From positions 1 to 61,782 of the IMG/VR virus record IMGVR_UViG_3300027896_002037: DNA of 61,782 nt; one strand, given 5' to 3'. Of this stretch, positions 1 through 61,782 are shown one piece after another (positions within the stretch are counted from its first letter, which is position 1; the number at the start of each line of letters is the position of its first letter). The notes beneath the pieces were generated by a model. The model ran no database searches and was not told the DNA's origin. It saw nothing but the letters and a program-made list of their open reading frames with translations. Source of the DNA: a virus. Lineage: Duplodnaviria > Caudoviricetes. The position numbers were made by a program, and so were the translations under genes.

Positions 1-1
1 T

Positions 2-274
2 GTTACACATGTATCACCTTTTAAAGAATCTTCTGTTTATGATGGCAAACAATCTGACGATAATTGGTTACCATTCTTTACATCGAAATGTCTCGGGATA
101 TTTTTAAAAGATGTGATGAAAAAATATAAAAATAAAAAATTATTAGTTTTATGTGGTCATGCGCATGGAAATGCTGATGTACAGATTTTAAAAAATCTTA
201 GAGTTTTAACCGGAGAAGCTGAATATAGAAATCCAAGAATCTCCAAAATTCTAGATACGACCACGGGTTGGTGA
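2..274 (+). CDS. Calcineurin-like metallophosphoesterase, C-terminal part (truncated by window start)
   Basis: Open frame from base 2 (VTHVSPF...LVLCGHAHG...TTGW*, stop TGA 272-274); THxxP and GHxH motifs. Not in the supplied ORF track. Confidence 0.7.
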   Translation, partial: VTHVSPFKESSVYDGKQSDDNWLPFFTSKCLGIFLKDVMKKYKNKKLLVLCGHAHGNADVQILKNLRVLTGEAEYRNPRISKILDTTTGW

Positions 275-275
275 T

Positions 276-1232
276 GTGATGGTAGGTATTTATGAAGATT
301 CATTTATAGATTTTCTAAAAGAATATCTGGGTGACATAAAAATTAATAGAAAAAATATTGTATGCAGATGCCCATACTGTGAAATGGAATCAAATAAAAA
401 ACATTTTCATTTATACATTGCATTAGAATCTCCAATATTTCATTGTTTCAAATCAGAATGCAACAAAAAGGGTAATATAGATCGATTGATCTATAAACTA
501 TCTGGAAAAAAATATGATAATTTTTTTGATAAATCTTTAAAGAAAAGTAAAGAATTACCATCACGTGAAAACAGAATCATCACCATTCCAAAACTAGAAC
601 CAGATAAATTTGAAAATAAAATTAACTATCTAAAAAAAAGATTGATGACATCAGATGATAATTGTATATATGAGATTGATGGACTTATTTTAGATATAAA
701 TAAATTTTTATCAGATAATACTATCATAGATAAAGATATTGAAAAATATAAAGATTTCCTACAAGAAAATTTTATAGGGTTCTTGACGAATAACCAATCT
801 ATTTTAGTAATGCGAAATATAGATGAACGTTCAAAATTAAGATATCATAAGATTGAAATTAAAAACATTCAAAGTACAGATTATTATCTATCATATAACG
901 ATCCTTCTAAATCTGATATTATCATTGCTGAGGGAATTTTTGATATATTAGTTGAAAAAAAAATAGATTCTATTAACAAAAAAGAAAACGCTCTATTATA
1001 TGGAGCATGCTTGTCAACAAACTATGAAACATTAATAAAAAGTCTTGCATACTATGAATCTATATTTAGACAAAATATTCATATTTTATCGGATAGAGGA
1101 ATTAGTTTAAACTATTATAAAAAAATTAAGAATACCACCAAACACATTATCAATTCGTTAACCGTATATTATAATATGGATGGAAAAGATTTTGGAGATG
1201 GTGCTAAAAATATTGAAAAATTTGTTTTGTAA
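276..1232 (+). CDS. DNA primase-like protein (T4 gp61/DnaG type; Zn finger + TOPRIM)
   Basis: N-terminal CPYC...HCF..C Zn-binding motif, TOPRIM IIAEGIFD, C-terminal GKDFGD; the DxD position appears to read DRG. Confidence 0.7.
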   Translation: MMVGIYEDSFIDFLKEYLGDIKINRKNIVCRCPYCEMESNKKHFHLYIALESPIFHCFKSECNKKGNIDRLIYKLSGKKYDNFFDKSLKKSKELPSRENRIITIPKLEPDKFENKINYLKKRLMTSDDNCIYEIDGLILDINKFLSDNTIIDKDIEKYKDFLQENFIGFLTNNQSILVMRNIDERSKLRYHKIEIKNIQSTDYYLSYNDPSKSDIIIAEGIFDILVEKKIDSINKKENALLYGACLSTNYETLIKSLAYYESIFRQNIHILSDRGISLNYYKKIKNTTKHIINSLTVYYNMDGKDFGDGAKNIEKFVL

Positions 1233-1255
1233 CATAATAGGAGTTTTAAAATCAA

Positions 1256-1651
1256 ATGTCGAAGCATGAACAGGTAAGTAGGCTAATGTCGTTATATAAT
1301 AATGTTTTGGAATCTAGTGTAACGCTTACTCATGAGATAGATAAAATAGATTACTTTGTGGCATTATTTAATGGACCAAGTGAGAATATGTTTAAAATGT
1401 TAGATTGCCATTCGATAATGTATAAGTATACGCTGAATGGTTCAGATGGAGTTATTATAATTTTTTCAATACCGACACAGAGCAATATCGAAGCAGTTTC
1501 AAGTTCATCAAGTAAAATAATGGAATTATTAAAGATCGTTGAGGATACATTTGTAATAGTTAATTATATGAAATGTGAAGATATGAAGACTGATAAATTT
1601 GTTTACTTTACGGTCTTTGTTAAGATGCAAAATAAAGTTGACTCGATTTAA
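1256..1651 (+). CDS. Hypothetical protein
   Basis: 131-aa ORF with AGGAG RBS. Confidence 0.6.
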   Translation: MSKHEQVSRLMSLYNNVLESSVTLTHEIDKIDYFVALFNGPSENMFKMLDCHSIMYKYTLNGSDGVIIIFSIPTQSNIEAVSSSSSKIMELLKIVEDTFVIVNYMKCEDMKTDKFVYFTVFVKMQNKVDSI

Positions 1652-1666
1652 AAAATATGGTATCTA
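1638..1666 (+). promoter_or_regulatory. sigma70-like promoter (TTGACT-17-TATCTA, TGn extension)
   Basis: TTGACT 1638-1643, 17-bp spacer ending TGG, TATCTA 1661-1666. Confidence 0.45.
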
Positions 1667-1699
1667 ATAGAAAAATGGCTGAAAGGATTTGGTTCTGAA

Positions 1700-1966
1700 A
1701 TGTTATATAGACTTAGAAAAGTTGGTGGTGGTTTCATGGATGCTATGTTATATAAATCTAGAGATAGTGTTGAAAGACTATTAGAAGACACTGAAAGTCC
1801 TGAAGACTTTGAGGTAGAGGAAATTCCATATCATATTAAATCAGGTGTTTCCATAGTAAAAGCAATAAGAACATTATCAGAGAGAACATTTGAATATGAA
1901 AATGGTAGACTTCGTACCATAGACTTGGATGATATTCTTGAAGATGATGATATGAGACGTCTATGA
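1700..1966 (+). CDS. Hypothetical protein
   Basis: 88-aa ORF, ATGA overlap with next gene. Confidence 0.55.
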   Translation: MLYRLRKVGGGFMDAMLYKSRDSVERLLEDTESPEDFEVEEIPYHIKSGVSIVKAIRTLSERTFEYENGRLRTIDLDDILEDDDMRRL

Positions 1967-2742
1967 AGCGGGCGAACTCCGAGAAAAAAACTGTAACTTT
2001 AGATTTAAATAAGTATCAGTCATTTTTAAGATTAATGTCTATGTTTAAAGATATCTGTAAAGATATCGATATTCATGGTGGAGTAATTAGACAAAAAACA
2101 TCAGATGGATTTGCTCTTATAGAAATAGATCTGAGCTACTTAATTAGCGATCTATCCTTTCCATTGGTATTGATAGCAAAAAAAATAGAAGCTTTAAAAA
2201 TGTTTCAGGGACAAGATGTCACAATAGAGACAACCGACAAGATCGTAAAAATTTCAGACCGATACAGTAACTTTGAGTTTAAAAAACCATCTTCAAATTA
2301 TATAGAAAAAGCAAATAAGTTTATACCAGCAGATGAGATACAACATATTATTAATATTGCCGATGAGGACTTAATTTTAGTAACGTCAATAACAAAAACT
2401 ATATCCGATAGAATAAAAACAACCGCAAAAGTATTTGAACACAATTCAATAAATATTTTATTCTCTAATGATAGTGGTAAAATATCAATGGAGAAAGATT
2501 CTAAAGATCAACATGTCGATTTTATAAAAGATATACCGCTAGAACATAATATATCGGCTGAGAGTATTTTATCATCAACTCCGTTTATCATTGATCATGA
2601 TGGTGATATAATATTTAAAATGTATGGAGTAACCGAAAAAGCAGCATTGTCACAATTTAAGATGATAGTAGATGACATAAATATAACAATATATCACAGG
2701 TCCACTTTAAATCTAGATGTCTCATCCGAAGGAGATAATTAA
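1963..2742 (+). CDS. Putative DNA polymerase sliding clamp (gp45/PCNA-like)
   Basis: 259 aa, repeated alpha/beta pattern and size typical of clamps; replication gene context. Confidence 0.5.
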   Translation: MKRANSEKKTVTLDLNKYQSFLRLMSMFKDICKDIDIHGGVIRQKTSDGFALIEIDLSYLISDLSFPLVLIAKKIEALKMFQGQDVTIETTDKIVKISDRYSNFEFKKPSSNYIEKANKFIPADEIQHIINIADEDLILVTSITKTISDRIKTTAKVFEHNSINILFSNDSGKISMEKDSKDQHVDFIKDIPLEHNISAESILSSTPFIIDHDGDIIFKMYGVTEKAALSQFKMIVDDINITIYHRSTLNLDVSSEGDN

Positions 2743-3135
2743 ATGATCAATAACGACCGCCCAATGCAAAATCAAGGTTATCTCTCATCGACAAAAGATA
2801 ACTACCAATCAGCAACCCCAACAACCAATATAGAGAAAACCGTAAAGGTCCAGCCAAGTCTTCTTCCATGGAATGCTGTAATGGAAATCTGTAAATTAAT
2901 GACTGTGATGTGCAATTCTAATGGTGGAAAACATTCTAAAGGTCAATGGAAAGAAGTATCTATAGAATCTCATATGGACGCTGCTATAAGGCATTATGTA
3001 GAGTGGCATTCTGGTAAAACAGAAGATGAAGAGTCTGGATTAAATCCTTTAGCACACATGGCATGTAGATTACTAATGGCACTCTCAAACGAATTAGAAG
3101 AAGAGTCTAAAAATGTCTTTAGAAAATCTGACTAG
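2743..3135 (+). CDS. dATP/dGTP diphosphohydrolase-domain protein (DUF5664-like)
   Basis: K.QPSLLPW..V..I, W..., DAA.RH..W..G...D.ESGL.PLAH.ACRL signature. Confidence 0.8.
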   Translation: MINNDRPMQNQGYLSSTKDNYQSATPTTNIEKTVKVQPSLLPWNAVMEICKLMTVMCNSNGGKHSKGQWKEVSIESHMDAAIRHYVEWHSGKTEDEESGLNPLAHMACRLLMALSNELEEESKNVFRKSD

Positions 3136-4243
3136 TTTTTATCCATCATATTCCTTATTAGATGAGACTGTATCCTCGGGTGGATATACTCATCTTAATC
3201 TTTTTATAGATCTTAAAAATATCTTACAATCATTATATCAAAGCGAGACTGTTAAATCCATAGTAGAATCTTCTCTACAATCTAAAAAATTTGACTCTAG
3301 TATTTTTACAAATCTTTTAAACTTTTTAATTTATAATAAAAAATATGCTTTGAAAAGAAATATAACTGTTGATTTTTTTGTATTTTTTGAAGTTGGTAGA
3401 TCCTTTTATCACGAGAAAATTTCACCATCTTATAAATATTCTAGGAAAATTGATAATCTCTATGGATTGGATAAAGAGCATAAAGACTACTATACAAAGA
3501 TATTACAAAATAACTATGATCTCATAGATAAAGTAATTAATAAAATACCGAATGCATATTCTATAAGATTAGAACATTTTGAAGCAGACTTTATCCCATA
3601 TTATTTAATACGCAATGAATATATACTAGAAAATTCTGCTAATATTATTTTTTCTAGCGATCATGATCTTCTACAATGTTTAGAATTACCCGGAAATAAC
3701 TTTGTTTTAAGAAAGACTAAAAATAATAAAAAAATAATTAGGTCTGGGAATGCAGTACGAGAACATCTTAAATGCGAGGAAACGTATCCTGATAATTATC
3801 TATCATTATGTATGTCGATAATGGGAGACGGCGGTGATGATGTAGATGGTATTGTCGGATTAGGTCCTAAACGCACTAAAGAGATAATAAATGAGATTGT
3901 TGCATGTGGTGGATCGATAGAAGAAATTCGAAAAAATACGTTGCTTGGAAATAAGTTATTCCTTACCCCAGCTACCCCATGTCAAAAAAATATACAGAAC
4001 AAAAATATGATAAAGGTAATAGATAATGAAGACATAATCTCTAGGAATTTAAAGCTTGTAGATTTTGAGGTAATCTCAAGAACAATGGATGATCCACCAT
4101 CTACAAATATCTTAGACGTTCGTAAACATATAGAAGATGTGTTTAATAATAAAGTATGTTATTCGTTTGAGGTTATGGCATCGGCATTAAGTAAAACTGG
4201 AATGGATATTCCACCAGATACTAACCTATTATTTTTACAGTAG
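3113..4243 (+). CDS. 5'-3' exonuclease / T4 RNase H-like (FEN/PIN fold)
   Basis: FID, EADF, SSDHDLLQ, GDGGDDVDGIVGLGPK (H3TH) motifs. Confidence 0.85.
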   Translation: MSLENLTSFYPSYSLLDETVSSGGYTHLNLFIDLKNILQSLYQSETVKSIVESSLQSKKFDSSIFTNLLNFLIYNKKYALKRNITVDFFVFFEVGRSFYHEKISPSYKYSRKIDNLYGLDKEHKDYYTKILQNNYDLIDKVINKIPNAYSIRLEHFEADFIPYYLIRNEYILENSANIIFSSDHDLLQCLELPGNNFVLRKTKNNKKIIRSGNAVREHLKCEETYPDNYLSLCMSIMGDGGDDVDGIVGLGPKRTKEIINEIVACGGSIEEIRKNTLLGNKLFLTPATPCQKNIQNKNMIKVIDNEDIISRNLKLVDFEVISRTMDDPPSTNILDVRKHIEDVFNNKVCYSFEVMASALSKTGMDIPPDTNLLFLQ

Positions 4244-4253
4244 GAGATCTAAA

Positions 4254-4979
4254 ATGTTAAGTCAAAACACTGTTTTGAATTTTATAAAAAGTAATTTAGC
4301 ATTCCCATTCCAATTTATAGAACTCAATGACGATCAGATATTAGACTATATATCTACTAATACTGTAAGAGAATACTCACATTATTTTCCAGATGTAACC
4401 ACCGTAGGATATAATCTACTTCATCCTGCAAATAAAGTCATAAACAAAGCCAATGAATTTTATTTACAAGATGAACTTGGGATGGAAATCATAGACATCA
4501 AATCTATGGTTTTTAGAATGGCACAGCTAACGATGTTTGGACATCCACCACTAGGACCCCTATCATTAGGAGAATTGCCTCAGTGGACGCTAGCAGTTGA
4601 AACTGCCGGTTGGCTAAAAGTATACTCAAATTGGAATTATACGTATGAATTTAAACATCCCAATATTTTTAGAATATCACCAAATCCAGTAAGTGAAGAT
4701 ATCTGTGTAATCGAATATGAAAGGATGCATCATCCAAGTTTTTCAACAATTACAACAGATCTATCATTTATGTTTATGGAATTATGTTTAGCAGATATAA
4801 TGATGTTAATCGGAAGATTGCGTTCAAAATATGCTGAGGGTGGTGGTTTAGCAACACCATTCGGAAATATCCCGTTACAGGCAACTCAATTATTTGACGA
4901 GGGAAAAGAAAAAAAACGGGAACTTCTAGATAAATTTTCAACTGGATCCTTACCAAATCTAAGTTGGCATATTGGTTAA
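4254..4979 (+). CDS. Neck/head-tail adaptor protein (T4 gp13-like)
   Basis: N-terminus FIKSNLAFPFQFIELNDDQILDYI...YSHYFPD and C-terminal GRLRSKY...GNIPL..QLFDEG resemble gp13 family. Confidence 0.65.
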   Translation: MLSQNTVLNFIKSNLAFPFQFIELNDDQILDYISTNTVREYSHYFPDVTTVGYNLLHPANKVINKANEFYLQDELGMEIIDIKSMVFRMAQLTMFGHPPLGPLSLGELPQWTLAVETAGWLKVYSNWNYTYEFKHPNIFRISPNPVSEDICVIEYERMHHPSFSTITTDLSFMFMELCLADIMMLIGRLRSKYAEGGGLATPFGNIPLQATQLFDEGKEKKRELLDKFSTGSLPNLSWHIG

Positions 4980-5004
4980 TTTTTAAAAATTAAGATTTGG
5001 AGAT

Positions 5005-5727
5005 TTGAAATTGGAAGATATTACATATATTGGCGTCGATCTTGATGGTACATTATCATATTATGATGTTTGGCGAGGAAAGGAACATATCGGTGATCCT
5101 ATCCCACTGATGCTAAAACGTGTTAATATGTGGAGAGCAGCAGGTAAAATTGTAAAATGTTTTACTGCTAGAGCAGCCGAACCAGAAAATATACCATACG
5201 TTAGAGAATGGTTAGATAGATATGATCTCAAGGATGTAGATATTACATGTATAAAAGATCAGTATATGGTAGAATTTTGGGATGATAGAGCTATACAGGT
5301 TAAACCCAATACTGGAATTCCAGTAATAGAATGTATTGAAAAATCAGAACTTGCAGAAAATAGCGATGGAGATTATACAAAAAATATGAAATATTACATG
5401 GAATATCTAAAAGAAGAAATGTCGCCCGAAAGAGCCAGAGAATTATATAATTTGGGTCGTAAAATTGCAGCGGGTACGCACCAATCTGTAAGCAAAATAT
5501 TAACATCTCCAGAGATAATGAAGCTCAAATCTGAGATATCTGAAAAGGTATTAGCTCGTACAAGATTATTATCACAGTGGAAAGTTGCTATAGGACCTGC
5601 CAAAGAAAAATTAAAGCAAGAAATATTAAGCTTAGAAAAAACAATTTCGAGCCATGCTAAACAATTAAAAGACCATGAAAGAGAACTGCATGTTAATAAG
5701 ATAATTCAATCAAAGAGAGCGTCGTAA
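5005..5727 (+). CDS. HAD-family phosphatase (PNKP 3'-phosphatase-like) fused to a helical C-terminal domain
   Basis: VDLDGTL motif I, FTAR motif II, K and WDDRA motif IV within first ~105 aa. Confidence 0.75.
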   Translation: MKLEDITYIGVDLDGTLSYYDVWRGKEHIGDPIPLMLKRVNMWRAAGKIVKCFTARAAEPENIPYVREWLDRYDLKDVDITCIKDQYMVEFWDDRAIQVKPNTGIPVIECIEKSELAENSDGDYTKNMKYYMEYLKEEMSPERARELYNLGRKIAAGTHQSVSKILTSPEIMKLKSEISEKVLARTRLLSQWKVAIGPAKEKLKQEILSLEKTISSHAKQLKDHERELHVNKIIQSKRAS

Positions 5728-5732
5728 AAATA

Positions 5733-6527
5733 ATGAGCGACTTTATATTAGTACGACATGAAGCAACTCGAAGAGGCTTACATTGGGATTTACGTTGGAA
5801 AGAACCGACGTCTAAAAATTGGGTAAGTTTTGCATTCAAGAAATTTCCTCCGACTAAAGTTGGTGAGCGTGTCTATATAGTTAGGACAACTCAACATAGT
5901 GAGAAACAGGCTTTATTTTTAGGAAAAATTCCTGAGGGAGAATATGGAGCCGGAACTCTGACCAAAGAAGATTCTGGAACATGTGATGTTTTGAGATATA
6001 CCAATGCTCATATGATTGTTGATTTTCATGGTAAAACATTAAAAGGAAAATATCATGTTATTGCAACTGGAGTTTTTGGTGGGAAGCATGATTATACAAA
6101 AAAGACCTATGTATTTTTTAAAGCTAAAGAAGATGTCTTAGAAGCTACAAATTTTCCAAAAATGTGGAAAGAAACTATTACTAAAATGAAGAGAGCTGGA
6201 AAAGTTGGAGCTATTGCACTTACTGCAATAGTAGTAGCACCACTGGTGATAAAGATTTTAAGAACTCTAATTAGAAGTTTAAGTCTTTGTAATAGAGTCT
6301 GTGAAGTAGTTGATATAAAGTCATCGAAGTTAACAATAGAAGATCGAGCATGTATTAGAAGATGTCGGATAAGAATTATACAGAAGGGAATAGAAAATCT
6401 GAATTCATTAAAAAATAAATGTGCCGATCAAGAATGCAGAAATAGAATCGATTCTAAAATCGAAATATTAAAAAATAAGATAAATGATGAGCAAGAAGCA
6501 TTATCATATTTAGGAGTAAAAAAATAA
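5733..6527 (+). CDS. LigD-type 3'-phosphoesterase domain fused to a hydrophobic/Cys-rich C-terminal domain
   Basis: HEA...LHWDLR, SFA..K, T.QH, G.IPEGEYGAG, DSGT motifs of the LigD PE domain. Confidence 0.8.
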   Translation: MSDFILVRHEATRRGLHWDLRWKEPTSKNWVSFAFKKFPPTKVGERVYIVRTTQHSEKQALFLGKIPEGEYGAGTLTKEDSGTCDVLRYTNAHMIVDFHGKTLKGKYHVIATGVFGGKHDYTKKTYVFFKAKEDVLEATNFPKMWKETITKMKRAGKVGAIALTAIVVAPLVIKILRTLIRSLSLCNRVCEVVDIKSSKLTIEDRACIRRCRIRIIQKGIENLNSLKNKCADQECRNRIDSKIEILKNKINDEQEALSYLGVKK

Positions 6528-6576
6528 TAAAATCAATACTATATAAATAAAATTAAACCTAAGAAATCCCATCAAC

Positions 6577-6618
6577 AAAATATCCCAAAAGGTAAAAAAC
6601 TTTTTGGGATATTTTTTT
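6577..6618 (+). terminator. Rho-independent terminator
   Basis: AAAATATCCCAAAA (6577-6590) / TTTTGGGATATTTT (6602-6615) inverted repeat followed by T run. Confidence 0.65.
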
Positions 6619-6633
6619 CTCTAAACTACTAGC

Positions 6634-6662
6634 TTGACTAGAAAATAAAAATAATATATAGT
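6634..6662 (+). promoter_or_regulatory. sigma70-like promoter of nrdD (TTGACT-17-TATAGT)
   Basis: TTGACT 6634-6639, 17-bp spacer, TATAGT 6657-6662; GGAGG RBS before ATG 6689. Confidence 0.65.
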
Positions 6663-6688
6663 TGCCATCAATATCGCGGAGGAATTCT

Positions 6689-9600
6689 ATGATTGTAAAG
6701 GTTCAAAAAAGAGATGATAGTATTGTTGATTATGATCTCGCTAAAATATCACTTGCTATTGGTAAAGCCGGAAACTCAACTAAAGAATTTGATAAAAAGA
6801 TAACAAATTCTTTGACAAGAAAAGTTGATGTTATCATCTCTCAATTAAATAAAGAGGTTATCAGCGTAGAGGATATACAAGATATTGTTGAAGCAACTCT
6901 CTTAGCGTCTAAATATAAACAAAGTGCTAAATCCTATATTTTATATCGGGACCAGCATGCTAAATTACGAGATGTAACAACAGTTGCAAATATCGATCTA
7001 ATAGATCACTATCTTGATAAAACAGATTGGCAAGTAAAAGAAAATAGTAATATGTCATATTCACTTCAGGGGTTAAATAATTATATTTCATCAGAAATTA
7101 CAAAAACATATTGGCTTAATAAAGTCTATCCAAAAAATATTAGAGACTTGCATACTAATGGAGATATACATATTCACGATCTTAATACTTTTGCAGTATA
7201 TTGTGTTGGATGGGATTTACACGATTTATTAATAAGAGGATATGGTGGAGTACCAGGAAAATTAAATAGCGCTCCCGCAAAACATCTTCGAACTGCATTG
7301 GGACAAGCTGTTAATTTCCTCTATACACTTCAAGGGGAATGCTATTCTGATGATACTGAAGTTTTGACTGATTCTGGTTGGAAATTTTTTAATGATTTAT
7401 CAGGAGATGAACAATTTATAACTCAAAATATAGAAACTAAAAATATCGAATTACAATATGCAATAAAACATTTTAAATATTTTAAGGATGGTAAATTAAT
7501 TAATTTTAAAAATAATAAATTAGATCTACTTATTACAGAAGATCATAATATGCTCATATTAGAAGAAGATCATAAATCAGAAATATGTGGTTATGATTTA
7601 AATTTTATAAAGGCAAAAGATTTTAATCCAAATACAAATTTTATACCAACTGGTCCTATGATTCCAACAGAAAAATTAGAACTATGCAAGATAGATGAAG
7701 AATCTATAACTTATGTAGATTATACTGGATATGTTTACTGTGTAGAAGTTCCAAATCATACTCTATATGTTAGAAGAAATGGAAAAGCTACTTGGTGTGG
7801 AAATTGTGCCGGTGCTCAAGCTTTCTCGAACTTTGATACACTATTAGCACCATTTATAAGATATGACGACTTAACACATGATGAGGTTAAACAGGCAATG
7901 CAGGAATTTATTTTTAACCTCAATGTACCCACAAGGACCGGATTTCAAAGTCCTTTTTCAAATATCACTATGGATCTTAAAGTTCCACCGCAATTTAAAG
8001 ATCTCCCAGTTATCATCGGAGGAGAACCTCAAAAAGAAACATATTCCGACTTTCAAGAAGAGATTGATATTTTTAATTCTGTTTTTACTGAAGTTATGAC
8101 AGAAGGCGATTCTATGGGTAGAGTATTTACTTTCCCAATTCCTACGTATAATATCACAAAAGATTTTGATTGGGATAATAAAAATTTAGATGGTTTGTGG
8201 GAAATGACTGCGAAGTATGGAATTCCATATTTCTCAAATTTCATAAATTCTGATATGAAGCCTGAAGATGCAAGGAGTATGGCAATACTTGGAAACCAAG
8301 AATTAATTTATAAAAAAGAAAATGGACATGTTTCGAGATGTCCAATTAAGAACATTGTGGCTGGCTGGATAAACAACAAAGAAAAACCAAATATTAAAAT
8401 TTTAATGAATGGCGAATTTATAGATATTATAGATATGTTCGAAGTTCCATATGAAAACTATAAATCATATGTTTCAATTGAACTAGATAATGGTTATTTA
8501 CAGAATTTTTCATATCAACATAAATGTGCTGTTGTTAGGGATGATGAGTTAGTTGAGGTTGAAAGTCAAGATATTAAAATCACAGATAAATTCCTTATTT
8601 CTAGAAAAGGGTATGAAGGTAATTCATTACTAGGTGATCATCAAAGCGGAAAGATTTTAGGATATTATCTGGGAGAGGGGTGGAAAGAAACTAACTCAGA
8701 TAGTCGTATTAGTTTTGCTATTAATATTAATCGGACTGATATTGTTGATGAAATTAATAATTTTTTTACAAAGATGGTATGTGATGTTAAAATAGTTCCA
8801 TGGGAGGATAAGCACATATACAAAGTAACAATATCTGGAAAACATGCGCTTGGATTTGTAAAAAATTTCATCCGGGGAGAAAAAGCAATTGAAAAAAGAT
8901 TAGAATCTTCCATATGGAATACATCGTTAGAATTTAGAAAAGGACTATTAGAAGGGTTGTATCAGACAGACGGTTATATACCCGGAAAGATACTTACTCA
9001 TACAACAAATAAAGAGATTATAATGGATTTAATTCATCTTGCTAATAGTGTTGGTAAGATCTTAAAATATAAAGTCAACAATAAAAATTCTAGATATTTT
9101 AAAAAGGACAAGTCAGATTTAGTATTTTTCAAAAGTTATAAATTATATTTTACAGAATATAAAGAAACTTTTGAATTAGATGGTGAAGAATACGCCATGA
9201 TACCTGTAAAATCTGTTGACGAGCATGATTCTAAGGCAAATAAAGTTTATAATTTTACAGTTAATACAGATAGACATTTATATGAACTGCCAAATGGAAT
9301 AATAACACATCAATGTTGCAGGCTTCGTTTAGACGTAAAAACTCTGGAAAAACGAGGAGGTGGACTATTTGGATCAAATCCGTTAACTGGATGTTACTCA
9401 TCAGATACAGAAGTTTTAACAGATGAGGGGTGGAAATTATTCACCGAATTAAATCATAATGAAAAAGTACTATCTCGTGATAAAGATACCGGAATAGAAT
9501 CTTGGGATAAACCAAGTGAATATTTTGAATATGATTATGTCGGTGATATGATACACTTTAATAAAAGTGATGAATTAGATTTATTAGTAACGCCTGATCA

Positions 9601-10693
9601 TAGGATGTTAATTGAAACATCATCTGGTAGCACAGTAATAAAATTTGCAAAAGATGTAGTTGAAACAGATGGAATACCCAATAAATATGAAACATTTAAA
9701 TTGAAAGAGGACGATATTCAACATGTAGACTATAACGGCAAAGTATATTGCTTAAAAGTGAAGAATGGAATTTTTTATGTTAGAAGAAATGGGAAAGCCT
9801 GTTGGTCTGGAAATTCGATCGGAGTTGTAACAATCAATCTTCCTAGATTAGGATTTTTATCAACTACGAAAGAAGAATTTACAGAGAAATTATTAGAACT
9901 GATAGATGCTGCAAGTGAGAGTTTAGAGATCAAGAGAAAGGTTTTAGAAAATTATACAGAGCAAAATCTATATCCTTACATCAAACATTATCTTGATGCA
10001 ATATATGCAAGATCTAAACAGTATTGGATTAATCATTTTTCTACAATTGGAATTGTTGGAATGAATGAAGCATGTCTAAACTTCTTAGGAGAAGATATTA
10101 CATCTGAAAATGGAATGGCATTTTCATTAGAAGTTTGTGACATTATTAGAAATAAACTAGTTGAAATCCAAGAAACGACTGGAAACAATTATAATTTTGA
10201 AGCTACGCCAGCAGAAGGAACATCATATAGATTATCACTGATGGATAAGAAACAATATCCTGATATTATATGTGCGGACGAGGAAGCTTATGCAAGCGGT
10301 GCAGAACCATTCTATACAAACTCAACCCAATTACCTGTTAATTTTACAGATGATATATTTGAAATCTTTGATCGGCAAGATGAACTTCAGCAAAAATATA
10401 CAGGTGGAACGGTTATTCATGTTTATGTTGGTGAGAAAATACACGACTATACTATCTTAAAAAATTTAGTTAAGAAATTATGTGAACAGTATCATACTCC
10501 ATATTTTACAATAACTCCAACATTCAGCATCTGTCCAACTCATGGATATATAGCTGGAGAATATGCTGCATGTCCAACATGTGAAATGCCAACGGAAATA
10601 TATTCACGGGTAACTGGGTATATTAGACCAATCAATCAATGGAATGCTGGTAAACGGTCAGAATTTGAAAAAAGAAAAACTGTAAAAATCTAA
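6689..10693 (+). CDS. nrdD: Anaerobic (class III) ribonucleoside-triphosphate reductase with ATP cone and three inteins
   Basis: ATP cone (VQKRD...VEDIQD.VE), IHIHDL, YCVGW, RSM/CCRL, ATPAEG, YTNST, CPTHGY..CPTC, YSRVTGYIRP glycyl-radical motif; ~694 aa after removing inteins; start moved to ATG 6689 by RBS. Confidence 0.95.
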   Translation: MIVKVQKRDDSIVDYDLAKISLAIGKAGNSTKEFDKKITNSLTRKVDVIISQLNKEVISVEDIQDIVEATLLASKYKQSAKSYILYRDQHAKLRDVTTVANIDLIDHYLDKTDWQVKENSNMSYSLQGLNNYISSEITKTYWLNKVYPKNIRDLHTNGDIHIHDLNTFAVYCVGWDLHDLLIRGYGGVPGKLNSAPAKHLRTALGQAVNFLYTLQGECYSDDTEVLTDSGWKFFNDLSGDEQFITQNIETKNIELQYAIKHFKYFKDGKLINFKNNKLDLLITEDHNMLILEEDHKSEICGYDLNFIKAKDFNPNTNFIPTGPMIPTEKLELCKIDEESITYVDYTGYVYCVEVPNHTLYVRRNGKATWCGNCAGAQAFSNFDTLLAPFIRYDDLTHDEVKQAMQEFIFNLNVPTRTGFQSPFSNITMDLKVPPQFKDLPVIIGGEPQKETYSDFQEEIDIFNSVFTEVMTEGDSMGRVFTFPIPTYNITKDFDWDNKNLDGLWEMTAKYGIPYFSNFINSDMKPEDARSMAILGNQELIYKKENGHVSRCPIKNIVAGWINNKEKPNIKILMNGEFIDIIDMFEVPYENYKSYVSIELDNGYLQNFSYQHKCAVVRDDELVEVESQDIKITDKFLISRKGYEGNSLLGDHQSGKILGYYLGEGWKETNSDSRISFAININRTDIVDEINNFFTKMVCDVKIVPWEDKHIYKVTISGKHALGFVKNFIRGEKAIEKRLESSIWNTSLEFRKGLLEGLYQTDGYIPGKILTHTTNKEIIMDLIHLANSVGKILKYKVNNKNSRYFKKDKSDLVFFKSYKLYFTEYKETFELDGEEYAMIPVKSVDEHDSKANKVYNFTVNTDRHLYELPNGIITHQCCRLRLDVKTLEKRGGGLFGSNPLTGCYSSDTEVLTDEGWKLFTELNHNEKVLSRDKDTGIESWDKPSEYFEYDYVGDMIHFNKSDELDLLVTPDHRMLIETSSGSTVIKFAKDVVETDGIPNKYETFKLKEDDIQHVDYNGKVYCLKVKNGIFYVRRNGKACWSGNSIGVVTINLPRLGFLSTTKEEFTEKLLELIDAASESLEIKRKVLENYTEQNLYPYIKHYLDAIYARSKQYWINHFSTIGIVGMNEACLNFLGEDITSENGMAFSLEVCDIIRNKLVEIQETTGNNYNFEATPAEGTSYRLSLMDKKQYPDIICADEEAYASGAEPFYTNSTQLPVNFTDDIFEIFDRQDELQQKYTGGTVIHVYVGEKIHDYTILKNLVKKLCEQYHTPYFTITPTFSICPTHGYIAGEYAACPTCEMPTEIYSRVTGYIRPINQWNAGKRSEFEKRKTVKI
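7340..7804 (+). mobile_element. Mini-intein 1 in NrdD (155 aa)
   Basis: LQGE|CYSDDTEVLT...ITEDH...YVRRNGKATWCGN|CAGAQ; removal restores LQGECAGAQAF. Confidence 0.9.
8282..9313 (+). mobile_element. Intein 2 in NrdD (344 aa) with LAGLIDADG homing endonuclease; Ala1, terminal Gln
   Basis: DARSM|AILGNQ...ILGYYLGEG...GLYQTDG...VYNFTV...NGIITHQ|CCRL; removal restores RSMCCRL active-site motif. Confidence 0.88.
9392..9814 (+). mobile_element. Mini-intein 3 in NrdD (141 aa)
   Basis: NPLTG|CYSSDTEVLT...VTPDH...YVRRNGKACWSGN|SIGVVTINLPR. Confidence 0.9.
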
Positions 10694-11586
10694 TGAATAT
10701 TGAAGACTTTTGTGCGTTAAATAAATCTATAAAGTTTATAACAGATACTGATGATAAGAATATTGTTCCGGGAGGAGTTATACTTCTCCCAACAATACTC
10801 GAAGATGGAAAAGTAAACTGGAAAAAATTTGAAGAAATTATAATAGGTTCTGTTAGGTATCTAGATTCTTTTATAGATACTTATAAATTAAATCATAATA
10901 GTATTAAGTTAGGAATAAGTGGTTTAGCAGATTTATTCATGTTGTTAAATATCAGATATGGATCTATAGAATCTATATCATTAATAATTTCTATAATGAA
11001 TATCCTTGTAATGAAAGCATATGAAACATCTATAACGTTAGGAACTGAAACTATTGATTGTACAAAAAATTTAATAGATCCTAAAATTTTAAATTTTTTA
11101 CCAGTAACTGTTAAAAGTAAATATGATAAATTTGGAATCAAACATTCTAATTTAATTGGACTTGATGTTAATGATATTTCTGATACCCGATATAGTAGAG
11201 GAATTTCTCCCATAGTATATAAGGCATATAAAACTAAAGAAGATCAATATTATATACATCCAAAATTTAAAAATTTATTGATGCTTGGACAAACAAAAGA
11301 TTGGTGTGTTGATATATGGGATTTGAATATAGAGGATTATCTAAATATATATTGTATTGTAAAAAAATATTCAGATCAGCCAATGATAGATTATATACCT
11401 TTGACGAAATTAAAAAATCTTAACTTAAAATTTTATATAAAAGAACTTGGGTCAATTAAAATATTACATGACGATGAAGATATTATAAAGGTTTCGGATG
11501 GAGAGGCCTTAGAATACGTTGTGAGTAAATTGATAATAAATATTATAAAAGCAGAAGATCTTATCGATTGTAATTGCGGAGGATAA
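10693..11586 (+). CDS. Degenerate class I/II ribonucleotide reductase large-subunit C-terminal homologue
   Basis: VRYLDSFID, IKLGISGLADLF..L.IRYGS.ES, AYETSITLG, GIKHSNL, SRGISP match the NrdA/NrdJ barrel; no NPCxE motif. Confidence 0.65.
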   Translation: MNIEDFCALNKSIKFITDTDDKNIVPGGVILLPTILEDGKVNWKKFEEIIIGSVRYLDSFIDTYKLNHNSIKLGISGLADLFMLLNIRYGSIESISLIISIMNILVMKAYETSITLGTETIDCTKNLIDPKILNFLPVTVKSKYDKFGIKHSNLIGLDVNDISDTRYSRGISPIVYKAYKTKEDQYYIHPKFKNLLMLGQTKDWCVDIWDLNIEDYLNIYCIVKKYSDQPMIDYIPLTKLKNLNLKFYIKELGSIKILHDDEDIIKVSDGEALEYVVSKLIINIIKAEDLIDCNCGG

Positions 11587-11622
11587 GTTATACTGGTAGA
11601 TATAGTTTTTTTATTTTCTACT

Positions 11623-11637
11623 CAACAAAATAAAAAT
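11623..11637 (+). promoter_or_regulatory. Putative phage promoter motif SAACAAAAT(W)WAAAAT
   Basis: CAACAAAATAAAAAT; related copies at 15047 and 23315, each just upstream of an RBS. Confidence 0.4.
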
Positions 11638-11648
11638 GGGAGAATAGT

Positions 11649-11855
11649 ATGGCGCTGATCTTAAATGAATATGAAGCATGTCCCCATGCATATAGATGTT
11701 CACATTTTAATAATGGTTCTGTAACATGCCAAGGAGCTAATAAATATAGAAGAACTCGATTCCATTGTAGTTTTTTTAAAGATAATATTATAGACGAAAG
11801 TAAATTCAGAAATTCACATGATGAAACTGGACAGATGAAGTTGTTATTGGAGTAA
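11649..11855 (+). CDS. Small Cys-rich hypothetical protein
   Basis: 68 aa, CP....C...C...C, GGAG RBS. Confidence 0.6.
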   Translation: MALILNEYEACPHAYRCSHFNNGSVTCQGANKYRRTRFHCSFFKDNIIDESKFRNSHDETGQMKLLLE

Positions 11856-11859
11856 ACAT

Positions 11860-12210
11860 ATGTTTGGAAATATTGAAGAATTAATAAACGAATATAGGGA
11901 ACAGAGATTAGCTTTAAAGAAAATGATTTCCGATTTAGAGGAACTGAAAACTCTTGTGATGAAGTTGTTTCCGGATAAGCTAGATACTAGAAATCTAAGA
12001 TTTTTAGAAGAAAAAATAAAAGCAACAACCGATTTATATAAAGCTTTATTAGATATTAGAAAAGAATTGGGTAAAAATATAAAAGATGAAATTGATATTA
12101 GAAAGGTATTAAAAGATCCCAGCGAAACTGAAGACGAATGTAATATGAAAAATATTGCAGAACTGGCGAAGAAAGTGCAGCAATTAATTAAATCAGATAC
12201 CGATAAATAA
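11860..12210 (+). CDS. Coiled-coil hypothetical protein (weakly reminiscent of T4-type small terminase)
   Basis: 116 aa helical ORF with GGAG RBS; function is a guess. Confidence 0.4.
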   Translation: MFGNIEELINEYREQRLALKKMISDLEELKTLVMKLFPDKLDTRNLRFLEEKIKATTDLYKALLDIRKELGKNIKDEIDIRKVLKDPSETEDECNMKNIAELAKKVQQLIKSDTDK

Positions 12211-12223
12211 CATCAAATATAAT

Positions 12224-12263
12224 ATCCTCCATGACGGGGATTTAAACAAATGTAATGGAGGAT
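12224..12263 (+). promoter_or_regulatory. Hairpin sequestering the Shine-Dalgarno of the transporter gene
   Basis: ATCCTCCAT (12224-12232) pairs with ATGGAGGAT (12255-12263), which contains GGAGG upstream of ATG 12272. Confidence 0.55.
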
Positions 12264-12271
12264 TTGGTATA

Positions 12272-13567
12272 ATGTTATCCAAAATAAAAAATTGGGCTTG
12301 GTACAAGAAATTAATATTATTTTTATCTGTAATGGGTCCTGGCATCATAGTTATGATGGCAGATAATGATGCCGGTGGAATTTCAACATATGCAGTTACC
12401 GGATCAAAATATGGATTTTCATTGTTATGGATTTTTTTATTATTATTTCCAATAGCATATTATGTTCAAGAGATGACTATTAGATTGGGAGCTGTAACTA
12501 AAAGGGGACATGCAGAAGCAATTTTTGATGCATTTGGTTCTTTTTGGGGATGGTTCTCTTTAATAGATTTAAGTATAGTTAACTGGTTGACACTGATTAC
12601 TGAATATATTGGTATGATAGCTGCTATGTCTATTTTTGGAATTCCTCCAATTATAACATACATATTTGTTACATCTGTATTATTTAGTATAGTCTGGTAT
12701 GGAAAATATTGGACTTTTGAAAAAATAACATTATTCTTTTGTGTTTTTAATTTAGTATATATCCCAGTTACCTTTTGGGCCATGGACTCCCCAACTGCTC
12801 CTGGATGGTCTGCAGTGTTCGAGGGATTTTATAACATCACTGGGTGTGGAAAGTTCACTCAAGACCTCATATTCATCATTATGGCGAATATAGGGACGAC
12901 TATCGCACCATGGATGTTATTCTTTCAGCAGAGTGCCGTAGTAGATAAAAAAATAGATATTAAAGATATACACAATGCAAAACTAGAAACTTTAATAGGA
13001 TCTTTCTTAACATGTTTTATTGCTGTATTTATTATTATAGCAACTGGAGCAGCATTTTATTTTAGAATACCACAGATCATTATACAAGATGCAAGACAGA
13101 CGGCTGATGTATTAGTAACATTGTTACCGCATCATGGAAATTTAGCTAGACACTTATTTGCAATCGGACTATTTGATGCTGGATTCTTGGGAGCAATCTG
13201 TATATCATTATCAAGTTCCTGGGCAGTTGGTGAAGTTTTTGGGTGGAGTCATTCACTTGATCATAAACTGAAAGAAGCTCCCCATTTTTACATAATATAT
13301 TTAACGATGTTATTAACCTCTGGAGCGGTTGTATTAATACCTCATGCTCCGCTTGTTATGATTACAATGTTTGTACAGGTTACAGCTGTCACCATCTTAC
13401 CACCATCTTTAGTATTCTTGATATTATTATTAAATGACAAATCATTAATGGGAACATATGTTAATACCAAAACTCAAAATGTAATTAATTGGACAATTAT
13501 TATATTCATAATCATCATGTCAAGTATAATGGGCTTACAAACACTATTCCCCGGATTTTTTAAATAG
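12272..13567 (+). CDS. NRAMP-family divalent cation transporter (NRAMP-related Mg2+/Mn2+ type)
   Basis: GPGIIVMMADNDAGGISTY, QEM..RLG.VT..G, ANIGTTIAPWMLFFQQS, many TM segments. Confidence 0.88.
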   Translation: MLSKIKNWAWYKKLILFLSVMGPGIIVMMADNDAGGISTYAVTGSKYGFSLLWIFLLLFPIAYYVQEMTIRLGAVTKRGHAEAIFDAFGSFWGWFSLIDLSIVNWLTLITEYIGMIAAMSIFGIPPIITYIFVTSVLFSIVWYGKYWTFEKITLFFCVFNLVYIPVTFWAMDSPTAPGWSAVFEGFYNITGCGKFTQDLIFIIMANIGTTIAPWMLFFQQSAVVDKKIDIKDIHNAKLETLIGSFLTCFIAVFIIIATGAAFYFRIPQIIIQDARQTADVLVTLLPHHGNLARHLFAIGLFDAGFLGAICISLSSSWAVGEVFGWSHSLDHKLKEAPHFYIIYLTMLLTSGAVVLIPHAPLVMITMFVQVTAVTILPPSLVFLILLLNDKSLMGTYVNTKTQNVINWTIIIFIIIMSSIMGLQTLFPGFFK

Positions 13568-13578
13568 GAAGACAAATC

Positions 13579-13689
13579 ATGGCTAGAATAAAATTAAGTC
13601 TTACGCTTAGAATAATATTATTACTTTTAAGAATTTATTTAATATCAATGGTGGGATTGATTCTATACAAATTTTGTATTGGACTTTGA
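13579..13689 (+). CDS. Small single-TM membrane protein (36 aa)
   Basis: MARIKLSLTLRIILLLLRIYLISMVGLILYKFCIGL*, AGGA RBS, directly after the transporter; below ORF-track cutoff. Confidence 0.6.
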   Translation: MARIKLSLTLRIILLLLRIYLISMVGLILYKFCIGL

Positions 13690-13691
13690 AC

Positions 13692-13720
13692 TTGCATCAT
13701 CGATAAAAATGTGCTAATAA
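13692..13720 (+). promoter_or_regulatory. sigma70-like promoter upstream of recA (TTGCAT-17-TAATAA, TGn)
   Basis: TTGCAT 13692-13697, spacer ends TGC, TAATAA 13715-13720. Confidence 0.35.
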
Positions 13721-13745
13721 GAAAATAAAAATTAGGAGATTTTAG

Positions 13746-15047
13746 ATGTTAGATGATATAGAATTAGAAGGCGAAGATTTAAACGCTGAAGATTCATCTT
13801 TTAAAGTTGATGATTCTGAAGTACACGATGCTATAAAAAATTTAGAAATTTCTATTACAGAAGAAGATAAGATTAAATATGCTCCAAAAAAGAAAGGACC
13901 AAAAGCAAAGAGGGCAATCCCATCAGAAAAAGAATTAGCGTCGATGTCAGATGATGAAGTATTAGAATCTGCTGAAACCTCACCAGAAGATCAGATTAAA
14001 CGTTTATATTCAGAATTTAATTCTTTTCTAGTAGATAAAACTTCAATTAAAGAAGATACTGGAATTAAGGTAACAATACCAACATCCATTGATATATTAG
14101 ATGCTGTATTGGGTGGGGGTTTTGCTATCGGAACATTGGCACAGATTGTCGGTCAATCCGGCGGCGGTAAATCAATGTTAGCAATGCAATTCCTAGGATC
14201 TGCACAGAGACATTTTAACGGCGATATCATAATAGGATGTTTAGATTCAGAAGAATCGATTACAACTATAAGATTGAGTAATCTTGGAGTAAAGTACCCC
14301 AAAATTAGACCATACAATGACATGACAGTAGAGAAGGTCTTTAAGTATGTTGAAGGACTTTGTTTATACAAAGAAATGAAAAATATGGTTAATAAACCAT
14401 CAGTAATACTTTGGGATTCGGTCGCAAACACCCAGACTATGAAAGAACGAGAAGTTGATGATCCAAATGCATTAATAGGTTATCGTGGTAGATTACTATC
14501 ACTATTAATTCCAAAGTATGTATCTAAAATTTCTCATTATAATATATCATTGATTTGTATAAATCAGCTACGTGATGCGGTACAAATTGGGCCGATGACT
14601 CATGCCAGAGATCTTAATTTTATGCAAAATGGAAAAAACATTCCAGGTGGAAATGCTCTTAGATTTAATTCATTTCATCTTTTGAATATGAAGGTTGATG
14701 GTGGAGCAACAAATAAACTTCCTGAAAAACTTGGGATTGATGGAATTGTTGTCGAGGTAAAAGCTGTTAAAAATAAATTATTTTCTCCCAATATTCCAGT
14801 AACATTAGTAGGAAGTTTTGTTACCGGATTCAGCAATTTCTGGACAAGCTATTCATTCTTAGTAGATAACGGTTATATTAACCCCGGTGCATGGAATACT
14901 TTTGCAGGATTTCCAGATGTTAAATGGCGAACTAAAGAATCTGAAAAACAGTATAAAGAAGATCCTAGGTTTAAAGAAGTATTTGATAATACTGTTAAAA
15001 GTGCAATACAGAAAGAAATTATAGAACCAAATAGCGTTGAAGATTAG
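13746..15047 (+). CDS. recA: RecA/UvsX-like recombinase with acidic N-terminal extension
   Basis: LDAVLGGG, GQSGGGKS Walker A, DSE, ILWDSVA, INQLRD, PGGNALRF. Confidence 0.9.
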   Translation: MLDDIELEGEDLNAEDSSFKVDDSEVHDAIKNLEISITEEDKIKYAPKKKGPKAKRAIPSEKELASMSDDEVLESAETSPEDQIKRLYSEFNSFLVDKTSIKEDTGIKVTIPTSIDILDAVLGGGFAIGTLAQIVGQSGGGKSMLAMQFLGSAQRHFNGDIIIGCLDSEESITTIRLSNLGVKYPKIRPYNDMTVEKVFKYVEGLCLYKEMKNMVNKPSVILWDSVANTQTMKEREVDDPNALIGYRGRLLSLLIPKYVSKISHYNISLICINQLRDAVQIGPMTHARDLNFMQNGKNIPGGNALRFNSFHLLNMKVDGGATNKLPEKLGIDGIVVEVKAVKNKLFSPNIPVTLVGSFVTGFSNFWTSYSFLVDNGYINPGAWNTFAGFPDVKWRTKESEKQYKEDPRFKEVFDNTVKSAIQKEIIEPNSVED

Positions 15048-15061
15048 AACAAAATTAAAAT
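15047..15061 (+). promoter_or_regulatory. Putative phage promoter motif SAACAAAAT(W)WAAAAT
   Basis: GAACAAAATTAAAAT upstream of khpA RBS. Confidence 0.4.
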
Positions 15062-15088
15062 ATATCACTATTTTGGAGATCGACTGTA

Positions 15089-15358
15089 ATGGTAATGGGA
15101 ATATCTGAATTTATGAAATCTTTTGTGGAAGATATCGTCTCCAACTTAGTCGATTTAAAAAATGAAGTATTGATTATAACGTCGATTACGACTAAATTAG
15201 TTCTTATACAAATAAAAACTGATAAGCGTGATATCGGTAAAATAATTGGTAAAAGTGGTAGAACAATAAATGCTATAAAGATTATATGTTTGGCTGCTAA
15301 AAATACAAAATTTCCAGAAGATCCAAAAGGTGTCTCTGTAGAGGTTCTTGAGGATTAA
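15089..15358 (+). CDS. khpA: KH-domain RNA-binding protein (KhpA/YlqC family)
   Basis: FVE.IV..LVD, DIGKIIGKSGRTINAI GxxG motif, terminal VEVLE. Confidence 0.85.
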   Translation: MVMGISEFMKSFVEDIVSNLVDLKNEVLIITSITTKLVLIQIKTDKRDIGKIIGKSGRTINAIKIICLAAKNTKFPEDPKGVSVEVLED

Positions 15359-15408
15359 GATGGATCGAAAAAATATTTTATTAGATTAAAAAATGGAGAT
15401 TAAAAGTT

Positions 15409-15960
15409 ATGAATACTCAGTCTAAAGTTAGAGTTTTAGAAAATTATCATGCATTAGATCTAGCTATTTTTGGAAAGGGTTATGAAACAGTTAATGTATG
15501 TTGCCCAATTCTAAAAGAAGAATATGTGCGTGCTAAAGGCGCTCTTATTTCTTGTACAATTGATCTATATAAGCATGTTGAATTAACGCCAACAGCAGTA
15601 TCAGAAGCCATAACATCTGCTGGTATTCAGAGTAATGCACGAACAATTGCTAAAGCTGCTCGCCAAAATTCTAAGAATCGAATTCTATCAGAAACAACAA
15701 AGAAAGAAATTCGTACTGCAATACAAGAATCTTTTACAAATTCAAAAACTAAGAAACGTTCAGACATTAAAAATATCATCGAATCAGAAATTAAGAAAAT
15801 TGGATTTTCTAAGGTTATTGATGAAATTTTAATTAGAACTATTTTAGCTGAAGCTAACACAGATTCTTTAAAAAATAAAAAGGGCGTTCTTATTGTAAAG
15901 GCATATAAAGCTTTACGTGAAAATTTTATAAAAAGTGCAATGACTATGTTGGAGTCGTAA
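15409..15960 (+). CDS. Hypothetical protein, possible head-internal protein
   Basis: 183 aa helical ORF with several hydrophobic-x-E/LE(S/N/A) sites. Confidence 0.5.
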   Translation: MNTQSKVRVLENYHALDLAIFGKGYETVNVCCPILKEEYVRAKGALISCTIDLYKHVELTPTAVSEAITSAGIQSNARTIAKAARQNSKNRILSETTKKEIRTAIQESFTNSKTKKRSDIKNIIESEIKKIGFSKVIDEILIRTILAEANTDSLKNKKGVLIVKAYKALRENFIKSAMTMLES

Positions 15961-16905
15961 TTGCCCGATACTGATTTTACTGAACTTTTAGACTATCTCG
16001 TTAAGACAAAAGATCTTATTGAAAATAAGACAACCCCTGAAAAATTGGGGTTGTCTGAAGTCAATTCATTACAAACAGAGTCGCCGTCCAATACGACTTC
16101 GGATTATAATAAAGATATTTTTATAGAACCAAAATCTTTAATCTCGTCGTCTGTTGGGTTTGATAATATAAAATTTAAAAAATTAATTCGTAACAATCAA
16201 ATACAAAAATTTAAAGATAGACAGGAATATGAAAAACCATATACATCTGTTACTGAATTATTAAATTGTGTTAGATATAATTATTATTATAGAGTCAAAA
16301 GTAATATTAATTATGATAACTATTTTAAATTTGTATATTTAGATTTTTATGCTCTGCTTGGAATTGAGATTCATGAATTAGTCCAGAATATTTATAATTT
16401 TGGAGAAATAAAAAAATCATTATATAGTAAAGTTTATGATGTTAAGGGAGAAGTTGACGCAATTAATTCTCCATTTTTATATGAATTTAAAACAGTTGAT
16501 GAAAAAGCTTTATTCCGGTTGGATTATCGAAATAAAGATTATATGCAGGGAAATATATATGCTCATATATTAAATTCTGAATATGGATATTCATTGGATA
16601 CAATTACTCTCGTATATTTTTTTAGAGATAATCTAAAAAGAGATCCATATGCAATAGACTTAAAATATAATCCTGATTTGGCAATTCCGTTTTTAAAACG
16701 TTCTCATATATTATTGGAACATTTAAATAATAAAAAGTTTCCTGATAAGATAGGATCAAGTGAAGAAATTTGCAGATATTGTGTATATAAAGAAATCTGT
16801 AAACTAGATACTGAAAAAAAAGATAATTTAAAACTAGAAGAATTGGTTTCTGAAAAGGAAACTAAAAATAAAACATTAAAAACAAATACGTCTTTCAAAA
16901 TATAG
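15961..16905 (+). CDS. Cas4-like PD-(D/E)XK exonuclease
   Basis: SVTELLNC.R, G.EIH, GEVDAI..YEFKT, Q...YA, CRYCVYKEIC (1+3 Cys Fe-S pattern). Confidence 0.8.
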   Translation: MPDTDFTELLDYLVKTKDLIENKTTPEKLGLSEVNSLQTESPSNTTSDYNKDIFIEPKSLISSSVGFDNIKFKKLIRNNQIQKFKDRQEYEKPYTSVTELLNCVRYNYYYRVKSNINYDNYFKFVYLDFYALLGIEIHELVQNIYNFGEIKKSLYSKVYDVKGEVDAINSPFLYEFKTVDEKALFRLDYRNKDYMQGNIYAHILNSEYGYSLDTITLVYFFRDNLKRDPYAIDLKYNPDLAIPFLKRSHILLEHLNNKKFPDKIGSSEEICRYCVYKEICKLDTEKKDNLKLEELVSEKETKNKTLKTNTSFKI

Positions 16906-16921
16906 GCAATGGAGAATAAAC

Positions 16922-18085
16922 ATGATAGTTATCTTCCCACTACTAATGGATAATACAATTTCATCAAATATAATTCCTGGAATTTGTGCAACACTAGAGA
17001 GATTTCTTATAGTATATAAATCTGATGAGATAATGAAAATTGGGGGATTGTCACCAGTTGCAACGGCGGCAGGAGTCGCACGTGGAACAGCAGAGATACT
17101 GGTCACAGCATCAATGGCAGCGCTTGGCCAAATCATTGTTAAAAAGTATCTTCCAAAAACATTTGGAGAAAATAAAGAAACATTACCACATCAAGATTTA
17201 TTTATTTCCAATATGTTAGTAGAGATACAAGAGGATAAGAAAAATTTTGTAAACACATATAATATATTAGAAGATTTCTATGATATGTATCCAGAAACTT
17301 CTAAAACAAAACCAACTCCTGAAAAGGAAAAAACTGCTATGAAGAGCGACATATCATTCTCAGATGTGTTGAAAACTAAAACAAATTTGGAAGTTAAAAC
17401 TGGAAAATTAGATTTAAATACAACATTATCATTAGAGCCCACATATATAACGATCTCTGGAAAATGGGGAACTGAAGTGATAGGTGTAAAAGTAATCCCG
17501 GTTCCAGTCGACCCCAAACCGTTTGTTAAACAGTTAATGATCGATCGTTCTGGAGATCACACTGAAACATTTTTAGGACCAATACAAAGAAAAATGACTA
17601 GAATTTTTCGTGGATTTATGGGAAGATTCAAATCAAATAAAAATTTAAAAGCAGATCCTTTTGAAGATATAATATATGCAACATCTAAGTATGGAAGTAA
17701 CGTTTTCTGTCTATTAAATTTGGCATCCCTATCTTCAGATAAGATGTTAAAAGATATGGACAGTATGGATAATATTTTTAAAATGGGATGGAATTCTGTA
17801 ATTGTAGCAGATGATATTAGTAAACGTGCATATTTTTGTATGAAAGAATTCGGTGGAATATGCTCATCTATTAATTATTCATATATGATGACATCGTTAA
17901 ATGATAAGTTTGAGAAAAGTTTTGAAAAATTAGAAGATCTAAAAAAGAGTTCCAGCATTTATTTTAGAGCTAATTCAAAACGACCATCTCAGATATTAGG
18001 CGAATCAGTTGTCAAATCATATTTGGATAAATTTAAAAATATTGGAATCCCATGTTTAACTGGCGAATGTGACGACGAGGACTAA
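16922..18085 (+). CDS. Hypothetical protein, possibly virion-associated
   Basis: 387 aa ORF, GGAG RBS. Confidence 0.55.
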   Translation: MIVIFPLLMDNTISSNIIPGICATLERFLIVYKSDEIMKIGGLSPVATAAGVARGTAEILVTASMAALGQIIVKKYLPKTFGENKETLPHQDLFISNMLVEIQEDKKNFVNTYNILEDFYDMYPETSKTKPTPEKEKTAMKSDISFSDVLKTKTNLEVKTGKLDLNTTLSLEPTYITISGKWGTEVIGVKVIPVPVDPKPFVKQLMIDRSGDHTETFLGPIQRKMTRIFRGFMGRFKSNKNLKADPFEDIIYATSKYGSNVFCLLNLASLSSDKMLKDMDSMDNIFKMGWNSVIVADDISKRAYFCMKEFGGICSSINYSYMMTSLNDKFEKSFEKLEDLKKSSSIYFRANSKRPSQILGESVVKSYLDKFKNIGIPCLTGECDDED

Positions 18086-18731
18086 TTTGATGGAAGCGTT
18101 AGAATTAAATCTTGAAGATCCTATAATTGGGGATGAGAATAATCATGAATTAAAAGCTTCGAATGGTTTTAATTTAACCTACAGGATTAGCTCTTTTGAA
18201 AATGATGCAGAATTTAAAAAATTTATTAAAAGTACAGAGTTAATAATTAGAAGGAGTTTGGAGTATAAAACTTGGCATAATTATCTGACAGATGTTCTAA
18301 ATGAAACGAATTGTATTATAACAATGGAACACAGTGAATGTTGTTCTATTCAGATACACCACCATATACCAAGTCTTTATATGTTAACGGATGCAGTTGT
18401 TAATAAAAAGTTACACGATAATGCAGTATTTTCATCATTTGATATAGCATCTGAAGTTATGGAATTTCATTTTTCAAATTATGTAGGATATGTACCGTTA
18501 GCAACTACGATACATGAAAAGTTCACAAATGGATTTTTCAAAATCCCAATTGAATTGGTAAAAGGAAATTATCAATATTTTCTAAACAATTACCTTCAAT
18601 ATTTAGATGATGAAGACCAACAAGTTATATTACAGAGGTTATCTATAAAATTAGAAGATGTTAAACATGCATGGACGAGTGGAAATTATCCAGCATTTTC
18701 TCCCACACAGGATGAAGATAGCGAATTTTAA
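18069..18731 (+). CDS. Hypothetical protein with HNH-like His pattern
   Basis: C.IT...IQIHHH.P...H...VG.VPL..T.HEK. Confidence 0.45.
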   Translation: MTTRTNLMEALELNLEDPIIGDENNHELKASNGFNLTYRISSFENDAEFKKFIKSTELIIRRSLEYKTWHNYLTDVLNETNCIITMEHSECCSIQIHHHIPSLYMLTDAVVNKKLHDNAVFSSFDIASEVMEFHFSNYVGYVPLATTIHEKFTNGFFKIPIELVKGNYQYFLNNYLQYLDDEDQQVILQRLSIKLEDVKHAWTSGNYPAFSPTQDEDSEF

Positions 18732-18754
18732 AAAAATAAAGGTAATTTAAAAAT

Positions 18755-19147
18755 ATGATAACTATAGATCAAGATGCAAAAATTGGAAGTAGACAGCCAT
18801 ATGAAATAGATAATATGGGAGAACGGTATAGAACATCTACAGGAATATATACCTTTTCGTCTCCATCCTTAGAAGTATTGGATAACCATTTATTTTATCT
18901 ATTAAAAAATTCTAAAGTTAATAAGTTCGATCAGAAGTATTTATACAATCCTTCATATTTATCATATGATGAATATGGAACAACTAATTTGGAATATGTT
19001 TTAATGTATATAAATGGTGTTTATTTACCAGAAGAATTTGATTTATCAGATGTTATTATTCCAACAATGGACGCAATTGTATATATTTGTAGAGATAAGT
19101 ATTCAGTCGAAAAAGCCCCATCATCATTTGAAATGATAAATTGGTAG
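18755..19147 (+). CDS. Baseplate wedge protein (T4 gp53-like, LysM-type)
   Basis: Y.P.YLSYDEYGTT.L.YVLMYING...P..F...IIP. Confidence 0.7.
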   Translation: MITIDQDAKIGSRQPYEIDNMGERYRTSTGIYTFSSPSLEVLDNHLFYLLKNSKVNKFDQKYLYNPSYLSYDEYGTTNLEYVLMYINGVYLPEEFDLSDVIIPTMDAIVYICRDKYSVEKAPSSFEMINW

Positions 19148-19154
19148 GAGAATC

Positions 19155-20048
19155 ATGGCGATTAATATTAAACGCGAATTCGAATTGTTACGAGGAACTG
19201 ATAATCTATTAGAATTAGATGCCAAAGGTATAAAGAAAGTATCTATAGAAAACGGTCAAAAATTACTATCAAATGTTATTGAAATGACCGAAACACACAT
19301 TGAACATTTTGGAAAAAAAAGAATATCAAAACAGATAAAACATATTAATGAAGTAGCTATCGTAAATATAGACACCTATCCATTATACGTATCATATAAT
19401 ATCCCCACAGATCAAATCATTTTAAATCTTTCTCCATTCAACGTAACAACAATTACCGCAATAAGACCAGATCCAAGAAATATATATGCAGCATTAATGT
19501 ATGGAACGTGTTTTAGAGATATAGTAAAATCTAAAGGTAAACATATTAAAGATAGATATGCTGCAGTATTTGCAAGTTATTTTACAAGTATGATGATTCA
19601 AATGTTTGGTAGAGAGTATGGATTATTGGCGAAATATTCACGCCAAATACCAATGTTAAAATATATCATATCATGTTATGTTTTAGTTTCATTTTTTAAT
19701 ACTCCAAATGATAAGGCATATATGGCCGCACGAGCAATATCTGGTTATGCGGATGAAGATTTAGAAAAGAATATTGCATCATTTGATCTTAATAATATAG
19801 GAGCAATGATCGATGCCCTCTCTAAATTGGGGGTACTACCCGGAATAAATAAACCATTATTTATGGGAAAACTTTTAAAATATGTTGGAGTTCAATTTAT
19901 ACCCGCATTAGAAGATGCCGCTAGAATGATTTCCTTATCAACTGCATCAATAATAAAAGGTAGTAATATTATTCCAACGTTTATAAGAAGATATAATGAA
20001 GATGAATTTTCAAATATTTTAGAATTGGGAAAGGCGGGAATGTCGTGA
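19155..20048 (+). CDS. Hypothetical protein
   Basis: 297 aa ORF, AGGAG RBS, coupled to spike gene. Confidence 0.6.
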   Translation: MAINIKREFELLRGTDNLLELDAKGIKKVSIENGQKLLSNVIEMTETHIEHFGKKRISKQIKHINEVAIVNIDTYPLYVSYNIPTDQIILNLSPFNVTTITAIRPDPRNIYAALMYGTCFRDIVKSKGKHIKDRYAAVFASYFTSMMIQMFGREYGLLAKYSRQIPMLKYIISCYVLVSFFNTPNDKAYMAARAISGYADEDLEKNIASFDLNNIGAMIDALSKLGVLPGINKPLFMGKLLKYVGVQFIPALEDAARMISLSTASIIKGSNIIPTFIRRYNEDEFSNILELGKAGMS

Positions 20049-21019
20049 GTGAAAGTAAAGATCTAAGTAATTTAACTGGAATCTATAGGGCAAAAGTTAC
20101 CGATAATGAGGATCCACTGAGGGCAGCTCGGGTAAAAGTTTGGATACCTGATATTATGCCAAAGATAGATGATTCACAGGGAATTTGGGCAATGCCTGCT
20201 AATAATGCAATAGGCGGACGAAATCTTGATGGTGGATCCAATGCATCATTTGGGGGTCAGTGTTTGATTCCACCCAGAGGTACATATTGTTTTGTTTTTT
20301 TTGAATGTGGGAATCCAAGTAGGCCGTATTATTTTGGAGCATTAGACCTGTCCGGATCTCAGAGTGCTCTACCCGAATGTAGAGTTGGAAAAAGTCCATC
20401 AGATAAATGGGTTTTACTAAAGTCTCCCGATGGAAGATGTATAACAATATCAGACGATCCATCGGATTGTAGAGTTGAGATTACAGGAAAGAAAAGAAAC
20501 ATTAACGATCCGCCAAATGGCGATACAGAATCTGTATATGAGATCGATACAAATCAGACAACGATATTACTTGATGAAAGAACTGGAAAAGAAAAATTAC
20601 TAATACGATCATACAAAGGAGATTTTATAAATTTTGATATTGAAACCCAACGATTGGAGATACGAGTCAGGAATAAAATAGATTTGGTGTGTGTAGGAGA
20701 GTTTAATTTATTCTCAAGTAGTGATATGAATATAACTTCTCAGGGGGTATTGACGTTAAGTGCAGTCAATGGAATTGTAATACAATCCGGACTGACAGTG
20801 AACGTTCAGGCAGCAGCTGATGTTAATGTGCAATCATGGGGATTGGCAAAAATTCAAGGAATGGTGAGTACGAGTATTCAGTCGGCTGGATCAGTTAATA
20901 TAGACGCTCCAATTTTGAGTGAATTAAATGGTACATCAATACCACCAATACCACCATTTATGCCAATTATGCCAGTACTTCCATCTGGAAAACGCGATCC
21001 TATCATAGGAGATATTTAA
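20045..21019 (+). CDS. Baseplate central spike (T4 gp5/VgrG OB-fold plus beta-strand repeats)
   Basis: GIYRAKVTDNEDPL...RVKV.IP, WA.P, IPP.GT.C.VFFECGNPSRPYYFG; C-terminal 8-residue beta repeats. Confidence 0.85.
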   Translation: MSESKDLSNLTGIYRAKVTDNEDPLRAARVKVWIPDIMPKIDDSQGIWAMPANNAIGGRNLDGGSNASFGGQCLIPPRGTYCFVFFECGNPSRPYYFGALDLSGSQSALPECRVGKSPSDKWVLLKSPDGRCITISDDPSDCRVEITGKKRNINDPPNGDTESVYEIDTNQTTILLDERTGKEKLLIRSYKGDFINFDIETQRLEIRVRNKIDLVCVGEFNLFSSSDMNITSQGVLTLSAVNGIVIQSGLTVNVQAAADVNVQSWGLAKIQGMVSTSIQSAGSVNIDAPILSELNGTSIPPIPPFMPIMPVLPSGKRDPIIGDI

Positions 21020-21020
21020 A

Positions 21021-21782
21021 ATGTCAGAATTATCAATTATGAAAAAAGGACTATGTTCATCTTTGCAAGTAACTGCTGATATATTGTTAACTATAGCCGA
21101 GGGAGTTGCGCAAGTGATTCTCAAAGAAATAAACCTTATAATAGATTTTTTAAAGATATTACATTTTTCTCCAGCACCATTTATATACGAACAGATAGCT
21201 AAATTAACAAAGGGATATAACCAATTTTGTCCAAATCTATCTGGAGCAGATGATCTTATAAATATGATCAATCAGTGTAATTTTTACAATAATACAGTTT
21301 TTGGATCTCCGACAGCAGCACTTAACGCCGCCAAAGCCGCTTTAATGGGTAATGCAATGTCGGTTATTAGTAACATAGTATCACATTTACCAGAATTTAC
21401 TGCAGCTCAAATGTTTGAAACATTATTAGAACAATTATCAACAAAGTTTATGTTTGATAAACAGATCGATAAAATTAAAAAAATCCTTGGATGTATACAA
21501 GCAATATGTGGCGTCGATATAGAATCATATCTACGTAGATTGAATGGTCTGTTAACTATGTTGTATATGGGATCGAGTGGAGAATTGGATTGGAGAAAAT
21601 TTTTAGAAGCTGGTGGAATTAAGGATATAAATAAGCAACGACTAATGGATGATTGTAGAGCCGCTATTAAAGATGCCAATACTGCATTCGATAAAAGTTT
21701 ACTCGATATTGCTGATGTATTAGATAAAACTAAGTGGTTTGATCCATTTGATCCATGGCCAGATTTTGCAGTACCTGGCTAA
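21021..21782 (+). CDS. Hypothetical protein, probably baseplate-associated
   Basis: 253 aa helical ORF directly after spike. Confidence 0.5.
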   Translation: MSELSIMKKGLCSSLQVTADILLTIAEGVAQVILKEINLIIDFLKILHFSPAPFIYEQIAKLTKGYNQFCPNLSGADDLINMINQCNFYNNTVFGSPTAALNAAKAALMGNAMSVISNIVSHLPEFTAAQMFETLLEQLSTKFMFDKQIDKIKKILGCIQAICGVDIESYLRRLNGLLTMLYMGSSGELDWRKFLEAGGIKDINKQRLMDDCRAAIKDANTAFDKSLLDIADVLDKTKWFDPFDPWPDFAVPG

Positions 21783-21790
21783 AATAATAT

Positions 21791-21819
21791 TTGACAAAGT
21801 ATATTTTTTAGTGTAAAGA
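21791..21819 (+). promoter_or_regulatory. sigma70-like promoter (TTGACA-17-TAAAGA)
   Basis: Consensus TTGACA 21791-21796 in an intergenic gap; weak -10. Confidence 0.4.
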
Positions 21820-21858
21820 AAGAATAGATAATTGTGAACACGTGAAAAGGAGAATTCT

Positions 21859-23298
21859 GTGATTAAATTTTTACAGGCAGAAAAGGGTAAAAATCGAGAT
21901 GTTTATAGGGATGATAAATTTTTAATTCATTTAAAAATGGAATCCAATACAATATCTAATAAATTCGATATCATTGCAAATTATATAGGAGAAATATCAA
22001 ACTTTTCTCCAGATTTTGATGAGTGGTTTGAATCATTTTTATGTGAATACATCTTCGCAGAACAGGCTCGATATTTAGTTCTTGAAAAACATATTAATAC
22101 CATTAAAAAATATTCAGATGATTATATCACTTCTAAAAATATAGATTTTTCAAAATTTTCTGATATTACAAAAACGAAAAAAAATAGTATCTTCTTTCAA
22201 GGTTATGAGATTGAAAACATCATCAGATCATCTTGCTATTTAAAATTATATGCTGTTATTTCAAATAGTGATAATTTACGATTAGATTATAGACTTCATA
22301 AAAAAGCATATAATGAATTTTTGAAAGATATCGGTGAAGAACTGATTGCAAAAATATATATGATTGTTCAGACAAAAACGTTTAAGTATAATCAAACTGA
22401 TAGATATATGTGGGAGCATATTAAAGTTCTTAAGTGTAAGTCTATAGATACTCATGCCATAGAGATTTTTAATACGATAATGAATAACATTATCGTTCTG
22501 TGTTCAATTGATATGAATCCTATAATATACTTTACAACTATTGTTGATGAGTCTATAAAATGGACATTAAAGACAGCATATGAAGCTAAGATAATATATG
22601 ATGATAGTATATCAACAGAAGATATACATGGTCCCGGGTCTGATAATTTAAAGACGTATGCATATAATGATACATTGGGGCGGTTAAAAGCTATAGCGTA
22701 TAAACAAATATATGAAACTGTAGAAAAAACATCACTCTCCCTAAATCCTGAAAAATCAGATCACTTATTTACAATCATACACCAAAGGATTAAAAATGCG
22801 TCATATATATCACCATTTTGTGATTTTTTAGTATACCCAATTATCTCAAAAATAACTCAAATACCATATGATAATTTTAGAGCTTTAACCCCAGAGCATG
22901 CAATCGTACTTTCAGTATACCTTCAAAATTTAATTAGAAAAGTTTTTGAACATGAATATAAGATATTATTTAAAATGTTGAGTTATTATCCAACATCACA
23001 ACCATCTTTACAAACAACGTATAAGTTAAAAAATATGTCATTGTTTATAACATTGGCAAATTCTGTTGACGATTTCTTTGGATTTAAATCAAAAGTTTTA
23101 TTAGCTAATATGATAGGAACTTTTGTTGGAAAAGTTGCTCGTGTAAATTTTGTAGATGTCTTTACAGGAGAAGAATTAAACGGAATTCCTGTCTCCAAAT
23201 TAGAGACTGAAATGATACAGTTTTATGTTTTATTATTTTCTAATAAATTAGATGATTATATAAGTAAGATACGAGAAGAAATGCTCAGAGATTTTTAA
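21859..23298 (+). CDS. Hypothetical helical protein (candidate RNAP specificity subunit)
   Basis: 479 aa ORF, AAGGAG RBS and GTG start; function inferred only from size and context. Confidence 0.5.
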   Translation: MIKFLQAEKGKNRDVYRDDKFLIHLKMESNTISNKFDIIANYIGEISNFSPDFDEWFESFLCEYIFAEQARYLVLEKHINTIKKYSDDYITSKNIDFSKFSDITKTKKNSIFFQGYEIENIIRSSCYLKLYAVISNSDNLRLDYRLHKKAYNEFLKDIGEELIAKIYMIVQTKTFKYNQTDRYMWEHIKVLKCKSIDTHAIEIFNTIMNNIIVLCSIDMNPIIYFTTIVDESIKWTLKTAYEAKIIYDDSISTEDIHGPGSDNLKTYAYNDTLGRLKAIAYKQIYETVEKTSLSLNPEKSDHLFTIIHQRIKNASYISPFCDFLVYPIISKITQIPYDNFRALTPEHAIVLSVYLQNLIRKVFEHEYKILFKMLSYYPTSQPSLQTTYKLKNMSLFITLANSVDDFFGFKSKVLLANMIGTFVGKVARVNFVDVFTGEELNGIPVSKLETEMIQFYVLLFSNKLDDYISKIREEMLRDF

Positions 23299-23314
23299 TG
23301 TTTGAGGTGCGTGC

Positions 23315-23330
23315 CAACAAAATATAAAAT
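23315..23330 (+). promoter_or_regulatory. Putative phage promoter motif SAACAAAAT(W)WAAAAT
   Basis: CAACAAAATATAAAAT upstream of GAGG RBS heading the RNAP-1 cluster. Confidence 0.4.
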
Positions 23331-23349
23331 TAACATGAGGTTTTTTATT

Positions 23350-23724
23350 ATGAAAAAAGATCAAATTAAAACTATCACTCTTGAAAGTAATAAGATAAAG
23401 ACTATTTTAAAACGGGTTAAAAAGATTACAGAATCCATAGAAGGTGGAGTGGATGAAAGATTAAAATGGTTGACAGACAGAGATTTTAGAAAAAAGACAT
23501 TTGAGGAAAAACCAGAATGTTATATGGTGATAAGAACTACATATGGTAACGACCTCCCATTGGTTCCTATTTGCAACAGAATGGCGTTAGATGATCCTAA
23601 GGTAATCTTGGGCGCATTAGTAGTAGCCAAATCGTTCTTAGGGGATGCTAGGGTAGAACAGGACCATCTTAACTTTATAATCGATGATCTTGCAAAATTA
23701 GTTGGACGAAAACTTGATAGATAA
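23350..23724 (+). CDS. Hypothetical protein
   Basis: Start moved to ATG 23350 (GAGG RBS); 124 aa. Confidence 0.55.
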   Translation: MKKDQIKTITLESNKIKTILKRVKKITESIEGGVDERLKWLTDRDFRKKTFEEKPECYMVIRTTYGNDLPLVPICNRMALDDPKVILGALVVAKSFLGDARVEQDHLNFIIDDLAKLVGRKLDR

Positions 23725-23763
23725 AGTAGACGTTGCAGTAAAAATACTCCTGGAGAATATTTA

Positions 23764-26700
23764 ATGTTATTAAAATTTCTAGATGTAGAACATTTCGTTG
23801 TGACCAATGCATTAGTTCCGGTTACATCAACGGACATCTACACAAAGGATGGTAACTTTGATGAAAATGGACTATTCTCAGACGTGATCTTTGGAAAAGA
23901 TTCTGACGTTAGAAAAAAGTCGTTTTCATATATTAATTTAAATTGTGAAATTGTTCATCCAACCGCATTAGATATTATAAATCGATTAGATAGGAAATTA
24001 ATAGATTTTATATTTACATACGGAACATATCTTCTAGATGATGAAGGAAGTTTATACGAAGATCCAAATGGATTATCCGGAGTTGAGAATTTTAAAAAGA
24101 TCTTTCAAAAAATTAAATTTAGAGGAGGAAGCTCCGAAAGAGAATCCTTCATTAAATTAATACAAGAATCTTATAATTCTGGAGTATTATTTATTAGGAA
24201 GATACTAGTAATACCACCCGAATTTAGACCAGTTTTTAAAGATCCTGCAACGGGAGAAGAAATACGAGATGCACTTAATGATTTTTATATTAAAATATTA
24301 AGACACTCAAATACAATGAGATCTGCATCGGGCGGCGGAATATTTTATGATATACTAAATGCTAATATGCAGAAAAGTGTTAATGATTTTGATGATTATA
24401 TCAAAGCAAAACTCGGTCATAAACACGGACTGATCCGTGAGCAAATACTTGGTAAGCGTGTTGATTTTTCAGCAAGAACCGTAATAGTGAACGGACCAAC
24501 TTTAAAACCACACGAGGCTGGTATTCCAATTGGACGAGCAGTCTCAATATTCGAGCCTTTTATATTAAACGTAATACTTAAGAAAAAAGCGAATGTTGAT
24601 AATGATCTACTAATTCAGAAAATTAAAGAATTTGTTCATCAAGAATTTTCAATAGATGCTGTAAAAAAATTATTACTTTCTATAAAAAATAATGATACTG
24701 TTCCAAGCGATCTTTTTGAAATGATGTTTATAGTTGTATCAAAAGCTATGGAAGGAAGATTGGTTCTATTAAAACGAGATCCCGCACTAAGACCAGAATC
24801 GGTAAGGGCATTCGTTCCAATATTAACAAGAAATGATGTTATATCAATTAGTAATCTTATAACTTCTGGATTTAATGCTGATTTTGATGGGGACATGATG
24901 GCTGTTATACATCCGCTATCAAATGAAGCACAAGAAGATGCTAAAAAAATGATACGTGTACAATCCGCTGATAATATGTCAGCTATGACGATTAAATTAG
25001 CTAAAGATACGGCAATTGGGATATATATCCTTACAAAGGATTATCCTATAAACAAAAAGCCAATTCAAATTACCGAGGAGCTATTAGAGAAATCTACCGA
25101 TCCAACTACTCCAGTTATATATAAAACTAAAGTTACAACTATGGGCCGAGCAATTTTTAATTCCTGCTTACCAGAGGGATTTAGATTTATAGAAACACCA
25201 ATCAAAAGTTCAGATATGGATAAGTTACTAGATGAAATCTATCGTAAGTATGCAGCTAAAGCTGTGTCTAATGCAGCATATAAGTTAATGTTATATGCCT
25301 ATAAATTTGTAACTATTGCATCTCCATCACTGACTATAGATAATTTTATAATGCCAGATTCAATAATAAAAGAAAAAGAAAAATTAGAATTAAGTCAATC
25401 TGTAGATGAAAATATAAAATTATTAGATAAATTGCAGAAAATGATGGAAGCACATTTCTCAGGAACACCGCTACACGACCTTATAGAATCTGGTGCGTCT
25501 AAGGGTTGGGGACAGCCATTTCAGATCTTTGTATCAAAGGGATTTGTTACAGACGTTAAAGGAAATTTATTACCACCGATTAAGGGATCATATGCTGAGG
25601 GGCTGAGTGCAGAAGAACACTTTAATGCTTCATATGGATCTAGAAAAGGAATTGTAGATAGAGTTATCAGTACATCAGATACGGGATATACATCTCGCCA
25701 ATTAGTATATCTTTTAAATGGTGTAGAATTAGATCCACATAATGAGGATTGTAAGACTAAAAGAACTCTTCCTGTTAGATTAAACAAAACTATTATCGGG
25801 AGATTAGAGGGAAGATATATTGTTGATAAGGGAACCTCAAAAGAATTTATAAAATCCAATTATAAAGAAGGTGATGTTATTAATTTAAGAAGTCCGATAT
25901 ACTGTACAGCTAAAAATAATAAAATTTGTTTAACATGTTATGGTAAAAAAGTTGCCGCCAGAGTTAAAACTCCATATATAGGAGTTTTAGCAGCTCAATT
26001 GATTGGTGAAGAGGGTACTCAGGCGACAATGAGGAACTTCCATTGTTTTCAAGGACTTACGTTAATCGTTACGGATAAATATGGGATAATATCTTTTAAA
26101 GATCTTTGGGATAGAACTGAGACAAGCATTAGTGAATTGGATGGATGTGAAGAAAAACTAATCGATTCATGTTCTGTGTTAGATAAAGATGGATGGACAA
26201 AAATCTTAAATATAAAAAGACATATAAAAAATCCAAACTCTAAAATAATGTTTATGAGAATTCGTGGTGGACAATTTTTAATATGTCAGGATAATCATCC
26301 ACACATGCTTTCTAATTTAAACGATTCAGATCAACATTTTAAAGAAACTATTTTAACAGAAAATAGTAATTATGAAAATTATAAAGCAGTTACAGATAAT
26401 CAGATCGCAAAATATTTTGGTAAAACTGACGATGAATTAATGGAAACAATATGTGAAATTTTAAATTCTGAAAGATTAGAAATAACTAGAAACATCGTTT
26501 CATTTAACTCAGATTCTTTAGAAAACATACAGAAATTAATGATATTATTATGTTACTTTAACATATCGGTTGGAGTTCGTCCAATAATGGAAAATTATAA
26601 AAATAAGCAATTATTCAATTTATCTTTTGCTCCAACATTAAGTCAGAAGTCTTATTTTAACACATGCAATAAGATGAAATCATTTCGATATTTACCAGAT

Positions 26701-26907
26701 CAATTTATTAATAGACATACAGATGTTATATCTGTATATAAGGAACTTCCATTTTATAACGAAGATTTTTTATATGACATATGTACAGAGTCATCAACGC
26801 TTATTGCAAATGGCATGTGGGAACATAATTCTGGAGGAGCTGTTAAGTTAGAAAATAAAGATATTCTTAAAGATTTAGTTGAGAATGGCAAAGGATTGGA
26901 GAAATAA
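23764..26907 (+). CDS. rpoC: RNA polymerase beta'-like subunit 1, N-terminal portion (to trigger helix 1), with intein
   Basis: GLFS..IFG, VIPPEFRP, LGKRVDFSAR.VI, L.RDP.L, NADFDGD, TSDTGYTSRQL bridge helix, GEEGTQATMRNFH. Confidence 0.92.
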   Translation: MLLKFLDVEHFVVTNALVPVTSTDIYTKDGNFDENGLFSDVIFGKDSDVRKKSFSYINLNCEIVHPTALDIINRLDRKLIDFIFTYGTYLLDDEGSLYEDPNGLSGVENFKKIFQKIKFRGGSSERESFIKLIQESYNSGVLFIRKILVIPPEFRPVFKDPATGEEIRDALNDFYIKILRHSNTMRSASGGGIFYDILNANMQKSVNDFDDYIKAKLGHKHGLIREQILGKRVDFSARTVIVNGPTLKPHEAGIPIGRAVSIFEPFILNVILKKKANVDNDLLIQKIKEFVHQEFSIDAVKKLLLSIKNNDTVPSDLFEMMFIVVSKAMEGRLVLLKRDPALRPESVRAFVPILTRNDVISISNLITSGFNADFDGDMMAVIHPLSNEAQEDAKKMIRVQSADNMSAMTIKLAKDTAIGIYILTKDYPINKKPIQITEELLEKSTDPTTPVIYKTKVTTMGRAIFNSCLPEGFRFIETPIKSSDMDKLLDEIYRKYAAKAVSNAAYKLMLYAYKFVTIASPSLTIDNFIMPDSIIKEKEKLELSQSVDENIKLLDKLQKMMEAHFSGTPLHDLIESGASKGWGQPFQIFVSKGFVTDVKGNLLPPIKGSYAEGLSAEEHFNASYGSRKGIVDRVISTSDTGYTSRQLVYLLNGVELDPHNEDCKTKRTLPVRLNKTIIGRLEGRYIVDKGTSKEFIKSNYKEGDVINLRSPIYCTAKNNKICLTCYGKKVAARVKTPYIGVLAAQLIGEEGTQATMRNFHCFQGLTLIVTDKYGIISFKDLWDRTETSISELDGCEEKLIDSCSVLDKDGWTKILNIKRHIKNPNSKIMFMRIRGGQFLICQDNHPHMLSNLNDSDQHFKETILTENSNYENYKAVTDNQIAKYFGKTDDELMETICEILNSERLEITRNIVSFNSDSLENIQKLMILLCYFNISVGVRPIMENYKNKQLFNLSFAPTLSQKSYFNTCNKMKSFRYLPDQFINRHTDVISVYKELPFYNEDFLYDICTESSTLIANGMWEHNSGGAVKLENKDILKDLVENGKGLEK
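26044..26829 (+). mobile_element. Intein in beta'-1 trigger loop (262 aa, degenerate endonuclease remnant)
   Basis: MRNFH|CFQGLT...CQDNH...LYDI.T.SSTLIANGMWEHN|SGG; removal restores RNFHSGG. Confidence 0.88.
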
Positions 26908-26912
26908 TTCCA

Positions 26913-27599
26913 ATGATAAAATTATCAGATTATTTTAAACAGGAGAATCAAAAATTATATGCTAAAGAATCGTGTAGTATTTCTCTATCTAAAGATCAGT
27001 ATGACTTGGATGATAATTACACTATATATGAAAACGAGAAAATTCTGGCCGTTAAAGGCCTAGTCTCAGTTTGTAGAATATTAGAAGAAGACATAACGTT
27101 TGATCTTATTTTAGATTATTCTATCAACTTAAATATAGTAGTAGAATTAGAAGATCTAAAAAATGAAATTGTATTGCACTATAATAAGAATGATCTAATT
27201 TTTACAGTTCCTGTCGAACATCATGATGTTAGAAGTAAAGTTCTATACATTAGAAGATTATTGGGTGGCAATGAAATTTTTAAAGATTCTACTCACTTAG
27301 TTATGAAATTAGCAAATATGTATTCAAAGTTTGATCTTATACATTTGGAAGTATTAATCTCGCAATCACTTAGAGATAAAGATCGTCCAATTTTACCCGC
27401 ACGGGTTGGGAAAGATCCAGACCATCCTAAAATGGCTAATATTAAAAAAGATATTTTTTATAGTGGTTTTATCCAAGGTCTTGCATTTGAAAACATCAAT
27501 GAAGCCATTAGAACAGGATTAAGTGCCGAATATAATCTTGAACCAACTATTTTAGAAAAAGTATTTTTGGGCGAAATTGTTAAACCGCCCGAAAAATAA
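26913..27599 (+). CDS. RNA polymerase beta'-like subunit 1, C-terminal portion
   Basis: DVRSKV..IRRLL (trigger helix 2-like), HLEVLISQ, GFIQGLAFEN..EAI..G...LEKVFLGEIV (beta' region H). Confidence 0.75.
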   Translation: MIKLSDYFKQENQKLYAKESCSISLSKDQYDLDDNYTIYENEKILAVKGLVSVCRILEEDITFDLILDYSINLNIVVELEDLKNEIVLHYNKNDLIFTVPVEHHDVRSKVLYIRRLLGGNEIFKDSTHLVMKLANMYSKFDLIHLEVLISQSLRDKDRPILPARVGKDPDHPKMANIKKDIFYSGFIQGLAFENINEAIRTGLSAEYNLEPTILEKVFLGEIVKPPEK

Positions 27600-27619
27600 T
27601 TTAACGAGGAAATATTATA

Positions 27620-30600
27620 ATGGTCCGAATCGATCAATTAAAATTATATAATCAAACAACTGATGGTGTTAGATATATTAGGCATGGGGATGAAAAATAT
27701 CTGATTGCTTTTTTATCTGAAAATTCGACTCTTTTGAACAGTTATTCTAAACTTAATATAAAAATAACCGATGTCAAATATGTCTCAGTGCCGTATACAA
27801 AAATGCCAAGAACCATATTAACATCACAGTTAAAATCGAAATATAAAACTTTAGGATTAAACTCATTACAGTCTAATATACGATTAACATCAGCTCAAAA
27901 TTTATTATATGATCCATCGGAATATATTATAGAACTTGATAAAAAATATAAACCACATCATTATAGAATGTTTGCCGGAACTCAGATTAGAAATGTTTTA
28001 AATACGGGATTCTATCTTTATAAAGAATATAAAAAAGTATTGTTATATTCTATCGATTTGACCAAACCTATACAATCTAACTTTACATCAAGAAAGATTT
28101 TTCCAATTTTACAAGATTTAAAATCTGGTGAATTTGAATATGATTATTTTTTATTTAATGTTATATCAGAGCATGGAAGCAGATATCGTTTATTGGTAAA
28201 AGATAGAGATTTTAAATTTAATCTTGTATGGACATATGTGAAGAGCATAGCCGTCAAACCATCTGTACAAAAAGAATTGGATAGTTCCGATAAATATAAA
28301 ACAGGTGGTGCTATTTTACCATCAGCAGATTTTGTAGAAGATATTCCGGATGATGAACGAGTCAATAACGCAGTTTCAAAACTAGCACCACATATCGATC
28401 CAATAGTAAAGAAAGATAATGTGACAAAAGTTAAAAATTTCGTATCAGATTTTTTAAAGAAAAATCCTCAAATTGTTGATAAAATTGAAACAACTGATGA
28501 TGTAAGCTCTACAGATGCTCAAAAAATTGCGATAGGTTCGATATTGGATAAGACCATTAATAATTCTCAGAAGGCCATGAAACTCATTAGAAATATAGAA
28601 CCTTCTAAGACACAAAAGATTTTATCTAAAGTAGACGCTACATTTACAGATAAATTTATAGAAAAAACAAAAGTTGCATCCACATCTGATAATCAAATTG
28701 TCCAACTTGCAAATGTATCAAAATTAAATGATCATAAAAATCCAATACATCTTTTTGAAAAGAGATCAATTGACTTTAAAACTAACCTTCAAAAAGATAT
28801 AGAATCTGTTTTTAAAGTATTAGAAAATAGAGATATTCCTCTATATACCGAATCTGTAATTTTAACAGATTCTCCATCTAAACCTGGAGAAATTAACAAA
28901 TCTGAAATAACGTTGGCAACTATAACAATTGTAGATATGTTTAAAAATAAGCATATAATACGATTGGAAATACCGAAGATAAATACCGATACTGGAGTAT
29001 TTACAGTTAATGGTAAATCAAAATGTTTAATCAATCAAATGGTCCAGTGTCCAATTTCATTTCCGAGTCCGGGAGATTCTAAATTTGAAAGTGCATATTC
29101 TACTTTTCACATAGAAAGTAAGCATATTAAGAAATATTCTTATTTAAGATCCTACATAGGATCTTTTAAAAATCTACCATTATTAGTTGTAATATCCTTC
29201 ATGTTTGGTTTTGAAAACAGCATGAAATCATATGGAATAGATTATGAGATATCCGATAAAGCTCCCAATAAAATAGATAGTAATGTAGTGAAGATTAATG
29301 ATACTACATTTGTATACTTTAAAAATGTAAACACTGATTTGAAAGCTCAATTATGTAATTCTTTTAATGAAGCAACTCCTTCTCGATATAATATTGATAA
29401 ACCATTATTAAGTAGAGAATATTTTGAAGAATTACTGCAGGCGATAACGGGAACAATCTCAGCATCGTATCATATTAATCGTATTTTCGATAATATCTTA
29501 GACCCAGCCTCTACTCAAGTTCTTATGATACAAGGATTACCACATGATTTAGATTTAATTATAAAATATATGTCTGAAAAAGTAGTGTCTGGATTCTCAC
29601 AAGATAAAAATGATCTTAGCAATCAGCGAATAAGAGGATCCGAAATAATAGCCCATTTAATTGTAAAATCTGTATCTCAGGCATATACCATATATAGAAA
29701 CCAGGTGTTATCTGGAAATAAAAATGCTATATTTGAAATACGAGAAAAAGATATACGGTCTGCATTTTTAACAAGTGATATCGTGTCTAATATGGAATAC
29801 GCCAATCCGGTTGAGGAAATGGCAGTAATGTTGAGAGTGTCTCCTATTGGTAGTGGAATAGGTGGCTTAAAAAATAAGGCGGCAATTTCCTCCGAATATA
29901 GAAATGTACACCAATCATATTTTGGAAATATAGATCCTCTTGATACTCCGGAAGGTGGACAGATTGGAGTTGTTCAACAATTAACTTTAGACGCTGAAAT
30001 TTCATCTACACGCGGCATATTTAATATAAAAGAAGTAGATCCGACTCATGGATCGGGAATTTTATCAACTTCATCGGCATTAATTCCATTTACTAGTTCT
30101 AATGACGGTAATAGAATTATGTTCGCATGTAGCCAGCAAAAACAAATGTTACCTTTAAAAAATCCAGAACCACCCGCAATTATGACCGGATACGAATCTA
30201 TATTAACAAATATACTAACTCCTAACTTTGTAAAAAAGTCTCCAGTAGATGGTATTATAACAGATGTAACGAAAGATAAGATTTCTATAGCTTCTAAAGA
30301 TGGAAAATCATATAGCATAGATCTTTCACCAATACATTTAAGTTCTGGTTCTGGTAGAGATACCTTAAGCATTTTTATTCCTAAAGTTTTAACACATCAA
30401 AAAGTTAGAGAGAAAGAAATTGTCGCAGAAAGCAGTTCAATCAAAGATGGTACTATTTCATTGGGTAGAAATCTCTTAGTTGCATACATGCCATATAAGG
30501 GATATAGCTTTGATGATGGTATTATTATAAATGAGAATTTAGTAAAAAATGAACAGCTAGTCTCTCTTCATGCCATAGTTGAAGAAATCTTAATATCGGA

Positions 30601-31810
30601 AAAAGATAGAATTTTATATATAGTAGAACCCGGAACAAAAACTGAAAAGGGTGATATTTTACTTAGAAAAACTATTGGTGAAATAGAGGAATTATTGGGA
30701 TTTGAGGAAGATGAAACCTCGGTTATGAACGGGCAGGATTTGATAAAGAAGAGCCCTGGAGGAGTTGTCGTCGACATAGAATTATATTCAAATATAGATA
30801 TTTCAAAGAATCCTAAATTAAAAGAGTTTGGTGATAAAACACGAGAACGACACGGGACTGCTCCAAAAGAAAAATTTTCTGTTGGTGGTAAACTCATAAA
30901 AGGAATTCTTATAAAGTTTAAAATCCAGCAGGAACTTTCTATCGATCTTGGGGATAAAATGACAGGTAGATACGGTAATAAAGGAGTTGTGTGCTATATC
31001 GAAGAGAACTCTAAAATGCCACTCTGTCCATGGGGAGATCATGTCGATATAATATTAAACCCATTGGGTGTAATATCAAGAATGAATGTTGGACAGATTT
31101 ATGAAACATATTGTGGCCTTATATCTAAAAGTCTTGCTGGAATGATGGCACATAATACAAAAGAAAGATTTATTCATGCTTTAAAATATGTTTTACCGTT
31201 ATTAGATGGTACACAAAATAAAGAATATAGTACAAATGTGATCGAGGGTCTTGTAGCAACAACTGATAAACAATATCTTAAAATAATGGAAAAAATAAAA
31301 AATGATAGATTTTTTCCAATCATAGTACCGCCTTTTAAATCTCCAACAGTTCAATCTATTAAGAAAGCATTGGATATTTTGGGATTAAAGAGTGGATATA
31401 ATTTATATCTTCCAGAATTTGATGTTAAGACAACCAATGCAGTTCCTGTTGGATATCTATATATGTCTAAACTGGAGCATATTGCCAGATTAAAATCACA
31501 CAGCAGATCTACAGGACCCGTCACAAGTAAAACAGGTCAACCTACGGCAGGTAAGCGACGAGAGGGTGGACAGAGAATGGGAGAATTGGATTCATACTCC
31601 ATATTGTCATATAATGTACCACATTTAGCGTCTGAAATATTCAGTTCAATGTCAGATGATATTAAATCTAAAAATGAAATGATATCTGAAATTGTACAGA
31701 CTGGAGAAACTACATTTAGATATCCTCAAGTCACTCCAGCAAAAGATTTATTATCAAGTTATTTCTTAGCTATGATGTTGGACCAAAGAGAGATGGGTGA
31801 GCTGTTATGA
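27620..31810 (+). CDS. rpoB: RNA polymerase beta-like subunit 1 with long N-terminal extension
   Basis: G.F.VNG, R.VH.SYFG.IDPLDTPEG, DGNR.MF...Q.KQ, LGRNLLVAYMPYKGYSFDDGI, GDKMTGRYGNKGVV, NPLGVISRMNVGQ, GGQRMGELD. Confidence 0.93.
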   Translation: MVRIDQLKLYNQTTDGVRYIRHGDEKYLIAFLSENSTLLNSYSKLNIKITDVKYVSVPYTKMPRTILTSQLKSKYKTLGLNSLQSNIRLTSAQNLLYDPSEYIIELDKKYKPHHYRMFAGTQIRNVLNTGFYLYKEYKKVLLYSIDLTKPIQSNFTSRKIFPILQDLKSGEFEYDYFLFNVISEHGSRYRLLVKDRDFKFNLVWTYVKSIAVKPSVQKELDSSDKYKTGGAILPSADFVEDIPDDERVNNAVSKLAPHIDPIVKKDNVTKVKNFVSDFLKKNPQIVDKIETTDDVSSTDAQKIAIGSILDKTINNSQKAMKLIRNIEPSKTQKILSKVDATFTDKFIEKTKVASTSDNQIVQLANVSKLNDHKNPIHLFEKRSIDFKTNLQKDIESVFKVLENRDIPLYTESVILTDSPSKPGEINKSEITLATITIVDMFKNKHIIRLEIPKINTDTGVFTVNGKSKCLINQMVQCPISFPSPGDSKFESAYSTFHIESKHIKKYSYLRSYIGSFKNLPLLVVISFMFGFENSMKSYGIDYEISDKAPNKIDSNVVKINDTTFVYFKNVNTDLKAQLCNSFNEATPSRYNIDKPLLSREYFEELLQAITGTISASYHINRIFDNILDPASTQVLMIQGLPHDLDLIIKYMSEKVVSGFSQDKNDLSNQRIRGSEIIAHLIVKSVSQAYTIYRNQVLSGNKNAIFEIREKDIRSAFLTSDIVSNMEYANPVEEMAVMLRVSPIGSGIGGLKNKAAISSEYRNVHQSYFGNIDPLDTPEGGQIGVVQQLTLDAEISSTRGIFNIKEVDPTHGSGILSTSSALIPFTSSNDGNRIMFACSQQKQMLPLKNPEPPAIMTGYESILTNILTPNFVKKSPVDGIITDVTKDKISIASKDGKSYSIDLSPIHLSSGSGRDTLSIFIPKVLTHQKVREKEIVAESSSIKDGTISLGRNLLVAYMPYKGYSFDDGIIINENLVKNEQLVSLHAIVEEILISEKDRILYIVEPGTKTEKGDILLRKTIGEIEELLGFEEDETSVMNGQDLIKKSPGGVVVDIELYSNIDISKNPKLKEFGDKTRERHGTAPKEKFSVGGKLIKGILIKFKIQQELSIDLGDKMTGRYGNKGVVCYIEENSKMPLCPWGDHVDIILNPLGVISRMNVGQIYETYCGLISKSLAGMMAHNTKERFIHALKYVLPLLDGTQNKEYSTNVIEGLVATTDKQYLKIMEKIKNDRFFPIIVPPFKSPTVQSIKKALDILGLKSGYNLYLPEFDVKTTNAVPVGYLYMSKLEHIARLKSHSRSTGPVTSKTGQPTAGKRREGGQRMGELDSYSILSYNVPHLASEIFSSMSDDIKSKNEMISEIVQTGETTFRYPQVTPAKDLLSSYFLAMMLDQREMGELL

Positions 31811-32403
31811 GCATTAAAGACGAGGTATATACACGAGCATTAACATCATCTTTATTTCCACTTCCCGAATATGATCCTGATGAAGATACTGAAAATCAAG
31901 AAATAGATCCGGAATTAGAAGCTGATATGTTTGATATTATTAATAATATAGGAACACCTGAATTTAAAAATCTATATCTTATAACGAGTTATTCTTTTAA
32001 GAATATGGATTTGGATACACAGATTAGGTTTTGTTTCGATATTATGGATAAAATTTCTGAAGTATATGGATTTATATCACCAACTACCTTATATTATAAT
32101 AGTATGAATGATATTAAAAATGTATATGAATTTTTAGAATTTTTAGAATTTAAAAATTCTCTATTCCTGCAGATAATCTTAACAGGGCTTGTATCTGACA
32201 TGCGAAGATTAGATATTGATAAATTTTTAGAGGAAAATTGGGATAGGTTAATAAATAGAATAAATAATGTAACAAAGCAGATTACAAATCCTATAATTAA
32301 TTCGTTTTTATTAATTAATACAAAAGATAATTTAATGCAATTTTTAACTAGACTTATTAAAAGAAATATGTTAGATGTAACTTTAGAATTTTTTAAATTA
32401 TAA
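31807..32403 (+). CDS. Hypothetical protein
   Basis: 198 aa, ATGA overlap with beta-1. Confidence 0.6.
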   Translation: MSIKDEVYTRALTSSLFPLPEYDPDEDTENQEIDPELEADMFDIINNIGTPEFKNLYLITSYSFKNMDLDTQIRFCFDIMDKISEVYGFISPTTLYYNSMNDIKNVYEFLEFLEFKNSLFLQIILTGLVSDMRRLDIDKFLEENWDRLINRINNVTKQITNPIINSFLLINTKDNLMQFLTRLIKRNMLDVTLEFFKL

Positions 32404-32422
32404 AAAGTAGGAGAATAAATTA

Positions 32423-32680
32423 ATGGCTGATGTAGTTGTAAAGAAGAATGGTATGGAGTTTATTAGAGTACCCCGTGAGATGGTATTGGATATTTCCCAT
32501 ACTGCAGATGGGATAGTGATAACGTTTAAGGATGGTTTTTTGATGAGATATAGCGATGTATATATGCCATCACATACAAAGGAAATGATCAGAACATCGT
32601 TAAATATTGCAAATGCTACTTTGGAGATTGATGTTGCAAATTATAATAAACCAGTAACATTAAATATGATAACCGCATAA
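32423..32680 (+). CDS. Hypothetical protein
   Basis: 85 aa, AGGAG RBS. Confidence 0.6.
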   Translation: MADVVVKKNGMEFIRVPREMVLDISHTADGIVITFKDGFLMRYSDVYMPSHTKEMIRTSLNIANATLEIDVANYNKPVTLNMITA

Positions 32681-32697
32681 CATTAAAAATATGTAAG

Positions 32698-32712
32698 TCT
32701 ATATATATTAAT
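32698..32712 (+). promoter_or_regulatory. Putative phage promoter motif TCTATATATATTAAT
   Basis: Identical 15-mer at 58848-58862; both intergenic. Confidence 0.45.
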
Positions 32713-32757
32713 TTATAGAAATGAAGAAACATGTTATAAAAAATAATAGGAGGATTT

Positions 32758-33699
32758 ATGGATTATCGGGATTATAAGGACTTGGAGGAAACCTCAGTAG
32801 AGGTTTACGAAACAGTTGCGCCAGAGAATGAATTTTTTCACTCTATTTATATAGGTGGTAATGACAGAACTAATCATAAAAATATTGTAGAGCGTTCTGG
32901 ATATTTTCATATACGTGGAGTAGATTACAATCTGGATGAAGTCTATATGGTTGTCATCCACACCAAAACCGTGTTAGCAAAAATGAAAACAGTTGACATG
33001 AAGCAGAAGGTTGCTTGTTTTTGTTATCAGAATCAGACTCCATGGGTTGGAATCAGTGGTCAGGCATGTCCGAGAACGTCTCCAGAAAGAAGAAAAGTAG
33101 AATTTTGTAGCACTTGTAGAAGTCAGTATATTTTAGCAGGAATTTTGACGGATAAAAATGGTCGTCCGACCAAAGACGAAAATGACAAATCTATATTCGC
33201 ATTTCTACGTGCAAATGGAATTAAATTTTCAGCAGCATTTGAATATATTAAAGAATTGAGTCAGTTGGAGTTGACTCCAATCTGTCAGCCCGTAACAGAA
33301 GAATCTAAAAGGTTTGAAAAGTCCAACGTCAACATTAGACGATTTGTAACAAAAATTACAAAAGGCACTTCTCAAACCGCATATGGCGTAAAGTCCATAT
33401 TTAAATTGGCATATGGTAATCAGTTACCAGATGCACAGGTTCCAAATATTATGAAAATCGCTCAAAATACTCTAGAAAAATTTCATGAAAAATTTGACTG
33501 GAGTCGTACTTTGGGAAAAAAGAGTGATGTCGTAAACGTATCTGGATACGGCGAAGAATCTACACCTAAGAATGAACCTGCTAAGTTCGACGACTATGCG
33601 GCTACACCAGCCACTCCGCCGAAACCCGCCGAATCAGCTCCTGTTAATTCAAACGACGTAAGTTTCGAAGATGTAAGTTTTGATGATGTTCCATTTTAA
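32758..33699 (+). CDS. Putative single-stranded DNA-binding protein
   Basis: Cys cluster (C...C...CSTC), Pro/Ala linker, acidic tail ending FDDVPF. Confidence 0.65.
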   Translation: MDYRDYKDLEETSVEVYETVAPENEFFHSIYIGGNDRTNHKNIVERSGYFHIRGVDYNLDEVYMVVIHTKTVLAKMKTVDMKQKVACFCYQNQTPWVGISGQACPRTSPERRKVEFCSTCRSQYILAGILTDKNGRPTKDENDKSIFAFLRANGIKFSAAFEYIKELSQLELTPICQPVTEESKRFEKSNVNIRRFVTKITKGTSQTAYGVKSIFKLAYGNQLPDAQVPNIMKIAQNTLEKFHEKFDWSRTLGKKSDVVNVSGYGEESTPKNEPAKFDDYAATPATPPKPAESAPVNSNDVSFEDVSFDDVPF

Positions 33700-33732
33700 T
33701 ACCATAATATAGGTATTCTTTATTTTAAATAC

Positions 33733-33761
33733 GGAGAGATGTTTACATCTCTCCTTTCTTT
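33733..33761 (+). terminator. Rho-independent terminator
   Basis: GGAGAGATG-TTTA-CATCTCTCC followed by TTTCTTT. Confidence 0.8.
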
Positions 33762-33887
33762 CGTATAACCCTAAATATTTATTAAATCTAGTATTCCCTC
33801 AGCTATCTCATTAATTTAAAACAATTGTTATATTAATTAGTTTATCTGCTTCAAAATATCAAAACCTAAAAAATTTAAGGAGAACTG

Positions 33888-35138
33888 ATGAGTTCACAAA
33901 CATCGCACCGGGAAAGACTTGACATTTATGAATTAACGATTCAAGAAATAAAAGCACTTATTAAAACAAATATTAAAAATACTATAGCCTGTTGGGAATC
34001 TGGTAAAAAGATTGATAAGCAGACTTTTCATATTATTGGAGATGCTGGTGTTGGTAAGACATCATCCGCTTATCAGTTAGCAGAAGAATTAACTCAAGAA
34101 ACGGGAAAATCTTTTTCTATTATTAAGATTCAATCTCCAGTTTTATCAAGAGATGATCTTTTATGCCCATTCCCAGAAATAAAGAAAGAAAAATTTAAAA
34201 TGTTACTGTCAGATTTTATACCGACAGATCCGGATATATATGGATTGTTCGTAATCGATGAAATGTCTCGAGGAGATCATAATTTGCAACAGTTAATGTG
34301 GCAGATTATGAACGAGCAGATGATTCATACGTATGCCTTTCCAAAGGGATGGTTTGTATTATGTATGGATAATCCTGATGATGAAGGATATAGCATGAAT
34401 TACATTGAAGATGTAGCCGGTCTACGAAGGTCCTGTCATCTATATTGCGGAGTATCTGTACGAGCATTTATTGAATATGCCAGACAGATGTCATTCCATC
34501 AACTAATCATCGATTTCATAGAAGCCAATCCTGATAAATTATATGATCATGAAGCCAAAAAGCTCGGTAGAGTTTTCGCCAATCCTGCATCTTGGGAGAA
34601 AGTTAGTAATATATTATGTGGATATGATACAATAGGTAAGGATGGTATATCCTCAAATATGAATAACATAGAGGTTGTTACTGGCGGATTACTAAATGCG
34701 TCTATGGCAAGATATTTTATGGATTTTGTAACAGATAATACAAAATCTATAAATCCAGAAGATATCTTCTATAAATATGACACGATTCGCCCAAAGATTG
34801 TCGAGATGTCCAAAAATACAAATAATCCCAGATTAGCTGATACCACATCGGCATTGACTGATTGGATTTTCCAAAAGAGAATTCCGATCGAAGAAATAAC
34901 GGATGAAAATGTAGAAAATATTATAAATTTCTTAACTGATATACCACTCGATGTTACGTCTATGTTTTTCGCAGCAGAACATGAAAAATATAACGTTAAT
35001 CAGGAAGGTTTCTTTTATCTAATTGATTTTAATCATAAATTGCAAGACTCTCCGAGATATTGCGAAGAAATTGAGAAACCACAGGAAGAAATTACAAGAG
35101 AAGCACTCAAAAGAAAACACGAGCTTGTAACTAGTTAA
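33888..35138 (+). CDS. MoxR/dynein-related AAA+ ATPase
   Basis: GDAGVGKT Walker A, FVIDEMSR Walker B, sensor N, LRR, FANPASWE. Confidence 0.85.
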   Translation: MSSQTSHRERLDIYELTIQEIKALIKTNIKNTIACWESGKKIDKQTFHIIGDAGVGKTSSAYQLAEELTQETGKSFSIIKIQSPVLSRDDLLCPFPEIKKEKFKMLLSDFIPTDPDIYGLFVIDEMSRGDHNLQQLMWQIMNEQMIHTYAFPKGWFVLCMDNPDDEGYSMNYIEDVAGLRRSCHLYCGVSVRAFIEYARQMSFHQLIIDFIEANPDKLYDHEAKKLGRVFANPASWEKVSNILCGYDTIGKDGISSNMNNIEVVTGGLLNASMARYFMDFVTDNTKSINPEDIFYKYDTIRPKIVEMSKNTNNPRLADTTSALTDWIFQKRIPIEEITDENVENIINFLTDIPLDVTSMFFAAEHEKYNVNQEGFFYLIDFNHKLQDSPRYCEEIEKPQEEITREALKRKHELVTS

Positions 35139-35165
35139 TATCTTATTAAAATTTTATATTAAGGC

Positions 35166-35380
35166 AATATCTAATACATCATTCAAGTATTAGATATTAT
35201 TAAATTTAGTATTTTAATAGACCGTCAGACGGATAGTGTCAGAAAATGTGTTTCCGATTGCATACTTTTGAGATGCATGACGATTCACATCTGGCATTAT
35301 CCATAGACGACAGCGCGAGACGTCAATGTCTCATATATGGGAGGTCGGCAATTTTCTCTAAGACATTAGTTTGGAGATTT
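35166..35380 (+). ncRNA. Candidate structured RNA / cis-regulatory element
   Basis: 12-bp perfect hairpin 35166-35198; long stem 35231-35242/35291-35302 with two G-U pairs plus inner stems; hairpin 35317-35332; GC-richer than flanks. Confidence 0.45.
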
Positions 35381-35390
35381 GCGCTAAAAT

Positions 35391-36734
35391 ATGATAGTAA
35401 CAGCTGAAGAAAAATTATCTAGAGCGATAGCTGGTATGGTAAATGTAGATTCATTTTGGGGTTATTTATTCAGTCACGTACAACGAACCTGTGCTCCGGA
35501 GAGTTTTAAATATGCTATGGGTATAGGACCAACAAGTCGGGGTACATTAGAATTGATATATAATAAAGATATGATATTACAGACAGACAGTAATACTATC
35601 GAGCTAATCCTTGAACATGAAGGTTGGCATATATTAAATAAGCATATCTTGAGGCGTGCGAAGATATTGGATGAATTCGGCTTGTCTTTAAATGATATGA
35701 ATGAGCAGACAGATGATAAGGATAAAGTTTTAAAAATTGCTAATAAAAAGTTATTTATCAAATTTTTATGCGATATCCATAATCAGGCAGCTGACATGTC
35801 TGTTAATTACCTTATTCACGCACCAGATTCTCTCAACATTAAAACTGAAAATTCCGACATATATACCCTAGTTCATGCTCGCAATCAAGATCCTCCATTG
35901 GAAGATGGCAAAACGACAGAATATTATTTTATCGAGTTGTATAAAAAATATAAAGATAAGTCTGAATCTGTTGGAATTGGATCATTGTTAGATGATCATG
36001 ATGGATGGGATACGGGCGATCTTAGTGAGGATAATTCTTTAATAAATTCCAAAATAGACTCCTATATAAAAAAATTAGTGTATAATTCGTATAAACATAC
36101 ACGAGATCGGGGAAATTTACCTGGAAAATTAAAAGAATTAATTGATGGTATATTATCTCCACCGAAAATTCCATATTATCAAATGATAAAGAGATTAATA
36201 CGTGCCTCACGGATTGCTAAAATAAAAAGAGCACCTACTAAATTTAATAAAAAACGTTCATATGCATTTTATATGCATAAAAATGGAAAGATGGATTTTT
36301 TACCATACCCCGGAACAAAAAGGGATGAAACGTTTAAATTAGTTATCGGTATAGATACATCTGGATCCATGTCCACAGAGGCATGTATGGAAGGATTATC
36401 TGCTTGTAAAAGTATTATAGAAAACGATCCAAATTGTTATACAAACGTACTACAGTGTGACACCGAAGTAGTAGATGAATATACAATTAAAAAGCTCTCT
36501 GACATAAAATTTGAACTTAAAGGTCGGGGTGGCACCAGGTTAGCTCCAATGTTAAAACGAGCACAAGAATTAGATTGTGATGTTGCATTGATTTTTACTG
36601 ATGCTGAATGTGAAGATTTTACAAAAATTCCAAGATCCGAAATGCCTAAAAAAGTTGTTTGGGTAATTCCACACGATGCAAATGATTCTACTATTGCGGG
36701 TACGGGATTTATTATACGAGTTGATATGCAGTAA
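35391..36734 (+). CDS. Metallopeptidase (HExxH) - VWA domain protein (DUF2201-like), AAA+ partner
   Basis: LEHEGWHIL..H, N.AAD..VN, DDH..W, IDTSGSMS MIDAS, GRGGT, IFTD. Confidence 0.85.
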   Translation: MIVTAEEKLSRAIAGMVNVDSFWGYLFSHVQRTCAPESFKYAMGIGPTSRGTLELIYNKDMILQTDSNTIELILEHEGWHILNKHILRRAKILDEFGLSLNDMNEQTDDKDKVLKIANKKLFIKFLCDIHNQAADMSVNYLIHAPDSLNIKTENSDIYTLVHARNQDPPLEDGKTTEYYFIELYKKYKDKSESVGIGSLLDDHDGWDTGDLSEDNSLINSKIDSYIKKLVYNSYKHTRDRGNLPGKLKELIDGILSPPKIPYYQMIKRLIRASRIAKIKRAPTKFNKKRSYAFYMHKNGKMDFLPYPGTKRDETFKLVIGIDTSGSMSTEACMEGLSACKSIIENDPNCYTNVLQCDTEVVDEYTIKKLSDIKFELKGRGGTRLAPMLKRAQELDCDVALIFTDAECEDFTKIPRSEMPKKVVWVIPHDANDSTIAGTGFIIRVDMQ

Positions 36735-36744
36735 TATGTACTGT

Positions 36745-36783
36745 TGGGAGGGGCTATTCTGAAAAGGGTAGTCCCTCTCATTT
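36745..36783 (+). terminator. 16-bp GAAA-tetraloop hairpin (terminator or mRNA-processing/stability stem)
   Basis: TGGGAGGGGCTATTCT-GAAA-AGGGTAGTCCCTCTCA with four G-U pairs; only TTT follows. Confidence 0.5.
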
Positions 36784-36802
36784 AAAAAACTGGAGGTTTT
36801 AA

Positions 36803-37228
36803 TTGAAACGAAAATATTATTACGATAGAGATAAGATATGTTTAATTGTTGACACATCAAATGACAATTCAAAGATAGCAATTGAATGTGGTCTTAAAAA
36901 AATAGAAAAACTAATTAAGTCATGTAACAGTAAAAAGATGGTAGTTATCGATACAATATCGAAAAAAGAATATAAAATTAAAAATTTAGATGAAATAACA
37001 TATCCAACTTTTGACGGGACGGGGGATATAGTATCTGCATTGAAAAGATCATTAGAGTTGGAATCGGATCTCACATTCGTATTTACCAATTGTAAAAAAC
37101 TTGATGTAGAAAAGAAAGATGTTCCAAGATGCATTTTATGGGTTCTTCCCGATGAAACAATTTCTATTGATAATTTTAGTAATATAGGATACATAGTCAA
37201 AGAAATTGGTGAGAATACTTTAGATTAG
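36803..37228 (+). CDS. Stand-alone degenerate VWA domain (paralogue of upstream C-terminus)
   Basis: LIVDTSND, YKIKNLDEI, LKRSLELESDLTFVFTN, P..ILWVLP, G.IV align with the upstream VWA domain. Confidence 0.7.
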   Translation: MKRKYYYDRDKICLIVDTSNDNSKIAIECGLKKIEKLIKSCNSKKMVVIDTISKKEYKIKNLDEITYPTFDGTGDIVSALKRSLELESDLTFVFTNCKKLDVEKKDVPRCILWVLPDETISIDNFSNIGYIVKEIGENTLD

Positions 37229-37770
37229 TGGGTGCGACAATGAATAGATTAGATTGGGATCAGTATTGGATGGGAATAGCAAAATTAACTGCTTCTAGAT
37301 CGACATGTTTATCACGGTCTGTCGGTGCAATTTTAGTTAAAAATAATCAATTATTATCGACTGGTTATAATGGTGCATTGCCAGGACAATCACATTGTAC
37401 AGAGAGTCAAGATGGATGTCATCGCAGATCTATGAATGTATCTGACAACTCCAAATATGATGTGTGTAGATCTTCACATGCCGAAGCCAATGCTATAGCA
37501 TTGGCAGCGAAAATTGGAATTCCCATAGACAATTCAACATTATATTGTACATTATCACCATGTTTTACATGTTCTAAATTATTAATAATGTGTGGTATTA
37601 AAAGAGTTGTTGTTGAATTAATATACACATCTTTAAATAAAGAACGTGACGAAATGTGGTTGCGTTTTTTAAAAGAAAATGATATAGACTTTAAACGTTT
37701 AAAACTGGAAGGGATGAAAGATAATTTACTAGATATCTTTCAGGATGAAACATCCAAAAGAAAAATTTAA
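37228..37770 (+). CDS. dCMP deaminase
   Basis: WDQYWM.IA, RSTC..R.VGA, TGYNG, HAEANAI, PCFTC. Confidence 0.92.
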   Translation: MGATMNRLDWDQYWMGIAKLTASRSTCLSRSVGAILVKNNQLLSTGYNGALPGQSHCTESQDGCHRRSMNVSDNSKYDVCRSSHAEANAIALAAKIGIPIDNSTLYCTLSPCFTCSKLLIMCGIKRVVVELIYTSLNKERDEMWLRFLKENDIDFKRLKLEGMKDNLLDIFQDETSKRKI

Positions 37771-37781
37771 AGGAGTATAAG

Positions 37782-37961
37782 ATGCAAATATCTGAAATAA
37801 TTGAAAAATTACAAGAAATTCAGGATATGTGTGGTGAGGATATAGAGGCTTTAATCGAAGTATGTGATGAGCATACAGGAGAATATTCTATTATTCCTAT
37901 CGGCGAAGTCTCTTGTAGTGATAGAGATGGATATGGACTATCTGTTTTATTTTTAATATAA
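37782..37961 (+). CDS. Small acidic hypothetical protein (59 aa)
   Basis: MQISEIIEKLQEIQDMCGEDIEALIEV...; AAGGAG RBS; fills the gap; below ORF-track cutoff. Confidence 0.65.
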   Translation: MQISEIIEKLQEIQDMCGEDIEALIEVCDEHTGEYSIIPIGEVSCSDRDGYGLSVLFLI

Positions 37962-37973
37962 TGTGGGGGTTCT

Positions 37974-39770
37974 ATGGGAAAAAGTAAATCATCTAATGAT
38001 TATACCGCAGATAAAATTAAAGTTTTAAGTGAAATTGCTCATATTAGAGCTAATCCCGGAATGTATATTGGGGAAATCTCAACCCCAACACATTTATTAA
38101 AGGAACTATTGGATAATGCATTTGATGAATGTATGAATGGTTTTGCTGAAAATGTATACGTTAGTATAGATACTAAAACGGGAACGTGCATAGTTAGAGA
38201 CGATGGACGAGGAATACCGTATGAACAGGATATTCCAATCACGATATCAACAAAATTATTCTCAGGTGCTAAATTTAAAGGAAGTAAAGAAGCATATAAT
38301 ATTGTTTCTGGAAAAAATGGAGTGGGACTTGTTGCAGTAAATGCACTTTCAAAAGAATTTAAAATAGAAATTTTTAGGGATAAGCATGCTACTTTTATTT
38401 TTAAAGATTGTCAGTGTGTGGATAAACAAATAACTAAATATAAGAATATTGAGAAAAAATATTCTACAGAGGTTTCGTTTACTCCAGATATGCAATTTTT
38501 TGCTGCAAGTTCACCAGACATTCCAAAAATAATAAAAAGGTTGTATATTGCTTCTATAGAACTTCCGAGGGTATCTATAATATTAGAGATAGATCAAAAT
38601 GTTCAGAATATATCAACTACAAAAGAAGATTTTTTTAAGCGAGAACTATTAGAGGAAGAGAACAGGGACTCTGTTAAAATTTTTAAATTTTTAGCAGAAG
38701 ACGGTTATGAGAAGTTTGAAGTTATGTTTGCATATGAAGTTAATAGTGCTATAATGCCCAGAATACACACTGTAGTAAATATGTTGCCTTTAGATGGAGG
38801 CGGCACTCAGGTTACTACTACCGTTAATATTCTAAAGGATTATTTCATGGGAAAAGCAAAGAAATTAAACTTCAAAATAATACCCAATGATATAACCGTA
38901 GGTTTGAGAGTACACATCTCAATGAATTTGGTTAACCCGGAATTGGCAGGTCAGACTAAAGAAAAGTTTATCAGTAAAATAAGTGAATATGCTAATTTAA
39001 CTAGAAAACTTGAAAAATATATTGAAAATTATTTTGATAGAAATACAGAAGATTTGAATGCATTAATGACCATGTTTGCTGATTATAGGAATCGACAAGA
39101 GTCTAAGAATCATAAATCTGTAAACGGATCAAAAAGAGTTTCTACTAAATTAACAAAATTACGAGAGTGTGCAGAACCCGGTGGAGAATTATTTATCGTT
39201 GAGGGTGACTCTGCATCTGGATCTATTATACATGCAAGGGATGCTCGAAAACATGCCATATTGCCACTGCGAGGTAAAATTCCAAATGTTGTAAATAAGA
39301 AAGATATTCTTAATAATACAGAAATTGGAGAACTTATACATGCATTGGGCACTGGCGTAGGAGCAAATTTTGATATAGAGAAATTAAAATATGATAAAAT
39401 TATTATCGCAGCGGATAATGATTATGATGGACTTCATATAGCATCATTGATTGTTATGTTGATGGCTATTTTATTTCCCGAAATTGTTAAAAATGGTAAA
39501 TTATATATCGCAAGTGCGCCACTATATGCCATTAGAGATAATAAAAAATTTAGACCAGTGTGGACAGAAAAAGAATTAGAAGATGCCAGAAAAAAGAATT
39601 TAAAAATACAATATTTTAAAGGTCTTGGTGAAATGAATCCAGATCAAATAAAAATTTCTCTACTGGATGAAAATCAAAGAAGATTGATAAAAGTAGAATA
39701 TTCTACGCAATTAGATAAGTTAACAGAATTATTTAATTCATCGGAATGTAAAAGGAAGTTAATTGCGTGA
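37974..39770 (+). CDS. Type IIA topoisomerase, ATPase/TOPRIM (GyrB/ParE-like) subunit
   Basis: PGMYIG, ELLDNAFDE, DDGRGIP, GQTKE, VEGDSA, PLRGK, DNDYDG, FKGLGEM. Confidence 0.93.
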   Translation: MGKSKSSNDYTADKIKVLSEIAHIRANPGMYIGEISTPTHLLKELLDNAFDECMNGFAENVYVSIDTKTGTCIVRDDGRGIPYEQDIPITISTKLFSGAKFKGSKEAYNIVSGKNGVGLVAVNALSKEFKIEIFRDKHATFIFKDCQCVDKQITKYKNIEKKYSTEVSFTPDMQFFAASSPDIPKIIKRLYIASIELPRVSIILEIDQNVQNISTTKEDFFKRELLEEENRDSVKIFKFLAEDGYEKFEVMFAYEVNSAIMPRIHTVVNMLPLDGGGTQVTTTVNILKDYFMGKAKKLNFKIIPNDITVGLRVHISMNLVNPELAGQTKEKFISKISEYANLTRKLEKYIENYFDRNTEDLNALMTMFADYRNRQESKNHKSVNGSKRVSTKLTKLRECAEPGGELFIVEGDSASGSIIHARDARKHAILPLRGKIPNVVNKKDILNNTEIGELIHALGTGVGANFDIEKLKYDKIIIAADNDYDGLHIASLIVMLMAILFPEIVKNGKLYIASAPLYAIRDNKKFRPVWTEKELEDARKKNLKIQYFKGLGEMNPDQIKISLLDENQRRLIKVEYSTQLDKLTELFNSSECKRKLIA

Positions 39771-40018
39771 TGACAGAAATTTATAACCCTATAAAAACAG
39801 ATTATATCAAAATAGAAGATAAGTGGTATCTAAAAATTAATCACGCCACTAACAAAGATTCAAAGTTTGAATTTATTGATCAAACAAATCGTTTGATAGA
39901 TCCGAAAGATACTATTGTAAAAGATGACCATTTTTTATTTCAGTTTGATCAGAATGAGATTAGGGTGGTGTTATTCGCAGATACAATAATCATTAAAAAA
40001 GAAGGTTGTCATGGATAA
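39767..40018 (+). CDS. Hypothetical protein between topoisomerase subunits
   Basis: 83 aa, overlaps both neighbours. Confidence 0.55.
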   Translation: MMTEIYNPIKTDYIKIEDKWYLKINHATNKDSKFEFIDQTNRLIDPKDTIVKDDHFLFQFDQNEIRVVLFADTIIIKKEGCHG

Positions 40019-41309
40019 GCATATACCGCAATTTTATCGAGATTATGGCAGATATATTAATCGTTCAAGAGCATTCCCATCCGAATTGGATGGTTTAAAG
40101 GTTGTAGAACGAAGAGTTTTATTATCTGCATATGAAACATGCAAAGATTCATTCGCTAAAAGTTCTAAATTAGTAGGGTATGTTATAGGAGAATATCATC
40201 CCCATGGTGATTCTGCAGCATATGGAACAGTAGTTCAATTAGTACATCAGAATTTTTTGGACAAACAAGGAAACTTTGGATCGAATATCGGGATAGAGCC
40301 TTGTGAAGCATCTGCTCATAGATATACCGAAGTAAAATTAAATGCCAATATTAAAAAAATCGCATTTAATTTAATAGAGTATGTTCATCGAGAAGATTCT
40401 GAATTAGAGGCAGAACCCCCATTCTTACCCACGATGTATCCATTTTGTATTATGGGAACAGAATATACTGTCGGGATAGGATTTGGTTATAAAACGGTTA
40501 TACCGTGTTATGCTCAAGAAGATCTTAAGAAGAGATTACTATATCTTATTGGAAAAACTAAAAAATCGCCAATTATTAGACCAATAAGTAATTGTGATAT
40601 CATCTCTAAAGATAAAGTTCTAATGGAATTATTAACTGTCGGTAAATGTGCTGTCGAATTTAAAGGCCAATACGTTATCGATAGAGAACATCACAAAGTA
40701 TCCATTAAAAGTCTTCCGCCGGGAAAAAGTTTTGATAAACTTTTCTCAAAATTAAAAACTGAGTTTGACTCTGGTGAAATTGGATATGCAGATTTATCTG
40801 AGAAAAATGAAACGAATGTTGTTATTGAGGTTACTCGCCAACGAAATAAGGATGAGATATTTAATAAATTTTTAGAAAAATTAGATCCTCTTCTAATTGG
40901 GCAGGTTTCTTTTGAGATCATCGTAGTTGGAAAAGATGGAAAAGTTAGAAATATATCCGTAGACGAACTATTACTAACTGTTTTTAATAATTTTAAAAAT
41001 GTTACTAGAGATTCTATACATATAGAGATTCAAAAATTAAATCTTAAGCTAGAAGATTATATATTATTAAATAAAATTAAACCCCATCTGATAGAATTAT
41101 TAAAAATTGTAAATGATTTCGATCATATTTGTAAAATCATTTCCGACAATATAAAAGAAGATGTGAAAAAGATCTCAGACATTATGATAAAATATAATAT
41201 TAAAAAATTGGTAACATCGACATTTGATGTAAGTGAACTTCAGACTGAAAAAACTAGATTGGAAAATCTTTTAATTGACTTGGATAATTATGTAATATTG
41301 CAGTACTAA
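40011..41309 (+). CDS. Type IIA topoisomerase, breakage-reunion (GyrA/ParC/gp52-like) subunit, no C-terminal pinwheel
   Basis: RA.P...DGLK.V.RR, YHPHGD, QGNFG, AHRYT catalytic Tyr, GIGFG. Confidence 0.92.
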   Translation: MDKHIPQFYRDYGRYINRSRAFPSELDGLKVVERRVLLSAYETCKDSFAKSSKLVGYVIGEYHPHGDSAAYGTVVQLVHQNFLDKQGNFGSNIGIEPCEASAHRYTEVKLNANIKKIAFNLIEYVHREDSELEAEPPFLPTMYPFCIMGTEYTVGIGFGYKTVIPCYAQEDLKKRLLYLIGKTKKSPIIRPISNCDIISKDKVLMELLTVGKCAVEFKGQYVIDREHHKVSIKSLPPGKSFDKLFSKLKTEFDSGEIGYADLSEKNETNVVIEVTRQRNKDEIFNKFLEKLDPLLIGQVSFEIIVVGKDGKVRNISVDELLLTVFNNFKNVTRDSIHIEIQKLNLKLEDYILLNKIKPHLIELLKIVNDFDHICKIISDNIKEDVKKISDIMIKYNIKKLVTSTFDVSELQTEKTRLENLLIDLDNYVILQY

Positions 41310-41332
41310 TATGTTGTAAATATGAGGTATTT

Positions 41333-41935
41333 GTGGAATATTGCTCTGATATTGGAATGTATGTAATAAATAGAGGGACGTCCAGTTGTAAATGGCGGAC
41401 GACATTTTGTTCTAAAAATTGTTATAATAATAAGTTGTATAAAGTATTTGGTCATGGAATGATTCCAAAGGATATACAAAATGATAAAGAATGGGAAGCT
41501 TTAAATGGAGAAACTTTAAAAATATTCTTGCAAAATAAAAAATATAATGTTAGGATACGATTATGTTCAAGGGGGGAGCCATTTTCGACTCAAGAAGATA
41601 TCGATAAAATTTATGATATGTTAATAAAGAATCCGAAAACTTTATGTTGGATACCAACTCGGGCATGGAGGGGTCCCCTAAGGAAAAATGTTAAAGACCT
41701 GAGCGTGATTGAGAATGCAAGAATATGTGCCAGTATCGATTGTTCTAATACTCAACAAGAAATAGATGAATTGATAGAAGAGGGATGGTCTACAATGTTC
41801 TTTGGAGATGATACTGCTATAAATAATAGATTTTTATGTCCAAAAACTTGGAATAAACAAAAGAAGGAATGTTACACGTGTCAAAATGGTTGTTTTTCTA
41901 GACAGCGAGTAGATATTCATTTGAAAAAACATTAG
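41333..41935 (+). CDS. Gp88-like Cys-rich (radical-SAM-related) phage protein
   Basis: SC......C...CY, R...RGE, W.PTR, ASID, CP...C..C...C. Confidence 0.6.
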   Translation: MEYCSDIGMYVINRGTSSCKWRTTFCSKNCYNNKLYKVFGHGMIPKDIQNDKEWEALNGETLKIFLQNKKYNVRIRLCSRGEPFSTQEDIDKIYDMLIKNPKTLCWIPTRAWRGPLRKNVKDLSVIENARICASIDCSNTQQEIDELIEEGWSTMFFGDDTAINNRFLCPKTWNKQKKECYTCQNGCFSRQRVDIHLKKH

Positions 41936-41946
41936 GAGAGTAAATT

Positions 41947-42387
41947 GTGCAAATCATAATAGATGGAAGTGTAGTGGCAAGTATATCAATTATCGAACTT
42001 GCTCGCGGAATTGTTTTTTGTGATGTAGAAGACTGTGTTTGTCTTACTGATCTATTAGATGATAAGAAATTCTTTAAAGCTATAAAGAAATTTTTAAAAC
42101 CTTTTGGAATAAACCTTTTAGAAGGATATGCTTTCCGTACGGATGATGATGAAATTGGTTTTGTTGCCAAAGAAAAGAATCTGTACATATTGTTAGATCT
42201 TACGCTTGAGGAAGATGAGGTTGTTTGCATCGCTCAGGGATCTGAAATTTTTAGTGAGTGTGGTGAAAAGTCAATCTTAGAGAAAGATCGATGGGTTAGA
42301 TTAAAGACCATATCGTCCGACCTTAGGAGAATTTACTGGCGGGGCCATCGAACAACATATTCAACTAATTTAGAAAACGTAACATAA
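41947..42387 (+). CDS. Hypothetical protein
   Basis: 146 aa, AGGAG RBS, GTG start. Confidence 0.55.
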   Translation: MQIIIDGSVVASISIIELARGIVFCDVEDCVCLTDLLDDKKFFKAIKKFLKPFGINLLEGYAFRTDDDEIGFVAKEKNLYILLDLTLEEDEVVCIAQGSEIFSECGEKSILEKDRWVRLKTISSDLRRIYWRGHRTTYSTNLENVT

Positions 42388-42407
42388 TATTTGGGGGGTG
42401 AGATTTC

Positions 42408-43805
42408 ATGTTAACATTTATAAGAACATCTGGAATATTGATTCCACGAGAATATGAGAATGAGCAGTTTTATAAAAACATAAAATCTCACCTAACCCGC
42501 ACAGTTAGAGACTTTACAGGTTTAAATCTTACGACACTAATATTCTACACCGAAGGTCCAAAGTATTTAAAGATACCAAGATTTTTTCCCATATATAATT
42601 ATCTCGAATGTATTATTCAGGATCAAATAATTGATGGTGCTGATATCAAAATTGAACATAATATATCCGTACGAGATGACGTACAAAAAAATGCTATAGA
42701 TTTTCTATTAACACATGATAGTGGCATCATACAAGCTGAACCGGGATCTGGGAAAACTGTTATGGCAATCTACATGATTGCAACTAGAAAGAAGAAGACT
42801 ATAATATTAATGCATCGATCTACATTAATAGAACAGTGGAAAGAAAGAATCCTACAATATACAAATTTAACAGAGGATGATATCGGAATATTATCATCAA
42901 AATCATTAGAAAATGATTTAAAAAAGTCGATCATTTTAGCAACAGATCAAATGATAACACATATGCTGGCTAATGATAGGCAGCGACTTCTTTCGGAATT
43001 AAATAATGCATCAATAGGAATTTTTATTGGAGATGAGGTTCATACCTCAGTCGGAGGTCCAACATTTGCACAATGTTCATTGAACATATCGAGTAAATAT
43101 GTCTATGGTCTGAGTGCAACTCCAAAGAGATCGGATGGGCAAACTGATATATTATATCATCATTTAGGGGGAGTGTTTATCCCCGGTGGCAAAGCATCAA
43201 CAATGGATGCCCGTGTTACAATTTTAGGATTTTCATACGGAATTATGAATTCAAAATCTAGAAAATATGTTATGTGGAATGGAGATTTAAATCGCGCCAG
43301 ATATTTAAATTTAACTATAAAATCTCTACCTTTAGAAAAAGTTAGTAAGGGATTATTATTAAAATTTTCTAAAGAGGGACGAAATATATTATATGTTGGT
43401 GAACGAATAAAATTATTGGAAAATATGTATGATTGGATGCCAGTTGAGGATAAATCAAAATTTATAAGAAGTGCATCAAATGCTGAGTTGAATTCTAAAG
43501 CAGTTTTTGCAACTATGTCTAAGATACGAGATGGGGCCGATGCTAATCATTTAGATTGTCTGATAATAACTTCTCCGTGTTCGAATATAGAGCAATTGAG
43601 CGGTAGAATATTGCGAATCAGACCTGATAAAAATCAACCAATCATTATAGATATGGTAGATATAGATGAAGGACGAATATCAAAGACTGTATGGAACCGA
43701 ATTAAATATTATACAAAACGAAAATGGGAAACTCAATATATATTACTTAATGAACAAGGAAACTATGAAGTTGTTTCTGCTGAAACATTCAAGGAAAGGA
43801 TTTGA
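42408..43805 (+). CDS. Superfamily 2 DExH helicase (UvsW/XPB-like)
   Basis: Q motif, PGSGKT, DEVH, SAT, QLSGRILR. Confidence 0.88.
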   Translation: MLTFIRTSGILIPREYENEQFYKNIKSHLTRTVRDFTGLNLTTLIFYTEGPKYLKIPRFFPIYNYLECIIQDQIIDGADIKIEHNISVRDDVQKNAIDFLLTHDSGIIQAEPGSGKTVMAIYMIATRKKKTIILMHRSTLIEQWKERILQYTNLTEDDIGILSSKSLENDLKKSIILATDQMITHMLANDRQRLLSELNNASIGIFIGDEVHTSVGGPTFAQCSLNISSKYVYGLSATPKRSDGQTDILYHHLGGVFIPGGKASTMDARVTILGFSYGIMNSKSRKYVMWNGDLNRARYLNLTIKSLPLEKVSKGLLLKFSKEGRNILYVGERIKLLENMYDWMPVEDKSKFIRSASNAELNSKAVFATMSKIRDGADANHLDCLIITSPCSNIEQLSGRILRIRPDKNQPIIIDMVDIDEGRISKTVWNRIKYYTKRKWETQYILLNEQGNYEVVSAETFKERI

Positions 43806-43806
43806 T

Positions 43807-44805
43807 ATGAGATCGATAATCGTAGCAGATTTGCATTTATCCGGATATTCTAATGAAACTCTTATAGACGGTATCCCAGAAAAATTATATTATATTATGA
43901 AAACTTTATACAATATAACGAAGTATGCAACTGAACAAAAGATTTCAAACATTATAATTGCTGGAGATCTTATGCATACTAAAGCAATTATTCATTCAAT
44001 TGCACAGTCCAATTTATTAGACTGGATTAGAACAAATAAAGATATTAAATTCCAAATTATAGATGGAAACCACGATTGTTCATCTAAATCTGGCAATGGA
44101 GTATCTGCGCTAAAGTGTTTGGATCACGAACCAAATGTTGACGTGTTTCATGAAACAATTGCAGCGGAAAAGTTTTATTTTGTTCCGTGGCATCCAGATC
44201 ATATGGTTAATGACATCAGGAAGGGTCCTAAAAATAAGATATTGATTGGACATCTTGGAGTATCTGAAGGAAAATTAAATAGCGGAATATCCATAGTATC
44301 AGACATAAGTTTACGAGACTTTTCTCACTATCCTATTTGTTTTTTAGGTCATTATCATAAACCGCAAGAATTGAAGAATGTAGTTTATGTTGGTAGTCCG
44401 GCTATTTTAGATTTTGGTGAGAAAGATGATATTAAAAGATTTATAGTATTTGATGATGAGACATCCGAATGGACAAGTGTTCCATCTGTCGGGTATAAAA
44501 AATATATCGATTATATTGTTGATGAGAATACAAATATAAAAGAATTATTAGAAATGGCCAATAAAGAAAAAGAAAATGGTAATGATGTTAGAATATTAAA
44601 AACTGCGAATGTTGACTTAAAACAACTTGAAAAGAATAATTTTAAAATTATAGATAGACAAGAAGTTGAATATAAACCGCGTGGTATAAACTCATCTATG
44701 CCTTTAAAAGATAAAATGATAAAGTATCTTGAGATAAAGGATATACCAAAAGATCTCATCGAGAGATACATAGAAGTTGGTATTGAAATTTCGAATATGG
44801 AGTAG
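43807..44805 (+). CDS. sbcD: Mre11/SbcD (gp47-like) nuclease
   Basis: ADLH, AGDL, GNHD, GH, LGHYH, YVGSP; true start ATG 43807. Confidence 0.9.
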   Translation: MRSIIVADLHLSGYSNETLIDGIPEKLYYIMKTLYNITKYATEQKISNIIIAGDLMHTKAIIHSIAQSNLLDWIRTNKDIKFQIIDGNHDCSSKSGNGVSALKCLDHEPNVDVFHETIAAEKFYFVPWHPDHMVNDIRKGPKNKILIGHLGVSEGKLNSGISIVSDISLRDFSHYPICFLGHYHKPQELKNVVYVGSPAILDFGEKDDIKRFIVFDDETSEWTSVPSVGYKKYIDYIVDENTNIKELLEMANKEKENGNDVRILKTANVDLKQLEKNNFKIIDRQEVEYKPRGINSSMPLKDKMIKYLEIKDIPKDLIERYIEVGIEISNME

Positions 44806-44808
44806 GAT

Positions 44809-46983
44809 ATGCGATCTATAGAATTCATCAAAGTTGTTTTTAATAATTATACCTGCTACACAGAAGAGATGGTATACGAATTTCATAATTCGAAAATACA
44901 ACTGTTAATAGGTGCAAATGGAACCGGAAAAACAAATCTTTTCAATAGTATTCCAGTTTGTTTATACGGAATGACAGCAGATGGAAGAAAAGGAGAAGAT
45001 CTTGTTAATAATAAAGTAAAGAAAAATTGTTATATTTTTCTAGACTTTAAAATCGATAATGATCTGTATGTAATAAAACGTTATATCAAACATTCAAAAG
45101 AAGGATCGACCGTTTTATTATATAAGAATGATGTATTAATAAATAAGGGTCATAAAGAAGTTCTTCCTGTTATAGAATCTATTTTTATGCCAATGAGATT
45201 ATTTATTAATCTCTTATACCTAACTCAAAAAGGTGAAATGTTTATAACATTAGAAGATTCTAAGAAAAAAGAAATTTTTGAAAAGATGTTGGATCTTGTA
45301 ATATATCAGACATATATAGAAAAAGCTGATAAAAAAATAAAAGACGTGATCGAAGAACTATCTAATATCAGATCTAAAATAGACATTTGTGGCGAAATGA
45401 TCACAACGTTTGATAATCAACTATCAGAATTAGAAAATAATGCCATTAAATTTGAAAATGAAAAAGCAACAAACCTAGTAAAATTAACGACTCAAGTAAA
45501 TTCTTTAGAATTTGAAAAAATTCAAATGGCTAAAAAACTATCAAACGAGGATAAAACATCTGAGTTAATGCAATTAATATCAGATATATCATCTTCGAAA
45601 AATAAGATCAATTCAATCCTAACGAAAAAACAATCTGATCGAAAGGATATGGAGTCGAAGAAAGAAACAAAATTGCTGGAATTTAAAAATCGAGTTAGTG
45701 ATGAAAAAAGTAAAATAAAATTATCGACGTCAAAGAAACGACAAGATTTAGATAATGAGTGGAATGATAAAATAAACATTCTAAAAAATAAACTCGATTC
45801 ACTTAACATCAATATTAAGAACCAAAAGGTTCATAAAGGATTATTATCTGATAAGTTAAAAAAGATAAAAGATGAAATAGATAAGCGAGAACGAGAATTA
45901 CAAATGGAAATACCCGTTTGTGTTGAATGTGGACACGAATTGGGAGAAAATAAAAATAAAATTTTAAACATTGTGAATGAGTTTAAAAAAGAGTTTTCAA
46001 CCAATGAGGAAGAAATTTTAGATACAGAATTTGGTATAACTAACATGTCAAAAGAATTTGGTGTGTTAAATAATGAACTATCACCATTACAGCTAAAATA
46101 TTCTGAAGAAAAGAATACGATAGATGTTGAAGAAAATAGTTCTATAAATGAACTCATGGTTAGATATAATACTGGAATTAGACAATTAGACGAGCTGTTA
46201 AAAAAGAAATTGTCAGAGGTAGATGCTCAATTTGATATAGAATTAAATACAACAAAACAGGAACTTGAGGATCTAGAAACAACCAAATTTAATATAGATT
46301 CAGAAATATCGAATAAAAGAGATATAGAATCCAAGATTAATAATATTAATCAATTAATAGCGGGTGTTAAAGCTGAGTTAAAATTAAGAGGAACTGCTTT
46401 ATTTGATGATAGAATGAAAAATACTATTATTGCAGAAAAAGATAAAAATGAAAACGAAGTACATGTATTAAACGATTTATTAAATGAAAAAGAATCGAAG
46501 CTATCAATTTATGAATTTTGGAAAACTGGATTTTCTATGAGAGGAATCCCATCTATCTTAATTGAGGAATCAGTTCCGTTCATCAATGAACGGTTAAATT
46601 TTTATTTGGAGAAAATAGGTGGAAGATTCAAAGTTTCCTTTGATGTATTAAGTGAAACCAAAACTGGCGGCATTAGAGATAAAATATCAATTTCTATTTT
46701 TGATACCGTTACTCATGGCGATTCGCATAAACAATTATCTGGTGGACAAGCCAGGTTGATAGATATTATTATAATTTTAACTCTACGAGATCTCATGCAA
46801 CAATATTGCGGATTCTCTATTAATATTGTTTTATTTGATGAGATTTTCGATGGTCTTGATGATGAAAATATTGCAGTAGTTGCAAATTTATTACGATTAT
46901 TAATAGAAGATCAATCATATAATATTATTTCACATCGTCATATTGATCAGATAGAGTATGATGAGATATACAAAACTTCGTAA
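44809..46983 (+). CDS. sbcC: Rad50/SbcC (gp46-like) ATPase
   Basis: GANGTGKT, coiled coils with CVEC hook, LSGGQ, FDE..DGLD, ISH. Confidence 0.92.
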   Translation: MRSIEFIKVVFNNYTCYTEEMVYEFHNSKIQLLIGANGTGKTNLFNSIPVCLYGMTADGRKGEDLVNNKVKKNCYIFLDFKIDNDLYVIKRYIKHSKEGSTVLLYKNDVLINKGHKEVLPVIESIFMPMRLFINLLYLTQKGEMFITLEDSKKKEIFEKMLDLVIYQTYIEKADKKIKDVIEELSNIRSKIDICGEMITTFDNQLSELENNAIKFENEKATNLVKLTTQVNSLEFEKIQMAKKLSNEDKTSELMQLISDISSSKNKINSILTKKQSDRKDMESKKETKLLEFKNRVSDEKSKIKLSTSKKRQDLDNEWNDKINILKNKLDSLNINIKNQKVHKGLLSDKLKKIKDEIDKRERELQMEIPVCVECGHELGENKNKILNIVNEFKKEFSTNEEEILDTEFGITNMSKEFGVLNNELSPLQLKYSEEKNTIDVEENSSINELMVRYNTGIRQLDELLKKKLSEVDAQFDIELNTTKQELEDLETTKFNIDSEISNKRDIESKINNINQLIAGVKAELKLRGTALFDDRMKNTIIAEKDKNENEVHVLNDLLNEKESKLSIYEFWKTGFSMRGIPSILIEESVPFINERLNFYLEKIGGRFKVSFDVLSETKTGGIRDKISISIFDTVTHGDSHKQLSGGQARLIDIIIILTLRDLMQQYCGFSINIVLFDEIFDGLDDENIAVVANLLRLLIEDQSYNIISHRHIDQIEYDEIYKTS

Positions 46984-47005
46984 TTAAGTTAAAAAAGGAG
47001 CGCCT

Positions 47006-47236
47006 ATGAATATCGTAGATACTATGGATGATAGATATTTTGCAGGATTAAAATCTATTATTGGAATAGAAGATAATGAAATAAGTTATATCAAGAAAAA
47101 TAAAAATTCTCAGAAGATTAAATATTTTTTAATTGCATTGGAACAATCATTTTTGTACAATAATACTTTTGGATATGCTCATCTTAAAATAGAATTAAAT
47201 AAATTACGCAACTTAATGAAAGTAAAGGAGAATTAA
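47006..47236 (+). CDS. Hypothetical protein
   Basis: 76 aa, AAGGAG RBS. Confidence 0.55.
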   Translation: MNIVDTMDDRYFAGLKSIIGIEDNEISYIKKNKNSQKIKYFLIALEQSFLYNNTFGYAHLKIELNKLRNLMKVKEN

Positions 47237-47237
47237 A

Positions 47238-47549
47238 ATGTACGAGGTTAAAGTATTTGTAGTATCTGGTTTTGAAAAAATTGTGGCGAAACTGAAAAGT
47301 GATAATGGTAATGTAATTGAAGTTGAAGATCCTTTTATATTAAAAGAAATGATGACCCAACAGGGGCCTCAGGCGATTATTCTGCCATTCCAATATGCTA
47401 AACGGAACCAAACTCTTAAATTAGTAAAGACTTCATTAATTTTTGAACCGTTTGATCCGGAAGAAAATCTTTATGCAGCATATATCGAAAACGTGTCTGG
47501 ATTAGACCTCTCATCCGTGAAAGGCAATCAGTCTAAGCTTATTATTTAA
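47238..47549 (+). CDS. Small beta-barrel (Sm-like) phage protein
   Basis: VSG.E.IVA.L...I.VEDP, LPF, P...L..AY...VSGL pattern common in T4-like phages. Confidence 0.45.
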   Translation: MYEVKVFVVSGFEKIVAKLKSDNGNVIEVEDPFILKEMMTQQGPQAIILPFQYAKRNQTLKLVKTSLIFEPFDPEENLYAAYIENVSGLDLSSVKGNQSKLII

Positions 47550-47557
47550 TTTTATAT

Positions 47558-47586
47558 AATCCCCGTCCTTAGAGACGGGGATTTTC
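47558..47586 (+). terminator. Rho-independent terminator
   Basis: AATCCCCGTC-CTTAGA-GACGGGGATT then TT. Confidence 0.6.
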
Positions 47587-47644
47587 TAATGAACTGTTAA
47601 AATTGACAGTTTTTCACCACAACCTCAAAACTAAAGGATTGATC

Positions 47645-49963
47645 ATGTCAAATAAAATCGAAGAAGGAATTTTTATAAATAATTCTTATATTTATCCAAT
47701 AGCAATTCATACTAATGATAATGTTCTTGAACGAGTTGCTTTGGGCGAACCATATATTGATTCCGACATTAGATTAAGCAACGCGTTAAGTAATAATATA
47801 ATCTTACCCCCCAATTGCAGGATAGTGAGCACACGCGATAATGGTGGATATACATTTCTTTTAGAATTGCCACCGGCGATTAGAACTATCGGAATATCAG
47901 AGAGTTTGCTATCTAGCGAATACAATACATTCATTACAGAGTTTGGCGGAACATATGAAGAAATAGAAAAAATTATGGCAACTAAGTGCCTAAGCCAGAC
48001 TGAAAATGTATATTATAAGATTAGATTACAATTTCCCTGGACGATTTTCATAATTACTGTAGACCGGGGAATAGACCGGGGAGTAGACCGAGGAGTAGAC
48101 CCGGGGAACGATATCTATGAGATAAACTCTATGAAAGTATATTTTTCAAAAATTTCCATATCAACCCCAGAAGATAAAATTTTTATTCCACCATTAACAA
48201 ATATAAATTCAGATGGACGACTATGTATACCTCGCACACACGCATCATCGAGTATATGCGATTTAGTTTCTGACCAAGTAGATTTGTTTTGGGGTTCAAT
48301 ATTTAATAGAGACCTCAGTGGACACAAACTAGCATATCCAAGAACTAGTAATCTCTATAATCTTTTAAAATGGTCATTGGAATCGTTAAAAGATCCATTA
48401 TTTATCTTTAAAGAACAATTTTGCAGAGAAACATCTTTGGTAGAATCTGGGGTATTCGATGGACGCCGCCAAGACCTACCGAGTACTCTATATGCAAGGA
48501 TTGCTCATCATAGATCTAATAAGTATATATCTTCTATAACTACAGATGATGGAAAAACATATTATAGAGGAGATATCATCACTTTAAATGATAAATATTA
48601 TCGTATAGCTTATTTCCTAGGTGATGGCCGTGTAGAATTACAAGAAGAAACTGATAAAAGTGTGCGTATAGAAGAAAATATTAAAATTATTCATCAAGAA
48701 TATATAACAAAAAATGAGATAGTTAAAATTGAAGATCCTATAGAAATAGATGGAAAAGTACTAAAAACATCTCAGTTAATCAAGATTAACTTAAATGGTA
48801 ACTGCGCATTGTATATAATAGAAGATATATTTTTTGATAACCGAATCGGTTTATATAAATTTAAAGTAAGTGGTCTCTCTAAGTGGATTGTTCTATCAGA
48901 GTATATATTAAAAAATACAGTCATAATTAATAAGATCGATGTTGGAGACACTATTGCTGTAAAATCTAGAATAGACCGGGGTATAATGCATATCCTAATT
49001 GGAAAAGTTACAGAAACAGACCGGCTTAGAGTAACATTATGTGGAACAGAGACTTTCCATATTGATGATACTCGGATCGAGTCCATAGACAAATATGATG
49101 ATATTGAATCTTTAGAATTAGAATCTTCTATTGAGGAAATAACTCCCTTTAAATGGCTAGATACTGTATATTTTCCGAACGGATTGGCATTGAGATATAT
49201 CATATCTAATGATATATTATGTGATATATCAGATCTACGATATAAAAAATCCACAGATAAGATTAATATACCTTCACCATTTGCATATAAAGATTTAGAA
49301 ACTAATAAGATAATTACGTATTCAATAGGATCATTTGTTGTTTTTCCAGAGATAAATAGGAAGCAGTTCTCAGCTGGTGAAATAATAGGGTTTGAGCATG
49401 GTTCATCAAATAGTACAATATTACTAAAAACTGTTGATGGTGACATACACCGAATCAAATTTGCATATAGACTAGGTGATAACTCTTTAAAACTAAATCT
49501 TGGAATAGCTAATTCTATGACCTCTTTTAAAATAGATTTTAATAATACCTTATCTATTGGAGATAAAATTCGTCCGAAAATAGCGAATATTCCACATATG
49601 AAAAAATCGGAAGTTCTGGAAATTCGAGCAATGGTTCACACTAAAAATTGTCCAATGGAAGTATATTTATCAAATGGTAGATGTGTAGAGTTAGCAGATC
49701 TTTTAAAATATTTTGAGATATATTCAAAAGATGATGCTAAATTCAATTTAAAGAAAAATCAATTAAAGTTTAAAGAACATCCGGTCATACCGGGCGATAT
49801 TGCTATATTTGATAATAATTTGTGTCATTCCATAATAACAAAGGTATACCCAAAAAGGTATGCATTGGAAAATTCAGATATTAGGTATAATTATAATATA
49901 ATGGTAAAACCGGTTCCAACAAAGATACTCGATATTTCAGTTGAAGCGGTTAATCCTAATTAG
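47645..49963 (+). CDS. Prokaryotic E2-like (family D / PRTRC B-type) domain fused to a long beta-rich C-terminal region
   Basis: FPWTIF, PPLTNINSDGRLC (Cys codon 48224), FWGSIFN; repeated (V/I)GD.(I/V) barrel motifs downstream; start ATG 47645. Confidence 0.7.
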   Translation: MSNKIEEGIFINNSYIYPIAIHTNDNVLERVALGEPYIDSDIRLSNALSNNIILPPNCRIVSTRDNGGYTFLLELPPAIRTIGISESLLSSEYNTFITEFGGTYEEIEKIMATKCLSQTENVYYKIRLQFPWTIFIITVDRGIDRGVDRGVDPGNDIYEINSMKVYFSKISISTPEDKIFIPPLTNINSDGRLCIPRTHASSSICDLVSDQVDLFWGSIFNRDLSGHKLAYPRTSNLYNLLKWSLESLKDPLFIFKEQFCRETSLVESGVFDGRRQDLPSTLYARIAHHRSNKYISSITTDDGKTYYRGDIITLNDKYYRIAYFLGDGRVELQEETDKSVRIEENIKIIHQEYITKNEIVKIEDPIEIDGKVLKTSQLIKINLNGNCALYIIEDIFFDNRIGLYKFKVSGLSKWIVLSEYILKNTVIINKIDVGDTIAVKSRIDRGIMHILIGKVTETDRLRVTLCGTETFHIDDTRIESIDKYDDIESLELESSIEEITPFKWLDTVYFPNGLALRYIISNDILCDISDLRYKKSTDKINIPSPFAYKDLETNKIITYSIGSFVVFPEINRKQFSAGEIIGFEHGSSNSTILLKTVDGDIHRIKFAYRLGDNSLKLNLGIANSMTSFKIDFNNTLSIGDKIRPKIANIPHMKKSEVLEIRAMVHTKNCPMEVYLSNGRCVELADLLKYFEIYSKDDAKFNLKKNQLKFKEHPVIPGDIAIFDNNLCHSIITKVYPKRYALENSDIRYNYNIMVKPVPTKILDISVEAVNPN
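48059..48106 (+). repeat. 12-bp tandem repeat x4 (RTAGACCGRGGA), in frame
   Basis: gtagaccgggga/atagaccgggga/gtagaccgagga/gtagacccgggg encoding VDRG-IDRG-VDRG-VDPG. Confidence 0.9.
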
Positions 49964-49982
49964 ATTGTTCTATACCCTTTAG

Positions 49983-50026
49983 GTCAAGGGATGTCACATA
50001 ATAATTCAATGATGGCATCCCTTGAC
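49983..50026 (+). promoter_or_regulatory. Intergenic 14-bp stem-loop between E2 and JAB genes
   Basis: GTCAAGGGATGTCA / TGGCATCCCTTGAC with one U-G pair; no immediate U tract. Confidence 0.55.
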
Positions 50027-50052
50027 AAAATTTCTTGAAAAAGGAGCATTTA

Positions 50053-50973
50053 ATGTTTAAAATTGTCATAAACGATGGAAATACGACACTTCCGATAGAT
50101 AATATTTATTATCTTATTGGAAAAGATGGAATTTATATCCATAAAAAATCAGATATATTTGAGGCATGTGTAAAGGTTAAACATATTTCATTTTTAGAAC
50201 CAGTTAAATCATATGCTAAGTTAAATATTCCAAAGATACCTGAACCTTTAACAAAGCAAATGTATAGTTTCTTTTCAGAGGTATATGCTAGATTTCAATC
50301 TGAAGCGGCTATCATGATATTTTATAATAATACCACTAAAGAACATTCTTTAAAAGTTCCACAACAGGTTATATCATCAGCACACCTCGAATGTTCATAT
50401 AATATAAGCGTGCCAGGATTTCTATCAATAGGAACATGTCATAGTCATGCTGGATTTGGTGCGTTTCACTCCCCAACAGATATTAAAGATGAGAATGATT
50501 TTGACGGTTTGCATATGACATTTGGAAATTTAGATCAAGAAAATATCTCAATATCTATGGAGGTTGTCTCCAATGGATCTAGATTTAAATGTTTACCAGA
50601 AGATTATCTAGATGGTATACAGAAAATTGGTAACCTTTATAAAATCGAACTATCTGAATTTCCCGAAGAGTGGATGGCATGTGTTGAGAAGAAAGTTCAT
50701 GTGGTGCCAGATAAGTTTGATTATTTAAAAGATTTTGCGTTTGGAGATTATTTCTATCCGACGCTTCCAAAGAAATTACCAAAGTTAACGGGATCCAATA
50801 ATATTCATTGTAATAACTGCCAATTCAATAGGGTCATTGAATGTCACAAAGATGATATTGACAATGCTTCGAGAATTCAGGAATTGGATTATTATGACGA
50901 CATGGAAGCTATAATTAAAGCACATCAATATTATGATATATTGAAAGAAGACGAAGATGAGATATTGTATTAA
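50053..50973 (+). CDS. JAB/JAMM metallopeptidase (deubiquitinase-like; PRTRC A-type)
   Basis: YYLIGKDG, IPKIP, SEAA Glu, VPQQ, CHSHAGFGAFHSPTDIKDE (HxH-x7-S-xx-D); start ATG 50053. Confidence 0.88.
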   Translation: MFKIVINDGNTTLPIDNIYYLIGKDGIYIHKKSDIFEACVKVKHISFLEPVKSYAKLNIPKIPEPLTKQMYSFFSEVYARFQSEAAIMIFYNNTTKEHSLKVPQQVISSAHLECSYNISVPGFLSIGTCHSHAGFGAFHSPTDIKDENDFDGLHMTFGNLDQENISISMEVVSNGSRFKCLPEDYLDGIQKIGNLYKIELSEFPEEWMACVEKKVHVVPDKFDYLKDFAFGDYFYPTLPKKLPKLTGSNNIHCNNCQFNRVIECHKDDIDNASRIQELDYYDDMEAIIKAHQYYDILKEDEDEILY

Positions 50974-51640
50974 GATCATTGGTTTGGGCGGCATAGGTAG
51001 TTCGCTGTCAAATATTTTAAGTAGATTTGTTAATTATGATATAGAAAATGAATATATTTTCCATCTTATAGATGGTAAGGAACTTCAACCCAGAAAATTA
51101 GAACGTCAAGAATTTGAAATGGAATCTGGTAATAAGGCCGAACTTAAAAAAATGGAATTGGAGAGAAAATTTCCAAATATCCAATATGTAGAATGCCCAT
51201 TCTATTTAAATGATAGAAATGTTCATAATATTATAGAGGAAGGAGATATAATATTTCTATGCGTCGATAATCATAAATCAAGAAATTTAGCAAGTCGTTT
51301 TGTAGATACATTGGATAATAGTGTTCTTATATCGGCTGGTAATGATCTGACAGATGGTAATGCACAATTATATATTCGACAAGATGGAATTAAAATAACT
51401 CCATCTTTAACCGATTATCATCCAGAAATATCAAATTTTACAGATAAATTACCAGAAGAATTATCATGTGAAGAATTAGCATTTTCTTCTCCACAGATTT
51501 ACTTAGCTAATCTGCAGGCTGCTGTATTGATGTCTGAGATTTTTAGGATTTATAAGTTAAATAAAGAAGTTATTTCTGAATGTTATTTTGATATTGATAC
51601 AATTAATGTGAGATCAGTTACACGAAAACCAAAAAAATAA
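50957..51640 (+). CDS. ThiF/E1-like adenylating enzyme
   Basis: GLGGIGS, IDG, RQ.F, NKAE, CVDNHKSR, SAGN, SCEE (Cys codon 51467), AN. Confidence 0.88.
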   Translation: MRYCIKIIGLGGIGSSLSNILSRFVNYDIENEYIFHLIDGKELQPRKLERQEFEMESGNKAELKKMELERKFPNIQYVECPFYLNDRNVHNIIEEGDIIFLCVDNHKSRNLASRFVDTLDNSVLISAGNDLTDGNAQLYIRQDGIKITPSLTDYHPEISNFTDKLPEELSCEELAFSSPQIYLANLQAAVLMSEIFRIYKLNKEVISECYFDIDTINVRSVTRKPKK

Positions 51641-51653
51641 AGGAGAATATTTT

Positions 51654-52253
51654 ATGAAGAATTTTTATTTAAGTGAGTTGGAAGAAATGGACACAATTGA
51701 GCTTAAGGATATCATTGATCAGTTAACTGATTTTCCCAATCATCCTTCCTACGAGGACGATGCCACAGATGACCAGTTAATTCGTCTTGTAATGTACCTT
51801 CAGACGGCCATTGCAAATGGCGAAGATGTTAAGGTCATCGATGATGATGACGATGATGAGTATGATGATGATTGTGATGATGATAACGATGATGACGATT
51901 ATGATGATGATGATGATGACGAGTGCGATTGTGATGGTTGTAATGGTTGTAATACTGAAGAATCTACTACTGGTGGAATCTCATCTGCAGTAGTCACAGT
52001 TGCTACCGCTATTAATACCGAAACCGAAGAAGCCGACATTACAGTCTATGTGCAGTGTGGTGCTAATTCTGGAAACTACGCTCTGGTTGGAAAGTCCATT
52101 AAGAATGCAATGGTATTTATCGGTGAAGTTATGAATATTGGAGAACTTCGCTACCCCATGGTTAATGGTGTAGAGGTAAGTCAGGATTATATTCTTAAGA
52201 ATGGTGATAGTCTTGAATTTATTAAAATGGCTGGTGAAAAAGGACTGGCCTAA
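51654..52253 (+). CDS. Multidomain ubiquitin-like protein: helical N-domain, Asp-rich tract, C-terminal beta-grasp ending AGEKG-LA
   Basis: V.VQCG, GKSI, VNG.EV..DYILKNGDSLEF.K.AGEKG; last gene of the E2-JAB-E1 run. Confidence 0.8.
   Translation: MKNFYLSELEEMDTIELKDIIDQLTDFPNHPSYEDDATDDQLIRLVMYLQTAIANGEDVKVIDDDDDDEYDDDCDDDNDDDDYDDDDDDECDCDGCNGCNTEESTTGGISSAVVTVATAINTETEEADITVYVQCGANSGNYALVGKSIKNAMVFIGEVMNIGELRYPMVNGVEVSQDYILKNGDSLEFIKMAGEKGLA
51840..51953 (+). repeat. (GAT)n low-complexity tract encoding poly-Asp then CxCxxCxxC
   Basis: DDDDDDEYDDDCDDDNDDDDYDDDDDDECDCDGCNGCN. Confidence 0.9.
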
Positions 52254-52283
52254 TTTAAAATAACCGTTAGCTTAGATTGATTG

Positions 52284-52316
52284 AAGAAATGGGGTTAATT
52301 CCCCATTTCTTTTTTT
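52284..52316 (+). terminator. Rho-independent terminator closing the Ubl operon
   Basis: AAGAAATGGGG-TTAATT-CCCCATTTCTT followed by T run. Confidence 0.85.
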
Positions 52317-52334
52317 GTCTAATCGATATTTGTC

Positions 52335-52363
52335 TTGATTTTAGATTAACTATATGATATAAG
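52335..52363 (+). promoter_or_regulatory. sigma70-like promoter (TTGATT-17-TATAAG, TGn)
   Basis: TTGATT 52335-52340, TGA-TATAAG ending 52363. Confidence 0.5.
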
Positions 52364-52405
52364 AATTTAAAATATAATATAAGAATTTTGAAGGAGAATA
52401 TAAAT

Positions 52406-52675
52406 ATGCATCATATGATTGATAAAGCTACCGATATTTTAAAAAAATATAAGGAAAATGATCTGGTAGTAGTAACTTTTATAAAAAAAGATGGAACTCG
52501 CAGAGTTATGAAATCAACTTTAAAAATGAATTTAATACCCAATGATAAAAAACCAAAACAATTAGATCTTACTAAAATTCTTACTAAGATTAAACAGGGA
52601 ATTCTAAGTGTTTTTGATGTTGATGTGATGGAATGGCGATCTATTCCAATGGATAGAATAGAAAAGATAGAATAG
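52406..52675 (+). CDS. WYL_2 / SH3-like beta-barrel protein
   Basis: VTF.KKDGTRR.MK.TL, VFDV....WRS...DRI; start ATG 52406 after AAGGAG. Confidence 0.75.
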   Translation: MHHMIDKATDILKKYKENDLVVVTFIKKDGTRRVMKSTLKMNLIPNDKKPKQLDLTKILTKIKQGILSVFDVDVMEWRSIPMDRIEKIE

Positions 52676-52678
52676 GTC

Positions 52679-52707
52679 TTGACAGATCAAGATATGCATG
52701 CTATAAA
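52679..52707 (+). promoter_or_regulatory. sigma70-like promoter of the RNAP-2 cluster (TTGACA-17-TATAAA, TGn)
   Basis: TTGACA 52679-52684, spacer ends TGC, TATAAA 52702-52707. Confidence 0.65.
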
Positions 52708-52717
52708 AATATAAAAA

Positions 52718-52978
52718 GTGAGGGTAAGAATGTCAGAAGATATTGATGCGACAATATGCGAAAAATCAAAAGAATTAACTGAACTTATTATAAGTTCTGT
52801 CATAGAACAAACAAAATTACAAAAAGAAGATTTCATCGAAATTTTTAAAGGTGTTGAGGTTTTAGTAGATCAGAAAATTTTAGAATCTATGCAGAAACTT
52901 GAAAAAATAATAGATGAAAAAATATCAGATTCATTTGCTAAATTGGCCGAAACAATTTCTGTTCTGCTGGTTAAATAA
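52718..52978 (+). CDS. Small helical hypothetical protein
   Basis: ORF upstream of beta'-2 (true start may be the ATG four codons in). Confidence 0.55.
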   Translation: MRVRMSEDIDATICEKSKELTELIISSVIEQTKLQKEDFIEIFKGVEVLVDQKILESMQKLEKIIDEKISDSFAKLAETISVLLVK

Positions 52979-53005
52979 AAATATTTTTATAAGGAGTTGT
53001 GCTAA

Positions 53006-55729
53006 ATGCCAAAATTAGCAGATATTAATAAATTTTGCGAAGATTTGCCAGAGATCAAGACTTCACATACTATAAGTAGAAAAAAATTCCATCCACATGG
53101 ATTGTTTTCTGAACAGATTTTTGGTCCAGTAAAAAGTTTTACTTGTAAATGTAAGATAACTAATAGAAGTGGGAAGCGATGCCCAACATGTGGAATTGAA
53201 TATGTGTCATCCAAAGAACGGCGAAGAAGATTTGCTAAGATAATTTTGCCAGTTCCTGTCATAAATCCACTTTTTTATGATTTATTACATGAAAAATTTA
53301 CATCTGAATTTATTAAAAAATTAGATTTTTTCATGAAGGAAAAATACGCCTGTTTATATGTTCCATATTCCTCGAATGAAGACGTATTCATTACTGAGAA
53401 GAATGAAGATGAAAAATATCCATCTGATAGATTCAGAAGGTATACCCGACATGAGGCTATAAAAGAATTTGTTAAATGGGGAGCTGCGACACTTAATGAT
53501 GCGTACGGGAAATACATATTAGCAAATATTGATAAATTAATTTTGACAGAGATTCCGGTTATTCCACCAGATCTTAGACCGGCAATGCCAGCATCTGCCC
53601 ACAGTGATAGAGTAAAGGGTGATATCATTAATGATAATTATTCGAATATCTTAACTAAAAAAGAAGCAATGGAAAAGACAACATTGGAGATACTCCGAAA
53701 TAATGACTTATATTTTACATATTCTCGGCTTATCCAAAATGAAGTTAATATAATATATAAATATATTACGTCTAAGATGTCAAAAAAAGAAGGATTGATT
53801 AGGGGAAATATTCTTGGAAAACGTATGGACTTTTCGGGGCGTGCAGTTATTGTTCCAGACCCCACTTTAAGTATAGATCAATGCTATCTGCCATACTATA
53901 TGCTTTTAGAGTTATTTAAAATCCAAATTGCACATCAATTAATAGAAGCTGGAAAATTTAAGATTTTTAATAATGCTCTAGATTATATTTCAGAGTGTAT
54001 AGAATTAAACGACTATGCGTTATATGATATAGTAGAAAAAGTAACTAAAAATGAGGTGTGCTTACTCAATAGACAACCATCTCTTCACAGACTTGGATTA
54101 TTAGGGTTTGAGATTAAAGTGTGTAAAGGATTTACTATTGGAATCTATCCACTGATATGCGCCGGATATAATGCGGATTTTGATGGAGATCAGATGGCAG
54201 TATATCTTCCTATCTCAGAAGAAGCCAAGCAAGAAGTTCGTGAAAAGTTTTTTGCATCTAAAAATTTATATAGTCCTACAAATGCATCCTTAACGACAAT
54301 ACCATCTCAGGATATTGTTCTTGGTATATATTTATTAACTAATAATATGATTCCGGAATTAGCGGAAAATGTTGAATGTAAGGGGCATATGATAAGCGGT
54401 GGTAGAGCTATTTTTAACAATATATTGCCGAAAGATTTTGGAATAGTAGATGACGTAATCCGAAAAAAATTGCTCTATTCTATATTAGCAGAAGTTGCAC
54501 AGAAATACGATTCACATGTTGTAACAGAAATATTGGATAATATTAAAAATGTTGGATTTTATTATGCAACATATTTTGGAGTAACTCTATCATTGGATAA
54601 TTTTAAAATAGAGGGAATAGACAAATTTACCTCAGATATATATGATATGGAAACATCAAAAGAACAGTTATCTGCAATTACCAGTAAAGAGACTGAAGCT
54701 TATTTAAAAAATCACTTTAAATATTCATATCTGATAGATTCTGGTGCACGCGGAACATGGGATCAGGCCAGACAAATTGTAATGACTCGTGGATATATTT
54801 CTAACTTCAATGGACAAATTCAGGAAACTCCTATTAAGAGCAGTCTCGTAACTGGACTTTCACCCGAAGAGTTCTTTACATCAACATATGGATCTCGCAA
54901 AGGCCTATTAGATACCGCAATTAACACGGGAGTCTCTGGTTATTTATTCAGAAAATTAATTTTTGCAGCATGTAATATGGAAAAAAGTTTAGACTTAGAT
55001 GATTGCGGAACAACAGAATATTTAGACATCAAAATAGATACTGAAAAAATTGCAAAAATGTTAGAATATAGATGGTATCTTGATGAAGTTGATAATATCG
55101 AAAAAATGGTAACATCTGAAAATTATAAGAATTTGATTGGAAAGACTCTTAAATTTAGAAGTCCTGTCTACTGCAAATCAGATCAAATTTGTCATAAATG
55201 CTACGGCGGTTTATATAAACTGTTACATAGTAGATATATCGGAATCATTGCAGCACAGGGAATTGGAGAAATTGGTACGCAGTTAGTATTAAGATCATTC
55301 CATACATCAGGTGTGGCATCGACAAAGATAGAAACAATTGATTTAATGAAACAGGAAGATATCGTTGGTGATCTTACCACCGTAAATAAATTACTACATG
55401 GAAAAAGTAAGGATCTAGAAGGAGTAGCTCCATCGGAATTAGCACGACAATTATTTAAGATATATAACCAAACCAGTGAGATACACCACGTACACATGGA
55501 AGTTATTGTAGCACAAAAGATGTGGGCTGGAAGATATAAGTGGAGATTGCATCCTAAGCGGGATAATATTCCATACACATGGCATAGTATTCAGACAATA
55601 CCATCAATGGAAGGGTGGTTATTAGGATTTGGTTTTGGAAATCCTAAAAAGAATCTTTTATTGGGAATGTTGACAAAAAGTATGTATTCTGGTATATTGG
55701 ATAAAATTTTATTGGGCAAAAAACTTTAA
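53006..55729 (+). CDS. rpoC: RNA polymerase beta'-like subunit 2 (unsplit, compact)
   Basis: GLFSEQIFGP, CKC...CPTC Zn ribbon, VIPPDLRP, LGKRMDFSGRAVI, NRQPSLH, YNADFDGDQMAV, TG.SGYL.RKL, GE.GTQL.LRSFHTSG, HMEVIVAQ. Confidence 0.95.
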   Translation: MPKLADINKFCEDLPEIKTSHTISRKKFHPHGLFSEQIFGPVKSFTCKCKITNRSGKRCPTCGIEYVSSKERRRRFAKIILPVPVINPLFYDLLHEKFTSEFIKKLDFFMKEKYACLYVPYSSNEDVFITEKNEDEKYPSDRFRRYTRHEAIKEFVKWGAATLNDAYGKYILANIDKLILTEIPVIPPDLRPAMPASAHSDRVKGDIINDNYSNILTKKEAMEKTTLEILRNNDLYFTYSRLIQNEVNIIYKYITSKMSKKEGLIRGNILGKRMDFSGRAVIVPDPTLSIDQCYLPYYMLLELFKIQIAHQLIEAGKFKIFNNALDYISECIELNDYALYDIVEKVTKNEVCLLNRQPSLHRLGLLGFEIKVCKGFTIGIYPLICAGYNADFDGDQMAVYLPISEEAKQEVREKFFASKNLYSPTNASLTTIPSQDIVLGIYLLTNNMIPELAENVECKGHMISGGRAIFNNILPKDFGIVDDVIRKKLLYSILAEVAQKYDSHVVTEILDNIKNVGFYYATYFGVTLSLDNFKIEGIDKFTSDIYDMETSKEQLSAITSKETEAYLKNHFKYSYLIDSGARGTWDQARQIVMTRGYISNFNGQIQETPIKSSLVTGLSPEEFFTSTYGSRKGLLDTAINTGVSGYLFRKLIFAACNMEKSLDLDDCGTTEYLDIKIDTEKIAKMLEYRWYLDEVDNIEKMVTSENYKNLIGKTLKFRSPVYCKSDQICHKCYGGLYKLLHSRYIGIIAAQGIGEIGTQLVLRSFHTSGVASTKIETIDLMKQEDIVGDLTTVNKLLHGKSKDLEGVAPSELARQLFKIYNQTSEIHHVHMEVIVAQKMWAGRYKWRLHPKRDNIPYTWHSIQTIPSMEGWLLGFGFGNPKKNLLLGMLTKSMYSGILDKILLGKKL

Positions 55730-55745
55730 TACTTAGGAGTGTGCA

Positions 55746-58700
55746 GTGAAGAATATCATAAATCCAAATTTTAAAATGAAAGATGGTCATAATCTTTTTA
55801 AAATTAGGGAAGAGGATTATAATAATATTATTCCAAATGTAAGAATGATTTTAGAACCAGTTTTAAAAGAAGGATTTCAGATATTAGAACTTGGTCTAAA
55901 AGATTCTTATGCTAGTGAGGTTGATAGAAATCTATATCAATTACTTGTAATAACCCTTCAAAAAGGTGAACATGTTGTTGATCTAACTTTAAAGATTCCA
56001 AAGATTGTCGATGGAAATTTTGTTATTATTGGCGGAAAGAGAAAGATTCCGCTTTTTCAATTATTTGATCTACCATTTGTAACAACCTCAGATGGTACAT
56101 TAAAAATAAGAACTAATATAGCTACATTTAATATATCAAGAACAAAGAATTCTCCATATGTAGTTATGAAAGTTCTCGGTTCAGATATACCATTATCATT
56201 ATTAATCTTATCTAGATATATAGATGTCAATGTTATAATTGATTTTTTCGATCTAAATAATATTGAGTTTCCACTTGATGATGAAGATTTTGATTATAGT
56301 ACTCTAACTCTATATGATGCCCTCAGATATGATCTTAAGAATTATATCGAGGATTACGGTGGAAAGAGTAAAGAATTTTATGCCAATATGATAAATGGAT
56401 TCTATACAAAATCCGCATATGCAAAGGGAGAGAATATTCTCTATGCACTGGATATTGTAACAAAGGTTGATCCGATTTCTGCTAGATTTTTTAAAAGCGA
56501 TCATATTATAGATGAAGCTGTTAATTTTATATATAGAGTTTCGTCCGGAGAATTTATAGATGATACCAATCTATTAAATAAGCGTATGCGCTGTATGGAA
56601 TATATGGTCCTGAAGATAATATCAAAAGCTGCATTCGATTTGTGCATGCTAAGTAAGGGATCGAGTATAAAATTAAAAATAAATAGTAAGCAGATTATAT
56701 CAGAGGTCAGTGTATCTGATGTTGTACAATTCGATTCGTCAATCAATCCAATTGAAAACTTAACATCAATTTTACGATGTACTTATCTTGGAAAAAGCAC
56801 TGGTGGGTTCGATAGATCCAGTATTCCAACTCGACTGCGTGATATTAATCCATCTATGTTTGGTAGAATTTGTCCCGTAGAAACTCCAGATAGGGAAAAT
56901 TGTGGAGTAGTACAATCTTTAATACCAAATGTTAACTTCGATCAAAATTATAAGTTTACCGAAGAAATTTGTGCCAAGCAACCAGTATCATTAGCGGTAT
57001 CGATGGTTCCTTTTTTAGAGAAAGACGATCAAACCCGACTACAAATGGCATCCTCACAAATGAGGCAGGCGATAAATTTAAAGAAGATTGAACAACCATT
57101 AATTCAAAGTGGTTCAGAAGGATTATATTCAGACTATACATATTTTATTAAGAAAGCTAAGAAAAATGGAGAAGTTGTATACGCAGATAATGACCTTTTG
57201 ATGATATCATATGATGATCATACATACGATATTTTTGATATTGGAATTAGAAATACATATACTGAAAATATCGATATACCCAAAGTATATGTATCGGTTG
57301 GAGATAAGGTAAAGGCTGGAGATATCCTATCAGAAAGCAACTATTCAGATGGTGGTAAAATTCAAATAGGTAGAAATCTTTTAACTGTTATAATGCCATA
57401 CTATGGATATAACTATGAGGATTCTATAGTTATCTCGGATAAATTAGTAAATGAAGATATTTTAACGTCTATGCATCATGTTAATTTGGGATTTATTCTA
57501 TCGCCCGATAAAGTACTATTGAGCTTAGATAATGATAGATATAGACCTTTACCAAATCCACAAACATATTGTAATGATAAAGATTCTCCTTTTCAAACAC
57601 CACGAAAAATTGAATTGATCAAGCATGGGGAACCATATGCCATTATAAAAGAATTACAAGATGATCCCCTTATGTTTACCAATAATTTCGGTGAGTCGAT
57701 AAAACTCTTGGCAAAAAAAGATATCATGATAACCTCAGTAGAATTATATCCGAATACATATAATCACTCAGTGCCGGAATTCAAAGATTGGGTTGAGAAG
57801 AAATTTCAAACTCAGTTAGATCATCAAAATAAGATTCATGAAATTATTAAACAGTATGTACCAAAAGAAGGAATTCAACGATATATTAAAGATAGGAGTT
57901 TGGATAGGTTTTCATTAGCTGGAAAATTTAAAATAAAAGATGATCCTATAAAAGGTATGTACATCTCAATTAAGGGTGTATATTCTAGAAAAATTGATCA
58001 GGGTGATAAAATTGGAAACAGGCATGGAAATAAAGGAGTTATTTGTAAAATCGTTCCTCATGATAAAATGCCACAACTTCCAGATGGAAGACATGCAGAA
58101 ATAATCATTAATCCATTAGGAATAATTTCAAGAATGAACATTGGGCAGACCTTTGAATTACATTTGGCAATGTCCTTAAATGATTTGAAAAACAATTTAT
58201 TTAAAATGTTAGACAAACGAAGCTCACAGAAAGATATGAAAAAATATATACTTGATTATATAAAAATTTTAGACAATACAAATGAGCGATGGTATACAGA
58301 ACAAGTTGAAGAAATGTTTACGGGTTATAGTACCCATATAGATAATGAATTCATTAGTAAACTTTATCTATTGGCACCACCATTTGAATCATCGTCATAT
58401 GAACAATTACAGTTAGCTTGTCAGTATACAAATACTGCACTGGAATATAAGATATATGATCCTAGTATAGAGAAATATATTATTAATCCCGAAGGGGTTG
58501 GATTTATGTATTTCTTTAGAATGATACATATAGCAGAAGAAAAGATTTCTGCTAGAGGTATCGGATCATATTCTAAAAAAACACTTCAACCACCGGGGGG
58601 CCGTAGAAACCACGGCGGTCAACGATGTGGAGAAATGGAAACTTTTTGCTTTGCAGCACATGATGGTATTGAAAATTTAACAGAAATTTTAACTACGAAA

Positions 58701-58844
58701 TCAGACTGCATGGGAAAGAAAAATAAATATCTAAAAGAGGCACTTGCTTCAGAATATTTAAAAGAAGTCTCTGAAGACGATATGATACCAGAAAGTGTTA
58801 AGCTGATGGAGGCATATCTAAAAACTGTTGGTATAGATTTATAA
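55746..58844 (+). CDS. rpoB: RNA polymerase beta-like subunit 2 (unsplit)
   Basis: FGRICPVETPD, DD..R.QM.SSQMRQA, GRNL...MPY.GYNYEDSI, GDKIGNRHGNKGVI, NPLGIISRMNIGQ, GGQRCGEME. Confidence 0.95.
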   Translation: MKNIINPNFKMKDGHNLFKIREEDYNNIIPNVRMILEPVLKEGFQILELGLKDSYASEVDRNLYQLLVITLQKGEHVVDLTLKIPKIVDGNFVIIGGKRKIPLFQLFDLPFVTTSDGTLKIRTNIATFNISRTKNSPYVVMKVLGSDIPLSLLILSRYIDVNVIIDFFDLNNIEFPLDDEDFDYSTLTLYDALRYDLKNYIEDYGGKSKEFYANMINGFYTKSAYAKGENILYALDIVTKVDPISARFFKSDHIIDEAVNFIYRVSSGEFIDDTNLLNKRMRCMEYMVLKIISKAAFDLCMLSKGSSIKLKINSKQIISEVSVSDVVQFDSSINPIENLTSILRCTYLGKSTGGFDRSSIPTRLRDINPSMFGRICPVETPDRENCGVVQSLIPNVNFDQNYKFTEEICAKQPVSLAVSMVPFLEKDDQTRLQMASSQMRQAINLKKIEQPLIQSGSEGLYSDYTYFIKKAKKNGEVVYADNDLLMISYDDHTYDIFDIGIRNTYTENIDIPKVYVSVGDKVKAGDILSESNYSDGGKIQIGRNLLTVIMPYYGYNYEDSIVISDKLVNEDILTSMHHVNLGFILSPDKVLLSLDNDRYRPLPNPQTYCNDKDSPFQTPRKIELIKHGEPYAIIKELQDDPLMFTNNFGESIKLLAKKDIMITSVELYPNTYNHSVPEFKDWVEKKFQTQLDHQNKIHEIIKQYVPKEGIQRYIKDRSLDRFSLAGKFKIKDDPIKGMYISIKGVYSRKIDQGDKIGNRHGNKGVICKIVPHDKMPQLPDGRHAEIIINPLGIISRMNIGQTFELHLAMSLNDLKNNLFKMLDKRSSQKDMKKYILDYIKILDNTNERWYTEQVEEMFTGYSTHIDNEFISKLYLLAPPFESSSYEQLQLACQYTNTALEYKIYDPSIEKYIINPEGVGFMYFFRMIHIAEEKISARGIGSYSKKTLQPPGGRRNHGGQRCGEMETFCFAAHDGIENLTEILTTKSDCMGKKNKYLKEALASEYLKEVSEDDMIPESVKLMEAYLKTVGIDL

Positions 58845-58847
58845 AAC

Positions 58848-58862
58848 TCTATATATATTAAT
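58848..58862 (+). promoter_or_regulatory. Putative phage promoter motif TCTATATATATTAAT
   Basis: Identical to 32698-32712. Confidence 0.45.
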
Positions 58863-58865
58863 ATT

Positions 58866-58929
58866 AAATAGGTAAGAGATAGTCGTGTGCATGCCCCGCC
58901 AAGACTAACTCTTACCTATTTTATTTTTT
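58866..58929 (+). terminator. Long stem-loop with U-rich tail (terminator or small RNA/leader)
   Basis: AAATAGGTAAGAG/CTCTTACCTATTT 13 bp plus TAGTC/GACTA, 18-nt GC-rich loop, then TATTTTTT. Confidence 0.55.
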
Positions 58930-58957
58930 AAACTTTAAACAAAGGAGGTATGTAATC

Positions 58958-59275
58958 GTGATAGTTTTGATGGTCATATTTTATATCTTATTTTTCTCAT
59001 TAGGAATATATACATCAAAAACGTATATACTTTGTCCAGGTATTAATAAATTTCTATTTATGAATTTTTATATTATTATATGTAATATTATATGGTTATA
59101 TATGCTATCAAAATATAAAGAATTATATATGATTGGGTCTGTATGTAATCTTTTATGTTTATTATCCGTAATTTTTATTGGGATTTTTGTGTTTAATGAA
59201 AAAGTTACATACTGTCAATCGATAGGCATAATTCTTGGAATATTGGCTATTTTATTGATAAGTATGGGAAAGTAG
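58958..59275 (+). CDS. Small 4-TM membrane protein (SMR/DMT-like)
   Basis: Four hydrophobic segments, G..VF.E......IGI.L.I.AI.L C-terminal pattern. Confidence 0.65.
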   Translation: MIVLMVIFYILFFSLGIYTSKTYILCPGINKFLFMNFYIIICNIIWLYMLSKYKELYMIGSVCNLLCLLSVIFIGIFVFNEKVTYCQSIGIILGILAILLISMGK

Positions 59276-59286
59276 GAGAAATTTTA

Positions 59287-60576
59287 ATGAATAATGTATT
59301 AGAACGAGTTTCAAATTTTATAGCAGATGCAAATGTTACAAATTCAACAACAGATAAAATTGCAGTTATTAGAAAGTATGATGATCTTAAACTATTATTC
59401 AAATATACTTATGATACATTAATGTTTACGTATGGTGTTACATCTGATAATATTAAAAAACAAAAACATCTTGGGGTATTAGACATTAAAGATTTAGATT
59501 TGTTTGATGTATTAAATGATCTTCATAATAGAAGATATACTGGGCATAATGCTCTCAAATTAGTTAATACTCTCATAGGCGAAAATACTGAATATGAAGA
59601 TATTATATATAATATCATAGATAGAAATTTAAAGAGTAGAACAGATAGTAAATTAATAAATAAAGTTTTTCCGGGATTAATATCAGAATTTTCTGTTGCT
59701 CTGGCTGATAAATATGAAGAATCTAGAAATATCAATTTTACAACAACTCCATATTTTGCCAGTCGGAAATGTGATGGAGTAAGATGTATTACAATTTTTG
59801 ATTCTCTGGGAGATATAAGATTTTATTCCAGAGAGGGAAAAGAATTTTTGACATTGGATATCCTAAAAAAAGATCTTGTAAAATTAGGATTTATCTCAAT
59901 AATTTTAGATGGAGAGATATGCATTGTGAACAACAATGGTGATGAGAACTTTCAAGATATTATGAAAGAGATCAGAAAGAAAAATCATACGATAGAAAAT
60001 CCAAGATATATGATATTTGATATGATAGATTATGATGGATTTTATAATAAACGCTCAGATAGGAAATTATCCGATGTATTTAGACTATTAAAAGTTATAG
60101 AAACTAAGTGTTCAAATGTTAAAGCATTGGATCAGATTTATGTCAATGATCATAAAATTTTAGAACAGTTAATATCACATGCTGATAGATTAGGATGGGA
60201 GGGGCTTATTATACGACGCGCCGATTCTGATTATGAAGGAAAGCGCACTAAAAATATGCTCAAGATAAAAAATTTTAAGGATCAAGAATATATTGTAAAA
60301 ACTATAATCAATGGACCGATGAGACATATTGTTGCAGGTAAGGAAATTACTACAGAGATGTTAAGTTCTGTTGAGATTGAGCATAAAGGATATACCGTTA
60401 ATGTTGGTAGTGGATTCACGATAGATGAACGGTTGTTCTTCAAAGAGAATCCTGAACAATTAATTGGTAAGACAATCACTGTAAAATATTTTGAAGAAAC
60501 AACTGATTGTAATGGTAAATTGTCTCTTAGGTTTCCAACCATTAAGGCTATACATGGCAATAGGCGTGAACTGTAA
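59287..60576 (+). CDS. ATP-dependent DNA ligase
   Basis: KCDGVR, SR.GK, LDGEI, IFD, EGLI, K.K, VGSGF, SLRFP. Confidence 0.93.
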   Translation: MNNVLERVSNFIADANVTNSTTDKIAVIRKYDDLKLLFKYTYDTLMFTYGVTSDNIKKQKHLGVLDIKDLDLFDVLNDLHNRRYTGHNALKLVNTLIGENTEYEDIIYNIIDRNLKSRTDSKLINKVFPGLISEFSVALADKYEESRNINFTTTPYFASRKCDGVRCITIFDSLGDIRFYSREGKEFLTLDILKKDLVKLGFISIILDGEICIVNNNGDENFQDIMKEIRKKNHTIENPRYMIFDMIDYDGFYNKRSDRKLSDVFRLLKVIETKCSNVKALDQIYVNDHKILEQLISHADRLGWEGLIIRRADSDYEGKRTKNMLKIKNFKDQEYIVKTIINGPMRHIVAGKEITTEMLSSVEIEHKGYTVNVGSGFTIDERLFFKENPEQLIGKTITVKYFEETTDCNGKLSLRFPTIKAIHGNRREL

Positions 60577-60630
60577 GTAATCTTCTAGGCATTTAACTAA
60601 AGAATATCATGTAACATTGAGAGGAACGAT

Positions 60631-61360
60631 ATGATTGAATTAACAGGAAAATATACGACGGCTAATATTATGATCGATACTATCGAGGAAGGGGCTCTGA
60701 GTCAGATTAATCAAATGACAAATCATATAGCCTTTAATCGCCCCATAGTGGTCATGCCCGATTGCCATCAGGGGAAGGGTTCCGTTATAGGGTTCACTAT
60801 GCCCATGAGCGATAAGGTGGTGCCTAACATAATTGGGAGTGATATTGGATGTGGAATGTTGAGCTTCTGTATTGGTAAGACGTTCCCAATGTCTCTCGAA
60901 CTATTAGATCAACGAATCCGGAATATGATACCTTTCGGAACAAACGTCCATGATAATCCTATTATCCAGATGGAAAAGGATTTCCCTTGGAAGCGAGTTA
61001 ACGATCTAGCTCGAAAGTTCCTTATGGCTGCTGCTAGAAGAGACTATCTACTGGATCTGACTCTGAAAGCTGTTTCCAGTAACTACTCCATTGATTGGTT
61101 CTCTGAGAAGTGTGATAGGATTGGTGGGGGGACAGGTCGGCATATTAATGCTCTTGGTACTCTCGGTTCGGGAAATCATTTTATAGAATGTGGAATTGAT
61201 CATCTTGAAAATTATTGGATTACTATCCATACAGGATCTCGTAATTTCGGAAAGAGGATCTGCGATTACTGGCAGAACACAGCTAAAAAATCTCTGGAGC
61301 GAGGAGACCTTAAGGAAGAGATAGATGCACTTAAGAAGTTATATTCTGGCGATGAACTTT
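60631..61360 (+). pseudogene. rtcB: RtcB RNA ligase, 5' part, interrupted by IS insertion
   Basis: MPDCHQG, GSDIGCGM, GTLGSGNHFIE, IHTGSRNFG; C-terminal motifs missing; ORF reads into the IS end and stops at 61434. Confidence 0.85.

Positions 61361-61782
<422 letters not shown>

Follow-up and report, generated by a model that had tools for sequence, protein, structure and literature searches.

Two paralogous multisubunit RNA polymerase cores encoded by an uncultured tailed phage, one of them leaning towards the virion type

Results

The window analysed here is an entire viral contig of 61.8 kb, and the phage from which it comes encodes two paralogous multisubunit RNA polymerase cores, referred to below as set 1 and set 2 (Table 1). 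Two β′+β pairs had been proposed from the letters of the DNA (the sequence-only reading), and they were borne out by Pfam: 23764-26907 matches Rpb1 domains 2, 5 and 3 (1.3e-23, 8e-18 and 5e-5), 27620-31810 matches Rpb2 domains 6 and 3 (1.7e-48 and 7e-10), 53006-55729 has five Rpb1 domain matches, among them 2, 5, 1 and 3 (7e-33 to 3.5e-10), and 55746-58844 matches Rpb2 domains 6, 3 and 7 (1.2e-43, 6.5e-12 and 1.7e-9). The catalytic motifs are where that reading had seen them, with NADFDGD at residues 371-377 of β′-1 and 389-395 of β′-2, and the GDK...GNKG lysines at K1109/K1117 of β-1 and K754/K762 of β-2. Between the sets, identity is 31% for β′ (E 1e-76, β′-1 residues 142-760) and 27% for β (E 1e-81). 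The zinc ribbon is present in β′-2 (C47, C49, C59, C62) and missing from β′-1, whose N-terminus shows no CxC...CxxC, as described before, and the N-terminal excess of β-1, previously put at some 380 residues, amounts to about 370 in an alignment that pairs β-1 residue 432 with β-2 residue 63. The reported lack of α and σ also held, since searches of the window and five large relatives for α (PF01000) and σ70 region 2 (PF04542) found neither (0/6 each). In IMG/VR, β′-2 has 298 relatives at about 50% identity; β-2 is 44-50% identical to its relatives.

Table 1. Features of the two polymerase loci in the window
Feature	Position	Strand	Description	Basis
479-aa ORF	21859..23298	+	opens set-1 module; conserved	homologues at set-1 loci
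AACAAAAT	23316..23323	+	window's version of promoter-like motif	51-nt gap after stop 23296-23298
124-aa ORF	23350..23724	+	directly before β′-1; conserved, candidate accessory protein	homologues at set-1 loci
β′-1, N-terminal piece	23764..26907	+	1047 aa including intein; no zinc ribbon	Rpb1 domains 2, 5, 3
Intein	26044..26829	+	262 aa; trigger loop, β′-1 residues 761-1022	junction, absence in relatives
β′-1, C-terminal piece	26913..27599	+	228 aa; covers the trigger-loop insertion domain plus the conserved C-terminal region	
β-1, N-terminal extension	27620..28789	+	about 390 aa; α/β and helical domain	AF2 model
β-1 core	28790..31810	+	K1109 and K1117 in GDK...GNKG	Rpb2 domains 6, 3; 27% identity to β-2
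198-aa ORF	31807..32403	+	overlaps β-1 stop; conserved, candidate accessory protein	homologues at set-1 loci
TTGACA-N17-TATAAA	52679..52707	+	before small ORF upstream of β′-2	unconserved
β′-2	53006..55729	+	907 aa, compact	Pfam Rpb1 domains; zinc ribbon C47/C49/C59/C62
β-2	55746..58844	+	1032 aa; K754 and K762	Rpb2 domains 6, 3, 7

Joining of two phages with one polymerase set each into a single contig would also produce such an arrangement. Exactly two β′/β pairs are present in all five large relatives, two of which are complete with terminal repeats, and the window is therefore not chimeric. In each of the five, the two sets lie on one strand, separated by 35-45 kb (the record ends of one complete relative, G001, fall between its two sets). 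Ten of the 18 contigs retrieved via set 1 recur in the set-2 list. Along the window GC content (0.28-0.35) is even, as is the GC skew, which is positive, and all long ORFs are on the + strand. Assembly chimerism, named in the sequence-only reading as what would refute it, thus found no support, and we regard it as extremely improbable.

The subunits had been described as largely unsplit, which is true of β-1, β′-2 and β-2; β′-1 of the window is doubly interrupted. Its alignment with β′-2 ends at residue 760, where an intein begins in the trigger loop: the window reads MRNFH|CFQG...WEHN|SGGAV, and relatives have uninterrupted MRTFH-TGGA. The insertion is missing from β′-1 in all 17 relatives. 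One other protein (P0006) has this intein at the identical position, with 65% identity; C1, the block-B histidine, the terminal HN and S+1 are kept in the window and are identical in P0006. No Pfam intein model matched the trigger-loop insertion.

The gene is split 25 residues after the end of the intein. ORF 26913-27599, previously unassigned, is consequently the C-terminal piece of β′: it is 39-42% identical to the last 220 residues of relatives in which β′-1 is unsplit (E 1e-45 to 1e-55), it aligns to β′-2 residues 816-905 (E 6e-4), and its ATG has GGAG 10 nt upstream. Of 17 relatives, 4 have β′-1 split in the same way and 13 have it unsplit. In two of the four, the pieces have a free-standing endonuclease gene exactly between them, and one of these endonucleases matches the homing endonuclease family phrog_3339 (8e-52). 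Homing endonucleases are known to make genes-in-pieces in T4-like phages, and in the AR9 record g145, g270, g189 and g078 contain group I introns and homing endonucleases. Invasion by a homing endonuclease is the most likely origin of the split. The window differs from the T4-like and AR9 cases in having an intein in the trigger loop, beside a split in which the endonuclease gene no longer remains.

Could set 1 of the window be a decaying copy, its β′ inactivated by intein and split, which leaves set 2 as the only working enzyme? Two interruptions no more than 25 residues apart in the trigger loop, an intein without a match among the Pfam intein models, and an end branch that is the longest of its clade (0.73-1.01 vs 0.07-0.47) would fit such decay. 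However, none of the three reading frames is broken and the catalytic motifs are preserved, the key intein residues are unchanged in P0006 though the intein has otherwise diverged, the split is shared by relatives, and a separate ribosome-binding site precedes the C-terminal piece; moreover, functional split RNA polymerase subunits are described for phiKZ-type phages (PMC7598289). We consider decay improbable. β′-1 of the window would rather be matured by splicing out of the trigger-loop intein, after which it would be assembled from two polypeptides.

Set 1 sits in a conserved module composed of the 479-aa ORF, the 124-aa ORF, β′, β and the 198-aa ORF. Homologues of the 479-aa ORF, for which no Pfam or PHROG family match was obtained, lie upstream of β′-1 at 14 of 18 set-1 loci and at none of 80 set-2 loci. 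The 124-aa ORF probably starts at ATG 23350, preceded by GAGG, and has homologues at 15/18 set-1 loci but no PHROG family match; the 198-aa ORF recurs directly after β-1 at 17/18, and a family search with it gave no match. The N-terminal extension of β-1 is fused to the core in 17 of 18 relatives, with a separate 315-aa ORF in the remaining one. Its AF2 model (pLDDT 80; residues 1-211 mostly >90) may resemble P-loop kinases, as its best fold matches, with Z up to 7.9, are of that type and not decisive, and a Walker A motif is absent from the extension. The statement that set 1 stands next to virion genes proved thin, as it comes down to one gp5-like tail-lysozyme gene 2.7 kb upstream; a tail-lysin or tail-fibre gene is also found near the virion β′-N gene of phiKZ, RAY, OBP and AgentSmith.

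Ahead of the set-1 operon (124-aa ORF, β′, β) stands a conserved TAGAACAAA-like motif. In the window, the AACAAA-type motif AACAAAAT is placed 34 nt before ATG 23350, where the operon's small first ORF begins, and in 12 of 12 relatives TAGAACAAA occurs 30-51 nt ahead of the corresponding gene start. That part of the earlier claim stands, but over the whole window AACAAAAT is no commoner than expected (11 occurrences, 11.6 expected). Before set 2 a TAGAACAAA-like motif was found in 14/75 cases against a background of 87/519; AACAAA as such is present in 108 of 519 upstream regions at all loci, most commonly 20-40 nt before the start codon. The TTGACA promoter proposed for set 2 is unconserved: a TTGACA-N17-TATAAA-like site within 700 nt upstream of β′-2 is confined to 1 of 77 loci, that of the window (background 18/470). 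Sigma-70-like matches are near chance (143 vs 121.5 ± 9.9; 108 vs 125.5 ± 11.5). The set-1 module has a TTGACA upstream as well (about 21791), so this element does not separate the sets.

The assignment of pair 1 to the virion type and pair 2 to the non-virion type was compared with subunits labelled as annotated in the AR9 record. β′-1 prefers the virion β′-N g145 (4.9e-32) to the non-virion g270 (2.2e-9), and β′-2 shows the reverse (4.2e-7 vs 4.0e-20). Among the C-terminal pieces, β′-1 prefers virion g264 (4.0e-16 vs 1.6e-13) and β′-2 non-virion g154 (3.1e-26 vs 8.9e-23). β-1 matches virion g189 at 1.9e-10 and g078 at 2e-6; β-2 matches g189 at 1e-4 and g078 not at all, and its match to non-virion g089 (2.3e-19) is stronger than that of β-1 (3.5e-15). 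In phiKZ, β′-1 matches gp180, annotated as a structural head protein (1.1e-11), β′-2 matches gp55 (1.9e-4) and β-1 matches the head protein gp178 (1.1e-17); local BLASTP against gp178 gave 2e-17 for β-1 and 1.9e-10 for β-2.

Set 1 and the virion β′-N of Goe21 and phiKZ lack the zinc ribbon through deletions whose boundaries coincide, whereas the ribbon is kept in set 2, phiKZ gp55, YerA41, RHph_Y65, Vibrio 1.031.O and bacteria. Within the family it was found in 0/18 set-1 and 75/75 set-2 sequences. AR9-type non-virion β′-N also lacks the ribbon, which indicates that its loss recurs, and the virion score advantage of β′-1 stems partly from the same deletion, which makes these two arguments partly dependent on each other. 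Set 1 appears to lean to the virion type, and set 2 to resemble non-virion enzymes; the subunit matches and the ribbon deletion agree with the proposed assignment, but orthology was not established by the trees.

The phylogeny suggested earlier places the phage enzymes apart from bacteria at 99-100 support. In two trees, both sets group with the virion and non-virion enzymes, apart from bacteria, RHph_Y65 and Vibrio 1.031.O (100/97 and 83/79); YerA41 is inside this group in the former and outside in the latter. With two virion and two non-virion sequences, the best tree joins set 1 to the virion (65/91) and set 2 to the non-virion enzymes (56/71). With seven of each it becomes a ladder (virion plus non-virion 71/59, set 1 83/77, set 2 83/79). 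The AU test rejected neither a clade of set 1 and the virion enzymes (p 0.33) nor one that joins the two sets (p 0.17 and 0.32, the latter at an lnL difference of 1.85), and so did not distinguish orthology from lineage-specific duplication.

It is thus possible, if less probable than the virion/non-virion reading, that both sets arose by duplication within this phage lineage, independently of the phiKZ-type pair. Both enzymes would then be made after infection and share the temporal programme, e.g. middle versus late genes, with the earliest genes read by the host polymerase and nothing packaged. Besides the AU result, and the joining of phiKZ-type virion and non-virion enzymes in the better-sampled tree, this would agree with the single set in the related cultured phages RHph_Y65, Vibrio 1.031.O and YerA41, with a T4-type capsid, T4-like phages being known to begin transcription with host polymerase, and with sigma-70-like sites ahead of both modules in the window. 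Those sites are, however, at chance level and unconserved. Duplication would require two origins of a ribbon deletion with identical boundaries, the reciprocal score pattern is consistent over both subunits, and the tail-lysozyme gene near the set-1 module recalls the surroundings of virion β′-N genes.

Discussion

The window comes from an uncultured jumbo phage whose genome would measure some 250-310 kb and whose capsid is of the T4 type, the capsid protein Gp23 (PF07068) being encoded in 5/5 large relatives; the contig makes up about 20% of a genome of roughly 300 kb. We place it in the mReC lineage, the multimeric-RNAP-encoding Caudovirales published in 2020 (Weinheimer & Aylward, PMC7481178). 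The mReC phages, likewise uncultured and tailed, were drawn from IMG/VR and metagenomes, and some exceed 200 kb; common to them and the phages studied here are undivided β and β′ that branch apart from bacteria and a Gp23-type capsid protein (PMC7481178). The main text of that paper describes neither two sets per genome, though its supplements may list copies per contig, nor a virion enzyme or an intein; phiKZ-type enzymes were omitted from its trees, according to PMC7598289. A set-1 β′ that is split and intein-bearing is a further difference.

With the phiKZ/AR9 virion polymerase (gp178, gp180; g145, g264, g189, g078) set 1 shares deletion boundaries, best matches, the lack of α and σ, and a tail-lysin or tail-fibre gene close by. 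Phage phiKZ-type enzymes consist of at least five polypeptides (PMC7598289), whereas β of set 1 is whole, as is β′ in most relatives; the capsid here is T4-type rather than phiKZ-type. The β-1 extension does not resemble the N-terminus of gp178 (hhalign probability 0.2). Set 2 is the better match to the non-virion enzyme (phiKZ gp55, gp74, gp71-73, gp123, gp68; AR9 g270, g154, g105, g089, g226) and, like gp55, keeps the zinc ribbon. Four polypeptides of the phiKZ/AR9 non-virion enzyme stand against two whole ones in set 2, and the gp68-family fifth subunit (phrog_3209) was found in 0/6 of the window and the five large relatives with a model that also misses AR9 g226.

Taken jointly with the jumbo-phage and mReC origin, the reading of set 1 as the counterpart of the virion polymerase and of set 2 as that of the non-virion polymerase has, in our estimate, a probability of roughly 0.5. 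The set-1 enzyme, corresponding to the phiKZ/AR9-type virion polymerase, would be made late, packaged and injected. It would then transcribe the early genes, those of set 2 among them, and set 2 would in turn transcribe the middle and late genes.

Results

Two pairs of large polymerase subunits are encoded in the window: set 1 (beta'-1 and beta-1) and set 2 (beta'-2 and beta-2), with 31% identity between the beta' proteins (E 1e-76) and 27% between the beta proteins (E 1e-81). The double-psi beta-barrel of beta' (PF00623) was matched at 1.3e-23 in set 1 and 7e-33 in set 2, and Rpb2 domain 6 of beta (PF00562) at 1.7e-48 in beta-1 and 1.2e-43 in beta-2. The NADFDGD magnesium site is present in both beta' proteins and, across the family of uncultured relatives, in 18/18 set-1 and 73 of 75 set-2 sequences; both active-site lysines of GDK...GNKG are kept in beta-1 and beta-2. 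The domains and motifs thus bear out the two divergent, motif-bearing pairs described in the sequence-only reading. Its other observations on the subunits also held: the N-terminal alignment confirmed that beta'-1 has no N-terminal zinc ribbon and that beta'-2 retains one (CxC...CxxC; C47, C49, C59 and C62), and alignment of the two beta proteins gave about 370-390 extra N-terminal residues in beta-1, where some 380 had been estimated. The ribbon is found in 0/18 set-1 versus 75/75 set-2 sequences of the family. Its loss does not exclude a working polymerase, since the virion beta'-N proteins of phages phiKZ and Goe21 are also without it. Neither alpha (PF01000) nor sigma-70 region 2 (PF04542) was matched in the window, as had been claimed, or in the five large relatives (0/6 records each); in 14 control genomes these models found alpha in 14 and sigma in 10. 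The description of the subunits as largely unsplit applies to beta-1, beta'-2 and beta-2, which are whole, and fails for beta'-1, which is in two pieces and bears an intein-like insertion.

Coordinates of features in the window and at two related loci (L100 and L101)
Feature	Location	Coordinates	Strand	Remarks
beta'-1, main piece	window	23764-26907	+	Rpb1 domains (Pfam)
Putative intein in beta'-1	window	26044-26829	+	residues 761-1022; 262 aa, Cys first, His-Asn last, then SGGAV
beta'-1, C-terminal piece	window	26913-27599	+	228 aa; last 220 residues of unsplit relatives, 39-45% identity
beta-1	window	27620-31810	+	Rpb2 domains (Pfam)
beta'-2	window	53006-55729	+	Rpb1 domains (Pfam)
beta-2	window	55746-58844	+	Rpb2 domains (Pfam)
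Virion structural protein gene	window	4254-4979	+	PHROG; only one such in scan
Baseplate-hub/tail-lysozyme-like (gp5-like) gene	window	20045-21019	+	PHROG; 2.7 kb upstream of beta'-1
NrdD	window	6662-10693	+	anaerobic ribonucleotide reductase; 1343 aa, roughly double the usual length
Nramp-type metal-ion transporter gene	window	12272-13567	+	PF01566, 8.9e-70
Endonuclease gene	L100	5425-6312		295 aa; phrog_3339 homing endonuclease, 8e-52
Endonuclease gene	L101	5299-6300		333 aa; HNH-like end

The co-occurrence of both sets is a property of the family. Relatives of beta'-2 are encoded in 298 of 309 candidate stretches from IMG/VR, the best 80 at 47-52% identity. A large protein collection gave more than 7,700 matches at E 1e-30 or better, a figure that mixes family members with bacterial beta' proteins; no named isolate was among the proteins matching beta'-2 there. 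Each of the five largest relatives (248-312 kb; two are complete, with terminal repeats) encodes exactly two beta' and two beta proteins, 35-45 kb apart. Of the 18 contigs found via the beta-1 extension, 10 are also among those listed for beta'-2. Assembly chimerism, which had been named as a way in which the two-enzyme claim could fall, is at odds with these counts, and the window is evidently not a chimera.

All five large relatives carry a Gp23-type major capsid protein (PF07068, 1e-32 to 4e-35), a gene that is missing from the window, a fragment. Phage contigs with both beta and beta' branching apart from bacteria, and with this type of capsid protein, are described as the multimeric-RNAP-encoding Caudovirales (mReC), in print since 2020 (PMC7481178). 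The window has the former feature and its five large relatives the latter, and they fit the mReC lineage as Weinheimer and Aylward outline it (PMC7481178), whose main text mentions neither two sets nor a virion enzyme. A search for later use of the term returned the original paper and passing citations only. Both sets are real polymerases of the mReC lineage, with the two-enzyme arrangement of phiKZ/AR9-type phages but with the subunits whole or nearly whole. By polymerase type the nearest cultured phages are Rhizobium RHph_Y65, Vibrio 1.031.O and YerA41, with a single beta' locus each; searches with PF00623 and PF00562 are unfit for counting sets in phiKZ-type phages, since they miss most pieces in such genomes, and beta was missed in RHph_Y65 and Vibrio 1.031.O. 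Chimallin, the nuclear-shell protein of the nucleus-forming Chimalliviridae (phrog_4795), was found in 0/6 family records, two complete genomes included, with a model that finds phiKZ and misses AR9. The fifth, sigma-like subunit of phiKZ-type non-virion enzymes (phrog_3209, the gp68/g226 family) was likewise found in 0/6, with a model too narrow to recover AR9, which has g226. Given the narrowness of both models, these zero counts do not amount to absence. Two family members, P0087 and P0118, lie on contigs of up to 255 kb. NCBI lists both as hypothetical proteins from MAGs of 'Candidatus Thorarchaeota archaeon'; the contigs probably come from phages and were placed in archaeal MAGs by binning.

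Relation to virion and non-virion enzymes

The sequence-only reading took set 1 for a packaged (virion) enzyme and set 2 for a non-virion one. We compared the four window proteins with the subunits of phiKZ and AR9 that are labelled virion or non-virion in the records of these phages.

E-values of window proteins against named subunits of AR9 and phiKZ
Protein	Compared with	Virion subunit	Non-virion subunit
beta'-1	AR9 beta'-N	g145 4.9e-32	g270 2.2e-9
beta'-2	AR9 beta'-N	g145 4.2e-7	g270 4.0e-20
beta'-1	AR9 beta'-C	g264 4.0e-16	g154 1.6e-13
beta'-2	AR9 beta'-C	g264 8.9e-23	g154 3.1e-26
beta'-1	phiKZ	gp180 (head protein) 1.1e-11	gp55 no match
beta'-2	phiKZ	gp180 no match	gp55 1.9e-4
beta-1	phiKZ	gp178 (head protein) 1.1e-17	
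beta-1	AR9	g189 1.9e-10; g078 2e-6	g089 3.5e-15
beta-2	AR9	g189 1e-4; g078 no match	g089 2.3e-19

In local BLASTP, beta-2 matched phiKZ gp178 at 1.9e-10 versus 2e-17 for beta-1. In the N-terminal alignment the zinc ribbon is deleted with identical boundaries in set 1, the Goe21 virion beta'-N and phiKZ gp180, and is retained in set 2, phiKZ gp55, YerA41, RHph_Y65, Vibrio 1.031.O and bacteria; the Goe21 non-virion beta'-N is also without it. The phiKZ-type virion enzymes consist of at least five beta and beta' polypeptides, whereas set 1 of the window consists of three. In 4/4 phiKZ-type records with a named neighbour (phiKZ, 187786-196047; RAY, OBP and AgentSmith, loci L264-L266), virion beta'-N is encoded head to head with a gene for a tail fibre, a tail lysin or a transglycosylase.

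Trees were built from beta' only and sampled phage and bacterial enzymes, with archaeal, eukaryotic and giant-virus enzymes outside the sampling. One bacterial row, L182 (a contig of a Vicinamibacterales MAG), was excluded from every tree; its best beta'-matching ORF has 2697 aa, suggestive of rpoB and rpoC fused into one reading frame in that bacterium. The full-length tree (44 rows, 998 columns), made by a quick method only, placed the phage enzymes apart from bacteria (support 99) and joined both sets, the phiKZ-type virion and non-virion enzymes and YerA41 in one group (93), with the order inside this group not separated. A careful beta'-N tree (29 rows, 449 columns) recovered the same group at 100/97; in its best topology set 1 joined the virion enzymes (65/91) and set 2 the non-virion enzymes (56/71), and constraining set 1 with set 2 cost 7.8 lnL units (AU p 0.17). 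A 32-row tree (445 columns) was then computed with RAY, AgentSmith, OBP, VP4B (its non-virion piece 276 aa only) and UFV_DC4 added, and two family pairs and three bacteria dropped. Here the clade of set 1 with virion enzymes was not recovered, and the best tree was a ladder in which virion and non-virion enzymes (71/59) were joined by set 1 (83/77) and then by set 2 (83/79). Placing set 1 with the virion enzymes cost 2.0 lnL units (AU p 0.33), and placing it with set 2 about 1.9 (p 0.32). Support for the split between bacteria and phages ranged from 99 to 100/100 over the trees.

The trees thus place both sets firmly in one radiation with the phiKZ-type enzymes, apart from bacteria. For orthology with virion and non-virion enzymes they give less support than the similarity scores would lead one to expect, and the AU test did not reject set 1 with the virion enzymes. 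An old shared duplication and independent duplications fit the trees alike, and the trees cannot decide between them. Independent duplication of both sets, with nothing packaged, has in our judgement a substantial minority share of the probability. The arguments for orthology of set 1 with the virion enzymes and of set 2 with the non-virion enzymes are the pattern of scores and the deletion in common, which are partly the same signal. That set 1 is the packaged enzyme is argued by analogy and has, in our estimate, about even odds.

Promoter-like signals

The upstream regions taken from the window and from 92 family loci number 519. GAACAAA is present in 52 of them versus 5.8 expected, and AACAAA in 108, where its commonest position is 20-40 nt ahead of the start codon. 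The gap upstream of a conserved ORF of about 124 aa is the nearest intergenic region upstream of beta'-1, and in 12/12 relatives TAGAACAAA lies there, 30-51 nt before the start of this ORF; the window version, CCAACAAAAT, is located 34 nt before the ATG at 23350. Before set 2 the motif was found in 14/75 cases, equal to the background of 87/519. Set 1 and set 2 are thus under different signals. The TTGACA promoter proposed for set 2 (TTGACA-N17-TATAAA, 52679-52707) did not stand, its equivalent being present in 1/77 loci versus a background of 18/470. Sigma-70-like matches were at chance level in both halves of the window, and no 7-mer or 8-mer was enriched in 70 regions before the set-2 operon. 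We do not label the set-1 motif 'late', since AACAAA lies 15-60 nt before the capsid gene in 0/5 cases and a TAGAACAT variant in 2/5. The AR9 late promoter is given as A(-11)ACA-N6-T-A/G(+1) (PMC7598289); AACA is shared with the family motif, but in the examples compared the two disagree at the downstream positions. Counts of AACAAA over 700-nt windows were uninformative (background 258/470). Over the whole window, AACAAAAT was not enriched (11 found, 11.6 expected). TAGAACA was found 22 times versus 11.6 expected, a number reached in 0/100 shuffles, with 15 of the 22 on the + strand; sites within coding sequence lie at 23654 (110 nt before beta'-1), 27509 (111 nt before beta-1) and 52803 (203 nt before beta'-2).

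The set-1 module

Three further ORFs accompany set 1 and are candidate accessory subunits: one of 479 aa (14/18 loci), the 124-aa ORF (15/18) and one of 198 aa right after beta-1 (17/18). All are missing from the set-2 loci (0/80), and PHROG and Pfam gave no family match for any of them. The beta-1 extension is fused to beta in 17 of 18 relatives. In the remaining one (L103, a locus of genome G003) it is an ORF of its own (315 aa, 7001-7948) ahead of a 1003-aa beta (8110-11121), and the extension is thus a separable module. Relatives of the extension, none from the single sequence, numbered 18 from an alignment. Its model (pLDDT 80) has an alpha/beta domain and a helical domain, with weak Foldseek matches only (TM about 0.2) and no likeness to the N-terminus of phiKZ gp178. 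In a wider fold search the alpha/beta domain loosely resembled P-loop kinases, at Z up to 7.9, within the range that the tool calls common; Walker A is missing, and we assign the extension no function.

An intein-like insertion adjoining a split in beta'-1

The alignment of beta'-1 to beta'-2 ends at residue 760 (...TMRNFH), where relatives continue without interruption (MRTFH-TGGA). The 262 residues that follow, missing from 17/17 relatives with a complete beta'-1, are built like an intein and lie in the N-terminal arm of the trigger loop. The junction residues expected of an intein are all present: Cys1 (C761), a block-B His (in CQDNHPH), the terminal His-Asn (...WEHN1022) and Ser at +1 (S1023). 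One other protein with this insertion, P0006, came out of a word-based search over 5.8 billion protein clusters; it has the insertion at the same site, the split and all these residues unchanged, the intein being 65% identical and the flanks nearly identical. Pfam intein and Hint models gave no match at E up to 0.1, a PDB sequence search only a LAGLIDADG meganuclease (E 0.11), and an AF2 model from two sequences a pLDDT of 33, too low for use; what marks the insertion as a putative intein is therefore where it lies and which residues stand at its junctions. A literature search for inteins in the trigger loop of phage polymerases gave unrelated papers only.

The beta'-1 frame ends 25 residues past the putative intein, and the C-terminal piece, with GGAG 10 nt upstream of its ATG, also aligns to beta'-2 residues 816-905 (E 6e-4). 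Among the 17 relatives with a complete gene, beta'-1 is unsplit (about 1000 aa) in 13 and split at the same place in four. Set 1 comprises two polypeptides in only 12 of these 17, since in L103 beta' is unsplit but beta-1 is in two ORFs. In two of the four relatives with a split gene (L100 and L101), a free-standing gene for an endonuclease sits precisely between the beta'-1 pieces, which points to mobile endonucleases as the probable cause of the split. Intein_splicing (Pfam) is carried by 2 of the 120 listed beta'-2 homologues (P0010, 1420 aa; P0019, 1069 aa), so the set-2 beta' of further family members has taken up inteins too; locus L086 has a beta'-2 of 1069 aa. What distinguishes the window is the putative trigger-loop intein adjoining the split of beta'-1.

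Genome setting

The window is an entire IMG/VR virus record, linear, 61,782 bases long and about 20% complete by CheckV, with GC of 0.28-0.35, a steady positive GC skew and every ORF of at least 130 aa on the + strand. PHROG scans of 40 ORFs identified NrdD, a UvsX-like recombinase, a Cas4-like nuclease, dCMP deaminase, two topoisomerase II subunits, a helicase, SbcCD, DNA ligase and RNA ligase, a jumbo-phage set of genes for replication and nucleotide metabolism. Phage genes flank both polymerase sets, and no named phage near-identical to the window in DNA was found. NrdD probably holds one or two inteins (Intein_splicing at residues 589-883, 9e-8; weak LAGLIDADG; weak Hint near 971-1002), so that inteins would not be restricted to the polymerase in this phage. 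For a phage, the Nramp-type transporter is an auxiliary gene of an unusual kind; AACAAA lies 27 nt upstream of its start. At 47603-52253, immediately upstream of set 2, four adjacent ORFs match prokaryotic E2 (0.0012), JAB deubiquitinase (0.0015), ThiF-type E1 (3e-10) and a ThiS/ubiquitin-like C-terminus (0.043). Three of these matches are weak, and the group looks like a phage-borne ubiquitin-like conjugation operon; its last ORF (199 aa) has homologues in 60/80 set-2 loci.

Discussion

If the trigger-loop insertion is an intein, the activity of this polymerase would hinge on protein splicing, here predicted from sequence, at the catalytic centre. The division into virion and non-virion enzymes may, at less than even odds in our estimate, predate the divergence of phiKZ/AR9-type phages from jumbo phages with a T4-type capsid, in which case the ancestral undivided genes would have been kept here. 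If true, the fragmented subunits of phiKZ-type phages would be derived, via repeated invasion by homing endonucleases, introns and inteins, and the intermediates would be represented in the window and its relatives by the trigger-loop intein, the endonuclease gene between the beta' pieces and the beta extension encoded by an ORF of its own in one relative. Such an origin would argue against many-piece phage polymerases as relics predating the last universal common ancestor, as proposed by Iyer et al. (2021, PMC7824862).

With multisubunit phage polymerases free of alpha and sigma, one can test what a cellular-type transcription machine needs at the minimum. Work with the phiKZ-type enzymes is made difficult by their four to five fragments; the same two-enzyme logic with whole beta and beta' genes may offer simpler material for structure and biochemistry, and a whole-gene lineage would give direction to the evolution of the fragmented forms.

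Follow-up and report, generated by a model that had tools for sequence, protein, structure and literature searches.

A phage-encoded E2-JAB-E1-Ubl gene cassette predicted to specify ubiquitin-like protein conjugation in uncultured jumbo phages

A four-gene ubiquitin-like conjugation operon, encoding an E2-like protein, a JAB peptidase, an E1 adenylating enzyme and a ubiquitin-like protein (Ubl, below also the tag), was confirmed in a fragment of a jumbo-phage genome. The operon probably constitutes a virus-encoded ubiquitin-like conjugation pathway, organized as one transcription unit, in a clade of uncultured jumbo phages. As far as computation can test, the interpretation given in an initial annotation of this DNA was supported. 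The cassette is real and phage-encoded, and forms a variant of prokaryotic E1/E2/JAB/Ubl systems with a distinct architecture. It appears to be undescribed, since no published description of a phage E2-JAB-E1-Ubl cassette was found in the literature. Many related giant phages, likewise uncultured, share it.

Genomic setting and conservation of the cassette

The stretch of DNA analysed (the window; 61,782 bp, IMG/VR virus record IMGVR_UViG_3300027896_002037, Caudoviricetes, approximately 20% complete) contains the genes E2-JAB-E1-Ubl in this order, all on the plus strand and between two terminator hairpins:

47558-47583, plus strand: upstream terminator-like hairpin (10-bp stem, 6-nt loop, then UUUUCU)
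47645-49963, plus strand: giant E2-like protein, 772 aa (ATG start; AAAGGA 7 nt 5' of the ATG)
47798-48328, plus strand: UBC-like N-terminal domain of the E2-like protein (residues ~52-228; Asn186, candidate catalytic Cys194)
50053-50973, plus strand: JAB/JAMM metallopeptidase, 306 aa from ATG 50053 (312 aa for the ORF from TTG 50035)
50957-51640, plus strand: minimal ThiF/MoeB-type E1, 227 aa (single adenylation domain)
51654-52253, plus strand: ubiquitin-like modifier precursor, 199 aa (invariant Lys196-Gly197, then Leu-Ala)
Tag residues ~4-56, plus strand: diverged helix-extended-helix (Rho_N/SAP-like) N-domain (Rho N-domain 1a62, Z 6.3)
Tag residues ~60-115, plus strand: poly-Asp/Cys linker
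Tag residues ~122-197, plus strand: C-terminal ThiS/Prok_Ub-like domain (family profile similarity, ESM Atlas)
52242-52244 and 52245-52250, plus strand: codon of tag Gly197 and Leu-Ala tail
52283-52312, plus strand: downstream intrinsic terminator (12-bp stem, 5 GC pairs, T run after)

All four ORFs reported in the initial annotation (47645-49963, 50035-50973, 50957-51640 and 51654-52253, plus strand) were present, as were the flanking terminators that it had placed at 47558 and 52284. The upstream hairpin closes the preceding small-gene unit. RNA folding yielded a dG of -16.9 kcal/mol (z -3.65), with 0 of 200 shuffles as stable; a consensus terminator scan missed this hairpin, which was seen in the sequence itself. 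The downstream terminator (dG -20.8 kcal/mol, z -5.25), which was also reported by the consensus scan, closes the four-gene unit. Within this unit, the E1 gene overlaps the JAB stop codon by 17 nt, and no E3 is encoded by the cassette.

The GC content of the cassette genes (0.289-0.390) fell within the range of the 28 other genes in the window (0.240-0.424; mean 0.312, sd 0.039), in agreement with the uniform base composition noted earlier. The cassette was also correctly placed among core phage genes for replication, transcription and baseplate: Pfam scans of the window identified two sets of RNA polymerase beta'/beta genes, NrdD, SbcCD, topoisomerase II, ligase and a baseplate gene.

A survey of synteny in related phages, as suggested in the initial annotation, revealed the order E2-JAB-E1-Ubl in all 28 related IMG/VR loci, whose contigs are 28-277 kb long, in addition to the window and two MAG contigs. 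Recurrence of the same four families in the same order in 28/28 viral loci places the cassette far beyond chance. It occupied one fixed place in a conserved replication/transcription block (26-29 of 29 contigs), with a radical-SAM gene located four genes 5' of it in 26 of the 29 relatives.

Predicted conjugation enzymes and tag

At its greatest length, the ORF of the E2-like protein opens at TTG 47603. The cysteine previously noted in the motif NINSDGRLC is Cys194 (codon 48224-48226) which, together with Asn186, was invariant in 137/137 relatives; in 120 of these, the two residues were 8 positions apart. The HPN...Cys signature of canonical E2 enzymes has the same Asn-Cys spacing. The match of the domain to Pfam Prok-E2_D was below threshold (E 1.2e-3, 19.1 bits versus a cut-off of 25). 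Both AlphaFold2 models, one for the E2 domain and one for the tag, had low confidence, with mean pLDDT values of 54.1 and 58.9 and input alignments no deeper than 6 and 5 sequences, and Foldseek returned no match at E≤0.001 for either. In VIA-align searches with the E2-domain model, 34 of the 50 rows, and eight of the first ten, were UBC/UEV/RWD proteins. Every Z-score, including those of the best match (E2 E1, 3bzh; Z 6.9, rmsd 3.1 A over 96 aa) and of the bacterial matches (Cap2, Z 5.9; BubB, Z 5.4; CdnG-E2), was below 8, a range that the tool rates as possibly only a common arrangement. The sub-threshold profile match, the structural matches of this model and the invariant residues supported a UBC-like fold signal in the N-terminal domain, consistent with the E2-like domain originally proposed.

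Residues ~290-772 of the E2-like protein form a conserved region with no Pfam, PDB or Atlas match, which we propose may recognise targets. At E≤1e-3, searches with the E2 domain profile retrieved 2114 representative metagenome clusters; stricter limits of ≤1e-10 and ≤1e-30 left 949 and 199. Most of the 150 best were 800-900 aa long; a tblastn search of GenBank phages with the window E2 yielded zero matches.

ATG 50053 is the most likely start of the JAB gene, since AAGGAG lies 7 nt upstream of it and JAB homologues also begin with MFKI. Apart from this small correction to the start, the initial annotation was right about this ORF and its motif. The JAMM motif E90...H136-x-H138-x7-S146-xx-D149 (312-aa ORF numbering) was intact, as claimed, and invariant in 27/27 homologues. 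The protein also has a C-terminal region of ~130 aa with a Cys-x2-Cys motif. Matches to Pfam Prok-JAB (E 1.5e-3) and TIGR03735 PRTRC_A (E 1.6e-7, 31.1 bits versus a cut-off of 101.8) were below cut-off, and RPN11 (E 1.1e-3) and AMSH were the top PDB profile matches.

The assignment of the third gene to ThiF-type E1 enzymes was borne out by a Pfam ThiF match above the cut-off (3e-10, 40.1 bits versus 28.1). The protein carries a GxGGxG motif, and G9, G11, G12, G14, D39, R50, Q51, K60, D104, N105, R109 and C171 were invariant in 27/27 sequences. Cys171 (codon 51467-51469), in the crossover-loop motif SCEE, is the candidate catalytic residue. Further matches were to PADLOC E1-E2 models (best 2.6e-6) and, among PDB profiles, to ThiF-type 9egc (3.6e-8), Uba4, ThiF, MccB, MoeB and SAE2. 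The enzyme is a bare adenylation domain; since the separate Cys domain and E2-recruiting domain of canonical E1s are both missing from it, hand-over of the tag from E1 to E2 remains putative.

The tag ends in AGEKG-LA, as first described. Its terminus is thus Lys-Gly, not the Gly-Gly found in ubiquitin, ThiS and MoaD, and Lys196 and Gly197 were invariant in 29/29 tag proteins. In 22 of these the protein stops at the Gly, and in the remaining seven it continues with 1-5 unrelated residues: C (three times), YK, LA, IDVGL and VILTK. This classic pattern of variable tails strongly supports the earlier proposal, made from the sequence, that the tail is a putative pro-peptide; JAB would be the enzyme that removes it.

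Evidence on the fold of the tag C-terminal domain was in conflict. Pfam searches over the 29 tag proteins identified Rho_N in 23, TGS in 15 and ThiS in 13 (best ThiS E 2e-3), the ThiS/TGS matches of the window tag being below curated cut-offs. ThiS-bearing viral clusters accounted for 23 of 30 feature matches in the ESM Atlas, where a structure search gave TM 0.81/0.83 to a ThiS cluster; hhalign to Prok_Ub repeats gave E 7e-4 over 56 columns. While these results favour a beta-grasp, the low-confidence AlphaFold2 model was nearest to RCK_C/TrkA_C (Z 6.0-7.0, rmsd 3.3-4.0 A, 71-77 aa), with ubiquitin-like chains at Z 3.8-3.9 only. The N-terminal part of the tag, basic in most relatives, is extremely acidic in the lineage of the window (net charge -40).

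Relation to known systems

Prokaryotic E1/E2/JAB/Ubl clusters were predicted by Iyer, Burroughs and Aravind in 2006 (PMC1779556), and the Pfam families Prok-E2_D, Prok-JAB and Prok_Ub stem from these clusters, which include the PRTRC cassette of mobile elements. As outlined in the available text of that study, they share with the phage cassette a Ubl with a C-terminal Gly, a JAB, a ThiF-type E1 and a Cys-bearing E2-like protein, as well as a location on mobile genetic elements; recurrent Pfam/NCBIfam matches of the phage cassette were only to their families. However, the predicted clusters are described in ICEs or plasmids rather than jumbo-phage genomes, and the absolutely conserved His after the Cys that the same text reports for class 6d E2s has no invariant counterpart in the phage E2 relatives. 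Moreover, the phage E2 has an additional conserved region of 480-600 aa fused to it, the phage Ubl has a Rho_N/SAP-like N-domain, and phage scores were under all curated cut-offs except that of ThiF. An NCBIfam search gave no match to ParB or to PRTRC B, C, D or E. In membership tests, the cassette grouped with neither PRTRC nor Bil, so that the kinship to both suggested in the initial annotation stands at superfamily level and not as membership.

A cultured Bacillus jumbo phage, vB_BauM_KLEB27-3 (OM634661), has a homologous set in gp194-gp199, whose annotations go no further than 'ThiF family adenylyltransferase', 'PRTRC_A domain-containing' and hypothetical proteins. This set comprises gp196 (E2_D, E 2.7e-4), gp195 (JAB), gp194 (ThiF) and gp199 (Ubl; Prok_Ub, E 5e-27), with the same E2-JAB-E1 order as the window. 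By hhalign, its E2 aligned with the window E2 family (E 1.7e-4, 136 columns) and its Ubl repeat with the window tag (E 7e-4, 56 columns). The KLEB27-3 Ubl is a poly-protein of four tandem Prok_Ub repeats, each ending in AGVKG (AGEKG in the window tag) and directly followed by the next, which requires cleavage by a peptidase after that Gly. In contrast to the window cassette, this Ubl is placed upstream and lacks the HeH domain, the 255-aa E2 stands alone, the 559-aa gene upstream of it being separate and unrelated (hhalign E 0.48), and the E1 has 295 rather than 227 aa.

Type II CBASS Cap2/Cap3 resembles the window cassette in that its E1 and E2 domains belong to shared superfamilies and in having a JAB partner; the structural search with the E2 domain retrieved Cap2 (Z 5.9, see above), and the window E1 matched PADLOC E1-E2 models. 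Cap2, however, fuses E2 and E1, and its substrate is the CD-NTase C-terminus rather than a Ubl; Pfam scans detected no CD-NTase or effector in the window. The ThiS-ThiF and MoaD-MoeB pairs are similar in E1 size and active site and in the ThiS-like features of the tag. Unlike the window cassette, they lack an E2 or JAB, and their carriers end in Gly-Gly.

The anti-phage system Bil (bacterial ISG15-like, BilABCD) is, in the accessible parts of its descriptions, similar in encoding Ubl, E2, JAB and E1 by separate genes and in its Cys-based chemistry, lack of an E3, Ubls with varied N-terminal domains and JAB processing of pre-proteins (PMC11601596, PMC11601603). By the same descriptions, Bil is a host defence whereas the window cassette is viral, its gene order is Ubl-E2-JAB-E1 rather than E2-JAB-E1-Ubl, and its E2 is about one-fifth the size of the window E2; the window E1 also differs in consisting of one 227-aa adenylation domain. 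Bub (6E/DUF6527) likewise combines E1, E2, Ubl and peptidase, and BubB was a structural match (Z 5.4, see above), but Bub is described as using Ser/Tyr oxyesters and a DUF6527 serine protease (PMC11601596, available text). By contrast, the candidate catalytic residues of the window E1 and E2 are both invariant Cys, and a Pfam scan of the window detected no DUF6527. The sole phage JAB-plus-Ubl pair found in the literature is the lambda-type tail pair gpK (JAB-NlpC/P60) and gpI (Ubl domain), in which the JAB cuts after the Ubl domain (PMC1779556; conference report PMC12908700). As presented in the available text of these sources, the pair is without E1 and E2, hence without conjugation, and lies among structural genes, in contrast to the replication/transcription context of the window cassette.

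Alternative explanations and proposed mechanism

A role as sulfur carrier, in which a ThiS/MoaD-like tag is adenylated and thiocarboxylated to deliver sulfur to a cofactor, tRNA or DNA base without protein conjugation, would fit the nearest named families of the tag (ThiS, 13/29, and ThiS-bearing Atlas clusters), the ThiF/MoeB adenylyltransferases that were the best NCBIfam matches of the E1, its PDB matches to ThiF, MoeB and Uba4, its size, which does not exceed that of ThiF or MoeB, and the neighbouring radical-SAM gene. We consider this highly improbable. An E2-like protein with Asn...Cys, which has no role in sulfur transfer, was co-encoded in 29/29 loci, every locus also encoded a JAMM peptidase with an invariant motif, and Pfam scans of the window detected no rhodanese, cysteine desulfurase or thiazole/molybdopterin synthase. 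Furthermore, the Lys-Gly terminus and large N-terminal domains of the tag are atypical of sulfur carriers, and every ThiF/MoeB NCBIfam score was far under its equivalog cut-off. Transfer of the adenylated tag Gly to a nucleotide, lipid, DNA end or small molecule, as in MccB/microcin C or ATG8-type lipidation and with the 'E2' as scaffold or transferase, is also improbable: MccB-type systems use short peptides and lack E2 and JAB, the invariant Asn...Cys and UBC-like signal indicate a thioester relay, and such relays end on protein in Bil, Bub and type II CBASS as far as these are described in PMC11601596. The MccB match of the E1 (E 3e-5), the location amid DNA-metabolism genes, the nucleic-acid-binding type domain on most tags (Rho_N, 23/29) and the ~500 aa after the E2 domain, which belong to no known family and make any substrate conceivable, do point in that direction.

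With unchanged chemistry, the cassette could serve the narrower purpose of countering host Bil or type II CBASS, the JAB stripping conjugates or decoy E1, E2 and Ubl titrating or mis-modifying host components. According to the available text of PMC11601596 and PMC11601603, such host systems tag phage tail proteins or prime CD-NTases, with JABs reversing the modification, and Cap2-type E1-E2 models were the sole PADLOC matches of the E1. This purpose is rather unlikely, as the fixed, core-like place of the cassette is unlike that of variable, accessory anti-defence islands, PADLOC returned no match for E2, JAB or tag, and a mere deconjugase would need neither E1, E2 nor tag.

In the favoured protein-conjugation pathway, for which the initial annotation suggested host takeover, counter-defence or exclusion of competing phages as possible roles, the tag would be made as a precursor from which, in this phage, JAB clips Leu-Ala to bare Gly197. 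The minimal E1 would adenylate Gly197 with ATP and, judging from the invariant residues, hold the tag as a thioester on Cys171 before passing it to Cys194 in the UBC-like domain of the 772-aa E2. The conserved ~480-600 aa that come after this domain would pick targets in the manner of E2/E3 hybrid enzymes, and finally the tag would be placed on a target lysine; JAB can probably also reverse the conjugates. The basic Rho_N/SAP-like N-domain present in most relatives would ride along with the tag onto targets. Because most tags of the relatives carry this domain, we propose that, if this reading is true, conjugation would add a nucleic-acid-binding handle to the targets in most of these phages.

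Genomic setting of the four-gene unit

The four co-oriented open reading frames that the initial annotation had assigned to an E2-JAB-E1-Ubl operon were found exactly as described there, and their base composition was in line with that of the remainder of the window. Both terminators proposed to bracket them folded as stable hairpins; the downstream one was also reported by a terminator scan, and the upstream one, which that scan missed, is visible in the sequence.

Terminator hairpins flanking the four genes
47558-47583, + strand: upstream terminator hairpin (dG -16.9 kcal/mol, z -3.65)
52283-52312, + strand: downstream terminator hairpin (dG -20.8 kcal/mol, z -5.25)

Shine-Dalgarno-like sequences were present ahead of the ATG codons at 47645, 50053 and 51654. 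In view of the sequence preceding ATG 50053, the JAB gene probably starts at this codon and not at TTG 50035, the start of the longest open reading frame. Within the 89 nt that separate the E2 gene from the JAB gene lies a 9-bp inverted repeat (CAAGGGATG ... CATCCCTTG, 49985-49993 and 50016-50024) with a 22-nt loop, and a TTGACA sequence follows immediately past it (repeat 49985-50024). A regulatory hairpin and an internal promoter are possible readings of this element.

The window, which is one IMG/VR virus record (61,782 bp, estimated completeness about 20%), carries all of its long open reading frames on the + strand. Family scans detected a jumbo-phage gene set with two separate sets of unsplit genes for multisubunit RNA polymerase beta' and beta (23764-31810 and 53006-58844), an arrangement that resembles that of phages with virion and non-virion polymerases; the second beta' was only 26-29% identical to its nearest GenBank matches. 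A RecA/UvsX-like protein, topoisomerase II subunits, SbcC/SbcD, a ligase, RtcB, a baseplate spike and an anaerobic ribonucleotide reductase were also encoded. The latter (NrdD, 1343 aa, 6662-10693) contains an intein-like insert at residues 589-883 (Intein_splicing 9.2e-8, below cut-off), and the next open reading frame (10693-11586) matched a fragment of the ribonucleotide reductase barrel. A full-length Nramp-family divalent-metal transporter (12272-13567; Pfam Nramp 8.9e-70) is an unusual auxiliary gene for a phage. Matches to a dATP/dGTP diphosphohydrolase N-terminal domain (8e-17) and to dCMP deaminase (4e-24), at 2743-3135 and 37228-37770, are together a hint that the nucleotide pool or a DNA base of this phage is modified or unusual. 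Two DNA sequencing runs, both freshwater metagenomes and one of them possibly the source, were listed for the window sequence, and no RNA run was listed.

Conserved residues and predicted folds of the four proteins

E1 was the sole cassette protein to score above a curated threshold (Pfam ThiF, 40.1 bits versus a cut-off of 28.1). Its single ThiF match covered residues 5-143; the 227-aa protein, with homologues of 225-289 aa, consists of an adenylation domain alone. The motif GxGGxG and residues D39, R50-Q51, K60, D104-N105, R109 and C171 were invariant in all 27 homologues, a conservation consistent with an intact nucleotide-binding and catalytic site of the ThiF/MoeB type. The cysteine of the SCEE motif, previously put forward as the candidate catalytic residue, is this invariant Cys171. 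PDB chains matched by the E1 family profile comprised ThiF-type, Uba4, ThiF, MccB, MoeB and SUMO/NEDD8 E1 chains; for PDB entries 9EGB-D, a literature search located no publication.

For JAB, the Pfam Prok-JAB score (18.8 bits) was under the cut-off of 25, and a match to PRTRC_A was likewise under its cut-off. The catalytic motif E...HxH-x7-S-xx-D was nevertheless intact, as initially annotated, and was invariant in 27 of 27 homologues. Its profile matched the PDB chains of RPN11 (E 1.1e-3) and AMSH. PHROGs held no family for E2, JAB or the tag.

Assignment of the E2 domain drew on residue conservation and on model comparison. Prok-E2_D (PF14460) matched residues 163-239 of E2 below its gathering score (E 1.2e-3; 19.1 versus 25 bits), with further sub-threshold matches in three of four close homologues (best 2.9e-5) and five of 19 distant ones; one homologue (database protein P0003) carries a precomputed PF14460 match. 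An alignment of 137 full-length relatives contained only six invariant columns, among them Asn186 and Cys194, and the spacing between these two residues was 8 in 120 of the 137 sequences. A spacing of 8 is that of the HPN...Cys signature of canonical E2s. The AlphaFold2 model of residues 1-285, built from six sequences, was poor (pLDDT 54), and a Foldseek search of the E2-domain model against the PDB returned no match at E<=0.001. In an exhaustive VIA-align search with residues 52-228, E2, UEV and RWD proteins occupied eight of the ten best rows and 34 of all 50, including the bacterial Cap2, BubB and CdnG-E2. The top match had a Z of 6.9 (rmsd 3.1 A over 96 aa), and all Z values from this pLDDT 54 model were below 8. 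Because the proteins in this list agree, though each Z is modest, the model comparison supports a UBC-like fold for the N-terminal domain. The E2-like domain with its cysteine in NINSDGRLC was thus borne out by the conservation of Cys194 and Asn186 in 137/137 sequences together with the VIA-align list.

Residues 290-772 of the 772-aa E2 are conserved family-wide; G309-D310, S676-N677 and G717-D718 are nearly invariant. Comparisons of this region with known families and structures gave no match, and the ESM Atlas yielded no usable one. A PDB sequence-profile search with E2 alignment A2 returned nothing at E<=10, and the pelota match obtained with the deep E2 alignment A6 (E 0.17) was at chance level. 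Self-comparison of residues 290-772 revealed weak internal repeats only (E 0.016-0.05), and an impression of tandem SH3-like 'GD' modules was not established.

The tag (Ubl, 51654-52253), a 199-aa protein with the C-terminal sequence AGEKG-LA, was compared across 29 sequences: the window protein, two database proteins and 26 non-identical proteins from the related loci. Lys196-Gly197 was invariant in 29/29. The protein ended directly at this glycine in 22 of the 29 contigs and carried a tail of 1-5 aa in the other seven (C, three times; YK; LA; IDVGL; VILTK). A fixed glycine followed by short, unrelated tails that can be dispensed with typifies a modifier synthesised in precursor form, and the earlier reading of the two residues after Gly as a removable pro-peptide fits this pattern.

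On the proposal that the C-terminal domain of the tag is a beta-grasp, the lines of evidence diverged. In Pfam scans, the domain of about 75 aa ahead of the glycine gave recurrent sub-threshold matches to TGS (15/29) and ThiS (13/29), and to no other fold family. Both TGS and ThiS are beta-grasp families. Its ESM Atlas neighbours were viral ThiS-bearing clusters in 23 of 30 feature matches, the Atlas's own model superposed on a ThiS cluster with a TM of 0.81/0.83 over 75 residues, and hhalign gave an end-to-end alignment of the domain with Prok_Ub repeats from Bacillus phage KLEB27-3 (E 7e-4, 56 columns). In contrast, the AlphaFold2 model (5 sequences, pLDDT 59), with its beta-beta-alpha-beta-beta order of elements, was closest to RCK_C/TrkA_C domains (Z 6-7), with ubiquitin-like chains at Z 3.8-3.9; Foldseek found no match for it in PDB and BFVD at E<=0.001. 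Taken together, these data indicated a probable beta-grasp fold.

In most relatives, the N-terminal part of the tag is a Rho_N/SAP-like helix-extended-helix domain (Pfam Rho_N in 23/29, best 3.4e-15). Rho N-domains were the only PDB profile matches of the tag (best E 1.9e-3), and the model of the N-domain of the window tag superposed on the Rho N-domain with a Z of 6.3. In the window lineage, a basic motif of the GMSKKRKD type has disappeared and a poly-Asp/Cys linker has been acquired. This linker (residues ~60-115), rich in Asp/Glu and with five cysteines in a CDCDGCNGC-like arrangement, is common only to the window tag and its two closest homologues. Net charge was -40 over the N-terminal 124 residues of the window tag, -34 and -26 in the two closest homologues and +13 to -19 in other relatives. 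The acidic, cysteine-bearing arm may serve to mimic DNA or to bind metal.

Relatives in phages and comparison with known systems

A word-based search with E2 retrieved only 4 homologues, whereas a profile search of 1.84 billion representatives gave 2114 matches (E<=1e-3), of which 949 reached <=1e-10 and 199 reached <=1e-30; the 150 best were mostly 800-900 aa long. Scanning IMG/VR with a 19-sequence subset (A7) of the more diverse deep E2 alignment (A6) identified 28 related loci on contigs of 28-277 kb; a viral scan with E1 alone gave no match. Local HMM searches showed the E2-JAB-E1-tag order on one strand in the window and in all 28 loci, in one of which, the irregular locus L033, E2 is split into several pieces.

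The cassette lies within a larger conserved block that runs helicase, SbcD, SbcC, radical SAM, WYL_2, two small genes, E2, JAB, E1, tag, two small genes, second ThiF, mini-E2, small gene and RNA polymerase beta', each element being present in 13-29 of the 29 contigs. The window retains the ends of this block, and its 61.8 kb lack the radical SAM gene, the small genes of the block and the second ThiF/mini-E2 pair. Its small WYL_2 protein (Sm-like SH3 barrel, 52388-52675, 9.8e-11) is encoded directly downstream of the cassette, and in 26 of 28 relatives the homologue is instead found three genes upstream of E2. In 26 of the 29 related contigs, the tag gene is separated by two genes' distance from the second ThiF-type E1 downstream (Pfam ThiF 2.5e-14). 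This E1 is followed by a protein of ~110-120 aa without a Pfam family and with a canonical-looking HPN-x8-C-L motif, which is possibly a mini-E2.

Second ThiF and mini-E2 candidates in related contigs
L023, 13855-14826: second ThiF, example (323 aa)
L007, 14568-14915: mini-E2 candidate, ~110 aa, HPN-x8-C-L motif
L012, 14112-14456: mini-E2 candidate, ~110 aa, HPN-x8-C-L motif

When 185,579 prokaryote species were scanned, with one genome per species, only two matches resulted, both on MAG contigs (L034, 4.9 kb; L035, 34.7 kb) with the same E2-JAB-E1(-Ubl) cassette. Labeled as Heimdallarchaeota and Thermoplasmatales, they are probably viral contigs mis-binned as archaea. Among GenBank phages, neither blastn with the cassette region nor tblastn with E2 gave a match, and E1 matched three records, including that of the cultured Bacillus jumbo phage vB_BauM_KLEB27-3 (KLEB27-3). 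This phage (record positions 161827-174348) encodes, in gp194-gp199, a simpler homologous set consisting of a poly-Prok_Ub protein, a stand-alone Prok-E2_D, JAB and ThiF. Its gp199 contains a 57-aa Prok_Ub repeat in four almost identical copies, each with AGVKG at its end, plus a 7-residue tail, and is a predicted poly-ubiquitin-like precursor adjoining the E2_D, JAB and ThiF genes. The annotation of the record lists only ThiF, a 'PRTRC_A domain' and hypothetical proteins, and names no conjugation system. A literature search for papers on phages KLEB27-3 and WH1 found none.

In kind, the cassette is one of the prokaryotic E1/E2/JAB/Ubl systems, and it is a member of no named system. PRTRC systems (NCBIfam TIGR03734-03741) comprise PRTRC_A, PRTRC_ThiF and proteins B, C, D and E, together with a gene related to ParB. 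Scores of the cassette proteins were far from the equivalog scores of PRTRC_A (31.1 versus 101.8 bits) and PRTRC_ThiF (18.9 versus 144.75), E2 and the tag matched no NCBIfam PRTRC model at E<=1, and Pfam scans of the window detected no ParB family. Membership of Bil was rejected on the 227-aa single-domain E1 (homologues 225-289 aa), which lacks the Bil E1 architecture; PADLOC 2.0.0 (2023), whose library may not hold Bil models, gave no match for E2, JAB or the tag. In type II CBASS, Cap2 is an E2-E1 fusion beside a CD-NTase and an effector, whereas here E2 and E1 are encoded individually, on either side of the JAB gene, and no CD-NTase family was found in the window. The catalytic residues of Bub (6E/DUF6527) are Ser in E2 and Tyr in E1, in contrast to the invariant Cys194 and Cys171 of the cassette, and Pfam scans of the window showed no DUF6527 match. 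Features that set the cassette apart from the named systems are its viral genome, giant E2 and minimal E1, together with a tag that combines a helix-extended-helix or acidic arm with a Lys-Gly end. Such prokaryotic systems were originally predicted by Iyer et al. in 2006 (PMC1779556).

In the literature searched, supplements and most subscription journals excepted, an E1/E2/JAB/Ubl cascade encoded by a phage was nowhere found described. A jumbo-phage overview (PMC7824862) contained no occurrence of Ubl, JAB, ThiF, E1-like or E2-like and two unrelated uses of 'ubiquitin', and a second such overview, a 2026 review (PMC13282480), used none of the terms ubiquitin, Ubl, JAB and ThiF. As a phage Ubl/JAB case, these searches turned up only the gpI/gpK tail-assembly pair of lambda, which is without E1 or E2 (PMC1779556, PMC12908700).

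Proposed function and implications

The cassette probably constitutes a Ubl-conjugation cascade. JAB would expose Gly197, which E1 would adenylate and then carry on Cys171 before the tag is passed on to Cys194 of E2. Targets would be chosen by the C-terminal region of E2 in place of an E3, and the mark would perhaps also be reversed by JAB. We infer these steps from the invariant residues, the gene linkage and what is reported for Bil, Bub and Cap2 (PMC11601596, PMC11601603).

Three other readings were weighed against conjugation. That the tag acts as a sulfur carrier is very improbable: its ThiS score was 14.8 bits versus a gathering score of 22.5, its terminus is Lys-Gly and not the Gly-Gly of ThiS/MoaD, and Pfam scans of the window detected no sulfurtransferase family. 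Hardly more likely is activation of the tag for a non-protein acceptor. A device aimed narrowly at ubiquitin-like immunity of the host is somewhat less improbable than either, and still unlikely.

For a conjugation cascade, a specific role can be proposed only tentatively. The cassette might be a SUMO-like system of a large jumbo-phage clade, in which its own E1 and a giant E2/E3 hybrid covalently attach a tag with a DNA/RNA-binding helix-extended-helix domain (in the window lineage, a DNA-mimicking poly-acidic arm) to chosen host or phage proteins, thereby tethering them to, or expelling them from, the replicating phage genome. Such a viral chromatin-style modification in bacteria would be reflected in the fixed place of the cassette between genes for a recombination nuclease and the phage RNA polymerase. 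On this reading, the second E1 of most relatives and the accompanying mini-E2 candidate (110 aa, true HPN...Cys motif) would point to a cascade with two branches.

Owing to the invariant Lys-Gly end, tryptic digestion of conjugates would be expected to leave one Gly residue (+57 Da) on each target. Carbamidomethylation has the same nominal mass, and standard proteomic analysis would therefore overlook or misassign such conjugates. A tractable entry point for direct study is the cultured Bacillus phage KLEB27-3, whose homologous set is simpler.

According to published reports, bacterial ubiquitin-like conjugation has so far been shown only as an anti-phage weapon of the host, in Bil, type II CBASS and probably Bub (PMC11601596, PMC11601603). 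Here the roles are reversed, with the entire predicted cascade encoded by the virus and fixed in the core replication and transcription block of a widespread, uncultured jumbo-phage clade. Its 227-aa E1, together with an E2 into which a putative substrate-binding region is built, would offer a compact system for E3-free target choice, and the cassette opens to direct test the question of what a phage gains from protein tagging, and which proteins it tags.
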